Assembly (NCBI GenBank): GCA_965202585.1
Contig: OZ241830.1
Coordinates: 9,982,001-10,046,000, forward strand
Length of the DNA: 64,000 bases
Direction of reading: 5' to 3'
Source of the DNA: Thalia democratica
Taxonomy: Eukaryota
Positions 1-64,000 of this stretch are shown here, in pieces. Every line of letters begins with the position of its first letter. Positions within the stretch are counted from its first letter, which is position 1. Both the position numbers and the translations under genes were made by a program. Under the pieces are notes generated by a model. It was given only the letters and a program-made list of their open reading frames with translations, ran no database searches and was not told the origin of the DNA.

Positions 1-3000
1 GAGCTTCTTCGAAGAATTTTTGATGGATATTAGTCTCAAGTCATTTGAAGTCCATCAAATTTAATTTAGTTGTATGTAATGTTTCAGTTTTGTCTATTCT
101 TATAAACTTTGCTTCTACTCAATGATTTATCGCTTTTGTCAAATTTTATTTTGTTAGCTGCGGTATGTACTTCTATGTTATATTTTCTATGTACGTGTAT
201 AACTGGATATAGCAAATTGTTTTCTACAATAAACTGCACAAAATAAAAACCTATAGTTTTTTATACAGCTATGCAATTATGTGGTATATTAGAATCAATT
301 ATTATACAACTATTTGAACAAATAAAAAGTAAAAATATAAAACATAAACCTACAAATATTTTGGTATTTTTGAAAATTTTATAAAAATAGTTAAACATAT
401 AGACGCTTAAGTTACTTTCATCGGATAGTACTAAGTTAAACTTAAATGACAATAACCGAATCGCTATATATTTAGTTCCTAGTCTTCTACTTTAAACTGT
501 TACAATTAATCCTGAATGAAAACTAATTTATACTTTAACCTTGAATTGCTACTTAAAAGACTAAAAGTCCTAAAATTAAAACAATTATTTTATTACGGAC
601 TGCATGTGGTATACAATTTTTAGTCTTTTTTTCACCCTTTTTTGAGCTTAAATTCTTTTAGATAAATAAAATTCTAGTTCTAATTAAAAACAAATTTCCC
701 CTTGTAAATTTTTAACATAGTATGCAAGTAAAACTATAAATTAAATAGTTATTTAATGAATGGAAAACAATGCTGTCCTAAATATTATTTTTAAAAGCTT
801 TTGATTACCGTTAGTTATCTAATAGATTGAATTTATAAAACAAACTTACTAAATGAAATGCAAATTTAGACCAAATATGTATTAATGTAGAATTTTGGTT
901 GTGGAACAATTAATTCTATTTATACGAAATATTTTATCTTGAAATAACTCTAATTGATGAAAAAAACAAGGTATCTCAATACTACTTCTCAACTATAAAA
1001 GTTACTGAAGTAAAATTAAAAAAATAATAAAAATGTAGTGTTAGTTTGTGTTGTATGCATGAGAGCATTAAGGTAAAAAAACCAAAAAAAATTGTTCTTT
1101 TTATTAAAACTAGTAGATTTAAAAAGAATATCAAGCAAAATAAAAAAAATAAGAACCAAATTCGATTATTTTATGGTTTTATTTGCTTATTTATAAAAGT
1201 TTTCGATGAGTTAACTGTTTTAAAAAATAAATTAATACCTACAGAATACATAAGATTATTATTAAAAAGTTGCTACAGTAGATAGATAATAGAAACAAGT
1301 CGTAAAAATTGTGATGCAACTAACTAAAAACAATAAAAAATACTACAAGACTTTTTTTTTTCATTTCAATTGTTTTTCAAGTTTGTTCTATCCAATAAGA
1401 TTAAGAAAACTGTTTGAAAGCATTTATAGTTTCCACAGGTGACTTTTAAAATCAAAAATGTTAAAAATAATAATATAGATTGTTAACTTAATCAAACTTC
1501 GGAAAATCGTGAAAAAATTTTGAAAAAAGAAGTGATAAAACGTAGTAAGACTCAAAATCCTGCTGTTTGTATGAAGATATATAATAGTCATGATGTCAAA
1601 AACAAAATTTGAATTGTAATTGACATTTAAGCTGATAATAATAATGTTAAATTTAATTTGTTTTTGAGACGATGAAACAGTAATTATACGAGTCAATTCT
1701 TTTAAAGTTCTAGATTGTTTTTATTCATGAATGTATAGTTTGATATAAGGTGCTGATAATATAATTTTTTTTGTTGAAGTTGTATAAGTAATGCTAATTT
1801 TTTTTTTGCAAACTTTTCTATACGTTAAAATAATGATTGAATTGTAAATACAAAACTATTTTCCAATAAAACTACGCATACTTGAAACAAAATAATGGTA
1901 CATTTTTCATCACGGAAGATATTTGGCTTCGCATTTGTGATAACGGTAGTATGAAATTGATAATAAAACTATTAAAAGGATATGTTATAACTAATGTGGG
2001 TCAGTGTCAACCAGTAAAAATTTCTACTGAGTTATAAGGCAGATCAACAAAGGCATTATGTGGAATACTTAGGAATATTAAATATTTTAGATGTAGATTT
2101 AGTGAAATCCCAATAACAGTGTTTGTTTGTGCTCTTAAAATATTTTCTATCAAATTTGAATGATAATAGCCTTTTTCAATTATTATATTTTTACAGAAAT
2201 GTAGATGAAAAGATGCTTAAAATGGTTAATGTCGATTTAATTTAGTCATAGTTTTTATTTCTGTAGTTTTTGATTATTATTCTATGAATTATATGCTTAA
2301 AGCTTTTTACTCAATAGCATAAAATTTCTCGTTTTATATCAACATTGAGTTGGGAAATTAAATGTTAAATTTCAAAGTTGTTGATTTCTTGTTACTTTTA
2401 TAAACTTAATCCAAAACTTATAGGTTCATTCTTTTAACTCCAAAGTTAATTTTAAGTCTAAGTAAAAATTGTTTTATAATTATTTTAAACTTCATGTTAG
2501 ACAAAGTTATTCGTTAAACAGAGTTTTTACTTACTGCTTTTCGATCTCTAAGCTAAATTTTCTAAAATATATTTATTACGAATTTAACTTTTTAAGTATA
2601 CTAATTTATGCAATTAATTTTAGATTATATAAAATTTTAAGTAACTTTCCACAGTCAAAAATTAACGGAATAAATTTTTATCAACTCTTATAATAATTAT
2701 TTGTTTTCTAAACCAGAAAATAAATATATTACAATACAAACTTGACTAAATACAATAAAGTATTTAAAAATAGTAAAACTAATCAAAATAAACTTGTATA
2801 CAAAATTTTATTTAATAAAGAAGTCTTATTTTAAAAACTAATTTTTACTAATTAAGAACTAGTTGTTTTATTTTAATTAACTTTTAGAAACTAGAATAAC
2901 AAATAGTTTTTCAAACTTATTGCTTACAAGTTAAAAAATCATATCCTAAAAGTTTTTTTTTTTGAATATTAAATAATCAATAATAAATTTGTAGTTTTAA

Positions 3001-5146
3001 ATTTAAATAAACTGATTCGTTTATATAGTTTTTAATAAATGTATACCTTATTAGTAATAATAATAAATATTTTTTTAAATAAAATTGTATGATTTTTTTA
3101 CTTGTGGACTTTTTAGCACATAGAGTAAAGTTTTTTAAAGTTAAACAAAAAACTTTTGATTATGCTTTGAATTCAATATTAATTATTTTTTATGCCAAAT
3201 AAGTAAACTTTTGAAACAATTTAGTCTAATTTATAAATAAAACTGTTTAAGTAATCAATTTACTGTAAAAAACGGTTTTGCAATAAATCAAATTAAGTTT
3301 ATTGCATTTTGTGCAAAGAGACAATAAAATAACGTATACAGTTTATAAAGTAAGTTTTGAAGAAATGTTGTTTAATTGGTTTATCTAAAAACTTTTAATA
3401 AAAAATAACTGCGGAATTTAAAGCGTAAAAGTAAAATAAACATTTTTATATATTCAAAAAATTTAACTTTTAAAAATGTCATATAAAAAAGCTTATTTAC
3501 GTAAAAAACAAAACATACTTTATAAACAAATGCAAAACTTATAAAGTATATATGTATCGCGTACTAGTTGGAACGGATGTAAGTATAAAGACTAATTTAA
3601 TTAACTAAATCAAAATTTCAAATTTTTCTTTTCAAACTTTCACTTTAGATTGGAATTCTTTTGAAAATGATTCACCCTGAAAATTAATTAAAAAGTTAAA
3701 TGTTATTTTTTGTTAAAAGTATTAAAATTGTTATGACAACTTAGCTATCTACCAACTAAGTTGTTATAACATTAAATCTTATACTTTTTATAAACAAAAT
3801 TAATAATAAATTTGATATTTATGGTTATAAAATCTTCACTAACTCATTTGTAAATTTTAGTAATAATACAAAAATTTTGCCATGTAAATACTGTTTATTA
3901 AAGACTTTAGAATCTTTAAAACTAAAAATTAGGTTAACATTTAGCTAACAGTTGATTATATTCAAACTTTTCTAAATTCAATCATTTGTAATATAAACAA
4001 CTTTTAGAATCATGTTTGAATAAGTAAAAATATGTTAAAGTCAACTAATGCGGAAATATTAAAAGCTTGTTCATAAATGCATGTACTAAGATTTTAGAAT
4101 TACGTTTAAGTTATAATTTATAACATGTGATTAGTCACATTAAAACTTGGAAGTAATCATGATTATACAACTTTTAGTTTAAATAGTTACGAGTAACAAA
4201 AGCTTCAAACTAACTTTATACAATGAATAAATAGATTTGAAGTTTGTAAAAAACAAATAGACCAAAAATATTAAAAATGTGTAATTTTGGACATGTTAAT
4301 TATCAAATATGAATACAATTCAACTTTTCTCAAAGTTTTGTAAATTTATTAATAATAAACTAAAACTTTGTTAAAAAAAAATTTAGCTGTCATAAGACTT
4401 ACTGATATTATACTAAACAAGCCAAGAACCATTGAAAAATTTTTCATTAATAGTTTCAGAATATGCTTATTTAAATACGGCTGAGCCCATGTCATACGAT
4501 TTTTAGAAAAAATAAACAACAAGACTTTTAAACAACCCTGTTTTCCAATACAAATTTTTTTATTCAAAAAACATTATTTTTTAAATTTATTTTAAACGCG
4601 TATATATCGGTGTTTGTCTGTCAAATACGTGTTACTTAGTTCTCGCTTGCTGCTTCCACTCTTTAAGTTACGATGATAAATTGAAGTCGACGTTTCAACA
4701 AGTTAAACTCAACATCTAGGTTCGAGAATCAAGAATGTCAAATAGCGAGCATTAAAACGTCCACATCGTTGGTGTTTTGTAGAATTTTACGATTGTTAAT
4801 ACTTTTTATAGATTTTATTTGTGTCGTGATTTAATAGTTGCTTTCTTCAGAACTTGTGATTATTATTTTAAATAAAGTAACTTGCAGTGACTCAAAGTTT
4901 AACTTAGGAATAAGTTACTTTAAGTTAGACCAATATTAACTTTAGTTCTGCAAGCTACTCGTAAGTAAAGCAGTCAGTTTAGTAAGTACTTTGAGACCAC
5001 ATACTTAAGACCATAAAATATAACTAGTACTAAACATGTATCATTGTGGTTGTACCGTCTTTTTTTAAAGAACATTAACAGCATTAACTTAAATTATTTT
5101 TTATCTTCATTATAACTTCATTACAATTATTTTAGCAAATTGTCGA

Positions 5147-5164
5147 CTACCAACGATGTGAAAC
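5147..5164 (-). CDS. RASGRP: tentative RasGRP terminal coding exon (VSHRW*)
   Basis: pyrimidine tract plus ctag acceptor, in-phase TAG; no homology support. Confidence 0.3.
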   Translation of the reverse strand, partial: VSHRW

Positions 5165-6520
5165 CTAGCAATTAAAAATAATGAATTAAAAAATAATATT
5201 GTAAAATAAAATAAAACTACAACCTAAAAACCTTAAACTCAACTTTTACATTAAAACTGATACTTTACAACAAAATGTAAGTACTTGGAATCAGATTAAA
5301 ATATGTTTTAAAGCAATAACTAATTTAGTTTAGACTATATTTGCTTATAAAGCTGTTTTGTATAAACTAAATGTTTTAAACACACTAAAATATTTTTGTC
5401 AAGTTTTTTTCAATTTTTTTTCAAACTATGTTATATGCTTAAAGTTACTTAAAAACAACTAAATAAATAAAAACATAAAAGTAATGTTCTGACCTCATTT
5501 GAGTAATTTTCTAGTGATTTTGTGGAAATTTCTATATCATTGTTCTGTTTTGTATTTGTTGTCGAGTTGTTCTGCGCTTGATGTGGTGACACCTGATTGG
5601 TTGGAATCGTTGGTGGATACAAAAATCTGAAAAATATACAGTTGTATAAATAACCTACACAAAAATAATTAAAGTAGATATTTAAGCTCTTTAAAATTTT
5701 ACTGTTTATGTTGTTTAAAGTTATGAGTGCTACAAAAGCTTTGAAAATATTTTCAATATGCTTGTTAAGAAAAGCAGTTGTGGCTTAGATAACACATTAT
5801 CAAACTAGTTAAAGTATAAACTGAAACCTGGAAAGTTTGTAAAGGTTAATTTTGAAGTAAAAGAAAGACAACATATATATGTAATTAAGTAGAATCAAGT
5901 TCAAATAAATTAGTAAATGTTTTCTTTGTGCTATGGGTGAAACTGTAATTACAAAATTTTGCTTTTTGCAAACAGCTTTTTATGTTATACTGCATGTACT
6001 TATTCTTAGATGAGCTTTAATTAGATGACTTAAAACAAATATTAAATATGAATTATAAACATTAGGGACATCGATAAGGTACAGTAAGTTGTTAACCTAA
6101 CCTTGTGACTCCGGATGAACACGCTTCTTTATTAACAAGAGTTGAAAAATTAAAAACAATAAATATACATTTATACATTCTATTTTTCAAATCTCACCTG
6201 GTTCCTCCGTAAGAAGAAGCTTCGTTGTTCACCGGAGTTGGAGGAGCCGACCAGCAAGGAGCCGCGGAAAATGAGGAAGAACACCCTGATGATATACCTG
6301 AAATTAATTAGTATATATATATATATATTTATAAGAATATAGTTAAAGTGGTATTTTAAACGTATTCGGAGAACATCCTGATGATATGGCTGGGATTATA
6401 AATTACCGTAATTATTAAATATTATTAAACATAATGACTTTAAAATAAATAAGGATGACGTAATAATGAGGATGACGTAATAAATGAGGATTACGTACCT
6501 GAAATTAACTTATGAATAAG

Positions 6521-6570
<50 letters not shown>

Positions 6571-9500
6571 ATAAATGAGGATGACGTAATATATGAGGAT
6601 GACGTACCTGAAATTAACTTATGCATAAACATACATATATGTATATATATACATATATAATAAATGAGGATGACGTAATAATGAGGAGGACATACCTGAA
6701 ATGGCACCCGATGAAGAGTTGCCTCCTGAACAACCTGAAACTCCGCTGTCGCACCTAAAATTATAAAATTATTAAAGTTTAATAAAACATTATATTTAAA
6801 ATAATTTCATCAAAATTTGTTGGTTTGTATAAAACTTTCTTACTTTTATTTGTCTGAATAAAATAGAAACATGAACAATGATTACAAAAAAAACAGTAAA
6901 AACTAAGTTTAGGGTTTTTAATTCTTTACGTTTTGCTAAACTATTAAGAATATAATAAAATAAAAACGTTAAACATTTTTACCTCTGCATGCTGACGTCA
7001 GCGCTCAGCGACGAGCTGGAAGTTCCCGCCGATTCTCCGTCACGGGAATTCCCCACCAAGCCCTGGGAGTTTCCCTGCAACGACGCCTCGGTGTGGCTGC
7101 GCGGCCTTCCCCCGCTCGTCACCCTCTCGGAGCTCCTCGGTCGCGACGCGGATCTTTTGTCCGCTATGCGGCGCTGCGTGGCGGTCGAATGTTTCGCGGT
7201 TTGGGGACTTTTTTTCGGGTTGAACGAGGGACTGCTCGTTACTGACATACTGCCTGTTGAAATATCAACTATTTTAATTTTTAATTTTGTTTGTATTAAT
7301 AAATTTTCATGCTTCCTATGTACTCAATTGCTTGTGATAAAATTAGCACGGTGTTCGCACGCTCGGATTAGTTTGTGTAGATAAGTGTGTATGATAGTTG
7401 AAGTTAGTGTTTTGTCAAGTTGCTTTTGATTCACTTACTTACAAAATTCAACAGTGGATTACTTTTTTGCTTGCAACTGATGAGTTAAACAGTTAAAAAC
7501 GTCAAGTTTTTGGTAAATAAAAATAATCAGTGTTTTGCGTAAGTTCATAAAAATCAAAACTGAGCTGAAAATTAGAATATTATATTTAACTAAAAGTATC
7601 AAAAAAGCTCACCTGTTCTGCTGGTTTCATCACCCGCTGGTTTGGCGACGTCGAACATGAAAACTTTCGATTTACCGTCGCTTCTCTCGCTTTTCGGTTC
7701 GGATAACGACTCGCAACTGGACGGGTAGGCCGACTCGTACAGCGGGAAGAGCTTGTCTGAAAATTTCAAGTTTTTTTCTTTACTAATTAAATTTTTTTAT
7801 TTTAATGTAAATAAGCGTGCAGAACTGCAAATTGTATTTTTAATAATGTTGCCTCAATCATGTTATTGATTGTTTGAAGTATGTTTTTTTTCAAAAATTA
7901 AAAAAAATATTTATTAAAAATTAACTACTAAATTAATCAAATTACTAGTAATTTTTTTTTATATTGTAATCGTTATGAATAAGTGTGCAGAGTTGCAAAT
8001 TGTTTTTCTAACAATTGCGTCTCAATTATGTTTTTGATTGTTTTTAGTGCATTTTTTCAAATTTTTGAGCGTGTCTAAAAAAACTTATTATTTCGTTATC
8101 AAAGTGATTAAAATAATCAAATCAGCATAGTCCAAAAAACTTGAGGAAGCAAAAATTACTCCACGTTTTTTTTTTGTTTTACATACTATTTAAGAAAAGT
8201 AAGTAAAAATTAATAATTTAATAACAAATGAAAAACCTTTAGAATGCACTTTGTTACTTAGTCATTAATACTAAATAAGCTAAATTTACAATTAAATAAA
8301 AGAACAAAAAATTTTAAATATCACACAACTATTTTTTTAAATATACAAACAATAAAAACTGCTAAACATGCTACTATTATAATAGGAACGGGTCAAAACT
8401 GCACGAAGACAAAATTACACGCGGATACTTTTGTACGAGGGAAAAAAAATTGCACGAGTTACAATTTTTGCACGAGAATAAAAAAAAAACAGGAAAGGAA
8501 AACTAAAAACCAAATTAATAAAAAAACAAAAAGAAGAAAAAGTTACTTACCGAGGGTAAGGGTAACAGTGATAGCAAAAAAAAATTTAAAAAAGAAAAAA
8601 AAAACCCGTGCACAAATGTCTCTGTGCAAAATTGTCTTCGTGCAAAAGTGACCTTCGTGCAAAAGTGACCCTTCGTGCAATCTTGTGCCCTCGTGCAATT
8701 TTGTACGCTCGTGCGAATTTGACAGCTTCCCATTATAATGTTTCAAACGTGTATTTAAAATCAAACACACTTAGAATTTAAGAATAAATGAGTTAACTAC
8801 TAAGTTATCAATCTCTTATTACAGACGTATGAAGTAAAACTGTCATACAAGATTTCAACACTAACTGATCAATCCGTCGTTGCTGTTCGACGAAGTAAAC
8901 GAGTTCCCGCGCTTTAATTTTTCGTGCACCAAATTGGCTCTTTTCATTATTTTCACCACCTGGTGGGGCTCTTCGGCGCTGCAACGCTCCTGATTGGCTC
9001 TCTCGAACGTTTCGTCGTCCAATGGTTGTTCTTCTGGCGGAGAAATAAATTTTCGTTAGTTTAAAAACTACTATCTTAATAAGGACAGCACATAAATATA
9101 TTCAGCTGAAGACATGAAACATAACTGGTTTAAATTTAAATAAAAATTTTTTGGTATAGATAATTTTTTTTTGTTTCATAACGATATAGAACAGTTTTTG
9201 AGCATATTTTTTAATAAAGTTTTAATAAAAACATTTCAGACAGAGTATAATAGTTGTAAAATTTAAAAAAATATTTGTACAAAAAATACAATATATTAAT
9301 TACATTTTAATGGACATTTAATCATAAATTGCTTTTTTGATATTTGTAATAAAAAGTAGTGTTGTTTTAAAAACGTAAATGTGGTTACTTGATATAAGAA
9401 ACTTTAAAAAACATATATAAACTTAAACCTAAATTTAAGCTTAATACTAACCACTACTTTTAGGCAGTTGTATCGACAACGCCGTGGATTTTGTCTTTTT

Positions 9501-12500
9501 TTTCTTTTTCAGGTTTTCTTTGTTTTCTTTCGCCCTACACTCGACTACTATCTTGTTCTTGCAGGACTTGTGGCAGTTTATTCCACAAACTTAAAAAAAA
9601 AATTATAACGTTTAATAAACAAAACAAGCTCGTTAAAACGATAAAGTATGCTAGTTTTTTTTGAAACATTAAATTATGTACACTAGAATTGAACAAGTAA
9701 CTAATTAGCTTCAGTTTAGTAAAGCTGTGTACTTTTAGACAGTTTTGAAAAAGAAAAAAAGGTTTTTTAAACACTTGTTAGTAATTTAAAAAGATTTTTA
9801 AAACACATTTTACGTTTCAAAAGCTTTGTTGAGTATAACTATTTTGTGCTATTATTGTTGAAAATTGTTGATTTTATGACAGAGTCTTTGTTAAAAGTAG
9901 CAAAAAGTGAAAAATAATTTTCTAATACATTATACATGATTTACTAGTGATTTGAGTTTATTGTCAAACTACAGTTTCATAATAGAACCATTACCAAATA
10001 TCATCATTTCAAAAAACTTATTGAAATTATTACAATAAACCAAGTTGTAACCGATGATCACTGTTATTAATGCCACTGTGAAACGTTTTTTTTTTACAAA
10101 AACTTAAATCAGTATTATCTTAAATCTTATTGTTACAACTGTGAAACTGTAGTTTTGTAATAAAGATAGATCAGTAATAAATTGTTTTTCTGAATCTCTT
10201 TAACTTTTAGTTGTGCAAAGTTTTACTAGCTTTATTTAAATTATTTTTAAACAACATAAGAACTTAATAGTTATCACATAAAAAAATCGTTTTGTCTGTA
10301 TGGATGTTTTATACCTTCTAACTCAAGCACTGTATTAAAACTATTATACTGATATTCGTTAATAAGATAAAAAGAGTTACAATAAAAAGTAAAGAAAAAA
10401 AGGTATAAAAAAAATTAAAACATTTCTAACCTCGGCACTTCCAGCCCTGCTTTACCAATCCCCAAAGCTGTAAAAAAAATTGAATAAAAATATTTTTCTA
10501 TTTAAAATAATTTTTAATTAATACAACACAATAGTATAATAACAAAAAATATGAATATGGCGATATCAAATTTAACACAATAATAAGAAAAAAACTTGGC
10601 TAAAATAAAATAGAAGGAATGTCATTTAAAATTAAGTTATTTTTTTTTATTCATATAATCTTTTGTTGTTAGTATAACACATTACTACAATAACAAAAAA
10701 TATGAATTTGATGTTTAAACATATATTATAGTAAAAAATATGAATTTAACACAATAAAAAGAAAAAAAAAACTTGACTTTGATTGAATACAAGGGATGCC
10801 ATTTCGAATAAATAAATTCTAAAATGTTTTAAGCTTTTGTTGTTGATATTTAAAAAAAAGTTTTATCTTGCTGTAACTTGATATTGTTGAATATACAAAA
10901 GCATTCTTATAAAAATACTTTGTTGCTAAATATACATTTTATTAATATATCATTACTAAAATCTTAGGTATTTAGATTTATATTGTTATAACTCTATTAA
11001 CAATATGGTTGAAGTTTATCCTTTAAAAAAGAACTAAATGTTTTTTAATAATTTGATACTTAAAAATAGTTTAATTAAAATAGTTAGTCAAGTTTCAAAA
11101 TGATTTTAAGCTAGATTAAGTTTATTTACTTTAATGCTTATTATTTTTGCCTAATAACTTGAAATACAAAAATATATTTATTATTGCAAATTGTACGTTT
11201 TTTATAATTTTAAACTAAAAACTATACATGGTCTTAATTTTTTTGTTAATAAAAGTTTCCTAAGCAAATAGAAAATAGGAAGTATAGCGTTTGTTAATAT
11301 TTAAATACTTAATGTTAAATCAATATAACAAAAAGCTGTTCATTTAATCTGTTTTACCTGCAAAAGTTATTTTAAATTTTAAACTATTATTAATTATGTG
11401 ATATAAACGTTTAAAAATAAGTTAAGCAAAAACAATACAAACGTCTTTAGCTTGTAAAAAGTATATAAAATTGGAAGAAAGTATTTTCGAAGTTTATTTA
11501 ATTTTAGAAATGGAAATAACAATAAAATAAATTTACTAGCAAAACTGGTATGTTTATTTTTAGTAAGGACAACAATATGAAAACAACAATGTTTACATTT
11601 CTAGTTTTTTCCCAATGGACTTTTTTGTCAGCATAAAAAAATTTTAAATGTCAATGTAGTTTCTTACAAAAATTAGATTTAAGAAAAAGTTTATTTATAT
11701 ATAGTATACAAAAATAACTATTTTTCATTTCTTTAAAATTCAAAGTTTTGTTTAAAGAAATTCAGAACATTTAAACTATAAATTTTACACAATTTTAAAA
11801 ATGCGTTAAAAATGTTGTACAAAAACGTGCGTTCTAAACTCTTTAAGTTTAAAAATAACTTTTAATTGAAAATTAATCAGGCGTTTTTATAATACATGTA
11901 TACTTAATTTACATATTTGTTATTGTATTTTACAAAACGTACGCACAAGTCTGCTATTTTTATACTAGCAAATGATAAAAATTTAGTGCATGTTTAAAAA
12001 AACAGTTTCAAAATATATTATAGTTAGTACTTTAACCGGTAACTTTAATAAAACCAAAAAAAAAGTTTGACAAACTTAAAATAAATAATACGTCAGCAAA
12101 AAATTAGATAGATATTTTCTAAAAATTAGAAAACGTCCAAATGTTAAAAGAAGGAATGAGCTTAAATTATATGAAACTTAAAAAAAAAAGCTTAAGTATA
12201 TTATTTTAATTAACTAACCACCTTCCCACACCTGTCACAGAATGTCATATGGAAGTATTAAATAAATAAAAATTAAAGTAAATAAATAAAATAAAACTAT
12301 TAAAATAAGTAATGAACTTACCACTTTTCCACATCTGTCGCAGAACGTAAGGTGGAAGTAGGTGGTTTCCTGAAAATCGTGCTGGAAGTTTCCGAACACG
12401 TCCTGCTTCCGGTTCGATGTCGACGTGATTCGGAGGAAATAATCGAACATCTCACCAGTTGATATGTACCCGTCCCTGTGTGATAATATAATCTTTTAAA

Positions 12501-15500
12501 ATATATGTTTAATTTAAACCAATTGATATGTATCCGTCCCTGTGTATCAGAATAATAAGGAAATATTAGACGTAATGTTTGTAAACAATAACAAGTAACT
12601 AGAAACTGCCTTATATTTCAAATAAAACATTTGAAAAAAAATTCAATTCGGTATTTATTCGTCCCTTAGCAAAAATTTAAAATGAAGAAACCTAGTTCTT
12701 GTCTGATTAAGATATATAGCTGAATACTTTTAAAAACTATTTACGCAGTAAACATGCATAGATCAGTTAAATGTATTAAAAGCAATCGCTATTTTAATTT
12801 AGTTTCAAGGAAAAATTCTTTATAAATAAAAGTTCTGTGTTCAGAATAATATTTTAGTTATAATCGCACTGTACGGATAAAAGCTTGATAGATATCAATA
12901 AAAAAACGCTTTATTCTTTTTATGTTGCTAATAATGTTGCTCGGTAAGTTTCAAATTCTTCAAGTCAATCATATTTTTAGATACGCTAAAAGTCATTTTT
13001 ATTTTACACCGTATCAAATTCTATGACGTCATACTTATATTTTCTATTGTGACGTCACTAACTTGTCAGTGTCGACGGTCTGAAAGTCGTCCAACTCCTG
13101 AAAGTTGTTGGTGAAGGAGGAGAACTCTTCCTCTGAGATCAACCCGTCGCAATCGAGATCGTACGCTTTGAAGACCGACTGTTGGAAAATAATAAAAACT
13201 TAATAAACAAGTGAAACTATAAAAAATTTAATATAATACAAATAAATACATATATAAAATATGCTAAAACGTCATAGTCAAGATCATACGCTTTGAACAC
13301 AGACTGTTGGAAATAAAACATTAAAAAAATAATAAAACTGGATATACTTGTATATTTTATTTATATCCGTCACAATCAATATCTTACGCTTTTAATACGT
13401 ATCAAGTGTTTAGTGATAAAAATTCTAAAAAGAAGCATCAACATTTATTTTTTAGTTTTTTATAACCAAATCAGTATGTTTGATTTGTAAACGAAAAATA
13501 AAGTGTCTTTCAAAAGCAGTTAAGCTTCTAATTTCAAAATACAATAAAATATTAAACTGGAAACAGTATTATGTTTAAGTAATTTTTTATGATATTCATA
13601 CAAAAACAATTTTTTTTGAATATTTTATTTCTTTATGTCAGTAGGTAAAAAATCGTTGTTTAGAATGTGACACAAAAAATTAATAAGCCTAACTAGATTC
13701 TTTTTATAAACAGTTCGTCAACTTATTAGCAATGACTAGTGTGTTTCTCATAGCATGCATAATATTATAACTTTCAATGATATTACAAAAAAGCTATAAA
13801 TTAAACATAACTAATATTTATTTCTCTTTTAAATGATTAATATCGATATTTTCTATTATGACGTATGAATCCTTAGTGATATATCAAACATTAGTGCGTA
13901 AGAATCATATGTACTTTCGGCTATAATTTAAAACCATAACAACGATTAAATTGGTTATTAATTATTATTAAACATTAAAAAACCCAAATTTATACTCTCT
14001 AAGAAAGTATTTACATTATGTAGTTCTTATAGTATAAAAAAAAAAGAAAAAAGAAGTACTGATTGATTTATTTGAAATTTTTATACAGAACTAACATAAA
14101 TTTAGACGTTATTTTCTCTTTCAGTTTATAAATAGCTGATTCGCGACAACCATGAGATTTATTGGGTTCACATGAACTTACTTTAAATTTAACTAGGCTT
14201 TCATTTTCAGTAATGAAATACCGTTAGAAGTTTGAAATATAAACTTAAGCTTTTTTATAATCTAAATTACAGTAATAGCTTTCGTTTAAAAATATTAAAC
14301 AGTTAGTTTGAGAGTATATTTCAAATTAAAATTTATTTCAACTCATGTTTTACTTGAAAACTTATTATCTGAAATTTTTTATGTTATAAAAAAAACTGAG
14401 TATTTTAACATTTTTATAACCCACAACTTACATCGACAATGCTTTATACATGCTGTCTCTTAGCATTAGCTAGTTTTATTTAATTTAATATTAATTAAAG
14501 TAACTAACATCAACAATATTAGACACATGTTGTCTCATAGTGTTTGTGTTTAATTGACAAGTGTATCTGGCGAAATCCGCAAACCCAATGTTTTCAAAAG
14601 ACAACTTGTTACTGGGACTCTGTAATAATACAAACAATTGTTTACTTTTATGACATGACAATAAAGTAATGATGATAATAAAACAACTAAAGAAATCTAA
14701 AATTTTTGAATAGTTGACTAAAACAGTTACTAATCAGTGTAAGTAAAACTTTGTTCATGAGATTATTACTCGCTGTAGCTAAAATATTACATTTATATAT
14801 AAATTTTTGTGCTTAATAGGAAGAAAACTATAGATAGTTTTGAAAGTCTAACACGCTATAATATACAACTATAGTACTTTGATAATTTTCAGTTTCCTTT
14901 AGTTTATGACAATGGCTAATAACTTTATTTTAAATTGTCACTTTTGGTATCTTATGACGTAGGTAAGATAAAAATAAGCTAACTTGAACTTTTAATAAAC
15001 TCTTTATTGCTTGAAGTATAATTTTAACTTATCAATAAACTAATTTAAGTCGCAATAATGCTACCTACAAAATAACTCTTGTTTTCCACAATGGAAGCTT
15101 ATAAAAAGATTAATTTAACCTTAAAAATATTATATTTTTTAACTTTATTTTAATCATGTTTAATCAGCACAGCTTTAAACTTAAATGTGCAAATATTTTA
15201 CGGTAAAAGACAACACTTTTCACAAACTTTAAAAACGTTAGTTCTGCATAAAATAATAACTAGTAGTTAATTTTCTTTTAAAACTATCAGTAATAATTCT
15301 TTTATAAAAAAAAAACATAAAGCAAAACTTTTTTGTGTCTAAATATAAAAAAAAAATTGTAAATTGCTTAAAATATCAAAATCATGCTTAGTTTATAATA
15401 TTTTAATAGCTTTTTTGTTACATACTTAGTTTTCTTATTCAATTTAGCAACAAAACCTTATAAAATTATGAAATACAGCAAAAAGAAAAAAACATACAAC

Positions 15501-18500
15501 ATTTCCATTATTCTGGCTCCTCCTAGGCTCCCTGATCTCAGACAACTTGTAGATCTCGTCTTCAGAGTATTCCAGGTATAATGCTTGCCTGACAGCTGAA
15601 ATCAGGTCAGTGTTGATGTCGAACGGAAACTCAGCTCTTTGCATTTCTATCAGTTCCTGTGTAAATAGAAAAGTAATAAATTTTTTAATGATATCTGTTA
15701 GCTGCATCTATATTAGTTCCTGAAGATGTTTTGTGAAGGTATGAAGTTGAAACTCTAAAATGTGCAAACTTTCTTTTAAAACTAAAAGCTGCTTGTTTAG
15801 TAAGACTTATAACCGTAAAATGTATTACTTTAAAAATAAATTTTAAGTACTTATTTAAAATTCATAAATAAATTTACTTAATACTTATCAAAAGCTTATC
15901 TAAACAAAGCTGATTTAAAAATAAGTAATAGAGCACAAAAAAATAAAGACAATTTTTAACACTACTTATAAAGCTTTCAACTATATCTAGTTTTTTAAAA
16001 CGCTTCATACTTTAAAAATTTTAAAAACTACATTATTATAATCCGTAAATATTTCACTGGTAATGTATAAGCAACTGTTCTTTAAAAATAATTAAATTAT
16101 TTGGTTTGATTTTTAAAAGTTGCAACAAGTACAAACCTCGAGCATACCACTGATCATATAAAGTTTCTTCACATTTAAAAAATCTAAGTATTTAATTATT
16201 TGAAAATAAACGTATTTAGATAAACAAAAACTTTTTAATAAAATGATTAATTTTTTTATTACATACATACCTCGAATATACCACCGATCATGTAGAGTTT
16301 CTTCACATTTATTTTGCTTCCTTCTAATTTATCTGGGTTTGCCGCTTGGACTGCTATAAGGTCTTTCAATACTATCGCTCTGTTTAAACATTTGATTTTG
16401 CAGAAAAATGTTTAATAAAAAGACTTTGTTTTGCTTTGTTTAAATACTTCGACTTTAACACCAACTAAAATAATTTTAAAGTTAAAAGTAAGAATTTATT
16501 TTAACTAGAGTACGTTGGATTCATAGTACGTTTTTTTATTGTTTAAGATTAACAGCTCTATAACATAAAACGTCTTCAACATGTCCGTTTAATAAAATTA
16601 TATAGCTTTATAAACTAAAACCAATCAAAGCATTGTAGTTGTTTAGAGAAACTCATAAATAACAAATTTATATTTACCTTAATTCATATAAGCAGTACTT
16701 TATGTTATAGCACAAAAAATTAAATGTATGTTTGTTTAGTTATTTTACTTAAGTTAGCACTTTTGTTGCTAAATTGAATAAGGAAACTAAATATATAACA
16801 AAAAAAAACTATTAAAAGATTATAAACTAAGGTTGATTTTGCATATTTTAAACACTTTACAAACATTTTTTGTTATATTTTGACACGAAAAAGTTTTGCT
16901 TTATGTTGTTTTTAGAAAAAAAAATAACTTACATGATAGGAACTTTGAACTTAATCAGTAATTTTAGCGTAAGTAAACTCGTTATTATATAACAAAATAC
17001 TTTTTTTCCAACTCTACCACTAACAAACCATATACTTCTATCAACTTTTGTTAGTAATAACTGTAACTTACATGATAGGAACTTTGAATTGATCGGTTAT
17101 TTTAGCGTAGGCTCTTCTGTATTTGCTGTAGTTTGCTTTGGAATCCAACAACTCCACAAACTTTTCCAAAGTCTGAATAAATTAGTATATTGTTTATTGA
17201 ACTTTAAAAAAAGCGTTCAAAAAGTTTGGTCTAAGGACCTGGTGTACGAAAAAACCTTTAGGTTATCAAGTCATACATTACCTACTTAAACAATTACTTA
17301 CGAGCTAAAATTAACAGTTTTTTTTTATAAACTTTTAAACCTAAAAGAAATAGAGCAATCAATAAAATGAACAAAAGAAATAAAAACAGTATCGCGATAT
17401 TATATAATCAAAGTACCTAAAAGCCATTAATAATTATTGGAGCTTGTAAAAAAGGTTTAAGTTATTAACATCATATATCTAAGTTTTTGAGCTCCTTTAA
17501 CTCAAACAAGAATATTTTTGTTTATAGCATTGAAAAGAAAGGTCAGTTATAAGTATCAAAATAATCATATTTTATAACTAGTACAGTAATTTTTGCTTAA
17601 TATTATTTATTTCATTAAACTTTGTTTGACCAATGGTATTTGAACTATATCATACAACACATTTAAATAATTTTTTTACTTTTATAGCCAACACATATTT
17701 ATGTCATAAAAAAGCAGTTTTAAAGCGCTACAAAAAACAAAGTTTTATAGCATTTTTGCTAATATCGCCAATCGTTTTATGGTAGCAGTAAATAGTAATA
17801 CAAAATCATTTATATAAACAGAAATACTATGTTATATTGTATTCTTTTACCTTCATAGCATCTTTGCTGATTACGCTCATCGTTTTATGATAGCAATAAA
17901 TAGTAATATAAAAACAACAACATAAACAGAAATATTATGTTATATTGTATTCTTTTACCTTCATAGCATCTTTGCTGATTACGCTCATCGTTTTATGATA
18001 GCAATAAATAGTAATATAAAAACAACAACATAAACAGAAATATTATGTTATATTGTATTCTTTTACCTTCATAGCATCTTTGCTGATTACGCTCATCGTT
18101 TTATGAAGTCTCGCAATCGCAGTGTGCTCTAGAGCGCCCACTATCGCTCGTAATGTGTTGAAATTATTCATTTCATGCAGTTTCTGCAAAAATAATAATA
18201 ATTAAATCTGTGAATGTAAAGTGTTGAAATTTTTTATTTAACTAAATTTCTGTAGTAAATAAAAAATAAATAAATAGCTCTCGTTAAAAGTTAAAAGTTT
18301 TCGTTTCATGCAGTTTTTGCGAAAATAAAAAGCTAAAATACTAAAAGTAGACATAAATTTTAGATATTTCTTGTGTACTTCTGTGATCTGACTCTTATAA
18401 AGGTAAAAGTTTTTATGTTTTTGTAAAAACTGTTGTAAACAAAATTGTACGTAGTTTTTATGTTTTTATCACATTATTGCTAGTTAAATTTCTATGTAAA

Positions 18501-21500
18501 AGTTCTATAGCGTTACTCATCAAAATAAATGTTTTTTTTTTTTAAATATTGGCCAAAATTAAAATTAAAATTTTTGTTTCATGCATTTTTTAAATTTCGT
18601 CTAGTTTGACACTACTCCAAAACCTGTTTACTTTACTTTGATTTAAAATATCAAATCTACAGGAAATTTGTTAAACCAAGAATATATTTGTAATAATTTA
18701 AACATAGTAATTCATTTTAACTTCTTTAAAACTCTACGTAATTTTTGTAACTTTTCAATTCTTGAATTATCAGAATATTAAACCAAACGAGAAGTTAAAC
18801 GAAACATTTAACAAGTCCCTTTATAAATGTAATTTGTACAATTAATGTAAATAATAGAATATTTAACTACCACATTTATAGTATGAACAAATTTAAACAA
18901 TCTGTAAACTTCTATGACTTTTTGTTGAAAATTGGAAATGAATAATGTTATAGTATTTAGAGATTTAGCGTTATCATTTATGAGACGATATATACAAAAT
19001 TTTATTGAAAAACTTTCATAACTGCTGTGTTACTGGTTTTGAAAACACAAAAGAACATAAAAACAGTGTTGTAAAAAGTATTTACCAAATTAAATTAGTA
19101 AGTATTGTTTCAGTTGTAAAAAATCACAAACAAGCATTTACTGTATTTTGAAAGCGTTACAAATAGAATTTAAAATATTTTAAACTTGTACTGTATTAAT
19201 GTAAAAACATGAAAAACATTAAAAATACAAGAAAAATCACATAGATGATCAATGAACTATTGTCGAAAAAAATTTGTTTAACAGCATAAGTTTTGACAAT
19301 TAAGTTGATTCTAAATAAATAACAGAACAACAAATTGACATGTTGTTTTTGATAAATAAAGTTTCTGAAACTTAAACGGTTTAAGTGCTAATAAATTTTC
19401 TTATTCTTTTAAAGCTGACTGATTGATCAGAAATTTAACAAATATACTATAGCATTAAGTTTCTAAAGTTTTGTAATTTTAACTTTGATATGACTTGGAA
19501 TTTTTAATTTCAAAGAATTGCAGAAACTAAATATAAAAACAGTAATATTTGATATTTTTGTTTAAAATCCAAAAACAAATTACGAAATTCAATACTCATT
19601 TCAATAATAAAGATAAATTACATCTACGCAATTAGATAACTTTGTTCGGTATTTATCAAAAAATGCCTTTATTTTTCGTAATAATTAATAAAAAGTTTAA
19701 GTTCAAAATTTTTTTAAATTTATCTTTAAAGGAAAACAATACAAATAATGTGAAGTAGTTTGTTAAGAAAATATTTTGACATTGTCTAAATAAAAAAAAA
19801 ATTATCCAACTAAACTTTTAAGTGTTTACATTTTTAATCGAAATAAAAACTATTGTGAATGTTGTTGAACTAATTATGTTTTCCATATTTTTGTTATAAT
19901 TTGTTGTATGCAAACATAAAAAGCATGTAAAAACAAGCTTCAAACAATACAATTCTGAATGTAACAAAGTTAAGTCTCTATAAAAAAAAAATTGTGCATA
20001 GATACTTTTTACAAAAGCTCTCTTGACAAAAAAAAAATACACAATTGCTTTAACATTCTGTAACATATGAATTGTATATCTTTTCGTGCAATAAAATGTT
20101 TTATATTCCTACAGTTGTGAATTTATACAAAAATACCCAAAAGTAGTTTTTGAAATATTTCATTACAAAGTCAAGTTAATTAGGTAACACAAATTTTTTA
20201 ACTAACAACATAATGATATTTATACATTCAAAAGAAAGAGAAAATTTGAAACACGTACTCATAGATATAAATTTAAATAAGTATAAATCATCACTACTTC
20301 AAACTTAATTACTTGAATTAATATTTATGAACATTCTCTATGAATAAAATATTCGAATCAGACTTTCAGTGAACTTACGTAATTTTTTAGTTTAAACAAG
20401 TTGTGATTCACTAAAATTAACATATCGATTTTTAATTCCAGCTTGTAATTAAATCTAACTCGTTTATGAAACTAAATTAATAATTTATGAACTCTCATGT
20501 AGTTAGATGAATTAGCTGGCAAACTTTCTTTAATTGTTGCAACTCGCTTACGTAACTTTAAACTTGAACTTGTTAATTTTTTTAACTGATTTTTACTTGA
20601 TATAAACCATGCGAAAAGTTATAAGAAAATAAAAAAAAAATTATGAGAATTAAAAAATAATAGTGTTTTACTACTTTGTAAAAACTATAATATTATAATT
20701 TATAATATTTTAAGAGTAAATTATCTGAATACAAAAGTCAATAATTACTATATTTTTCTTTGAAAATTTTCTTTTTATATTTTTAGGTAAGTAAAATAAG
20801 CATATGTAAGGTTATCAAAAATATTTTTAAACTGATATAAACCATACTTATAATTGCATAAAGCTTTAAAACTAAAAGATTGTATTTTAAAATTAAGTTT
20901 ATAACAAAGCAAATTCAAAATTTTATTCTTAATCAAAAATTACTCTGATAAAAAGGGAACAAACTTAATTGTTGCATAACTTGGTTAATTTTAAAAATAG
21001 AAACATTAACATACAAGCTCTAACTTTAAACAAAACTTAATTACAAATTAGTGCTTTAGTTGAACTTGTTTAAAAATGTTAAAGCAGTTAATCTTATACT
21101 CAGAAGTATAACATAATAATTTTACGTAAAAGCTAGGTTTAAAGATGAAATAAAGTTATTTGAACTTATAATCACATTATCTTTTCAAGTTTAATAGTAT
21201 ATTTAAGTATACTTTATTATCAAAATACTTTCAAAAGCATTTACTTCTTATTTTTATTTTTGCTTGGAAAAAGCTTAATCAAAACTGTTGATTTATAAAG
21301 TTTAAACTACAACAAAAACATTAAATAAAAATATACTAGTAATTGTCTATAAAGATAGAGTGAGTTTTTTACAGCTTTAAAGCGTAACATAATAGAAGTA
21401 GTTTTTGAATGATGAATTAGCCCTTTATACAAAGGTATTAGATTATTTTTGAGTAAAACTTGTTTAAAACTTTGATATTTATTAAGTTAAAATAAACTAG

Positions 21501-24500
21501 AATCTTATTTTAACAAAAATGTTAATGCTATCGGTTTTATAACTTCTTTCCTTTCTATGAAATTCTATTCAAAAAAATTCTCAAAACGCTGGAAAATTTT
21601 AATCATCTAATTCAAGTAATGTTTTTCTCTTTGATCTTAATTTCTTTATTATTTAACGTATTGTTTCGATATGCCTTTTTTAAACGTTTAAGTATCGTTT
21701 TTCATGCAATAAGTCTTTTAACACTTTAAACAAGATGCTTACACATTTTCGCTTATAACAAATCGATCTAGCATGGAAAGGTGTTTCTAGTTCAATAGAC
21801 GTAATACGCAATTGACACCTTAGGAAAATTTTCAAAAACTGCTATACTAGAACTAGTTATACTAAAGTATTTTGCAAAAGCAAATAATTAGTTTCAAATG
21901 CCCTCTAAAATCTTTGTATACTTCAATAGCTCAGTCGCTAGAAATTTTCAAAAACCACTAATTACCAGTAGTTTAACACTGCTTATTTTATAAAACTTTT
22001 TATTAACCTATTAAGAATATGTATGTTATAACGATTATTGATTAACTGCCCGCGGAAGAATTTGCTATCAATAGCTAGAGAACATTTATTCAAAAAAATA
22101 TATCAAAACTACGTCATTTGCACGCGTGACTAACCTCGGCAATCTGCAGAAACTTTGCTATTGCAGCGGCTCTTTCGGCTGCAGAGTGGTTCTCCAGTAT
22201 CATGCACTGCACCCAGTGGGTTATGTTGTTGCACAGGACGACCGCTCTCTCCAGCTTGCGGATCCCTTTGATGGATCCCCTCTTCAGATACTCCAGGTAG
22301 TCCGCCACCTGAGAAAACAAGTTGGAAAATTATTTTTCGAGAATCAATATTTTCTTGGAATTGATGTTAAATTGAATTTGTGTCAAATGGAACAAGCGGT
22401 GGTTACGTAGTTTTGGTTTATAGCGTTAAAACTACTGAAACGTTTTATCATTGTTAATATTTTTTAGCTTAATTTGGTTGTAAAAAGAGTTTGCTGTTAT
22501 AAACAAAAGTTCTGATATCAAGCAGATTGCTAGCTACAAGTTTACTTGCTTTGCAACTAGTTTCACTGCTTTAAATCTGAGTAGTAAAAAAAATTGTGAA
22601 ACTTTTAAAGAGCTATATGGTTTAACTTTGAAGTATTAAGTGAACAGATCAAAATTTTAAACAGTTTTATTTTATGTAGTAGAAAGTTAAAAGGTGTTTA
22701 ATTATTAATGTTGATAAATTTGAAATAAACTTAAAATTTATGTAGTCTAAAGCATGTTAAAATGGTAAAACTGAAACTTATTCGGACTAAAACAGTTTTG
22801 ATTGACTATTTAAGTGCAACTTTTGGTTCATTTATTCCACACTTAGTCTTAAAATCATTTCTTTATCATAAATACTGTAGCTTGTTTTAGTGAATTATAT
22901 CTTATAAAATACAGAAATTTATTTAATTCTAGTTATATTTAGCTTTAAATCGTTTAACTGAACAACTTATGTTGTAGAAAGATTAATATTCAATATTTTA
23001 AATGATTTCGAAAACCTTACAAACAAAACTAATTTTTTTCAAATCATTAATGCACAGTAAAATAAGAATTCTGTAAAACAAAAGTTTAAAAGCGATTGGA
23101 TGTTTAGTTGTTTACATTTATAACCCCAATGGACTTAAATTGGAAATCATTATGTAAGTATTGAAGGTTACGTAAGAAAATATGAATAATTAATCTGCTA
23201 AAGTTCTAAATATATAAACTTTTGGTTTTGATATAAAACATTACCTTTTCTGCTAAAAAAAATTTTGACTAGAACTAAAATTTAAAAGTTTTTTGAAAAT
23301 AAGTTTCACATACTTTAAATAAACACAAGAAAACTATAATCATTTTAAAACTACTTTTTACAGCATATTAGCTTTATTGACAATACGATAAAGTTAAAAA
23401 CTTGGAATACATAAGATTAAAAGAATTTTATATCAAGTTAAATTGGTACTTATGGTAGCTAGCATAATTTCTTTAAACATATTTTTTATATGAACATACA
23501 AGCATGCATTAATACTTATTTCAATAAAATTAACTAGCAGATAATCCTCTAAATAATTTATACTTTAAATAACTTGTTAATATATTTAGTTTTATACTAT
23601 CTAACAGACAATTTTCTGAAACATTAACTCATGTGAATTGCTAGTTTATAAAGTTGTTTTTTTATTTAGATGATTTAATACAAATGAATAATAACGAAAT
23701 GAGTTTATGAATTTATCATTGTATTCCATACTACTTAAATATTTATATGTATGTATCTCTGTAACTACATATTTAACTAACAGACTGCCTTCGGAAAGAC
23801 TTGTACTCCATACTACTTTAATATTTATACATGAAACTCTGTAACTACATATTTAACTAACAGACAATCTTCTGAAGCACTTGTACTCCATGTAGCTGAT
23901 GTGAATCGCCAGCTCATGCGGTTTCAGGTGATTGAACACCAGCGAGTATTTCCTCAGTTTCTTGTTGACGTCTGTCGGTCTTTTTGATATCTGGCACCTC
24001 TGAATTATTCCGAAGTTGCATCTTAAAAGTTTAGTTTGTTGAGTTAGAGATGTTTTGAGTTATGGTTATTTTTTCAATTTTATTAAGTTTTTTTTTTACT
24101 GTTAATTAATAAAATATATAAATATTTTTATTATTAAACGTGAAATATGTTAGTTTTTTTCGATAAATTACGCTAAAAATATTTAACAAAGTAGTATAGT
24201 TGGTGTTGAAAAAACTTTTTTTTTTGTCTTAAGTCAAGCAAAAAGTTTAAGAAAGTTTCTAATCAACTTAAAAAAAAGTGAGCAGTGATTAAAAAAGATA
24301 AAACAAATAAAAATGAATATATATTTCAAAGTCAAGAAAAAAAAATTAATATAAATAAACTCAAGTAGAAAAATGTTAAGCTGTATTGATATACAATAAA
24401 AATTAAATCTTATTTTACGAATGTCAGAAAAATAAGTATTTAATTTTGAAAAATAAAAACTACATAAACCTTTTTATTAGCCGTTTTGTACTAGGTTCAT

Positions 24501-27500
24501 AACTAATACATTACTACTAAATGATTTAATTTTCAAATAAAATGTTCTTGTCATTCTAGACTTTACTAATAAAATTTATATTGTATAGTAAATATAAGTT
24601 TAAGTTTAAGTTATCAATCAATAAAAGAAAGATATTGATAGCTTACTTAAGTTTTAGTTGAATAAGTAATTTAAAAATTTTAAATCATAACTATTTAAAA
24701 TCAAAAAACATTTCTTTCAGTTCAAACTGACTTAAAAGTAAAAAAAAAATAACAAATTATTCAAAAGCATGGTATTATGTTTCTGGCAAAAAATCAAAAG
24801 TGTTAGTAATTCACGTTATTTAAACAAATCGTGAATTAGCTTTAATTATGACTTATTATAATTAATGAGTTATATATCAAGTTGAATATTTAAAAGTAAA
24901 ATTCATAAACCAGTCACATTGTATATGTTACATGTTTATTTATAAGTTACATAAAAGTTGATACAAAAAACGTTTACTTTAAGAATTTGAAAACGAAATG
25001 TTTTATTTGCATTGTAAAAAGCAACAACATTCCTTAAATTTTAAACATTTTTAAATATTTTGCGCCTTAAAAAAATTAATGTTTCTATCTATTTTTTACT
25101 ACAGTACATTATTTTAAAAACTAATATTTGCTGTGTCTTTTAATATGAAGAATAATAAAAGTATACTAGTATAAAAACTTTATAAGCACATTTTTTATTT
25201 ATTCTTTTATTCTAAAGTTAATTAAAAAAAGAATTAAAGAATGACTTCATAATTCAAAATTTTTTTTATAACACACTTAAACTATACTTAGCTTGAATCA
25301 GAAAAATTAAGTTTAAAGTTGTTATGTTGCCTAGTATTTTCACCAGCCAAAAAATAAAATTTCGATCAATTAAAAGCTGATAGTAGTAAATTTGCACTTA
25401 GTCGACACTTGCTAAAATTACCAGCAAATTTTTCTATAGATTTATCAAGTTTATAAGCTTGGACTGAACAACTCTATTTTCAAGTTTTACTAGTACGTTT
25501 TACTATAAAGTTTATAAGTTTAAGCTTATTTAAAACAGTTGCCTTAACTTAGTAGTAACTTTTGAATATATTTATTGAAATTTAATAAGCATGTTAACAA
25601 AATTTTACTTTAGAGAACACAAAAAATTACTAAAAAAAAAACAAAATGTAGATCAGACTGTAGAAACTTCTGTCCAAATTTATACAAAACTATTTCGTAA
25701 ACGATTAATCAACTCACTCGGAAAGTTCCAGTTTTTTAACATCTACGTCCGCATCGTTTTTAGCCAGAGCTTGAAGGTTTTTCAGAGAAAGGTTTAGCAT
25801 GGTGTCCAGAAGGAACATCTGGGAAAACTCCCTCAACCAAAACCTGAAAAGTGATTTATTTGCTTTCACATTGGTTTACGAATTTCTCAGGGGTTTCACT
25901 TTTGTATACTATTTGGCAGTGCTTGTTTAAAAGAGTTTCAAATTGATTTCAAACCAAAGACTGAAGCTTTAAAGTACTAAATAGAACAATATTTTTACTT
26001 AATTTTTTAAAATAATGAAAACAAAACATTTGACACGCAAAACTTTAGTTTGTAAACTTTAGTAGGTTATAACAAGTATTAGTTCTTAAAAACTAAAAAG
26101 AAAATCAAAAGTGCTTGCAATTCAACGAATTTGAAGAACTAACCTGACTGCCAAGAAAAGTTTCTTTTTATAGCTTGCATCTTCTATATTTTCCTTGTAC
26201 GTGTTTCCAACAAAGCGTGTAGTTAAGGAAATAACTCAAATTGTAAAAAGTTTTATATGTAGATAAATACTATAAAGTTAGGAAGCTTATTCCGTATAAA
26301 TACTTAAAACAGTTGTGCTATGTTTCTAATAACGCGTAAATCAAAATAAATAACTTAAATATTTTTATAGAACAAAATCTATACTTTTAGAAAATATTAT
26401 TTTTTAAAACAAAACAAAACTTGATAATTTTAGGAAGTAATACTTGTTCAACAACTAAATAAATGAACATATTAAAATACAATATTTGTTTTGACTTTGT
26501 GCATATATCGAATTAAATTATTACTTTCTGTAATTAATTATAGTTTTGAACGAAGCTTATTTGAAACTATAAAGCTAAAACTTCCAGTTTAATTTTAGAA
26601 AAAAGGAAGTATTATATCAAGTTTTAATGATAAAAGAGTAACTTTATACTTACAAAAACAATGTTACTACAAAAATAGATGTTTAACATAAAACTTTGAC
26701 AAAAACCGGAAAACCCTTATTGTTTTCACACCTAATTTAACAAAGAAAGATTTAAAAGGCAATATTTTCAGTAAATCTATTCAAGTCTAAATAAAAAATA
26801 AACAACCATGCACGTCATTAAGCTAAACTTAGGTTGAAATTTAAAACATTCAGTTTCAACTGTCATCTTTTAATATTATATTTTAATGACGAGCTATAAG
26901 CTTCTGATAAGCTTTTGATGTTATGACTTAACCGAAATAAATATTAAATATTGCTGTAGTAAAAACGGTAAACTTGGTTATGTAAAATTATCAAAGGAAG
27001 TATTTTATAGTTTTAAAACTTAACTATAAAAACAAAAAAAAAAGTAATGCATTTCTATTTTCAAAAATCTGCTTACTTCTGACTCTTATCAACATTTTAA
27101 TCACAAATTTAGCTTAAACAATTTATTCTATCTTTGTAATAAAAAATGTCTTTTTATAAAAAAATAGCTCTATCTCACTTAATAGTATTTTTTTAGTTAT
27201 TACAATGCCTTTTTAAACTATACCTGATTTGATATGTTACACTACATTAAACAACTACTTAGTTAATATATATTTTTATAACTAATTATTCATATTATGA
27301 CGTAACAGAAGGATATTTTTCAACGAAGATGTTCATGAGATTCTCAGACGTGGTGAACCAATGGTGTGCTACGAAAAATTTTCTCGGAAACCCTTCATCG
27401 ACACAAGCTGCATTGTCAGCGTCTGGAATATAAAAACAGTTGAAATGTGTTGAAAAATTTCTAAAACTATTTGTCGTTACAAGTTCCATTATCAGTTGAA

Positions 27501-30500
27501 ACAATTTACAAAAGTTAAATTTAAAAATAAATTTCAGCAACAAAGTCATTGTAATAACATCAAAATACGTAACAGGTGTTAACGAAAAATGAAAACTTTA
27601 TTCTCAGCGTGAATTTAGATGTTTTTTAAAGTTTAGACATGACCATTCTTTCTAGGAAGGTTTAATATTTTTGAGTAATTTAAAAAAAATTACAAAAAGT
27701 TCTGGTTATTTTTTTTTATGTTAACCTTTAATAAAGAAATAATCGAAACTTTTTAAAATATTGGTCGGTGTAACTTAAGTAAAACAGAATAAAAACAATA
27801 AAAAACAAGTTAAGACAAACTTTTCTAGGATTAAGTTTTAAATAAAATATTTAACCATTTTAATCTTAACAGTCTTATTTTTATACTTTCACATAAAAAA
27901 CTTAGTTTATTATTTTAGCCTTTTACTTTATGTAACAAATAAAACCTTCAAGGAATAAATGCAAGGTCAGTCCAAGTAAAATGTTTAGTTGTGTAAATGT
28001 GTACATATATATATATGTATACATACCATATGCCTGACAGAACTGATTTTAAATTAATTATTTAAAGACGTCGAGTTAAGAAGGGATTTCAAAGTTTTGA
28101 TTTTGTAATACATATACCAGGCAGTAAAAAATAAAGAAGTTATTTGAGGTTTGAGACTTATTACACTTATCAAAAAATTTACTGACATTCGTATATTATA
28201 AATCGTGTATATAAATAAGATAAAAAAGTCTTTTTCAAGCAGAACTTGAAACTTAAGCTTGTTTTAAATTGAAATGCACCTTTAATTTAAAAACATAATA
28301 AAAGAGTAAAAGTGTTTTTCATTGTTTTTATTTTATAAATATTTCTAAAATAGGTTATTTAAACCTTATATGGTTGATAAGACTTAGTTTTTTATAATGA
28401 TACTAGTAACCTATCTTCAAAAACGTAGTGATATATTACCTAACTAAAAATACATAAACCATATGTTTAAATGAAAATATTCGAAATCATTATTCAAATA
28501 AATCTGTGCTTTCCTAATTTTTGATATTGTAACTTAATTTTAGAAAAACAAAAATATTAAAGCACGGTTTACTTTAAGTCAAAAAAATAATTTAATAGTT
28601 TAAGTCAACAAGTTACGTAATAAAAACCTGTTAAAATATACTTACGCACAAATTACTTTACCTATATAAATTTAGTGGCACTTAAATAAAATATACTGTA
28701 TTGAACATTAAAGAAAAAAATAAGTTTCAAAATGTTACAAAATAGTTCTGAAAACATAAATTTACTACTAAAAAAGCTTTAATTAAAACTAGAAAGTTTT
28801 ATTTTTTAAACTATTACTAATCACGTAACAATTTGTTAGGTTTTTTAATAAAAAATAAAAGTATGATTTTTATTATAGATAAAAAGAAATAAATTTTGCT
28901 GGCGGATTTCGTGGCAAAGTGTGAAAGTGTGTTTTTAAAATAAGTTTTTTTTTTTTTTACTTTATTTAAAAGTTAAAGTTAAGTTAAAACTTTTTTTTTG
29001 GCGTTATTATGTACATTGTCAAATACTATATCTGCTTTTGAAAGAATAACAATAGTATCAAAATAGTTAAAACTAATAAAACTGAAAAAAAAGAGTTCTT
29101 ACAAAAATTGTTGTTGTACAAACAAAACAAATAACTAAGGTAATTGTGACAAAACACATTTGAATAAAAAACTAACTTAAAGTTAGATCTAAATAGTTTA
29201 AGTTATTTTTATACAAAATACCAAAAATAGAAGTATTTGCACGACAAAGGCTTAAATGTTCGTTCGACCACCTATTGGCTATGTATGACAGACAGCATGC
29301 AAATTCAAAACGTTATTGTTAATAACTCAAGCACAAACAGTTGGGGATTAATCTTTTTTAGTTTGCTAGTTTACATTAAAAATTGATACTGATTTAACAA
29401 AGCTTAAGTCTGAAAAACAAATCAGAAAACTAATTGACTTAATAGTTTTGTCAGAAATACTTTTTGCTGCAAAAATTAAGAAAAATGCAATAAAAATATT
29501 ACAATCTGCAAGAAAAGTGATTCTAAATGTTCGCTATGTTTTTGTTAGCCAACGAATCATTTATTTAAAGGTTAACTGTTCTCTTTTCCGTTTATAAATA
29601 AACGTGCCTAATTTACAGTTGACTTTACAGCTAAGACTTCAATTGTAATAAAAAACATACCGTTACAAAAACTATCTTGATTTGTTTCAAATTATCAAGT
29701 ACCAAATCGTAAATGTAAAATAAAGTTGTGGCTAATCGAACAAGCAAATAAACTTTCAAGTTCTTATGCTAAAAAAGTTTTTTCTTAATTATAAGTGTGT
29801 TGACTAAAAATAATCTACGAATCAAACAAGTGCTAATACCTACCAAGTTCATAACATTTAGCGACATAAACAGTTCTAAAACGAAATAACTATGAAAACT
29901 ATCATTTAAAATTTACCAATTAAGTCACCTAACGAAGTGCATTAATCTTCAGTAAAACAACAAAGCAACAAAAAAAAACACGTAAACAATTAAGTTAAAA
30001 AATGAACCAAATGTCTGACTAACCGAACAAATGGATGCACCGATCAACCAAGTTCTCCACTTTGTCAGGAACCAGGTCCTCCTGCCTGGCTTTCTCCAGG
30101 GCGAACATCGATGCAGATCTGAACAAGAGGGGTATCCTGAAAATTTGATAAATAAATTTACACATATAAACTCTATATAAATACTGAAAATTATATAAGC
30201 TGATATGTATAGTTTATATATATGCATCTATGTAAAAGTGTATAAATCTACATATCAACACTTTTTGTGAAAAAAAATGTCTTGTTTTACTCGCTTTGTA
30301 AAAAAAAACATAAAACTTTACAACAAACTCAAACCTGGACGACCCAGTGACGTAATCACTGGCTTTTATGACGTCACAAGGATAGCTTTTGCGGCTGCTG
30401 CGAAGTTTTCCGCTTCGGAGTGAGCGAAACAGTCGGAAGTTCTGTGGCGTCATAGTTGTTTAGATAGACGTTAGAAAAAATAAATATTAAAAATAAAACT

Positions 30501-33500
30501 ACTTTATTTGCAATACTCATTGCATTTTAATATGTTAACTGTTTAAATAGTCTAAAAAACATAAAACAATATTTTTTTTAAAGTTTAAGATTTGTTTAGT
30601 TGATTTAAAAATAAAAAAACTAAAGTTTATAAAATTTTATGCATCATAAGCGGTAAGTTGGTTTGAAAGTTTAAAGAGCTTATTTCATATATTTACCTTA
30701 ACTTACTAGAACCAGCTGAAAAAACATTGTACATGTTGGAAAAAAAAAACTGAAATAGTGTAAAAACTAAATTAATCATTACTTAAAAATGATGCGTTGG
30801 TTTCAATTAACTTAATAAAATATTTGCATTATTTTCATGTCAGTTGATACACAAGTTTTTACGGCCAATTAGAAATAAAGTGTTTTAAACTTTGCGAAGA
30901 ATTTTCGATGAAAACATTAATCATTGTTGTATTACGTAATATTATTTTTACTGAACTTTGGACTTTATAAATTATTTTTCTGATAGAAGGAATTATAATT
31001 ATAATGATTCATTAATAAAAACATAATTAAGCACATTTTAAACAAAAAGTAAAGTTAATTCAGTAGGTTAAGTAAAAAAAAATTGTTAATTGTTATCTAA
31101 GTAAAAAGTTCATTATTTTAGTTTAAATCTATATTTAAAAAATAAACTATTAAGTTTATTGATAAAAACACATTTAATAACTGAAACTTAGATGCTATAA
31201 TTATATTAAAGCATTTTCTTTATCTTAAATAAAAGACTAAAAGGTATAAGCATTGTATAAAAAAGCTGTTTAATATCAAAAAAACTTTAAATCATCACCT
31301 AAACGATTTACTAGTGGTTAAAGTTTGTTGTAAAACTACAGTTTCACAGTGGTAACAATTCCAGTGATCATCGGTTACAACTTAGTTTATTGTAATAAAT
31401 TTAATAAGTTTTTGTAACTGTTAGTATTTGGTATTGTTACTATTGTGAAACTGTAGTTTTACAATAAAATTAAATGCCTATCAAATCGTTTGTCTAAATC
31501 TATTTTGAGCAAAGTTTTATTATCTTAATTGAAGTGATTTGTAATGATATAAATCAACAATTAAAATTTTAAGATTGTTAGTAGAATAAGCTTAATAAAA
31601 ATTTTAGTAAGCAATGTAGAGACTTTCAATAGAATTGCAAATTAGTGCATCGTTTTTATACTTTATACTATATTTGCCATAGTTGGTTATAAAAGCATAC
31701 AAACTAAACTTAATACTTAATTGAAATTCATTAAACATATTTAAAATTGTGTTAAATAAAAAAAGAAAAGAAAATTGCACAACTTATGTATAAAACTTTG
31801 ATAATTTAATATTTTTTTAAACTTTGAAATTACTTTTTAATGCATAAACCAAAGCAATAACAATGTAACTTAAATATTTCTAAGTCAAACTATATGTAAA
31901 AACAAATTGATGAAACTATTACTTAAATTTAGTATACAGTACTGAAATGTTTTGTATATTATTAGAAACATATGAATATAACCAAGAAACCACAGTTATG
32001 AACTAGAAGAAGCATACAAAAAAATGTTTAAAATACTGAAACACTTGCTTACACCAGTAATTGAAACTTAGCAAGTTTGTGTAATTAATTTTAATGAGAC
32101 AATTCAAAATGAACAAAAATATATAAACAATTGTTTTAAATTAATATCAAAAATACTTTAAGTTCATTAGTAAAGTGATCAGTTTTTAAGTAACTAATTT
32201 AATTAAATCAATAGTAATTTTAATTAGTTTTAAAAGATTTCAAAAAAACTTTACATTAATGGTACAGTAGCGGTTTTTTAAGTAAAAACTGATAAAAAAC
32301 AAAAAAATATTAAAAACCAAAGAAATAAAAAACTTTATTCATGAAGGGAAATAAATAAAAAATCAATTAAAACCAACGAACAAACTTTCAGTTCGGTGGA
32401 GCGATTCCTGCCGCCCGATGACGTGATCGTTACGTCACAGCTCCTCTGACTCCTCGTTACGTCACAGTCCCTCTTTATTTTGTTGAAGCAAGTCTGGCTC
32501 CTGCTGCGCTGCTGCTGTTGTGACGTCACTATCAGCTTCGACTTGTCGCTTACCTGTTTGGTAAAATAATATTTTGTTTAAGTACTGTTTTGAAATATAA
32601 AAAAAAACAGCGTTGTATATAATGGTAAAAATTAAATATAAGTATTAATAAATAGCATAAGTTTCTATAAGCTATATTTACAACAAAACAAAAGTGGTAA
32701 GTTTAGTAATAAGTTTTCACAAATAAAAAGTCTACACTCTGTTATTAAACTGTTTTAGCAAAGTTTTACTTAAGACAAACTTGGAAAACAGTTGAAAGTT
32801 TTTAATTTTGAAATAACAAAACAAAGCTAAGGAAACATTTTGTAGAGTTTGTACTAGTAACTAGCTTTGTAAACAGTGTGCTAAACAAAAATTACAGTGA
32901 AGCTTTAGGCTTTGAACCTTATAGATTATTATATTTAACACAATAAGTTTTAGCAAGCTAAACATATTTTAGCAGATATATTTAGATTTGATTATAGTAA
33001 ATTTCTTACAGCTTAGTGCTAAATATTTATACATTTACAACTCAAGTTTTGTGCTATGTAAATAACAATTTTTTGCTTTGTTGTGTAGTTAGTTGTGAAA
33101 AAAAAATTCTATTAATACTTAATATGTATTACAACTAATATTAAGATGATTATATATAACAAAAAACAAACAGTACTTTGCTTAATAAAATTACTTACAG
33201 AGGTGCTTAGTATTATCATAACAAAGAATGTATGAGGCTAATGAAAAATTTTCAGCTGTGATTACAGTTGAAATTCCCTAATATAAGATACTTGTAACAA
33301 AAGTACATCGTTAAATTGCAAATCTAATAAAAGTTTTATTAAACTAAAAGTTTAAAGAAAATAACTTGGATTAAATTTTTTAACTGCATTTTAAAATAAG
33401 TGAACAAAGAAAAAAATTCAAACTTGTAAGGAAACTTTATAACAATGAGCTTAATGTACATCTTACAAACTAATATTATTACAAAAGTTTACTTACTAAG

Positions 33501-34758
33501 TTCTAATAAAATTTTTTTTTAAATTTTTAAATGATAAGAAACTAAATCAGATCATCACTGTATCAAACAAATGAAATAAAAACTAATTTTACTTTTTAAA
33601 CAAACTACTTCAAATCTAAACGAGATTATAATTTAAATATAAAGTAAAACTTGTAAAACACATATTCAAACTTTAACATACTTTTTCAACTGGCATACAC
33701 AACCTAACAGACATTTCCTCAAATTCAATTCAAAACGTGCTTCCACATAAACTAGCAACGTAAAGTCAAAAGAATGAATGTATCAGTTTTGAAATGCAGT
33801 TTGATGCTTTTCAGCGTTTGATTGAGAATATATGCAAAAATCGTGATCATGAAAGGAAGTAGTTACAATTTTTGGCGCGAAACTTATTTATTTGAAACCT
33901 ACACGTTCATATAACTTGCTTTTGTAAAAAACTAAAGGTAATGAAATTTGCTTTTTATTCTTTTGTTTTTTGAATATAAGTTCTCATTGTGTTTAATTTG
34001 CAGGAAAAATATTTCTCTCAAACAATGAATCTAACTATTTTTAGTCGTTTTTACTCCTTCAGAGTTTAACTATTAATAGTTTAAATCTTTGAATAGAAAA
34101 GAAAGATTCATACACTAAAAGTTGAGTTCATTTAAATCGTTATATGCAACAATCGCTTAAAAATACATTTTACAACTTATTTTAGATATTAAGTTTTTAT
34201 GTAAACTAAGTTATTAAAGTAATCATTTAATAGAAAGGCATTTTAACAATAACTATTGAAACTAGTAACTATTAATAAGTATTGACTCAAATCAAATAAA
34301 ACTAGTTTGCAAATTATACAACTACCGTCAGTGGTTATTAGTAGCAAATACAATAACATGTTTGCTCTACCTTAACTTTACTGCATTTATTGTCATGTAT
34401 AGAGTGATAATCAATCGAATGAATATTATTCAATGATCTCACAAAAAGTACTTTAACTAATTAAAAACAATAACATATGTACTATGAAACTTCAAATATA
34501 TTATGATTAAAAAAGCAAAATATGCATCTGACATATATTTAGTTACTTTTGCTTAATTGTTATCAATTTTATTTAATAATTTACAATGACGCGATGTTTT
34601 ATGGTCGGACTCGGAGTTACTGAACCGTGAATTTGTTTCAAGTTGGGGGAATTTTGAAACCACTTTCCCGCCAAAGAAACCTCCGAGAACCTCCTCATTG
34701 CTCGCTGCTTCAGCGGGGACTTTTTCGTTGTGACGTCATTGAAGTTTCGGTGAGGCAT
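5147..34758 (-). CDS. RASGRP: RAS guanyl-releasing protein (RasGRP/CalDAG-GEF family), ~25 exons, ~1040 aa
   Basis: Manually spliced exons with matching phases give REM (VENLVDRCIHLFDAD...RFWLREF), CDC25 GEF (KYSLVFNHLKPHELAIHISYMEYKCFRRLS...NFNTLRAIVGAL...EDEIYKLSEIREPR), two EF loops (DLDCDGLISEEE, DTDKDGYISTGE) and a C1 domain ([50 protein letters not shown]). This domain order is diagnostic of the family. The 5' and 3' terminal exons are less certain, and the vertebrate paralog number cannot be assigned. Confidence 0.95.
5494..5626 (-). CDS. RASGRP: RasGRP exon 24 (FLYPPTIPTNQ...NYSNE)
   Basis: tttttcag / GTCAGA; open in phase 2. Confidence 0.55.
6198..6297 (-). CDS. RASGRP: RasGRP exon 23 (GISSGCSSSF...YGGTR)
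   Basis: atttcag / GTGAGA, phase 1/2. Confidence 0.7.
6298..6695 (-). repeat. intron 22 composed of tandem ATTTCAG|GTA...ACGTCATCCTCATT units plus a (TA)n microsatellite at ~6524-6566
   Basis: acgtacctgaaattaactt at ~6493 and ~6602; atgaggatgacgtaat repeated; long TA run. Confidence 0.85.
6696..6754 (-). CDS. RASGRP: RasGRP exon 22 (CDSGVSGCSGGNSSSGAIS)
   Basis: ttttag / GTATGT, phase 2/1. Confidence 0.7.
6983..7253 (-). CDS. RASGRP: RasGRP exon 21 (GSMSVTSSPSF...DVSMQR), Ser-rich tail
   Basis: tcaacag / GTAAAA, phase 1/2; matches ORF-track 6979..7248. Confidence 0.75.
7613..7756 (-). CDS. RASGRP: RasGRP exon 20 (KLFPLYESAY...ETSRT), tail
   Basis: ttttcag / GTGAGC, phase 1/1. Confidence 0.75.
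7813..8060. repeat. diverged intronic tandem duplication (period ~168)
   Basis: aagcgtgcagaactgcaaattg... versus aagtgtgcagagttgcaaattg... Confidence 0.7.
8384..8731. mobile_element. MITE of the TGCACG-repeat TIR type, in RasGRP intron 19
   Basis: imperfect TIRs (GGAACGGGTCAAAACTGCACGA and GGAAGCTGTCAAATTCGCACGA), internal TGCACG repeats, flanking direct repeat ATTATAAT (8376-8383 and 8732-8739). Confidence 0.75.
8866..9033 (-). CDS. RASGRP: RasGRP exon 19 (EEQPLDDETFERAN...DGLI), tail
   Basis: ctaac branch-like motif plus ccgccag; open only in phase 1; GTTAGT donor. Confidence 0.75.
9453..9589 (-). CDS. RASGRP: RasGRP exon 18 ([18 protein letters not shown]...), end of C1; 1 nt short of the phase needed downstream
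   Basis: tttttaag acceptor; the strong GTTAGT donor gives phase 0, but exon 19 needs phase 1. Confidence 0.8.
9961..10160. mobile_element. second copy of the CTACAGTTTCACA-TIR MITE (interior inverted relative to the 31.3 kb copy)
   Basis: same TIR core; interior GTTGTAACCGATGATCACTG is the reverse complement of CAGTGATCATCGGTTACAAC at ~31362-31381. Confidence 0.6.
10431..10467 (-). CDS. RASGRP: RasGRP exon 17 ([12 protein letters not shown]), C1
   Basis: ttttacag / GTTAGA, 37 nt, phase 0/1. Confidence 0.92.
10526..10806. repeat. diverged intronic tandem duplication (period ~150)
   Basis: aataacaaaaaatatgaat...tttaacacaataa..agaaaaaaa.cttg present twice. Confidence 0.7.
12219..12257 (-). 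repeat. intronic copy of the exon 16 3' end ([19 protein letters not shown])
   Basis: colinear with 12322-12360. Confidence 0.9.
12322..12475 (-). CDS. RASGRP: RasGRP exon 16 (DGYISTGE...[20 protein letters not shown]), EF-hand 2 and first half of C1
   Basis: cacacag / GTAAGT, phase 2/0. Confidence 0.95.
13063..13178 (-). CDS. RASGRP: RasGRP exon 15 (SVFKAYDLDCDGLISEEEF...DTDK), EF-hand 1
   Basis: ccaacag / GTTAGT, phase 0/2. Confidence 0.95.
13271..13396 (-). repeat. two intronic copies of the exon 15 acceptor plus 5' end
   Basis: 13271-13303 reads SVFKAYDLDYD after ttccaacag; 13367-13396 is decayed. Confidence 0.88.
14509..14619 (-). CDS. RASGRP: RasGRP exon 14 (SPSNK...RQHVSNIVD), linker
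   Basis: attacag / GTTAGT; resembles ...SKHVQRMVD. Confidence 0.88.
15498..15656 (-). CDS. RASGRP: RasGRP exon 13 (ELIEMQ...EDEIYKLSEIREPRR...), end of GEF domain
   Basis: tacacag / GTATGT (alternative GT 3 nt upstream). Confidence 0.93.
16271..16379 (-). CDS. RASGRP: RasGRP exon 12 (AIVLKDLIAV...KINVKKL...GIFE), GEF
   Basis: aaacag / GTATGT, phase 2/0. Confidence 0.93.
17072..17172 (-). CDS. RASGRP: RasGRP exon 11 (TLEKF...NYSKYRRAY...FKVPI), GEF
   Basis: attcag / GTAAGT, phase 0/2. Confidence 0.93.
17745..18106 (-). repeat. 108-nt tandem repeat = last 40 nt of exon 10 plus intron start
   Basis: ttttaccttcatagc... at 17845, 17953 and 18061 (period 108); degenerate fourth copy at ~17745. 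Confidence 0.92.
18067..18183 (-). CDS. RASGRP: RasGRP exon 10 (KLHEMNNFNTLRAIVGAL...DAMK), GEF
   Basis: tttgcag / GTAAAA, 39 codons. Confidence 0.93.
22135..22308 (-). CDS. RASGRP: RasGRP exon 9 (VADYLEY...FLQIAE), GEF
   Basis: ttctcag / GTTAGT, 58 codons; inside ORF-track 22114..22320. Confidence 0.95.
23539..23811 (-). repeat. intronic copies of the exon 8 3' end plus donor
   Basis: copies at 23782-23811, ~23717-23731, 23606-23644 and 23539-23556. Confidence 0.85.
23862..24021 (-). CDS. RASGRP: RasGRP exon 8 (CNFG...KYSLVFNHL...KCFRRLS), start of GEF domain
   Basis: ttttaag / GTTAGT; resembles [32 protein letters not shown]. Confidence 0.93.
25718..25843 (-). CDS. RASGRP: RasGRP exon 7 (FWLREFSQMFLLD...LELS)
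   Basis: ttttcag / GTGAGT, phase 2/2. Confidence 0.9.
26144..26200 (-). CDS. RASGRP: RasGRP exon 6 (YKENIEDASYKKKLFLAVR)
   Basis: AC acceptor, AG|GTTAGT donor, 57 nt, phase 2/2; resembles RasGRP1 YKDALAK...ICYFVR. Confidence 0.88.
26201..27316 (-). other. U12-type (minor spliceosome) AT-AC intron, 1116 nt
   Basis: 5' end ATATCCTT, branch site TTCCTTAAC at 26230-26222, 3' end ...aacAC; only this junction keeps the frame (VEK|YKEN). Confidence 0.9.
27317..27422 (-). CDS. RASGRP: RasGRP exon 5 (DADNAAC...NIFVE), REM
   Basis: ttccag acceptor; ends at the U12 donor ATATCCTT. Confidence 0.9.
30024..30136 (-). CDS. RASGRP: RasGRP exon 4 (IPLLF...VENLVDRCIHLF), start of REM domain
   Basis: ttttcag acceptor, G|GTTAGT donor; resembles RasGRP1 LDDLIDSCIQSFD. 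Confidence 0.9.
30335..30453 (-). CDS. RASGRP: RasGRP exon 3 or alternative first exon (MTPQNFRLF...GSSR)
   Basis: own ATG at 30453, or an in-frame acceptor ccacag before 30441; donor AG|GTTTGA, phase 2, joins exon 4. Confidence 0.7.
31328..31464. mobile_element. MITE-like element, perfect 21-bp TIR
   Basis: TTGTAAAACTACAGTTTCACA ... TGTGAAACTGTAGTTTTACAA; related copy at 9961-10160. Confidence 0.65.
32386..32553 (-). CDS. RASGRP: RasGRP exon 2 (VSDKSK...STELK), low-complexity N-terminus
   Basis: acceptor ttaccaaacag, donor AAA|GTTTGT, 168 nt, phase 0/0, open frame. Confidence 0.6.
34585..34758 (-). CDS. RASGRP: RasGRP exon 1 (putative start, MPHRNF...KHRVI)
   Basis: GC-rich island; first ATG after an in-frame TAA at 34867-34869; donor ATT|GTAAAT, phase 0. 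Confidence 0.6.
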
Positions 34759-37700
34759 GACGTCACAAATATCTCTCGGAATTTTGTTCTCTCGTTTTTT
34801 TAATTTTTTGACGCCACAGACGCTTTTGCTTGTTTTTGTTTTATTTTGCTTATTGCCGCTCCAGTTTTATTTTTAGCTTTATTTCTGGTTTAGTTTTTTT
34901 TTTTTTTTTGATTTAATTAAACATTTATTAAATTTTTGTTTGTTGTCGCTGTATTTTTCAGCTATAACTGTTGATAACATTCATATACATGTTTATTTAT
35001 GTTTTCATTATTTTTTAATCATAGATTTTGAAGCTTAAATCTGTGATCAAAACAGTTCTGATGACAATATGAACAAATATATATTTAGAGTTTTTTCGTT
35101 TTAGTGTCATTTCTCCCTTTTAATGCATTTTTATTTAACAGCCGAAAACATGTATTTAAAGTTTTTTACTTAAGAGTACTTATAAATAAATTTGACAAAT
35201 TCGTTTAGGTGTTTTTGAATTTACTAACAATTTTGGATTTTTTTATAAAACACCTTAAGCTCTATTTTTAACTACTTGATTAAAGTTTAATATAGCAAAA
35301 AATAAACAGTTTTCGTTTAAAAACTTACAAACTTTATAGCTTAATAAAAAAACAAGTAATTATAACTTAATCTAAACTACATGTTTATCAATTTAAAATA
35401 TTGCATAGTATGAAAAATTGTTGACAATTTTCAATTGTTTGTAAAAATACTTTATTTTAACAAACATAAAACCATTACTGTTACACAAAAGCAAACTACT
35501 TATTTAAAATAACTTCAAATACTGTTATACTCCGAAAAATGTGAAAAATTCTGTAAAGTATGTTAAACGAAACACTTGAAACCGCAAAATGTGTAAAAAA
35601 ACAAGTTACAAATAACATACAAGTTTTTAGTGCTTTGATAAAACGTTTAATCTTTCAATAAGCTTGTTTTTTTTTGATTTGTTTTAATTTTTTTTAAAAA
35701 CTTTTAACTATAAACATTTCTTAATACGTAATGTATGCAATAGCTCATACAATTGTTTGTTTGACCACTATTTTTGAATAAAGTTTGTTATTATGTTATA
35801 TATAGTGATCGAAAATTGAATGTAATTTTTTTAATGTGTAGTAAACCTTATTAGTCATGTATTTTATAATTTAAACAACGAAATAAAAATGAATAAACTT
35901 TACATTTTATAAAAACAGTTAAAAAAATCAGTATTTAGAAATTAAGTTTTATATTTTTATATTTTAAACAACCTTATCTAAACTTTATTGATTTGCATAA
36001 AAATTAAAAATAAAGTTTAAAAACGCTTTCAGCTTTTTTAACTTTTAAAGAAATTTTTCTTACGTTCCTTTGATAAGAAAAAAACTATCGGCTAACAAGT
36101 GCGTTAAAAACCTACAAAAAACTTTATTTCTGCAAATCATAACTTTTTTTAGTAGTTTCGGAAATGTAAAACTAAAAATTAAAACAAAAAAAAAACATGT
36201 TTTTTTCATAAGAATATTTAGAACTTATTACTTCAAAAAATACTGCTTGTTTTTGATGAACAATCTAAACTTTAATTGAAAATAAGTGAATTGAAACTCT
36301 AAAGAAAGTTGCAAAAATAACAATTAAACATAACATGCAACTATGTAATATTGTTCCACTAAAATATCGTTCAGTTATATTTTTCAAAACACTTTTAGAC
36401 TAAAAATACATTCTTTTCAACTTATCCTAAAATAAATTTTTTGAGAAACTAAACGACCTAACACACTTCTACACATATAAAAAAAAGTTTTTAGTCACAC
36501 TATAAAAAGCACTAATTTAAATACAATTACTTCATTCAACCAAAGTAACTATTCTGATCTTAAATATAAAAAACCAAGTGTTTATACTTTAAAAGAAACT
36601 GAACGACTTAGCACGTTCGTCTTACTACTGTCATTATGACGTAACAAATACACCTGATCGCCTTCAATACACGAAAGTAAAAGGCACAACTTTTTAAACT
36701 GCGACTTCAAGCGGTTAGAATGTTTAGTACTCTGTATTAATCAACCGTTATCTTGTTTCTTGTAATAGCTACTTAGCTAAACTTATAGTTGATAGTGTTT
36801 GATAAAAAGTGTAGCATGTAATCATTGGTTCTAAGGTTTTGATAAAGTTTGTGAATTAGTTTGAGTAAATGTTGGTGGGTTTTAAAAAGTGTGCAGAAAA
36901 ACTTTTGTTTGCTTTTTAATTCATTTTATAGTTTTAAAAATATTTATAAAAGCTGAAAAATAAAAATTTATAATATAGTTTTTCATGGATGAAAAATAAA
37001 CTAGAGCTTTAGAAGCTTTTAAACTTATTTTACACCTTTTCATAAAATTTAAAAAGCTGATTATATTTTATATGAAAAACAGTTAGCTTAGAATCAAAAT
37101 CTTAAACATGTTAAAAAAATTATGAAATTCTGTTTTCAATAAAAAATCAACAAACAATAACAAAAGATAAACAGACAAAAAAATAAAAGTTTGCATAACC
37201 ATGCATATACCATATTAAAACACTATATAATGATTTTACTCAAATTAAAAAGAAATCTTTTTTGACATAGCTATCACTATACACATGAATACACTATTAC
37301 TTAAAAATACTTTTATGAAAACAAATAAAACTATACACATGAATACAAAACATTTTAACATTAACTCTAACACGTTTCAACTGAACTGAAACCAAAACAA
37401 AGAATACTTTTCTTATAACCAAGTTTTATAGATTTTTTTAAAGTAAAATAAAAGCAAATACTTGCTGAGTTAAGGATTTGATCAATAACTCGTTGAAAAA
37501 ACAAAATGTCAAAGAAATAAAAAGTGAACCAAGAAGGTGTTGTTTGTATCGATCGAAAAATGAACATTCAATATAACTGTTGCTACCTAATACAAACATA
37601 ATAAGTGAGTTTAGAAACTAAACTACAGTATATTGAATATGTTGATACATATATGTGACTACAGAGACTGGTTGAACTTTTGGTAGTATGTTATATATAA

Positions 37701-40700
37701 ATAAGTATAAATGTATACTACTTATGCATTTACTGTCTTGCCTGTTTAAAATAGATTTTAAGCAATTTATTGATAATTTGAAGCTTAAAAAATAACGTAA
37801 AAATTTAATATTTATTTAGCTTTATACTTTTTATAAATTGAAAATATCCTTCAAATGCAATAGGTAGTAAGTAAAACATGCTAAAATTGAACAATTGCAT
37901 TATTATTTTTTTAAACCTTTTTTGTTTAAAACTTTACATTTTTTTGTTATAAGTTAACGATCAAAACAGGAATTTTGGATGTTTTGGATTCAATTAGAAA
38001 TGTCACAAAAAGCAATTTCTTACTGCAATGCTGCATTTAAACAGCTACAACTTTTAACAACAATTTTTTTTTTGAAATATTAAATGTTGAAATATTCGGA
38101 TCAATAAAAACATTAAAACTAACTTTTTTTGTTGTCGTACTTTAAATAAATGCAAAAATTATTTAGATATCTGTTGCTAGTTACAGCAGTTTAAGAAAGC
38201 AAAGTATGCAGTTTAGAATCTTCTTGTACAACCCATATAAAAATTGCGCGAGACTTATAATGAAATAAATTGTACTTGAATGTTAATAGTTTATTCAAAA
38301 ACAGTTTAACAAACTTGAAAGCATCAAACGTAACTTTAGACAAACGAATAAAGTTTACTGGTGTGAAATGTAACTATAGTTAGCTTATAAAGCATTTTTG
38401 GATTGAAAAAGTGTCTGTTTTCTATGTAATAAACATGAATGCTTAATATGCGTATAATTTCTTTTAATTGTACTATTGCCACAGAATTAAAAAGTTGTAA
38501 TATACGTAACTTTGCTGTTACATAACTTAAGTGTTTTCAGAAAAGAAACAATGCTATGTGACAAAGTATTTTGTATAGTCAAGTTAAAATAGTATGTGTT
38601 TTTGGATATTTCGTACAAAGGGTTATTAGAATTGAACAAGTTACAATACAAAACTTATTTTGCGTTTTACAGTTATTTGAAAAACTCGCAATTGTATTTC
38701 GTATAAATTTTTATAAGTAGATTTTAGTACTAAAATAAGATTAGAAGTTAAAAATACTAAAATTCTTGACATACCAGGATATACGCTAATTGAAAATACA
38801 ATTTTTAAAGTATTAATAGACAACTTAATTTTTATTTTATTATTCATAACAACACTTAAAAATATATAAGATAAAAACAACTAAGGTCTTTTTTATGCCA
38901 ACTTGAAACTATGCATAAAACAACTATCAAGTTTTATTTCATAAAAATCAAAAAACAAATACAGAATGTTTAGTAAAAAAACGTAAAAGAGCTCATTGAT
39001 TTACAAAACCTAACTAAAAGTTCAAAAAAACTTAAAAGTTACAAATGAAGTAAATTAATAAAGAAACATAAAAATGTTCATCACCGCGCGTAAATATCGA
39101 TCCGAAACAAAAAGCATGTAAACATGCAGCCCTGATACCAGGAGAATACGGCCTAAAATGTCACTTTTCTAATTTGACTTTTCGAATGGCTGAGCACTGT
39201 GTGTTGCGTGTTTGTCGCTGAGGTAATCAAATTCGATATGCGAGGGTTCAACATTCAACATTTTCGGTAATCACGTTTGCGATGAGGGCATATTAATGAT
39301 GCTAAATATGAGAATGCGACCTTTTGCTTGTTGCTTTGTATGGTAATTAGATTAAGTTAATAAAAAGATAAACATGTAAAAGTGATTAAGAAAAGAACAA
39401 GTATATATATATAAATCAAATGCCTTTGTATATTTGTAATATAATTATATGAGTTTAAGCGTTAGTGTAAACTATTTTAGTTTTTATGGTTAAAGTTTTT
39501 CTAATAGTTCAAAAAAGAAACTCTTAATAAAAAAGTAAATTTATTATTTGGAACACTTGGTTTAAAACTACTAAGTTAGATTTTGAGGTGTTTTAAAGTA
39601 GTTTTCAAATCGGTATTCGTTCAAAGCAAAACTTGCAATTTTTAATCAAGATATGAAATTGTCTGTTGTTACAATGAACTTAACAAACAAAAGTGTAAAG
39701 ATTTTTTTTCAAAAGCAATTAAAAAGTTGTTACAATGATTTATAAACTGATGTGTCAATCTGTACAAAAACTAATTTTTTTTAAGTGTGTGAAGTATAAC
39801 TAAATCAGGAGAAAAAAATCTAATAATAAAAATAGCATATACAAATCGCAATAGCAATTTTAATAAAATATATTTCAGCAAACAGTAGTTTGAAACACTT
39901 GAGCTCGTTTATTTGAGTTTTTTAAAGTATTTTAAACAGACAAAAGCTAATACACCTTATAATGAAAAAAAAAAACATAAAAAACTTCAATTTATTTACT
40001 CATTGTTTTTTTATAAGTTTTATATCAAATTGAAATAATTAGTATTCTAATTGACTTAAAACACCAAAATTCACGATTTTAAAGCTTTTAAACAATATTG
40101 TTAAATTTTAAACGACTAAAGCCTCACTAAACTTAAAATGTGCTCAATATTGTAGTTTTTTTAATTCATGTAGCAACATATTTGATAAACTGAATATAAG
40201 TTAAATTTAACTAAAAACTTTAGAATTTAAGAATTTTGGATATACTAAACTATTTTACAAAAGTATTTATGGTTAATCTTAAAGTATGTTGATTGCGTTT
40301 CGTTTCAATGAATTCAAATAACGCCTTAAAAAAAATTATTTTTTATTGAAAATTTAAACTAATATGTAGAATTGATTTTAACTTAAAATGAAATAAAAAC
40401 TTAAACTATCCTTTATAATCAAAAACTTTTGCTTTCAGTTAACGTCTTAAAACATACTCTTTTAACAAATTAAACTAAACTGTGTATAACACATATATTG
40501 TAATTTCATATTTAAACAAAGCTTACTTAAAGTTTACAATTAATCTTTTTAGTCGAAATTAAACTAAGTCTTAAAAAAGCTCCTAAATTTCTTATAAATT
40601 TTAACTATTTAAAAACAAAACAATCTTTTAAAAGAATCGATCATATTAAACGTTAACTCCAATGTTCTTAAATAGATCAACTTAGTTTGATTAAATTATA

Positions 40701-43700
40701 TATAACAATTCTAGATAGAAGTACAGATTCATAAACTAATATAGATCAACTATCCTGAAATAAAAACATATTGATTATAGTAAAAAACAATACTAAATTA
40801 GGAGTAATTACTTTAAGTGAAGTAATTTTGTTCAACTTTAAATTAAGACTTATTCTACCACAACTGCTAAAAGTTCAAGTTTTAAAATAAAGCATATTTA
40901 CATTTTCACTTTCAACGAAAATAATAGTTTTAGTTTTTTATTATCTTATAGAATTTTATAAAACACGGTATAAGAGTAATAAGAGTTTTGATCAATAAAA
41001 GTATTACGTTATAGCTATATTTAACTTTTAAAGAAAAAAACTTAAGAAATTACGTGTAATACGTTTTTGTGGTATTTGATTTTTGCAATAATGTTTGTTT
41101 ATAAACTACATAAAACTAAAAAAAAATGATACTACTAAATACTTTTTAAATACTATTTTAAATCAATTTACTTTAGAATAACAAGTAAAGTTAACACTTT
41201 TTTAGAAAAATGTATTTTTATTTCATTAACAATTAAAATTGTTAAGTAAGTTCAAATAAGTTCAAATTTTGTTTTAAAACTAAGCATTATTATCAATAAA
41301 AAAAATTTGAAAATTTTCAAAAATAATATGTTATAAAATATTGCTTTAAAATTTTAAAAGTTTTGTTTTTAAATCCTTAACGGTTAAAACTTTATATACT
41401 TTCTACTAATTTAAATTAAAGTAACTTAAAAGTATAAACAATAAACTAAACACTAACCTTTTTGTTAGCCATCATAATTATCTAAAGTCCAATTTATAGA
41501 AGCAAGTTTTAAAATCAAAGTTCTGTTAATTGACAACAGAAACCACGAATGAACTGAAACTTTTTACCCGAACAAAACAAAAACTTTTTTTCTTTTGTCT
41601 TAACTTTTCTTTCGTATATATATTATACGCGCAACGAAATGATATTTATTTGATACTTTTACCGTTTCGCTAAAGATTTACAAAGTTTAAAACTGAAAAA
41701 TATCAAGTTTTAGTAAAGTTAAATATTATACTTAATTGGATCTCATAACACATTTTATACTTTTTAACACTCCTAAAATAGAAGTTACCAAGCTTATCTT
41801 CAAGCTTTTTTCAAACAAAAAACTTTTCATTTAAAAACTGAGTATCATTTTAATAGGTGAAACTATTGGTTAGAATTAAGTTATAAAAAAATCATTTAAA
41901 AATATTTAGATTACAAGGATAACTTATCTAAAAGCACACTTAATAATGTATTATCTATAATTTTTATCATAACCATTAAGAAATGTTAATTTGTTACAAA
42001 AATATATTATTGTTCTAACTTTATAAATCAAATGAATTATTTCATAAAATACTAAAACAAAATACTTTCTTTAAATGCTCACAAATCTGAAACTTCCCAC
42101 GGGTTTAAAGTTTATAGTAACTTGAAATTTTTTTTAATCAAAAATAGACTAAGTTTAGCTCATTATCAAAACATTTCTGATGAAAGTTTAGCCTAACAAT
42201 TTTAGGTTAACATTACTTTACAAGATATTTATATTTCTTTTAAACGTCAAGAAGAAAAAAAGGTAAAACAATAAAATTCTCATCTCATATTCATCTTTTT
42301 AAATTCTTATTTTTACCTGCTAAATAAAGGTTGTGTAGTTATAAACTACCAAACATTTAATATTTCCTTACTAACTAACAAGCTTCCTTTTAATTGAATT
42401 CACATTTTTTTTGTTCAGTACACGCTTAACTATTATTTTAAAGCTTTTAATTCAACTGAATTTTCTGTTTCATTTGTTTATGATTACAAACATTAGTTTT
42501 GTTAAAAATACTAAAAGCCAAAACTTTAGCTGTACCGAATCTCGTCTTATATAATAGTATATATTTCTCTTGGCAATTAAAATAATAACTGTTTTTGATT
42601 TAAATCCTTGATCAGCTACAAATACATTTGATTAAAATTCTTAATCAGCTACTAAAAAATTTGACTAAAATTTACTATCGCAACTTTAATTTCATGTTTA
42701 GTTTCTCAGTATTTTTTTGAGAAAACAAACAACACATGTTACATAAAATTAAATAACTTTAAAATGACGCAATAGTCTTTTTTTGTAATAAATTAGTTTA
42801 AAATTATTGAACACAAATTTACATTTGTTAATTTTTTCAGTAATAATAAAATACTTTATCTTGTTAAGCAACTAGAAAATCAACATCCATTGAAAAGTTT
42901 CATTTAGGCTAACATGCATATTGTATTTTGTTAGTTTTTTTTTTGTAATTTTAGTACCTTATAACGTATAACATTTTGCTATATTGTAGTAGAAATTCAC
43001 AATACTCTAGAGTTAACAAACTTGTGTTAAAAGTTTAAAATTTACAGTAAATTGTATTTCTTAAGTAAAGTATAAGGTATAAAAAGATAGAGTGATGATT
43101 TTATATAAACATATTTTTACGTTACTTAAAAAGAAAGTTTAAGTATCAAAATATATTTAACTTTGAAATTTCTAATAGCACCGTATAGAAATGGTACATT
43201 ATTTATACTATTAATAGTTTTAAGGGAAATTTTTTTCGCTTGTTAAAATATCACAAGGAGTTTTTGAGATAAAAAAAAGTTTAATTTACCTTAACTTTTA
43301 TTTTAAACAAACTTTTTGTAGTTTTTAAACTGAATTTTTTGAAAATGCAGTTAGATGAACTATGCTTTTGTTGAGATTTTTTTTATTGATAAGTTTTTAA
43401 TAAAATATAAACAATACTCAATTTAAGCTTCTGTACGTTTTAAAAGTTGTGAAAAACGCATTTGTGTTTTATTTCAACTTGTAGTAAATAAAGTTGTAAA
43501 CTTTCTATTTTCTAAACTAAAGTCTTAAATGCCATGTAAGGACGACATGTGTAAAAGTGGCTATCTAAACTACCAACAACTCAGAATTTTTATACATTTG
43601 TTTCACATATGTAACATTTCAACGGAAACACTAATAAATTATTAAAACAAAACCAAAGATAACTTACCTCTTTTACTTCGCTTTTGACAAATTACTTTTC

Positions 43701-45929
43701 CGTTGAACTTGGAAAAACTTGTAGTAAACAAACTTCGTTTGAATTATTTAAGTTCTAAAAAAACAGTTTTACTAAAAATAAAAATAATATACTGCTTAAA
43801 TACATGTCTTACCATATACCAGTTCCTTAAATCATGTACAAAATTTCTATTTTTTTATTAACTTTAGCATTTTTTTATAAAACCTTTTAAGATTCTTTAT
43901 GTCAACAATAAATAATAAATATCTTTACAAATTACAATTTATTAGTTAGCTGTACATGTAAAAAATATAATTAAAGTTTTATTTTGTACGTTTTATATCT
44001 GTTAAGTTTAATTAGATTAAAGCGTGAAACTAAAAAAGTAAGATGTTACGACACTAATCAAAACTTATTTTAAATAAAAAGTTTAAACATTCTAAATTAG
44101 AATATGGGCTAATTCAACGTGACACTTTTTTTGCGTTATTTTTATTTAGACAAAGTCAAAACAACAACCCTGGACTGATTCCTTTACAGCAAGTTTTTTG
44201 ATATTACACAAAAATATTTTCAATCGCTTGTAGAGCTCAAGAGACAAATTTGATTTAAATATATCTAAGCTTCTGGGTTTTATTGAAAATTTAATTAATA
44301 AAATCCTAAATCTTAATTGAAAATATGACATTTTGTTTCTACAAGAAAAAATCTTCAACAATTTGAACTCTATACCTACATTTAAACTTACTAGTTTTTG
44401 TTCAACTATTAATTTCTAAACTTTTTTTTAATAAATAGTGAAACTAAACAAAGATTTTATGCTAATAATCAAAAATATATTTTTATTAAACTTGTCGATG
44501 CTACTCAAAATGTTAATTTTAAAAGAAAACATGTTATCCATATCAATTTCACAAAAGATAATTATATTTTATAAGTTTTAGATTGCTTGTTATTGAATTA
44601 AAATAGATATTATTTTAGTAAAATATAGTTAATTCTACTAAAGTAAAGTGAAACATTTTTTGTTTGCAATCGTTAAAAAAAATAAAATAAAAGGTTACTA
44701 TAGTTTATACTAGTACTGACTAGCATTAAAATTTCTTAAACGTTGAACTTTCAATTTTTATTAGATTAGTCTTAACACTGAGAAAAACATTTTATAACAT
44801 AAAAAAAAATTAAGTTACTATTTAAAGTTGTCCATAAAGCAAAACGTAGTGCTTTTTTATTCATTCACTAAATTAAATAGAAAACAAAAAACTGTAGTAG
44901 TACACAACATACAATTATATAAAACATAGTATGTTTGAATATTCACTTTTGTTTTATAGCTAGAAAAAGGCAAAAATTATCATTACTAACTTCACTTTAA
45001 CAAGTTTTTAAGAATTTTCCACAATAATAACCTTTATTATCATAACGCCAACTTATTAAATTAAAAAAAATCTTATGAAAAAATTTATTTACTTTTATGT
45101 TTGTTACAAAAGAAACGTTTTAAACACTTTTTATATTTTTCTTAAATCTACTACTCAATCCGCTTTATAAAAAATCAACTAAAATAAGTTTTAAACTGTT
45201 GAGATGTGAAAAGTTAATTAGTTTATAGCAAATATAACCGTTAACACTACTGTTATAACGCCTTTATTGTTTATTGTACAAGAAAAAAGCTACCTTCAAA
45301 AACATTTTTTTATCTTTAAAGTTTTTAGCAACCACAGCATATGTTTTTTCTACAAGTTTGTTACAATGCAAACAAGAAGCAACACTAATATACTAGTAAG
45401 GTAGCTATACTTATACACCAGCCAAAACATTTGCATAAGAAATTCGTACTTTATTGATTTTCGACTTGGTTCTAACTTTTCCTTGTGCTTTTGAAAGTTT
45501 TAAAAATAAACTGACAACATAAAACATGCTCGTTTACACTTCTTCGTAAGAAGTTTGCTTTAATGTGTTTATATACCTCACTTATGCGAGCTTGTATTGT
45601 GGAAACAACTAGATAAGTGAAAACTTAATTATGCTAACAATGTTTGTTCGAAAATTGTAACTTTATTGATAATTATTATTTCAAAATTTTGTAAAAGCTA
45701 CAACTTACAAAAGTTTTGATCTTGATTAAAATGAACAAACACTACTTGCTACATTTAAACATTTTTGTTTAATTCTATAACACAATGCTTATTCAATCAG
45801 GTACAGCAACTGTACTAACGAAATCTAATCTTATAGCAATATTATTCAAAACATAAATTAAACCCAAATCCTTAAGCATTCTAGTGTGTCACTAACTATA
45901 AATATCTTTAGTGTTCACTTACTTTTTAA

Positions 45930-46770
45930 AATCTACAGCCAGTAGATCATTATGTTTATTATGCAAACATGTCGTTTAGAAAGATAAACCAACTATTAAC
46001 CAACAATCTAACTTTCTGTTAAAATTTTCTAAACTATACCTTCAATAAAAAAAGAGCATTCCTGTCTAAAATAAAACAAAATCTTAAACTTTTTAAACAT
46101 AAAAAAAAGACACTGAATTAAATTATTTAAATGTAAAACCAGTAGATATGGCTACATTAGTAATTGATTACCAAAGAAAAGTATAGCAATTAAACACAAT
46201 TAACAACAATCTAACCTTTTAATAAAGTTTAGTCAAAAACTTTAGCATTTTATTTATATATAAAAAACTTCAAACATAGTTACTGAAGTAAAACTAAATT
46301 ATTAACAACTACAACCAGTAGCTTAAGATGTTTACTGTGTACACAACACAGTAAACAACAAGTAATTGATTGATCAAAAAAGATATAGCAACTAACTATA
46401 TGGTATCTAAACAATCCAAAATTGTAATAAATTTATTTAAACTACATTACTCAAAAAGAATTTAAGCATTCTTGCCTATAACTAAACAAAAACTTCAAAC
46501 ATGAAGACTAATTTTTAATTAAGTTATTAAAAACTACAACCAGTAGCCTAAGATGTTTACTGTGTACACAAGTAATTGACTGCTCAAGAAAGATATATCA
46601 ATTATAATGGTATCTACAAGATCAAATCTTGTAATGAATTTATTTAAACTACATCTTTTGATAAAAAAATTAAGCATTCTTGCCTTTAACTAAACAAAAA
46701 ACTTCAAACTGAATTAAAACAAAATTATTAACAACTACAACCAGTAGCATGTTTGCTGTGTACACAACAC
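45930..46770. repeat. degenerate ~200-nt tandem array (5 units)
   Basis: CTACAACCAGTAG-like anchor at ~45933, 46135, 46309, 46534 and 46735, followed by ATGTTTACTGTGTACACAA in the best-preserved units. Confidence 0.8.
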
Positions 46771-49009
46771 GCTACGTATCAAAACACTACAAGCTAGCAA
46801 GATATTCATACGAGAAAAAATATCGATTTTTTACATTTTGCTGACATCAAGCCTTCAAATTCGACGCTCAATTAGCAGAGTAATGGGACAACTTTGCTGT
46901 TTCCTACACACAAAAAGTTCAAGTTCAAGTGGCTCTAATGTGTGTTAAATTTACACAAAAAACCGACATAAAAAGTAATGAAGGTTTTCTTTAAAATGTT
47001 AAAAGCTTAAAAAAGTACTTTTGATGAAGTTTTATGTGTAAACCGTAAACACAAAAGACACTTTTAAAGTATCTAAAAGGTAACAAAAGTGCATAAAAGT
47101 TTTTTATAATGTGTTGAAGTTATTGTCACAATCTAATTGTAATGTTTATATCAGCGTAACAGTAAAAAGTAAAAGCTGAAAAACGTTGCTTGATGAAATT
47201 TAGCGTGAAAAAGTTAAACAAAGGAAAACCTTTAAAAAAACGAAAAATACTACAGTTCTTTAAGTAAAAGAAGTTAAAGCATTTTTATTATACTTTAGGA
47301 CTGAATAATTTGAATGAAGCACTTAACTTGAAAGTTAAAGAAATATTTTAATCTAAATTAAATGACTGTCAACAAAGACTATTTCAAAAGTTATTCTTTG
47401 TTTTAGCTTAAGAATTTTTACACAGCTAGAGTAACTTAATTAAGTATTGGAATTGAAAAAAGCTTCTAAAATAGTTAAGTAGGAAAACTTATTAACTTAA
47501 AATGCTATTACTGCTGCTCCAAAAATGTACTGAAGTCTCTTTGATAATTTAAATTTTTAGACGTCTTAAAAATTGTTTAAATTTGCTAAAACATTTCTAA
47601 AAAGTCTATAAAAACTTAAAGTAAATTTTTGTGAAATATATATCAATATTTGTTGTGGTTTTTTTTCTCAATATACGTATGAATGGAAATAAAAAAGGTT
47701 ATAAATCACAAAATTTTAGTTTTGTATAAAGTTTGTTCTCAATTCTTTATAGAGAGATCGCTAGCTGAAGTTAATTGATGTACCCAAAAAAGGGTAAAAA
47801 ATTTCTTTATTGAAAGTTTTTGATAAAGTTAATTGTCATTAAATAGTTTTTAATCACTTAAGAATACATTTAAAATAAACTTTAAAGAGAATTAATGTAC
47901 CTAAGTAAGAATAAAGTATTTTAGCTGAAAGTTTTTGGTTAAAACAAATTGGTCTGGATTTTTTTGAAATACTCCAATCTATTTAAAACTGACTTTCAAG
48001 GACCAAGTAAACTTACTTGAATTCAAAGTTCTTTTTTAAGTGAAAGTTTGCAATAAATACTTGAAAATTTTCAGAAACAAATGTGCGTGAGTGTGCGTAC
48101 ATATAAGTGAAAGTTATTTATCAAACGCTTCAGTTTCACTTATTTAACTTTTGAACAGCAACATAGCACGTATTAATCAGTGAACTTTGATACAAATAAA
48201 AATTTGCTACAAGTTTCGATTAAGTTTGTTTACATTAGACAATAAAGTAAATCTTGCTGCACTAACAGTCAAAACTACAAAAAAAAACAATTACTGCAAT
48301 GCATTCCAAAGTTATATATATTAAAGGTTTTTTTTTTCATTGATTAGTAAATAAGGTTTTTAAAAGGAAATAGTAATAGTAGCACAATAACTTCAACATT
48401 TATTTATAAATACTGTCAAAAATATTTTAGATTGTAAATGTATGTTTTAGTTTAAGATTCTCTTAACAATAAATACTAAAGTTATTTAAATGAATTTAAA
48501 TTCTAAATGATGTGTTAGTTTCTTTAAAAGTTTTTAATGAATTGCGATAACAACGATTATTTCAGAACAATTTTACTGCTGTAACATATTTGAATACTTG
48601 ACAAAAACAAAAAAAATCAAGAACGAAATGCTTATATCTTTTTATAAACTTAAATAAACTGAAAATGAAGTTGTTACAAAAAGTACATTTAGATCTTGAC
48701 TTACTGAAATTTATGAACTGAACTACTAAGAAACAAAGCCCCAAAGTAATTAAAAGTAAACTAAAGTTAACCTTACTACAGTATCTTTAGTTTCTAAATA
48801 AACAGTACATAACAATAAAAAATTTTGACTATAAATGACACTTAATTCAATTTACCATAATCAAATACCTTTAAGATAAAGTTGTTTAAAACCAATAATA
48901 AAACAGCTTTGCTGAGCTAGAGGAAAAATAATTTCATATAAAAATGATGCGAAAACGCAAAACTGCACAAAAATTTACTCAAAATTAAATGTGCTGATCG
49001 AAAATCTCA

Positions 49010-49055
49010 ATTTCGATTGTGACGTCACAACAAAAGGGGAGTAATTTGCATCCGT
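49010..49055. promoter_or_regulatory. candidate cis-element: CRE palindrome TGACGTCA plus octamer ATTTGCAT
   Basis: motifs at 49020-49027 and 49044-49051 in a locally GC-richer intergenic island; motif match only. Confidence 0.2.
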
Positions 49056-52000
49056 AAATAAAATAAATGCAGCTAATTTGTTTTTGATTAATCGTCCAAA
49101 ACGCTATAGATTTGTCAATAGAGTCAATAGAGTTCCTTTAATAACTAATTAAAATTGTAGTTTGCTATTTTTAATTTTACTTATTTTGAACAGGGTCTTT
49201 GTCAACACTGTTCCTATTTTATTTTGATTAGTTGTTGTATAAGTTATATTGCCTTACAGTTTTTTTTTTTTTTTGAAAACAGCATTTCAAATAAAAAAGG
49301 TTCAAAAGTATTAGTTTAAAATAGATTGAAAATAGTAAATTTTATGTCTAGTATAATAAAACTTTATTTGAGACTTTTACAAATAATAAAATTTTTGTTA
49401 TAATTTAAAAGTGTGCAAGTTCTTATAAATGTACAAAACATAACTGATAATTTACTTTTATTTTTAACAAACTAGTTTTAACAAAGTGCTTATTTTTGCA
49501 GTTTTAGAACGTTTTTACTCAAACACTATATTATTTTAAGCTTTAAAAAAGAAAACAAAACTACTGTAATTTTTATTTTTACTGTCAAAGATTAAATCTT
49601 TTGCTTTCTACAAAATTTTAAGTACTAAAGACATTCAACACTTTTACATTTAAAAACAAAAAGTAAATGTTTTATAACTGTATCATACTTTTTTATACCT
49701 AACTCAATACCTTAGTTGTTTTATATGTAGCTAAATAAGTTAGTTTTTTTTAATATAAGTTTGACCTACAAGGCAGATATATTCTCAAATAAAAACTTGT
49801 TATACATTTCATATTTATATGTGTATTGATTTAAGTCGAACGAGAGAAATTCAATTGGCATTAAATAATCTCAAGAAAAAATCAAATAATTTTTCTTACA
49901 CTTGTTTCTTACCAAAGGTTAAACCTTAATGTCAAAATTTTTAGATCCAAGTCGAAATGAAATTAAAACGCAAGTTTGTTATATAAAATAGAAAAATATA
50001 TATATAATGTTTTTCGTTACTAGGGCAAAAATTATAATTTTATTAATGTTGTTTTGAAACTTTAATTTAAAATCGGCAATTGAGGACTAATTTAAAAATT
50101 GAAGATTTACTTTTATGAAATTTTATTGCCCTTTAAATAAAAAAGTCCAGCAGTTTTTTGAATAAAATATTTATTTTAATAAAATAACATTTATAGCATG
50201 AACTTGTGACCCATAACAGTTTTATTAAATCGATTTATGTAGTGGTATTAAAACTTTTTTATTTTTTTTAGGAATTACTGCGTTTAAATGAAAACGCAAT
50301 ACTTACTTTCTTTTTTTTTTACTAAATTATAAGTAAGAAATGAAATCGTTTTCAGTTTTTTATAATTATTGCTTTCTTTAATTTAATTAAAAAACAATAA
50401 TTTGATATAAAACAAACAAGGTTTACTTTTTCAACATAGTTTTATAAAAAAAATATGTACAACCATTTAAATATCAAGGGTTACTGTTACAAATTTTTTT
50501 AATGACATTTAACTTTAATCTACTTTTTAGTCACGAAATTACCTAAACTCATTACTTGCATTACAATAAGGCAATTGTATTAAAAACAAAAAAGCGTCAC
50601 TAAATTCAAATTAATAAAAAAACTATTTGCTGGGACTTATACTTAATTTACAAATTAACTCAAATTTAAATTACTAAGTTAAAATGTAAGTTGTCTAGTT
50701 TTGTCTACAATGTATAAAAACATAACTAGTTGAAGTTTAAACTTTGCAAAACACACTTGAAAGAACACACATACTATAAATAAATTTAATGTGAAAACAA
50801 TTTATATTGAACAACAATATATTTGAGTTCAATAAAATAAAAATAACTTGTAATGAAAAATTCCCTAATATCATACTATTAAACTCTCAATATACCCTTG
50901 TTCATAAGTTAAAAATGTTTTACTCTGAATTTCTCTTTACTCTACTCACAGTTTTATCAAGCTAATAAAATGCTATCAAGCTAATGAATTTATTCCTATT
51001 TTAGTTATAAAGAATTATAAAGTGCTAGTTTTATAACTATTATTATGGCTTAAAAAACCTAAATATCTACAAAAATGATTTTGTTATAATAAAAACTATA
51101 TATAAAAAAGCGAGTACCATGCATAAAAGTAAAATCTAAATTAAAAAGAAAGTCTTATTTTTCTTTAAAAACAACACAAGTATGTTATACTGTTTTCCTA
51201 AATAAAAATACTTTTTTTTAATTTCGTAAATTTACAAATACACAAATTCATTTATAAAACACTAGGTTTTACTAAAACAAATGTTTTGCTGTTCGCTTAG
51301 CTGCTCTTCAGTTAGTTTATTTATTTTAAGTTTACTAAGTCTCATTTTAACAAAAAATACTTCAAAATCAAACTGTCTAGTATCTAATAAATTGTATTTT
51401 ATGTTATCTAAAAAAGCATTAGTTTATTATTTTAAACTTTTTATTAAGCTATATGTAAGTATAATAATTATAAAACTTAAGATTAAATTTATACTATTTG
51501 TAGATCTGAAAACTATTTTAACAAGAACTTTATTATGTAGTTAATAAAACGCCTTTGTAAACAAACAAAAAAAAATTAAGATTTAGTCAATTCTAAATAG
51601 GTAGTATTTAGAAAAAATCTATACAAACCAATCAACATACTCTGACCATTGCGAATAAATTTGACAGTAAAAATATTTATTTTTAGCAAAAATCAAGTTT
51701 GAATATGACTAATCGAAAGACTATTGTTACGTCATACTTAAAACGCATACAGAGAGTCATAAAGAAAACTGAAAACGTAGCGCACAGTGATTAAACGTTT
51801 TTGCATTTTAATAATGTATTTTAGCATTCATACTTTAGGTAATTAAACTATTCTATCAATATAGCTCTCGTTTGATTTAATTGAAAATATCGTGTTTTAA
51901 TAAAATTGAGTATTTTATAAGTTTAAAATATTTTAAAACATTTTTTTGTCTATAAAAATACGCTTAACTTACAAAAGTTCTTTTTATTTTTTAACATATT

Positions 52001-54119
52001 GCTTTGCTAGTTTAATTTTTGTAAATGCATTTAATTCTGTTTAAGACATGGTAGACTGAAAATTTCTTAATCTATGTTTATTTATTTCAAGTTTTTTTTT
52101 TCTAATTACTAAAATTACATTCTGTATTGTTTCTAGGCAGTACAAAGTTTGAGTTGTAAACAATTAAATAAAAAATTACTAGTTGAAACGTTTTAAAGAA
52201 AAGTGTGAATAAACAAGTATTTACTTTAGTTAAATTTACAACAAAAAACTTTTAACATTTCTACAGTTTTAAACTATTATATTTATCGGTTTAGGCTAAG
52301 GTTATTAAACCTTATATACTTAACTTTTTTTTTTAATATTTAAAAAAATTATTATTTTGTTAATTATAATGAGCTTAATAAAAGTTATTATATGTTACAG
52401 ACAGCTTTAAACAGTTTAGGTATTTTAGTCAAAGTTAGTTATTAATTTTTTAAATTTAGTTATTAAGTTGTAACTAATTTGGAAAAAAAAACAAACAGGA
52501 CCATTTGACTTCAGGCTTTTAAAAGAAACTTAATCAAAGTTAATAAAAATCACAATGTTTAAGTTAATTTTTTCCTCATTTAAAGTGGTTTGTACGTATT
52601 TGATTTCTATTCAGAATTTATTTTTTTTTACGTGTAAATATATATATTGATATATCAACTATTAATATATATTTGTAAATCTATGAACTTAAACATTTTT
52701 AAAATTAAATTATTTAATTCTGAAATTAAAACCCTTTAACTTTACAAATTATATATATTTGTTTAGTTATTTCAAATTTATTTTGAACCACCACCACTTG
52801 AAATACTAATATTTTTTCTCGTTTATTAGCTTTTGTAATATCTTATTGTTGTGATTAAACAACATTGAAATAACAAAATGTATTACTTAAGCCTTTCAAA
52901 ATTGTAATAAAATAAATTTACTAAAATGTTTTAAATTTCAAAAGTTTCACCAACGAAGAAGTGTATGATGATGAAAATTATAAGTTTGTTTGATTAGTTT
53001 TAATTTCATACACTTACGAAATCATTATAAATACTTAAACTTCAAAAGAATAGAAAAGTAATTCAAACTTTTCTATACTGATATAATACTATTAAAATAT
53101 AAAATTAAGTATTTTTAGAATTAGTCTAAACTTTAAGATTAAATTTAAAAAAAAAATCATTCAAAATCTTTCGTTTAGGGCAACGTATGGCCCAGCAACA
53201 GAAATATTTGATCAGCAATGTATTTATTAAAAACAACATGTCAAAATTGAATATTTTTGGAATTTTAGAGCAATAAATTTTAAAACGTGCTGTTCCTTAG
53301 ATGTTTAGTACCAGTAGTTCTTACTAAACTTTTATGTTGATTAAACTTGTGTAGAATTTTTATTTTTCTAATAACATATCTTTCAAAAAAACTTAACGAT
53401 TTTTAAAAGTAAGAAAAATATTTCTAATAACAAAATAATTCTGTGGTGGTTTTGGCAAAAATAAAAGTTTACCAACCGTAGTTTAAAATGTTAATCAAAC
53501 TAAGTAATGTGGTTTATTGAACAAAAACGAAAAATTTCTCGAAATTTTTTGGTTCAAGAACCTGGATACACAAAAAGACCTCTCGATCATCGAGTTGCAG
53601 AACTTAAAAAAATAACGATACAGTAAAAGTTAAAATTCTCAGTAGCTCACATTACTTTTTTTTTAGTTAGCTGAAACAAATGTAAGCTAATTCTTCTAGT
53701 GTGTTTAAAGATCTAAACTGTTGTAGAATTATACAGCTTTAGAGGAGTAATTACATTACTAGTTTGCATATATCAAAATTTTATAAATGTTTGTCTAAGC
53801 TTTTTTCATGTTAGTTTTAATTTTAGTTTAATTAAAGTTTTTTTTTTTTGATTTATCTTTAATATGTTTGGGTAAGGTTATTTGAGAATGAGTGATAGAC
53901 AAAAAGAACATGAGTCAAAAATAGTTTTGATACATGCAAATTAGTTGCAAATTTACTAGCTTCTCATAATTTGACGCAATATTAAAACTTTTTAAATTTT
54001 CAAAAGCATAATCAAAATTTGAAATATTGATAAAGTAAACAATAAGAAAAAACTTATTGTTTATTTTATAAAAACTACTTATCTAATTAAGATTTAGTTA
54101 AGTATAAACCGACAAAAAT

Positions 54120-55299
54120 GGGAGCGGGTCACTTTTGCACGAGCGTCACTTTTGCACGAAGACACTTTTGCACGAGGGGACACTTTTGCTCGAGCGTCAC
54201 TTTTGCACGAAGGGTCACTTTTGCACGAGGGGGAACTTTTGCACGGCGACTGTTTTGCACGAGGGTCACTTTTGCACGAGGGAACACTTTTGCACGGCGA
54301 CTCTTTTGCACGGAGGGTCACTTTTGCGCGAGGTGACACTTTTGCACGGCGACTCTTTTGCACGGCGACATTTTTTCACAATGACAATTTTTTACGGCAG
54401 CATTGTTGCACAACTTCACATTTTTACGATGAAATTTTTGCCCAGCGACATTTTGGCACGATGAGTTTTTTGCACAGAAAATAAATGTTTCATGCAAGCC
54501 GATTAAAAGTATATTAGCTACTACCAAATCTGTAACATAAAAAGAAACTGAAAACTAAAATTTTATAATATACTTTAAACATTTTCATAAACTAATTAAA
54601 AAATGTAGTTAATTTTATTAAAAATATTTAAAATAAACCTTTTTAAAAGTACTTGATTTAAGCCTAATAAAACTTTTTAGCACTAACTATAAATTAGCTA
54701 AATGTTCTGAATTTTTTTTATTCACATTTCAAAAACAGTTGTAATACTCAACAAAAACTAAAATACTTGCATAAGTTTTTAGAAACTCACATTAAGCTTT
54801 GAAAGTTTTTACTCGGGAAAAAACTCTTGTTTCAAATGACGAAAATTATTTTTTTTTATAAAAGGTTCATACCAGGGACAAAAAAGCTAATTTGTTTAGA
54901 AACTAGGATAAAAATTACTAAAAGTGTTAGTAAGTTGTTCTAGTTTCTTTTGCTTCAACAACTATGCCTTTTTATATATTTTACTATACGGTTACAAGTT
55001 TATTGTTTATATGATGAACCTAGGCATCAAAACCTAGACCACTTAAATTGGAAGACACATCAAAAAAAAATAAAATAACACATATAGTTTATTTATTATA
55101 AGAAAGATAAAAACATAATTTGATATAAAATATATAGGTCAACAAAAAAAGCAAAGTCTTAACCACAAACTTAAATTTATTTAGGCTTTGATGTAGAATG
55201 ATCAACATTGTGCAAAAGTGACCCTCCGTGCAAAAGAGTCGCCGTGCAAAAATGTCCCCTCGTGCAAAAGTGACGCTCGTGCAAAAGTGACACCCACCC
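54120..55299. mobile_element. non-autonomous Mutator-like (MULE) element with TIRs built of tandem TTTTGCACG units
   Basis: left end GGGAGCGGGTCACTTTTGCACGAGCGTCAC; right end reverse complement GGGTGGGTGTCACTTTTGCACGAGCGTCAC; exact 9-bp TSD GACAAAAAT (54111-54119 and 55300-55308). Confidence 0.85.
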
Positions 55300-56097
55300 G
55301 ACAAAAATACCCAGGTGTTGGTTGATTATAGGTATAGGAGTATTATACTGAAGGTTTAAAAATAAAGAAATACTTTTTTGAAGTAATTACAATACTATTA
55401 AAAAAAAATTAAAAAAGTTTTATTCAAGTTTAATGGTTTTAAAGAAGTTCAGTTTATTTAAAAATAAATTTTAAGTTAATACAATCATTAATTTTTTTAA
55501 ACTTTTTGATCATATTAAACTTATAAAAGAAAACAAAGAACTCCAAGCTTAGGCTTAAAGTTGCAAAAAAAAAGTCTGAATGACATTTCGTTTATTAAAC
55601 TGTTTTAAGTTTACAAAAGTGAGAATTTTTTCTTTTGATATTATGCTGTAATAAAAAGAAAGTTACCGCATCTCTTAAAAATAAAAAGACATCTCATAAC
55701 TGCTACTAAAAACAAAATCCTGTGTAATACGTAATAATGTCAAAGTTAACAAGTAAACCTTCACTAAACTACCAAAATAAACTGCTGTGAACAAACCCAA
55801 CAACTTCTATGTACTATTATGAGTGTACAGGAGTATTGAATCAAACTATAGTTAAAAATGAAATTAAACTCATTAAAAACATCAATGTAATACACTGACG
55901 TAATAATGAAGTCTTCTCTGCTTCACTTTTGATTTTATACTGTCGCTCCATAGTAAAGTGACATTAATTATTCAAAAACTTCAACTGAATTAAGTTTGAT
56001 TTATTAATTTTTATCATGAAATGGAAAGTCCTTGGTTTTTAACGCTGTTTTTCCTTTAAAAAGCTTTAAAAAACTAATCTTCACTTAAGGTTCTACA

Positions 56098-56377
56098 AAT
56101 ACTTTAAACATTTTCATAAACTAATTTAAAAATGTAGTCAATTTTATTAAAAATTCTAAAATAAAAATTTAAAAAGTATTTGACTTAAGCATAATAAAAC
56201 ATTTTAGCACTGACTATAAATTAGCTAAACGTTCTGAATTGTTTTATTCACATTTCAAAAACATTTGTAATACTCAACAAAAACTAAAATACTTTCATAA
56301 GTTTTTAGAAACTCACATTTTTTAAGCTTTGAAAGTTTTTACTCGGGAAAAAACTCTTGTTTAAAATGACGAAAATT
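56098..56377. repeat. ~280-nt segment duplicated inside the MULE (54570-54847)
   Basis: direct near-identical repeat from TACTTTAAACATTTTCATAAAC to TTACTCGGGAAAAAACTCTTGTT...ATGACGAAAATT. Confidence 0.85.
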
Positions 56378-59300
56378 TTGCAAGTCATTATAGATGAAAA
56401 TTAAGATAAAGTAAACGTTTAAACTACTAGAGGAAAAATTCAATAAAATATTTAAAGCTCTAGGTAAAAAAGTATATATATATTTTTTTTTCAAATAAAT
56501 GTTAGTAAATTCTATCTTTCATAACATAAACATACTGGGTTTTCTATATATAGATTAGCTTTTAATTTTACTTAAAATTTATTTTTGACACTAAACTTCC
56601 TTAATTAAAGTTAAATCTTAATTTCAAAACTATACCTACAAACTATAAAGATTTACTTTCAGTAACTTTAATATGATTTAAAAGCCTTTTTTGTTCTTAC
56701 TCTTTCTAGCGAAATTTATGTTTAGTATGTAGTTACTAGTTTTACTTCAAAGTTGGTTGAAAATACTTTAATAAAAAATAACAAAATGACTTTTTTTTTT
56801 TAAGTTGTACATGTAAACTCTGATTCTTTTTACTTTTACTTCCATTTCTTGTTATTCTGCAGGTGTACATATAAACTTTTTGTCAGCCATAACCTTTTTT
56901 CTTACTTATGTTTGAGATTTGTAGCTACCAATCTACTTTTATTTAAGCTTTTTTGTTTCTACTTTGTTCATCGAACCATAGCTTTATATATTTGCATTTG
57001 TTTTTATAATTAGAAATTTAGTAACACTAGTAATAGGATTTTTTTGAGAGTAAAAACAAACTTAACCTTAAAACTTTTTTTTTGTTAAAAAAAAACTAAT
57101 TCTTTTATAATTAAAAACACAAGCCTGTTTCTTAATGTGTACAAAACCGAAAATACAACACTTTTTTCACATTAAGCCAGATTTTGATGTTTTAGACAAA
57201 ATAAAAATAACATCAAAGGCATGATTTCTGCTTTTGTTTGAACACAGTGAGTTTTGAAAACAACATATGTGGTGTTTTACTCACCTACATCAGAAACCCC
57301 TTAAAATCAATACGACCACAAAGAGATTTTCGTCGGCAAATATTAACAGAGTAAAAGGGCAAAAAGTCACTGAGATGTTTTATTAAAAAGTATATAAACG
57401 TATATTTAATTTTATGAAAAGGTCACATTGAATTTGTGATAACCAAAATAATAAATTTCCCCTACGAAGTTATAAATCTTTATATTAAAATATTCCATTA
57501 GTTTTGAAAATTTGCATACAAGTATTGGTATTGAACACTCTTGGTTAATATACAAGACTTAACATATTCTTTTAAAATTTAAGTACTTTAGTTTCATTAA
57601 TATTTACTTTAGAATTTTAAACCCTTCAATGGTACTCACTATAGACGCAACTCTATTAAAATATTTTCAAATCAGTTAGTTTAGTTAAAAAGTAGTTTAC
57701 TTTATACTTTAAATAAACAAAATTTCTAAGCCAAAAAATTCAATTCAAAAAATATACTTTGAAAAAACTATTTTTTAACCTACCAATTTCCAAATAAAGA
57801 AAATTCAAAAGATTAAAAGCTAAAAAAGTAAATTTGGAACCAGCGACCAAAACTTTTATTTTTAAACAATATGTGCAGCATTTGCAGCAAAGATAAGTTA
57901 GTTTTAGTTTTCTTTAAGATCGATAAGCCGCAACAGACGTTTTACCGATGAACTTTTTAGAACTTTAATTCAAAACATTGATGTGAGTAAAAATAAGTAA
58001 AACTTTATTTTCGGAAAATAGTATACGACTTATACTTTAAAAAAGATATTACTCGTTGTTTTAATGGAATAGTTATTAAGAGAAATGAGCCAGATATATT
58101 TAGAAATAGCTTAATATAATCTTCAAAGTTTAAAACTTAGATTTTTTAATAATCAATTTAACACAATAAAGGTTTATGTTGAAAAGATAACTTATAAAGT
58201 ACTATTAAATTAGATACTGATTTAAAAAAAATAAAAAAAATTAATTACTATTTTATTCGTCGAAAATGATTTGAGTAATTTTTTAATAGATAATTTCTAT
58301 AGAAATAAACTATTCAAAATTGTTTCAGATGTATAGTAATTTAAATCAAAAACATGACAAGTAAATCTTATTAAACTTAAAGTTTTAAAAAACTAGATAG
58401 TAAGTGTAAGCTAAAAATTTATATTTTTTACCAAACTCACTAGAAAATTTAACTCTTACAAAAACAACGCTGCAAAACTACTTTCGGTATTTAAGTATTG
58501 ATTATGACTTATTAAAAACTAATTCCTTTTCCAATATAGAAAAACTAAAATCTTGTTTGCAGATAAGAAACTTTCTTATAAAATCTATCAAAAATTAATA
58601 GATTTTAATAATTTTTTGGTAGTTAGGCAAATAGTTTAAATAAAGTTATTTAAATTTATTAGAAGTACCGTTTATAATTATGTACTTTTGAAAAGCGTAT
58701 TTTGAAATAATAATTTAGTTTTTAATAGTCAAGTTTAAATAAAACAGTGTTTTTAAATGAAAATACGTAATATTTTTACTACACGTGAACGTTTTATCGC
58801 TTAAAGCTATGTTAAAGTGTCACATTTTTTAGCGGTTTTTGTTGAATTCTTTTCCTATCATTATACACAATTAAGAAAAAGGTAGTAAACATAAAAAGTT
58901 GAAACCATCAAAAGTAAAAGTTGTTTTTTAGATTATTACAAGAAAAATAACGCAAGGTAAAATATTTTTATAACAGATAAAGTGTTTTTAATTGAACAGA
59001 ATGTTAAGAACATTTTCTTTCTCGCTCGAAACTTAAATTTCAAGTTGTGAAGTTTGAAAATTTGTTTTCGAATAGAACGACACTATAAATTTTGTTACAT
59101 AAACGATTCATTTGCTATTTACTTAAAATAAATTACAATATTGTTTTACGCTGTTCAAAACTAATCAAATAAACATTTTGAAAAATTTAAAAGGTTTTTT
59201 GACTAGTTTCATTTGACTTTATGGAACAAAAAATCATTATAATTTGTTAATATTGTTATTTAAATATAATTAATTTTTAGCTTTTATGAATTTTTAAGGT

Positions 59301-60366
59301 TATTTGTTTTGTATATTCTTACAGTTACTACTAAATCACAAAATTAAATGTTAAAGCTTGTTTAGATTAGCTTTTATAATTTAACAAGAGCTCCTCAAGA
59401 ACTTTAAACTGCGTATTTTTGTGAACATTAAATACTTAAAAAATGTAGTCCAAATAATTAAAGAACATCTGATGAATTTATTATATTACGATAAATCAAC
59501 AAATTAATAAAATTTTGAAAAAACTATTAGTTATTTTCAAACAAACCTGTTGAAAATTTTGCAGAATGTAAAGGTTTTAACATTTTAACCTAAATGTAGA
59601 CAAAATCAAATTGTTTAGTGAACTGTTTCTTATCAAAAATAAATTGAGTAAGTTTAAAAAACGAAGCTAAAAAATCTGTAGTATAAAGCATCACTAACTA
59701 GTGATGTTTGTTTTTTATAAGCTCTAGGTGGTTTTAAAAAAATTTGACGTTTTCTGGGAAAAACTTTAAACAAAATTAAGAAGAGAATATAATACAATTT
59801 TTATAAAATAAATTAGCTTTATAAACAAACGATTATACCAGTTAACAAGTCTAAAAAAATTTATTATAAACATTGTTATTAATTTTATTATCTCAATATA
59901 AAAAGATATAATTCTCAATGTGTTTTTAATTGTTTTTAAATTTGCTCAAGAATAGTTTAGTAGTATAATATTTTTCAGCTTTTAATGAATTTTGTTATCT
60001 ACTTACACTGTTTACAAGCAAAATTCATATTTTAACTTAAAATTTATTTTATATTTTAAATCAGTGTGTCTTATTGAATGTTTCAAAAAGTTTACTAAAC
60101 TACAGATTTGTAGTATATAATCTTTTTAAATTTAAAATTTTCCTAAGATTTAAAGATTTTTACCACATACTAAATCAACAAAAAGAAACTAAATATTCAA
60201 ATTGTAACACAAATACTTAAATATTGTACACAGAATTTCTGTCATTGCACAGTTTTATAAAGTTTTGGAACCGCTGCATATAGTTTTGTAAACGTTGTTG
60301 CTATAACAATTATTGAATGGCAACATCACAAAAGTGTCAACATAGCATCATATACTTAGCAACCAA

Positions 60367-60506
60367 TCAGTCATAGTAACGGTTGCCACGCGACCTGTAC
60401 GTATGGGCAACAGGGTGCTTTTGTTTGAGGGGTAATAAGGGGTAGTTGAAATGTTTCCTGCTTCTTATGCAGGTCAGCATAAGTTCAGTGTATGTTAGGT
60501 TGTTTC
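60367..60506 (-). CDS. plakin terminal exon (GNNLTYTELMLTC...RYYD*)
   Basis: ttccaacag acceptor, phase 1, TGA at 60369-60367; absent from the ORF track. Confidence 0.88.
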
Positions 60507-62793
60507 CTGTTGGAAAAACTATCAGCTATTTTCAGTTAAGCTGAACATTGTACGAAAACCATTAAAGGTTGTAAAAATAGTTTGAAAAATTTTTACTTTT
60601 CAAATAATTAAAATAAAATTAATATAATATAAATCTTGCTCTTAGCATTATAGTACTAAATATAACTTTTTTTTCATCAATAAATTTACATATTAGATGT
60701 AGATAACATACAGAATATTAATTACTTTTAACGTAGTTGTAGCACTAAATCAAATTTAAGTCAAGTACTTATAACAACTAACGGTATTTTTTAACGGTAT
60801 AAATTTTAGTTGTTCCAATAATATATTTGACTTTAACCCAACCTGAATTTGGGTCATAGTATCCTTTCAATCCCATATCGTTCCTCTTATTGGTCAATAT
60901 TTCAGCCAATCGCTGATCTAATAATTTTCTCTCTAGCGCCACCGAGGGTGGAATCCTGTACCCGGCCACGGGGTCGATAAGCCCCCCTGTTGCCAACTGG
61001 GCGTCCAGCAACCGGATACCGTGGATCTCTATGACAACCCCTTTTCTGTGATTTTTAATTTATAATAGTTTTAATGATTTAGTATTTAAGCTGTATATTT
61101 GATAGATATTCAGTGGTTTGTACTATAACTGTATCAAAACACTCAACTAAATTATAAGTTTAGGTAAAAAAGTATGAAGGCTTTGTAGGTGAACACTCAA
61201 TCATTGTTTTAATTTTAGTAAAAATATGTTAAAATATTTTTTAGTTGGTTTTAGATCAATCCAACTTTTTTTTAGGTCATGTCACAGTTTAATTAATTAG
61301 CTAACGAAAAATTTTTAATTTAAGTATAAAGTACTTTTCAAGTAAATTATTGCATTGTCTTTTTTACTGAAATAGAGTTAAAAACATAACTTCATCATAT
61401 ATTAAGTATGCATATATACAAATATATGTATATTTAAAATTAATAAGAAAAAATGTACTTACTTTAGTTTTCTAAATAAGTTTTTATTAAAGCAAATACA
61501 TAAGAAAATCATTTAACTTTGAAAATTACAGACCTATATACCTTTTAAAGTTTATTGCTTGTTTATTTTATAATTTATAGAGAAACTATTAAGCTTTTTT
61601 TCTCAACACAAATTATATTTCTCATGCAAACGTTTCGCAGTGTATATAGGTAAATCAGTATTTTAATAGTTCAAAACGTGATTTACTCTGAACATGATTT
61701 CTACTTTTAAGTCAACTAGCTTCAAAATTTTACAAGTTTATAGGAAACTGCTAACATGAAAATGTTTCTCGTTTTTCAAGCTCTAAAAGTTGTTATATTA
61801 GAAGTAATTTAAAGCTCTTAATTTAGAAAGTAGTTCAGCCGAAAAAAACATTAAAATATCGATTATTATTTAGTTTTTATGTTAAGACAACATACAAATA
61901 CTTTTTTAGATAGCTTTAATATATTTAAACAACAATGTTTAACTTTTATAAACATTATATCAAAAATACTTAGTTTACTTAAACTTAATTAAGCTAAAGT
62001 TTTAAATTTATTTTAGATAGAAAATGTAAGATTAATCTCTAATGTTTAACAAAATTTTTGTAAACTTTTATATATCACTTAGTTTGTCTTTAAAAGGTTT
62101 CAACATAAGCATAATTGTTTTTCATCTTGGTTCGCTTTAAAATTTCTCTGTTGTATTTTAGCGTAATCAACCATAATTGATTTACCAATTGTCATAATTT
62201 ATTGATTTGATCAAAAATTTAAACCTGCTAGCTTCATATAAGGTTGATACCTTTCCACTTATAATATTCAGGTATACAGTACATATATATTTAAACAAAA
62301 AAAGCTATTACATGCCTGATGATAGCTTCATACAAGGATATTGTCTTTTACTAATGTGGTATTCAGATATATTGTATTGTAAAAGTATACATAACTAATA
62401 CATACATTATAGCTTCGTACAGGGATATTGTTTTATTCAGATATACTGTATAGTAAATATATACATAACTAATACATACCTTATAGCTTCGTACAGGGAT
62501 ATTGTTTTATTCAGATATACTGTATAGTAAATGTATACATAACTAATACTTACATTATAGCTTCGTACAGAGATATTGTCTTTCCACTTATGGTATCCAG
62601 ATATAACAAACATAAAACAAAATACACCTAGTAATTTATCATTCTTACCTGATAGCTTCATACAGTGATATCGTCTTCCCACTAATAGTATCCAAGTACC
62701 CACTAACTGCTTGTTCTGCTCTTTGGAGAGGAAGAACAAACTGTGGTAAGATGAGTCCTTCTTTGCTGGCTCTCTTTACAGACATCTTCTTTC
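60367..62793 (-). CDS. plakin-family gene (plectin/desmoplakin/epiplakin-like), last three exons encoding a plectin-repeat domain; 5' part lies beyond the window
   Basis: Spliced GKKMSVKRASKEGLI...AEQAVSGYLDTISGKTISLYEAIRKGVVIEIHGIRLLDAQLATGGLIDPVAGYRIP...KGYYDPNSGNNLTYTELMLTC...YPLLPL matches the plectin-repeat-domain pattern (HGIRLLEAQIATGG.IDP, KGFFDPNT.ENLTY). Confidence 0.93.
60843..61045 (-). CDS. plakin exon (KGVVIEIHGIRLLDAQ...YYDPNS)
   Basis: tcacag / GTTGGG, phase 2/1. Confidence 0.92.
62225..62603 (-). repeat. five intronic copies of the plakin exon 3' end plus donor site
   Basis: copies at 62554-62603, 62480-62517, 62406-62443, ~62317-62370 and 62225-62274 translate to YLDTISGKTISLYEAI-like peptides followed by a donor-like GT (GC in the ~62317 copy). 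Confidence 0.92.
62649..62793 (-). CDS. plakin exon (GKKMSV...SLYEAIR)
   Basis: ttaccag / GTAAGA, phase 1/2. Confidence 0.88.
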
Positions 62794-64000
62794 CTGGTAA
62801 GATTATATGTGGGTCAGCTATATAAAGTCTTACTTTGATGATATTGAAAATAGCTGTTTTAATACGATGACAATATTAGTTGCTTGCTCTATTTAATATC
62901 ATATTTTCATCCAAATAATACCAATAGGGAGCTTATATTTTAGAAATTAGAGAAAATGTGCACTTTGTCAAAGCTAGCTGTTAAAGTTAAAAAAAGCTTT
63001 TTTTATAACTTTACTCCTAGGTAGTGAAAAAAAATATTTCTAAATATAACCTTACTTATACAGATACGTTTAGTTTATATAGTGACGTAAAAATGTATAA
63101 ATAATTGCCAAAAATTGTTTAAAAAGTCTAAATGAGTCAAGCATAAGGGCAAAAATGATGAAAACTATAACATATTTAGTATGTTTCCATTAAAAACCCA
63201 GTTGAAGTATTTGATTCGTTAACAAATAGAAAAATATGTTGATACAATAAAGGAAGATTACTGTATAATTTGTTTTTATGAAAGCTATAACAACTATGAT
63301 TGTAAATTGTTTCGCAGTGTATAAGTTCTTGCAGTAATAGTGGTATAAAATGCAGTAAGATAAATACAAAACAATATTTTTCTTGCAAGATAATATTGAG
63401 CTATCGCAAAAGTTTCACACATAATGTAAACTAGTTACACTTAAAAACTAGAATAAATGATCGTTATCAACACATCATCGTTGATATTTGCGTAAAAGTT
63501 CATATTTTTAGAACATGTGAGCATCAGATAAAATCATGCTTTATTTTCTACTAAAATAAATCAGTAAAATAGTTTATTTTTAGAGTTTGGTACATTTTAC
63601 TAATTTGTAATTTCTTAAAACATTAAGAATAAAGGTTAATTTAGGCTAAAACTGTATATATGAATGTATAAATATATTGATAAAATATTTTCCACTTTAT
63701 ACTCTCTAAACTAAAGAAAAAAAAAAGTTGTAACCTCATGTAGAAAAAAGTTTAGATTTTAGCAAAAAGTTTGTTTCATTTCAAACAATTTATATTTTTG
63801 AGATAGACCGATATAGAAATAGTATTATTATTTCAAACTTATTTCAAAAACTTATTTTCATACTTATAAAAAACTTTATAATAACATATTTTACAAAATT
63901 TATACTACACAAAAAAATATGGATTGGAAGAAAAGTTTCAAATTTTGATAACTTCACAATTTATTATTTTGGTAGCACTAGGTTAAACAAGTTTGTATAA

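Follow-up and report, generated by a model that had tools for sequence, protein, structure and literature searches.

The window, a 64,000-nucleotide stretch of Thalia democratica DNA, carries on its minus strand a RasGRP gene and, as its neighbour, a gene represented by plakin-repeat exons, likewise on the minus strand. Matches to REM, RasGEF, EF-hand and C1 domains, together with tblastn using full-length homologues, identify RasGRP and bear out the gene content given in a preliminary description of this DNA. The locus is very AT-rich (intron GC ~0.22) and free of N runs and gaps, and an Rfam comparison across the window returned no match. On the minus strand, we delimited 21 exons (18 of RasGRP and 3 of plakin), providing 42 junctions for testing. 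The exon limits coincide with the ends of the homologue matches, and the same intron boundaries are seen in homologues by sequence comparison. Junction E20|E21 is the only one confirmed, via the spliced relative P0149, a protein-level relative from marine metatranscriptomes that has ~10% amino-acid divergence and no DNA on record. The exon 16 open reading frame found no match in protein and contig collections, where the same species, a second haplotype or a relative's genomic DNA was sought.

Exon-end copies at splice junctions

The preliminary description reported that many of these exons have short copies of their own ends, splice site included, in the flanking introns. We searched for such echoes by Smith-Waterman alignment. 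Each query joined the terminal 70 nt of an exon to 12 nt of adjoining intron and was run against up to 1 kb of that intron, with random-intron segments as nulls. A strong echo was defined by a score of at least 40, and a looser cut-off was also applied. Strong echoes, i.e., a copy of the exon end with its splice site, were found at 9 of the 42 junctions (12 of 42 at the looser cut-off). Their scores of 46 to 104 compare with null maxima of 21 to 31. Only 1.1% of 1500 deep-intron pseudo-junctions had a strong copy (binomial p ~1e-9 against 9/42), controls placed inside RasGRP introns had none (0/383), and the exon-block ends in the RasGRP loci of three other species had no echoes either (0/48). 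Echoes are far commoner at junctions than in the intron controls, and local duplications in the rest of the introns are exceeded ~20-fold.

Chance similarity in low-complexity AT-rich sequence, coupled with ascertainment by eye, could cover the two weakest echoes (exons 5 and 13; p ~0.04). As a general account it has a negligible probability in view of the score gap and the binomial p value, and for the strong echoes it is ruled out by the random-intron nulls and the 1500 pseudo-junction controls. A detection bias toward GC-rich exons was also rejected. Raw-score thresholds leave the set unchanged, and such a bias would act in the opposite direction: exon queries are GC-richer than the AT-rich intron queries, which makes a given raw score less likely to arise by chance. 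The echoes are genuine direct duplications of short segments straddling splice junctions.

The exons listed in the preliminary description hold up in large part. Echoes were recovered on both sides of exons 10, 16 and 22 and on one side of exons 8, 11, 12, 14 and 15, and the search also found the echo claimed for one plakin exon out of three. Exons 5 and 13 are weakly supported, and at exons 17 and 19 an exon echo was not found, exon 17 having an intron-only duplication nearby. Alignment places the segment listed as exon 23 (~6128-6101) among the echoes, its parent being the end of exon 22.

Geometry, anatomy and inventory of the echoes

All echoes are direct copies located in the adjoining intron, 33 to 406 nt from the junction. 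No junction had an inverted copy (0 of 42) or one beyond the opposite end of its exon (0 of 42), and exon-internal copies were not found. Donor-side copies lie downstream and acceptor-side copies upstream, as had been described; this direction is partly mere geometry, and the non-trivial part is the absence of inverted or far-side copies. The accompanying statement that copies are more decayed with distance holds in four of five stacks and fails on the acceptor side of exon 10, where the nearer copy is more decayed. By inspection, GT is retained in around 15 of 17 echo donors. Splicing at any of the echo sites would lead to an in-frame stop within 2 to 29 codons.

Two types of echo can be distinguished. 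A few are young, true tandem units in which the intron part is duplicated as well, and most are islands, in which 22 to 47 nt of exon and 6 to 12 nt of intron (at most 24) are copied and the flanking sequences match no better than shuffled ones. Of 11 first-order echoes, nine have an intron part that, past the 12 nt next to the splice site, aligns only as well as shuffled sequence (z -1.2 to 1.4); the exon parts of the same nine are 80 to 91% identical. Some stacked copies have a common exon-side boundary, namely those at plakin 62599, 62347 and 62274, those of exon 15 at 13313 and 13398, and the exon 10 array.

All features listed here are on the minus strand. The end of exon 8 (Ec, 24021-23862) and its donor-side echoes occupy 23530..23892. 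Three echoes follow, at 23811-23770, 23623-23598 and 23564-23530. The one at 23811-23770 is a true tandem unit, repeating every ~80-82 nt; its intron part is alignable (z = 8.2), and its six differences are clustered within 14 nt, with identical flanks on both sides. Exon 10 (Ee, 18183-18067) is echoed on its acceptor side (18196..18589) at 18328-18290, 18262-18216 and, weakly, 18589-18565, with scores of 48, 36 and 24, respectively; the first copy is without AG, and the more decayed nearer copy contains a stop. On the donor side, exon 10 is followed by an array with a 108-nt period (17670..18106; 3.3 copies at 94% identity by Tandem Repeats Finder), comprising perfect units at 17998-17947 and 17890-17839 and decayed ones at 17781-17744 and 17688-17670, the intron part being identical (z = 13).

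The end of exon 11 (Ef, 17172-17072) and its donor echo span 16925..17109. This echo (16971-16925, score 71) contains TAA and a 1-nt insertion, and its flank aligns no better than shuffled sequence does (z = 1.4). Exon 12 (Eg, 16379-16271) and its donor echo (16177-16130, score 66), together spanning 16130..16311 from the exon end, differ by two synonymous and three non-synonymous codons, and the flank is again at shuffled level. For exon 14 (Ei, 14619-14509), the exon end and donor echo span 14425..14540; the echo, at 14463-14425, has a score of 33 (p <= 0.005) and a TAA inside. The start of exon 15 (Ej, 13178-13063) and two acceptor echoes lie within 13156..13398, the echo at 13313-13270 being coding-like in its divergence and the one at 13398-13367 decayed, with a TAA. 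Exon 16 (Ek, 12475-12322), within 12207..12545, has an acceptor echo at 12545-12518 and a coding-like donor echo at 12257-12207, with flanks at shuffled level. Exon 22 (E22, 6297-6198), within 6094..6700, has acceptor echoes at 6398-6370 and 6617-6598, further copies inside a 109-nt array (6444-6691), and a donor echo at 6144-6094, the former exon 23.

In the neighbouring gene, the region 62223..62696 holds the end of plakin exon P1 (62793-62649) together with its donor echoes, five in number. The echoes are located at 62599-62546 (coding-like), 62508-62477, 62434-62403, 62347-62320 and 62274-62223, and the middle three units form a 74-nt array with 93% identity. Two weak acceptor-side alignments complete the inventory, a gapped one at exon 5 (Ea, exon 27422-27307; 27452..27495, score 24, p ~0.04) and one at exon 13 (Eh, exon 15656-15498; 15703..15722, score 25, p ~0.045); these are the weakest two, and they may be due to chance.

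Codon-position divergence

The preliminary description held that echoes diverge from their exons mostly at synonymous sites. Its five codon tallies are accurate (7 to 9 synonymous to 0 for plakin, depending on the alignment ends) but represent a favourable subset: its pooled 24:7 synonymous excess becomes 32:30 over all 12 first-order echoes, the excess being confined to three of them. Simulation of neutral duplicates on the actual codons predicts 30 to 42% synonymous codons and 43 to 51% of differences at third positions. The 12 first-order echoes gave 52% (p 0.04-0.18) and 60% (p ~0.014), respectively, so the pooled excess over the neutral-duplicate expectation is marginal. The statement is untrue of echoes generally. 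Nine of the 12 fit the neutral simulation. Those nine differ from their exons at 24 of 98 third positions and 26 of 193 first and second positions, with 14 synonymous and 28 non-synonymous codon changes, and stops, a frameshift and AT drift occur among them. Copies of second and third order drop to a GC of 0.17 to 0.34.

The remaining three echoes (plakin 62599-62546, exon 16 donor 12257-12207 and exon 15 acceptor 13313-13270) differ at 20 of 39 third positions and only 3 of 80 first and second positions (p = 6e-5; ~0.013 when corrected for choosing 3 of 12, with a range of 0.002 to 0.08 by mutation model). Third positions and first plus second positions contribute 6/11 and 1/23 in the exon 15 echo, and 7/13 and 1/26 in the exon 16 echo. 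The contrast appears at A/T sites (9/17 at third positions vs 0/48 at first and second) as well as at G/C sites (11/22 vs 3/32); this stratification and the simulation rule out base composition or AT-biased mutation as its cause. Survivorship bias was rejected, since the codon-position split is unaffected when total differences are conditioned on. Gene conversion alone was rejected by argument, as it would erase synonymous differences at least as fast as non-synonymous ones. Furthermore, the three echoes have an exon-like GC content of 0.33 to 0.41, against ~0.22 in introns. It is reasonable to read their divergence as having mostly arisen under coding constraint. Plakin echoes of very unequal decay have common third-position states unlike the present exon, as judged by inspection. 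The donor echoes of exons 11 and 12 and the acceptor echoes of exons 16 and 10 combine low third-position divergence (12 to 22%) with unalignable flanks. Comparison of echo-specific residues with homologues showed that the echo variants are not those seen there, which is uninformative on whether the variants look functional.

Origin of the echoes and relation to known systems

We consider it somewhat more probable than its negation that the echoes arise by repeated junction-spanning duplication and unequal exchange, the exon-contiguous splice site staying in use. A local duplication would set a second exon end and splice site inside the adjoining intron. The gene would tolerate the duplicate because the exon-contiguous copy remains in use, on the assumption that the site contiguous with the rest of the exon is still chosen; the rule would be that the upstream-most donor or downstream-most acceptor is used. 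Exon end and copy would then form a pair of direct repeats 60 to 140 nt apart, to which unequal exchange or slippage could add units, and therefore stacks with the same boundary, some of them with perfect units including the spacer, would be expected. Patchy gene conversion may refresh a copy, as the mosaic identity of the first exon 8 echo suggests; otherwise, displaced copies would drift neutrally to intron composition. The tandem units at exon 10 (108 nt, three units, two perfect), exon 8 (~80 nt) and plakin (74 nt) support duplication, as does the fit of 9 of 12 first-order echoes to the neutral-duplicate null, most echoes decaying like non-coding DNA. The junction enrichment, the strictly direct and adjacent geometry, the boundaries common to stacked copies, the stops that would follow use of any echo site and the F7 precedent described below also speak for it. 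Against plain duplication, it predicts no junction preference beyond an at most 2-fold gain in detectability, where ~20-fold was observed. A simple tandem unit of the age implied by 80 to 91% exon-part identity should also retain ~80% identity in its intron part, which is at shuffled level in 9 of 11 cases, and neutral decay of a copy cannot yield the 20/39 versus 3/80 contrast. Junction-spanning duplication thus leaves unexplained the strong junction preference and the nearly third-position-only differences of three echoes. Both need an extra factor, possibly a diverged functional donor.

Such a donor is a tentative alternative. The coding-like echoes could come from, or have been displaced by, a highly diverged functional copy of the exon end, be it a haplotype, a homeologue or an introgressed allele. 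Either repair off a partner homologous only in the exon would enter non-homologous intron, with end joining duplicating the exon end, or an ordinary echo would form first and the exon end would later be overwritten by allelic conversion from a diverged lineage. This would account for three echoes undecayed at first and second positions (3/80) with half of third positions changed (20/39), at A/T and G/C sites alike, for their exon-like GC (0.33-0.41), and for the non-homologous intron flanks, which unalignable partner introns would produce. It predicts errors where homology stops, i.e., at junctions, and the common non-exon third-position states of the plakin echoes are easier to understand if the exon changed en bloc. 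A relative lineage at ~10% amino-acid divergence, P0149, is present in marine metatranscriptomes. However, the donors would have to be near synonymous saturation (about half of third positions), far past ordinary allelic diversity, the p value corrected for picking three echoes out of 12 is ~0.002-0.08 by mutation model, the echo-specific residues differ from those in homologues, and the four echoes with 12 to 22% third-position divergence and unalignable flanks are unpredicted. The preliminary description had gone further and proposed a ratchet of haplotype switching. In such a reading, third-position-only echoes would be former or foreign functional exon ends, exon-anchored repair or conversion repeatedly installing a new end and pushing the old one into the intron. 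We regard this as doubtful; it fits the three coding-like echoes and the non-homologous flanks but poorly fits the low-divergence echoes with unalignable flanks. If true, it would imply haplotypes or an introgressing sister lineage alignable only in exons, introns that lengthen, and a layered record of past alleles.

Selection on the echoes as functional non-coding elements, either decoy or auxiliary splice sites or U1-binding sites suppressing premature polyadenylation in AT-rich introns, is unlikely. Conserved islands would then be all that persists of old duplications, with the exon drifting at synonymous sites. It could account for the junction excess, for islands with random flanks and, if the echo is static while the exon changes, for the third-position differences, and GT is kept in ~15 of 17 echo donors. 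That retention, however, is not clearly above the neutral expectation, ~45 nt would have to stay near-perfectly conserved throughout a turnover of half of the third positions, many echoes are decaying (AT drift, indels, loss of AG or GT), acceptor-side decoys are without evident benefit, and the low-divergence islands with random flanks are not old. An assembly artefact, through interleaving of two haplotypes or homeologues at exons or false expansion of tandem units, is more improbable still. Duplicates would be expected at exon edges, where haplotypes are still alike, and so would synonymous differences and non-homologous flanks; yet two haplotypes cannot produce stacks that are up to five copies deep, decayed to graded extents and marked by stops, indels and AT drift, the diverged copy-exon similarity of just 22 to 47 nt is too short for overlap or k-mer joins, and the window is ungapped.

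Several other identities were rejected. Coding use through alternative splice sites or micro-exons is excluded because a stop always follows and the donor echoes lack a preceding acceptor. Copies of one exon end only (22-47 nt) that bring stops on inclusion, with exon-internal and far-side copies absent, do not fit whole-exon duplicates or mutually exclusive exons. A transposon or introner with target-site duplication was rejected, as nine spacers compared with each other and with the rest of the window gave no similarity beyond low-complexity matches and no common element. Intron gain by tandem duplication of an AGGT segment was rejected, each echo spanning an existing junction inside an existing intron. 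For templated insertion of the polymerase theta type, in which short nearby sequences are copied at repair joints in either orientation and from templates tied to no particular feature, the evidence is mixed. The sizes (30-60 nt) and the distances of the nearest copies (33-140 nt) would fit; inverted copies are 0/42, every copy holds the junction, and microhomology at the joints is not clear.

About a quarter of the junctions have decaying direct exon-end copies in the adjoining intron, and the 20-fold junction excess is unpredicted by standard neutral small-duplication models, whichever mechanism is right. If genome-wide, the echoes would point to a junction-targeted process of duplication or retention by which introns grow inward from their ends and splice sites become starting points for minisatellites. 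They would also offer naturally graded sets of pseudo splice sites in competition, useful for studies of splice-site choice, and might supply dated snapshots of exon sequence inside introns.

Literature precedents for exon-end echoes are confined to single loci. In intron 7 of human F7, a 37-bp VNTR begins with a unit that spans the exon 7/intron 7 boundary, and of the repeated donors splicing uses the upstream-most alone (PMC1557585). The arrays of exon 10 (108 nt), exon 8 (~80 nt) and plakin (74 nt) are similarly anchored on the exon end and followed by pseudo-donors; these three have junction-spanning head-to-tail units with the intron part repeated, as in F7, whereas 9 of 11 first-order echoes do not. 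In contrast to the single F7 locus, at least a quarter of the junctions are involved here, in two neighbouring genes and on acceptor sides too, and most copies are isolated islands and not whole tandem units.

The origin of introns by tandem genomic duplication has been described (Hellsten et al. 2011, PMC3265369; reviewed in PMC3443670). The echoes resemble this process in being small local duplications with splice signals, predicted here to be tolerated as splicing removes the extra copy; they differ in lying inside existing introns, so that an intron is lengthened and none is created. Internal gene duplications were reportedly treated by Gao and Lynch in 2009. As in tandem exon duplication, coding sequence and splice sites are duplicated beside the parent, and three echoes show coding-type divergence; unlike it, only one exon end (22-47 nt) with one splice site is copied, leaving no room for the remainder. 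The model of intron gain in Daphnia invokes repair of staggered breaks with filler DNA, giving direct repeats of ~5-12 nt around a whole new intron (PMC3443670). The repeats described here are 30 to 60 nt long, always include a splice junction and lie inside an old intron, but they likewise form a direct pair around an unrelated AT-rich spacer, and the islands could be read as long target duplications.

Direct copies of exon ends at splice junctions

Each junction was searched for echoes, that is, intronic direct copies of the adjacent exon end and its splice site, using the outermost 70 nt of the exon with the adjacent 12 nt of the intron as query and as much as 1 kb of that intron as target. 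Smith-Waterman scores reached 46 to 104 at 9/42 junctions, where null maxima were 21 to 31, and another 3/42 scored 32 to 33. The identical test on 1500 pseudo-junctions, each at least 250 nt away from any exon, gave scores of at least 40 in 1.1% (binomial p ~1e-9), so that the echoes stand well above the intron controls. All control matches of at least 40 trace to three satellite loci (44.4, 46.2 to 46.6, and 54 to 55.2 kb), and none occurred among the 383 RasGRP-intron controls. In the geometry controls, no copy was inverted, occupied the intron beyond the exon's other end, or reproduced an exon interior. In the RasGRP loci of three other species (35 to 36% G+C), 0/48 exon-block ends carried such a copy (Fisher p 6e-4). 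Almost every strong local direct repeat in the 6 to 24 kb interval had a copy at an exon edge, both in window self-comparison and in a sliding scan blind to annotation. This evidence base comprises two neighbouring genes in one window. In the numbering of the preliminary description, echoes were recovered for exons 8 (Ec), 10 (Ee), 11, 12, 14, 15 (Ej), 16 (Ek), and 22 (E22) and one plakin exon; those of exons 5 (Ea) and 13 are weak, none was found for 17 and 19, and the supposed exon 23 itself aligns as an exon 22 echo.

The 64-kb window has 24% G+C and no N, and both genes lie on its minus strand. RasGEF_N, RasGEF, EF-hand, and C1 domains were matched in exon ORFs (Pfam), and tblastn with full-length RasGRP homologues, obtained by profile-free search, placed 13 conserved RasGRP exons within 27.4 to 9.4 kb. 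Splice motifs and reading-frame continuity delimited 18 RasGRP exons, from EN (30136-30024), which contains the start codon, to E22 (6297-6198), and three plakin-repeat exons (62793-62649, 61045-60843, and 60506-60395). The RasGRP set omits the true last coding exon, which was not located, and a small exon (~20 to 25 codons) implied between Ea and Eb by phases and homologue alignment, which was not found in 25843-27307. G+C is 36 to 60% in exons versus ~22% in introns. The E20|E21 junction is confirmed by P0149, a 100-aa marine metatranscriptome protein (~90% identical) that spans both exons (6983-7756) and is the sole close relative that the protein collections contain; its source, "merc," was assembled at the protein level from marine eukaryotic metatranscriptomes. 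This origin hints at a marine planktonic animal, whose own species is absent from those collections. The commonest RasGRP donor hexamer is GTTAGT, not GTAAGT (EN, Ec, Ed, Ei, Ej, Em, and E19; e.g., 23861-23856), and the acceptor consensus is TTTCAG-like.

Anatomy and codon divergence of the echoes

The exon part of an echo is 22 to 47 nt long, lies 64 to 140 nt from the original, and in every case measures at most half of that offset. Two kinds were found. In young tandem units, the intron part is also repeated, as at the donors of Ee (108 nt period, two perfect and two decayed units) and Ec (~80 nt period) and in the plakin units compared with one another (74 nt period, 93% identity), all on the minus strand. 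The second kind, islands, makes up 9/11 first-order echoes: similarity ends 6 to 12 (at most 24) nt past the splice site, and the remainder of the presumed unit matches no better than shuffled sequence (z −1.2 to 1.4), while the exon part is 80 to 91% identical. No common element was found among echo spacers. The exon-side boundary is usually constant across stacked copies, as expected if the exon end exchanged unequally with its first copy. Patchy conversion is suggested by the mosaic first echo of Ec, in which six differences crowd into 14 nt between flanks that match the exon unit exactly. Coding through alternative splicing was ruled out because the predicted use of any echo splice site leads to an in-frame stop within 2 to 29 codons.

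The preliminary description held that echoes differ mostly at synonymous sites. Automatic tabulation of every echo by codon position gave, for the pooled 12 first-order echoes, 18/136, 11/137, and 44/137 differences at positions 1, 2, and 3, with 32 synonymous and 30 non-synonymous codon differences. The pooled synonymous excess is marginal, because a null simulation on the actual codons, in which the copy mutates freely and the exon takes only synonymous changes, already expects 30 to 42% synonymous codons and 43 to 51% of differences at position 3 across settings of transition bias and G/C hypermutability. The excess is uneven. Three minus-strand echoes (plakin 62599-62546, Ek donor 12257-12207, and Ej acceptor 13313-13270) account for it, differing at 20/39 third versus 3/80 first and second positions (p = 6e-5; ~0.013 corrected for picking 3 of 12), and they retain exon-like G+C. 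AT-biased mutation is not the source of this contrast, since it appears at both A/T (9/17 versus 0/48) and G/C sites (11/22 versus 3/32). The remaining nine fit the null (24/98 versus 26/193; 14 synonymous and 28 non-synonymous) and show stops, one frameshift, and AT drift, the last being stronger in second- and third-order copies. The five codon tallies of the preliminary description were counted correctly, the chosen set being the favorable ones. The E22-end echo (6094-6144), the supposed exon 23, shows an unusual split, differing at 8/14 first, 0/14 second, and 4/15 third positions, with mostly conservative replacements.

Possible origins of the echoes

As far as sequence can settle the matter, the echoes represent serial direct duplications of junction-spanning segments. 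We consider it moderately probable that duplication and exchange form the main explanation: a segment straddling the junction would be duplicated directly and serially into the adjoining intron, tolerated because the exon-contiguous splice site would remain the one used; units would be added as the exon end and its copy exchange, and copies would afterwards decay. At a single locus, the human F7 intron 7 minisatellite offers a precedent: its first unit crosses the exon boundary, and of its donors only the upstream-most is selected (PMC1557585). Tandem repeats anchored at junctions, and splicing that tolerates duplications, have been described before (PMC1557585, PMC3265369, PMC3443670). Our literature search found neither a locus where a quarter or more of the junctions bear such copies, donors and acceptors alike, nor any account of island-type echoes with coding-like divergence.

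Three facts go beyond duplication and exchange, namely the 20-fold junction preference, the islands with non-homologous flanks despite low exon-part divergence, and the three coding-like echoes. If the constrained exon copy served as a conversion donor, refreshed islands would be explained but the junction preference would not, and conversion opposes third-position-only differences. The preliminary description proposed a functional but diverged donor, be it a second haplotype, a homeologue, or an introgressed allele. As an addition, such a donor would account for flanks without homology, for the coding-like echoes, and for the location of echoes where homology ends, but it requires near-saturated synonymous divergence and poorly matches low-divergence islands with random flanks; we regard it as possible, albeit doubtful. 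Selection on echoes as splice decoys appears improbable: although it would cover junction preference and islands, conservation would have to be implausibly strict when many copies are visibly decaying. An assembly artefact is very unlikely as the origin of the echoes and would not build graded stacks with as many as five copies, and the probability of chance similarity is negligible.

Other repeats and G+C-rich segments

RasGRP contains only two intron-only local duplications (7810-7875/7978-8043 and 10518-10594/10669-10768), which lie no more than ~250 nt upstream of E20 and El, respectively, so even exon-free duplications cluster near exons. A satellite family with 17-18-nt units, whose consensus is close to GTGCAAAAGTGACCYTC, occupies 8590-8760, 54080-54510, and 55170-55360; one of these sites lies within a RasGRP intron, adjoining E19, and the satellite carries long spurious ORFs on both strands. 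The tandem array at 46263-46770 (period ~215 to 225 nt, ~2.5 copies), whose first unit starts within a G+C-rich island (46728-46945), could likewise be anchored to an edge, that of a putative non-coding exon.

Upstream of the RasGRP start-codon exon lie five G+C-rich islands (30300-30490, 32340-32590, 34560-34880, 36580-36730, and 39060-39350) that share no mutual similarity and are candidate alternative promoters or 5′ exons. Most bear between one and three CRE-like octamers, TGACGTCA or close variants of it, a motif also present directly past the donors of Ea and Ej. Between E21 and E22, a 59-nt G+C-rich segment (6697-6755), edged by AG and GTATGT, could be either an alternative exon, whose inclusion would shift the frame, or a piece of an E22 acceptor echo array.

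What the first reader, a model, noticed from the sequence alone, without database searches (positions are those of the whole stretch)
62225..62698. Plakin echo ladder: nearest copy has 16/16 identical amino acids but 9 synonymous changes
Exon (62649-62698): TAC TTG GAT ACT ATT AGT GGG AAG ACG ATA TCA CTG TAT GAA GCT ATC AG|GTAAGA. Echo 95 nt downstream (62554-62603): TAT CTG GAT ACC ATA AGT GGA AAG ACA ATA TCT CTG TAC GAA GCT ATA AT|GTAAGT. Both read YLDTISGKTISLYEAI, including a first-position Leu swap (TTG/CTG). The intron sequence after the two donors is unrelated beyond GTAAG. Further copies use other synonyms (Ser TCA/TCT/TCC; Leu CTG/TTG/TTA). The farthest (62225-62274) is still indel-free and reads YLNIISGKVSTLYEASR|GT. 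No AG precedes the nearest echo, so it is not an ordinary alternative exon. Nine of nine synonymous at p~0.4 is about 3e-4.
Basis: seen in the sequence. Interest (0 to 1): 0.85.

Follow-up and report, generated by a model that had tools for sequence, protein, structure and literature searches.

The report
Exon-end copies repeated inside an intron
The last 50 bases of a plakin-repeat exon plus its splice donor are repeated six times down the following intron; the striking "silent-only" differences arise because the nearest copy carries codons still found in other living versions of the same exon, not because the copy itself is protected as coding sequence.

Summary
On the minus strand, exon E1 (62793-62649, plectin repeat) ends in a 50-nt segment. 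That segment recurs with a donor-like GT five more times in the intron (62603-62225). Rung 2 encodes the same 16 residues with 9 silent changes; the 17th, split codon differs.

The implied constraint on the echo is not supported. Reads show four versions of this exon: two in this organism, both expressed, and two in a related organism. They differ at 22 sites, all silent. Seven of the nine echo codons occur in one of those versions. The echo is 4 changes from a relative's exon end and 10 from its own neighbour. Older rungs carry the same states, so the window's exon is the derived copy.

In the second version the echo has Lys>Met, Leu>Pro and a weakened donor. Rung number varies from 3 to 6. 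RNA contigs splice only from the authentic donor.

This is a junction-spanning minisatellite with silent pseudo-donors, like human F7 intron 7, probably kept exon-like by exchange between versions.

Eight of twelve local direct repeats in this window sit on splice junctions. First-stage notes elsewhere in this genome describe the same thing, and that bias is unexplained.

The parts
62649..62793 (-). Exon E1 of a plakin-family gene. It encodes ...GKKMSVKRASKEGLILPQFVLPLQRAEQAVSGYLDTISGKTISLYEAIR, with the Arg codon split across the junction.
   Evidence: Pfam PF00681 Plectin repeat, 21 bits, cut-off 20.5. The RNA contig joint 61045->62649 has GT..AG ends on the minus strand. The upstream exon is seen as a loose end at 62796.
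62649..62698 (-). Rung U1: the exonic first unit of the ladder, with the authentic donor GT at 62648-62647.
   Evidence: This is the only donor seen joined to E2 in RNA contigs.
62604..62648 (-). Spacer S1 (45 nt), the start of the intron. An in-frame TAA follows directly after AG|G.
   Evidence: It is nearly identical between the two versions of this organism: no listed substitution and one 1-nt deletion at 62619.
62554..62603 (-). Rung U2: the nearest echo. It encodes the same 16 residues with 9 silent changes and has pseudo-donor AT|GTAAGT.
   Evidence: It is present in both versions of organism A and in organism B.
62406..62553 (-). Spacer S2, rung U3, spacer S3 and rung U4. These are young 74-nt units with an in-frame 12-nt deletion and GTATGT pseudo-donors.
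   Evidence: TRF period 74, 93% identity; alignment. They are absent from the second version and from organism B (joints 62302->62512 and 62304->62543).
62275..62405 (-). Spacer S4, rung U5 and spacer S5. U5 is decayed, with indels, a stop, and GC instead of GT.
62225..62274 (-). Rung U6: the farthest and oldest echo. It has no indels, reads YLNIISGKVSTLYEAS, and is followed by GTTTAA.
   Evidence: Aligned in organism B contigs (62214-62344).
60843..61045 (-). Exon E2, the next plakin-repeat exon and the splice partner of E1.
   Evidence: Pfam PF00681, 55.4 bits. RNA joints 61045->62649 and 60505/6->60842/3.

Best explanation
The ladder is a degenerate minisatellite whose first unit spans the exon-intron junction. 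The ancestral unit was about 95 nt: 50 nt of exon end, the donor, and about 45 nt of intron. Only the first, authentic donor is used. The downstream copies are intronic pseudo-donor units with no coding role.

The 'silent-only' difference between the exon and the nearest rung is inherited rather than maintained. The real exon exists in several deeply diverged versions, either alleles or paralogues. Purifying selection lets these differ only at silent sites. The rung carries codons drawn from that pool. The likely reason is that rung and exon end keep exchanging sequence, by unequal crossing-over or gene conversion within the array and between versions. The window's own exon copy has meanwhile acquired a cluster of four private silent changes.

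What is shown:
- the array and the splice usage;
- the four exon versions, and that all their differences are silent;
- that 7 of 9 echo states occur in other exon versions;
- non-silent decay of the echo in the second version;
- variation in rung number.

What is inferred: exchange (conversion or unequal crossover) as the process that keeps the nearest rung exon-like.
For: 1. Structure. There are six head-to-tail units, the first of them exonic.

2. Splicing. In run X3, exon-only coverage is joined 61045->62649 with GT..AG ends, for both exon versions. No joint from any rung donor is listed; one joint row was not shown. Reading through the authentic donor meets TAA at once.

3. Exon versions. 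Four are seen: A_ref; A_alt (DNA depth about 50 against about 30, with both present in RNA at 173 and 205); B13; and B14. They differ at 22 sites, all silent, and give the same 47-residue peptide.

4. Echo codons.
- In U2, the states CTG, ACC, ATA, GGA, ACA, TAC and ATA each occur in another exon version.
- U2 is 4 differences from the B13 exon end, 6 from A_alt and 10 from its own neighbour.
- Changes private to the echo are TAT, TCT and AG>AT, that is 2 silent and 1 non-silent. This fits neutrality.

5. Ancestral states. Older rungs U3-U6 carry CTG, GGA, ACA and TCC. The window's TTG, GGG, ACG and TCA are therefore derived. All four lie within 62666-62695.

6. Decay in the second version. 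The A_alt echo has AAG>ATG (62581), CTG>CCG (62599), four further unlisted changes at its 3' end, and GTATTT instead of GTAAGT.

7. Shared states. TAC/TAT, ACT/ACC and ATT/ATA each occur in both the exon and the echo across versions. This is the pattern expected from exchange.

8. Rung number differs: 6 in the window, about 3-4 in A_alt, 4 in B13 (one extra 95-nt unit, 'goes back 95') and 3 in B14.
Against: - The exchange itself is not observed. With only four short-contig versions, independent mutation plus sorting of old variation cannot be fully excluded.
- The 3' half of U2 in organism B (62557-62587) was not listed by the read tool, so its state there is unknown.
- No sampled exon version matches U2 exactly.
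- I could not decide whether the two versions in organism A are alleles or paralogues. The depth ratio is about 3:5, not 1:1, and organism B shows a similar ratio.
- Logan contigs drop rare variants, so rare use of pseudo-donors is not excluded.
- This account does not explain why such arrays sit on splice junctions so often in this window.
Confidence: 0.75

Rival explanations
1. The echo was different from birth. A single unequal exchange between two already diverged versions (homologues) placed the other version's exon end and intron start behind this version's exon. The silent differences are therefore allelic differences frozen at the moment of duplication, and no later conversion is needed.
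For: U2 is much closer to other exon versions than to its neighbour. The versions are very diverged: a 1009-nt version-specific contig at 61243-62251 implies it shares no 31-mer with the other version.
Against: The rung is present in both versions of organism A and in both contigs of organism B, so it predates their separation. All four versions have an S1-like intron start, and none has an S2-like one. S2 is therefore not a sampled version's true intron start. States shared between exon and echo across versions point to repeated exchange.
Confidence: 0.12
2. The nearest echo is under purifying selection because it is used. It would act as an alternative exon end or donor, or as a store of alternative codons that is switched into the exon.
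For: Nine of nine differences inside the 16 codons are silent (P about 1e-4 under a neutral echo). The GTAAGT pseudo-donor is intact. The deletions in U3 and U4 are in frame.
Against: No RNA joint from any rung donor is listed. There is no acceptor. Any transcript skipping the authentic donor meets TAA immediately. In the second version the echo has Lys>Met, Leu>Pro and a weakened donor. Once the right exon version is used as comparator, the echo's private changes are 2 silent and 1 non-silent.
Confidence: 0.04
3. The rungs are selected as extra U1 snRNP binding sites (decoy donors). They would protect a very A+T-rich intron from premature cleavage and polyadenylation, or aid recognition of the true donor. 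The exonic part is only a passenger.
For: Donor-like GT sites are retained in U2-U4 and U6. Several other arrays in the window also repeat donor regions. One of them carries only 7 exonic bases (6288-6702). The intron is about 75% A+T.
Against: Acceptor-side echoes also occur (12.5 kb, 13.3 kb, 18.3 kb), and this idea does not explain them. Rung number varies freely from 3 to 6. The donor of the second version's U2 has decayed. No functional test was made.
Confidence: 0.06
4. The ladder is an assembly artefact: a haplotype mis-join or false tandem duplication in a heterozygous genome.
For: The genome clearly holds two diverged versions of this locus. Echo codons resemble the other version.
Against: Read-derived contigs reproduce 62503-62649 (U3 start, S2, U2, S1, exon end) with 0 differences. 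The second version has its own U2-S1-exon contig. Organism B contigs also carry the rungs. The best DNA runs may be the assembly's own sample, but they are de Bruijn contigs of reads, and organism B is independent.
Confidence: 0.02

Closest known systems
Human F7 intron 7 (IVS7) 37-bp VNTR, whose first element spans the exon 7-IVS7 boundary (Borensztajn et al. 2006, PMC1557585, read)
   Same: It is a minisatellite whose first unit contains the exon end and the authentic donor. That donor is therefore followed by repeated 5' pseudo-sites that normally stay silent, and the most upstream site is selected. Copy number is variable. All of these features are seen here.
   Different: Here the units are longer (74-95 nt) and much more diverged. 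They carry 38-54 nt of coding sequence, so codon-level comparison is possible. The array is shared with a related organism. Splice-site choice was not tested experimentally here.
Internal tandem duplications spanning splice signals, with intronisation of one copy: Rogers-type intron gain (Hellsten et al. 2011, PMC3265369; Lehmann et al. 2010, PMC2891723)
   Same: A tandem duplication that includes exonic sequence and a splice site leaves the mRNA unchanged, because one copy is spliced out as intron.
   Different: No new intron was created here. The intron already existed and the copies lie inside it, downstream of the donor. The geometry expected for intron birth, where the intron ends are copies of both flanking exon edges, is not present.
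Concerted evolution between a gene and a neighbouring non-functional copy (gene / pseudogene conversion; general knowledge)
   Same: A constrained copy and a nearby unconstrained copy share polymorphic states. Only silent variants persist in the constrained copy, while the unconstrained copy also shows non-silent ones.
   Different: The scale is tiny: 50 nt, 95 nt apart, inside one intron. Conversion tracts were not demonstrated directly.
Tandem exon duplication giving mutually exclusive exons (Kondrashov and Koonin 2001; Letunic et al. 2002; from memory)
   Same: Unannotated copies of an exon's coding sequence lie in the adjacent intron.
   Different: Only the exon's 3' end is copied. There is no acceptor, inclusion would not keep the frame, and there is no RNA support.

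Membership tests
Plakin (plectin) repeat coding exon | Sequence matches the plectin repeat profile | tested here: met
   PF00681: E1 scores 21 bits (cut-off 20.5) and E2 scores 55.4 bits.
Plakin (plectin) repeat coding exon | Spliced into mRNA at canonical sites | tested here: met
   In run X3, exon-only coverage is joined 61045->62649 with GT..AG ends on the minus strand. E1 and E2 read through in frame.
Junction-spanning minisatellite with 5' pseudo-sites (F7 IVS7 type) | Head-to-tail units, with the first unit containing the exon end and the authentic donor | tested here: met
   Six units with periods 95/86/74/74/95. TRF score 391.
Junction-spanning minisatellite with 5' pseudo-sites (F7 IVS7 type) | Downstream units carry donor-like sites that stay silent, and the most upstream donor is used | tested here: inconclusive
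   GTAAGT, GTATGT x2 and GTTTAA are retained. Only the authentic donor is seen in RNA contigs, but contigs cannot exclude rare use.
Junction-spanning minisatellite with 5' pseudo-sites (F7 IVS7 type) | Unit number is polymorphic | tested here: met
   Joints 62302->62512 (second version), 62304->62543, and 'goes back 95' (organism B).
Functional alternative 5' splice sites or alternative exon end | Use of the alternative site gives an open reading frame and is seen in RNA | tested here: not met
   TAA follows directly after the authentic junction. No rung-donor joints are listed.
Tandem exon duplication / mutually exclusive exons | The copy has both an acceptor and a donor and preserves the frame | tested here: not met
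   There is no AG within about 20 nt upstream of U2. The nearest AG (62627-62626) gives a 72-nt insert read out of frame with a stop (own reading).
Intron birth by tandem duplication (Rogers model) | The intron's two ends are copies of the flanking exon edges created by one duplication of an AGGT-containing exon segment | tested here: not met
   The echoes of the upstream exon end lie at the 5' side of a 1.6-kb intron. No copy of E2's start was found there.
Concerted evolution by gene conversion or unequal crossover | The same variable states are shared between the paralogous units across versions, with mosaic tracts | tested here: inconclusive
   TAC/TAT, ACT/ACC and ATT/ATA occur in both exon and echo. 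S1 has no listed substitution between versions (one 1-nt deletion), while U1 differs at 5 of 50 bases. Four private changes cluster at 62666-62695. There are too few versions for a formal test.
Assembly false duplication | Reads do not support the duplicated arrangement | tested here: not met
   Read-derived contigs from both versions and from organism B contain the rungs.

The most novel reading that the evidence does not exclude
The ladder is one instance of a genome-wide process in this organism. That process preferentially places tandem copies of splice-junction segments (exon edge plus splice site) next to exons, on both the donor and the acceptor side. These copies keep exchanging sequence with the exon across deeply diverged versions. 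Intronic rungs would then act as a reservoir that both records ancestral codons and feeds silent variation back into coding sequence.

In this window, 8 of 12 local direct-repeat loci sit on splice junctions. Across six exon/echo pairs I hand-counted 21 silent against 9 non-silent codon differences.
Probability: 0.25. Interest if true: 0.75.

Novelty: new member of a known kind. Interest (0 to 1): 0.42.

Why it matters
For this locus the result is mostly a correction. A pattern that looks like protein-level selection on intronic DNA disappears once the echo is compared with the other living versions of the exon. That is a useful warning for every 'silently recoded echo' noted in this genome.

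Two things remain of wider interest. First, the old rungs act as a small fossil record that polarises silent changes in the exon. Second, tandem arrays in this window start at splice junctions far more often than their share of the sequence predicts. If that holds genome-wide, it points to an unrecognised mutational or selective bias at exon edges in a genome with very diverged haplotypes or paralogues.

Tried and rejected
- A paralogous copy of E1 or E2 inside the window as the source of the echo codons: blastn and tblastn found none.
- Fetching other copies by exact protein look-up of the 46-residue exon ORF: not on record.
- Assembly mis-join: rejected by read-derived contigs.
- Tiny-intron reading of the 34-36-nt GT...AG spacers: the frame breaks and a stop appears (own reading).
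- A cassette exon from the AG at 62627-62626: out of frame with a stop.
- Literature search for a described genome-wide exon-edge echo phenomenon: nothing found in the held library. Only single-locus precedents turned up.
- Alleles versus paralogues could not be decided. The depth ratio is about 3:5 in organism A and similar in organism B. The four versions relate in a star-like way, with no clear orthologous pairs.
- Short exon peptides can only retrieve fragments, and the full protein cannot be referenced from this window.

Full report
**1. What is there**

The gene runs on the minus strand. Exon E1 (62793-62649) and exon E2 (61045-60843) each match the plectin repeat profile PF00681, at 21 and 55.4 bits. 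Joined, they read through in frame as ...SGYLDTISGKTISLYEAIR|KGVVIEIHGIRLLDAQLATGGLIDP....

The last 50 nt of E1, together with the donor and the start of the intron, form the first unit of a head-to-tail array of six units:

| Rung | Coordinates | Reading and following bases |
|---|---|---|
| U1 | 62698-62649 | YLDTISGKTISLYEAI, then AG\|GTAAGA |
| U2 | 62603-62554 | same 16 residues, then AT\|GTAAGT |
| U3 | 62517-62480 | in-frame 12-nt deletion, GTATGT |
| U4 | 62443-62406 | in-frame 12-nt deletion, GTATGT |
| U5 | 62369-62316 | indels, a stop, GCATGT |
| U6 | 62274-62225 | YLNIISGKVSTLYEAS, then GTTTAA |

TRF reports the youngest part as period 74 x 3.0 at 93% identity. The spacers are related only weakly, through shared ends and indels.

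**2.

U1 and U2 differ at nine positions within the 16 codons, and all nine are silent. For these codons, 23% of random substitutions are silent. With a constrained exon and a neutral echo, 37% of differences should be silent. That gives P = 1.4e-4 for 9 of 9, or 9e-4 for at least 9 of 10. The pattern is therefore real and needs an explanation. It was, however, picked out of many echoes noted in this genome.

**3. RNA**

Run X3 covers exons only. It contains contigs that join 61045 to 62649 with GT..AG ends on the minus strand, at depth 205. A second contig, at depth 173, makes the same join for a variant version of both exons. No joint from any rung donor to E2 is listed. Intronic coverage is a few percent of exon depth and runs unspliced through the junction. 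If the authentic donor were skipped, the frame would meet TAA immediately (AG|G TAA). The rungs therefore behave as silent pseudo-donors. Contigs cannot exclude rare use.

**4. Other versions of the exon**

DNA runs X1 and X2 (organism A) hold the window's version (contig depth about 30, 0 differences). They also hold a second version (depth about 50) with nine differences between 62651 and 62729. Organism B (run X4) has two further versions, here called B13 and B14.

I mapped every listed variant to its codon. There are 22 variable sites and all are silent. One Leu codon changes CTC>TTG through two changes. All four versions give the same 47 residues. The exon is under strong purifying selection, and its versions are deeply diverged at silent sites, about 6% of all exon positions between the two versions of organism A.

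**5. Where the echo's codons come from**

| U1/U2 difference | Status of the U2 state |
|---|---|
| CTG, GGA, ACA | found in all three other exon versions |
| ATA (codon 16) | found in A_alt and B14 |
| ACC, ATA (codon 5), TAC (codon 13) | found in B13 |
| TAT (codon 1), TCT (codon 11) | private to the echo |

Over 50 nt, U2 is 4 differences from the B13 exon end, 6 from A_alt and 10 from its own neighbour.

The older rungs U3-U6 carry CTG, GGA, ACA and TCC. These are therefore the ancestral states, and the window's TTG, GGG, ACG and TCA are derived. All four are private to this version and lie within 30 nt (62666-62695).

Measured against the pool of exon versions, the echo's own changes are two silent and one non-silent (AG>AT). 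That is what neutrality predicts.

**6. The echo is not protected**

In the second version of organism A, U2 carries:
- AAG>ATG (62581) and CTG>CCG (62599);
- two silent changes that match exon states (TAC, ATT);
- four further changes at its 3' end that the tool did not list;
- GTATTT in place of GTAAGT (loose end at 62551).

**7. The array is dynamic**

- The second version lacks about 209 nt (joint 62302->62512).
- B14 lacks about 238 nt (joint 62304->62543).
- B13 has an extra 95-nt unit between U1 and U2 ('goes back 95'), and its next unit runs into U5/S5-like sequence.
- Rung number is thus 6, about 3-4, 4 and 3.
- U3 and U4 look like a recent expansion in the window's lineage.
- The likely ancestral ladder had three rungs of period 95.

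Three further patterns fit repeated unequal crossover or gene conversion within the array and between versions:
- States such as TAC/TAT, ACT/ACC and ATT/ATA occur in both exon and echo across versions.
- S1 shows no listed substitution between the two versions of organism A (only a 1-nt deletion), while the adjoining U1 differs at 5 of 50 bases.
- The window's private changes are clustered.

This step is inferred, not observed.

**8. Not an artefact**

A read-derived contig reproduces 62503-62649 exactly. The second version has its own contig through U2, S1 and the exon end. Organism B carries the rungs too. No second copy of E1 or E2 exists in the window.

**9. Comparison with the known**

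The closest precedent is the 37-bp VNTR of human F7 intron 7. Its first element spans the exon 7-intron boundary, so the authentic donor is followed by silent 5' pseudo-sites and the most upstream site is chosen (PMC1557585).

Tandem duplications that include splice signals and are then spliced out are also known from work on intron gain (PMC3265369, PMC2891723). Here, though, no intron was created.

I file the ladder as a new member of that kind. The codon-level 'fossil record' and the exchange with diverged exon versions are additions.

**10. What remains odd**

An unbiased self-comparison of the window found 12 loci of local direct repeats with offsets of 30-600 nt. Eight sit on splice junctions. 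One is the plakin ladder. Six are on exons of a RasGEF/EF-hand gene (Pfam), at the 12.5, 13.2-13.3, 16.1-16.3, 16.9-17.1, 17.7-18.6 and 23.7-23.9 kb loci. One is a donor array at 6288-6702 that contains only 7 exonic bases.

Both donor-side and acceptor-side copies occur. Across six exon/echo pairs in the window I hand-counted 21 silent and 9 non-silent codon differences.

First-stage notes describe the same thing elsewhere in this genome. Those notes are unchecked leads.

Exchange with diverged exon versions could explain the silent bias in general. It does not by itself explain why arrays start at junctions. I found no paper describing such a genome-wide pattern in the held library.

**11. 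Limits**

- Variants within about 30 nt of contig ends are not listed, so the 3' half of U2 in organism B is unknown.
- Alleles versus paralogues is undecided. The depth ratio is about 3:5 in both organisms, and the four versions relate in a star-like way.

Noticed in passing
window 12454-12545, 13145-13336, 16130-16311, 16909-17109, 17744-18591, 23719-23891 (minus strand): A second gene (RasGEF and EF-hand exons, RasGRP-like) has exon-edge copies at nearly every exon I looked at.
- Acceptor-side echoes lie near 12.5 kb, 13.3 kb and 18.3 kb.
- Donor-side echoes or arrays lie near 16.1 kb and 16.9 kb, at 17747-18106 (period 108 x 3.3, 94% overall, adjacent copies near-identical) and at 23719-23891 (period 80).
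- The 13.3-kb echo differs from its exon by 5 silent and 1 non-silent codon.
   Followed up: partly
window 6288-6702 (minus strand): An array of period about 109 starts exactly at a donor (CATTTCAG|GTATGTCCTCCTCAT...). It repeats only about 7 exonic bases plus the intron start, so the repeated object is the splice junction rather than coding sequence.
   Followed up: partly
whole window: Eight of 12 local direct-repeat loci (offset 30-600 nt) sit on splice junctions, far above the share of sequence near junctions. No exon annotation was available for a formal test.
   Followed up: partly
window 62666-62695: The window's exon version has four private silent changes (TCA, ACG, GGG, TTG) packed into 30 nt. 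It has none in the other 95 nt of the exon or in the 45-nt spacer S1. This looks like a conversion tract from an unsampled source. None of the window's own rungs carries these states at the corresponding positions.
   Followed up: partly
window 60400-63000: Version-specific read contigs sit at about 30 and about 50 depth in organism A, and at about 51 and about 79 in organism B. Both ratios are roughly 3:5, not the 1:1 expected for two alleles of a diploid or for two fixed paralogues. A 1009-nt contig (61243-62251) is specific to the window's version, so the other version shares no 31-mer there.
   Followed up: no
window 54126-54476, 55210-55295, 8624-8680: There are G+C-richer satellite-like arrays of a 17-18-nt unit (GTGCAAAAGTGAC...) on both strands. 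They are unrelated to the ladder.
   Followed up: no
window 46002-46770: An array of four copies with period about 200 (73% identity) has units containing gtgtacacag|(c/t)aaacat. The first copy abuts a G+C-richer patch at about 46740-46900. It may be another exon-edge array, but I could not place an exon.
   Followed up: no
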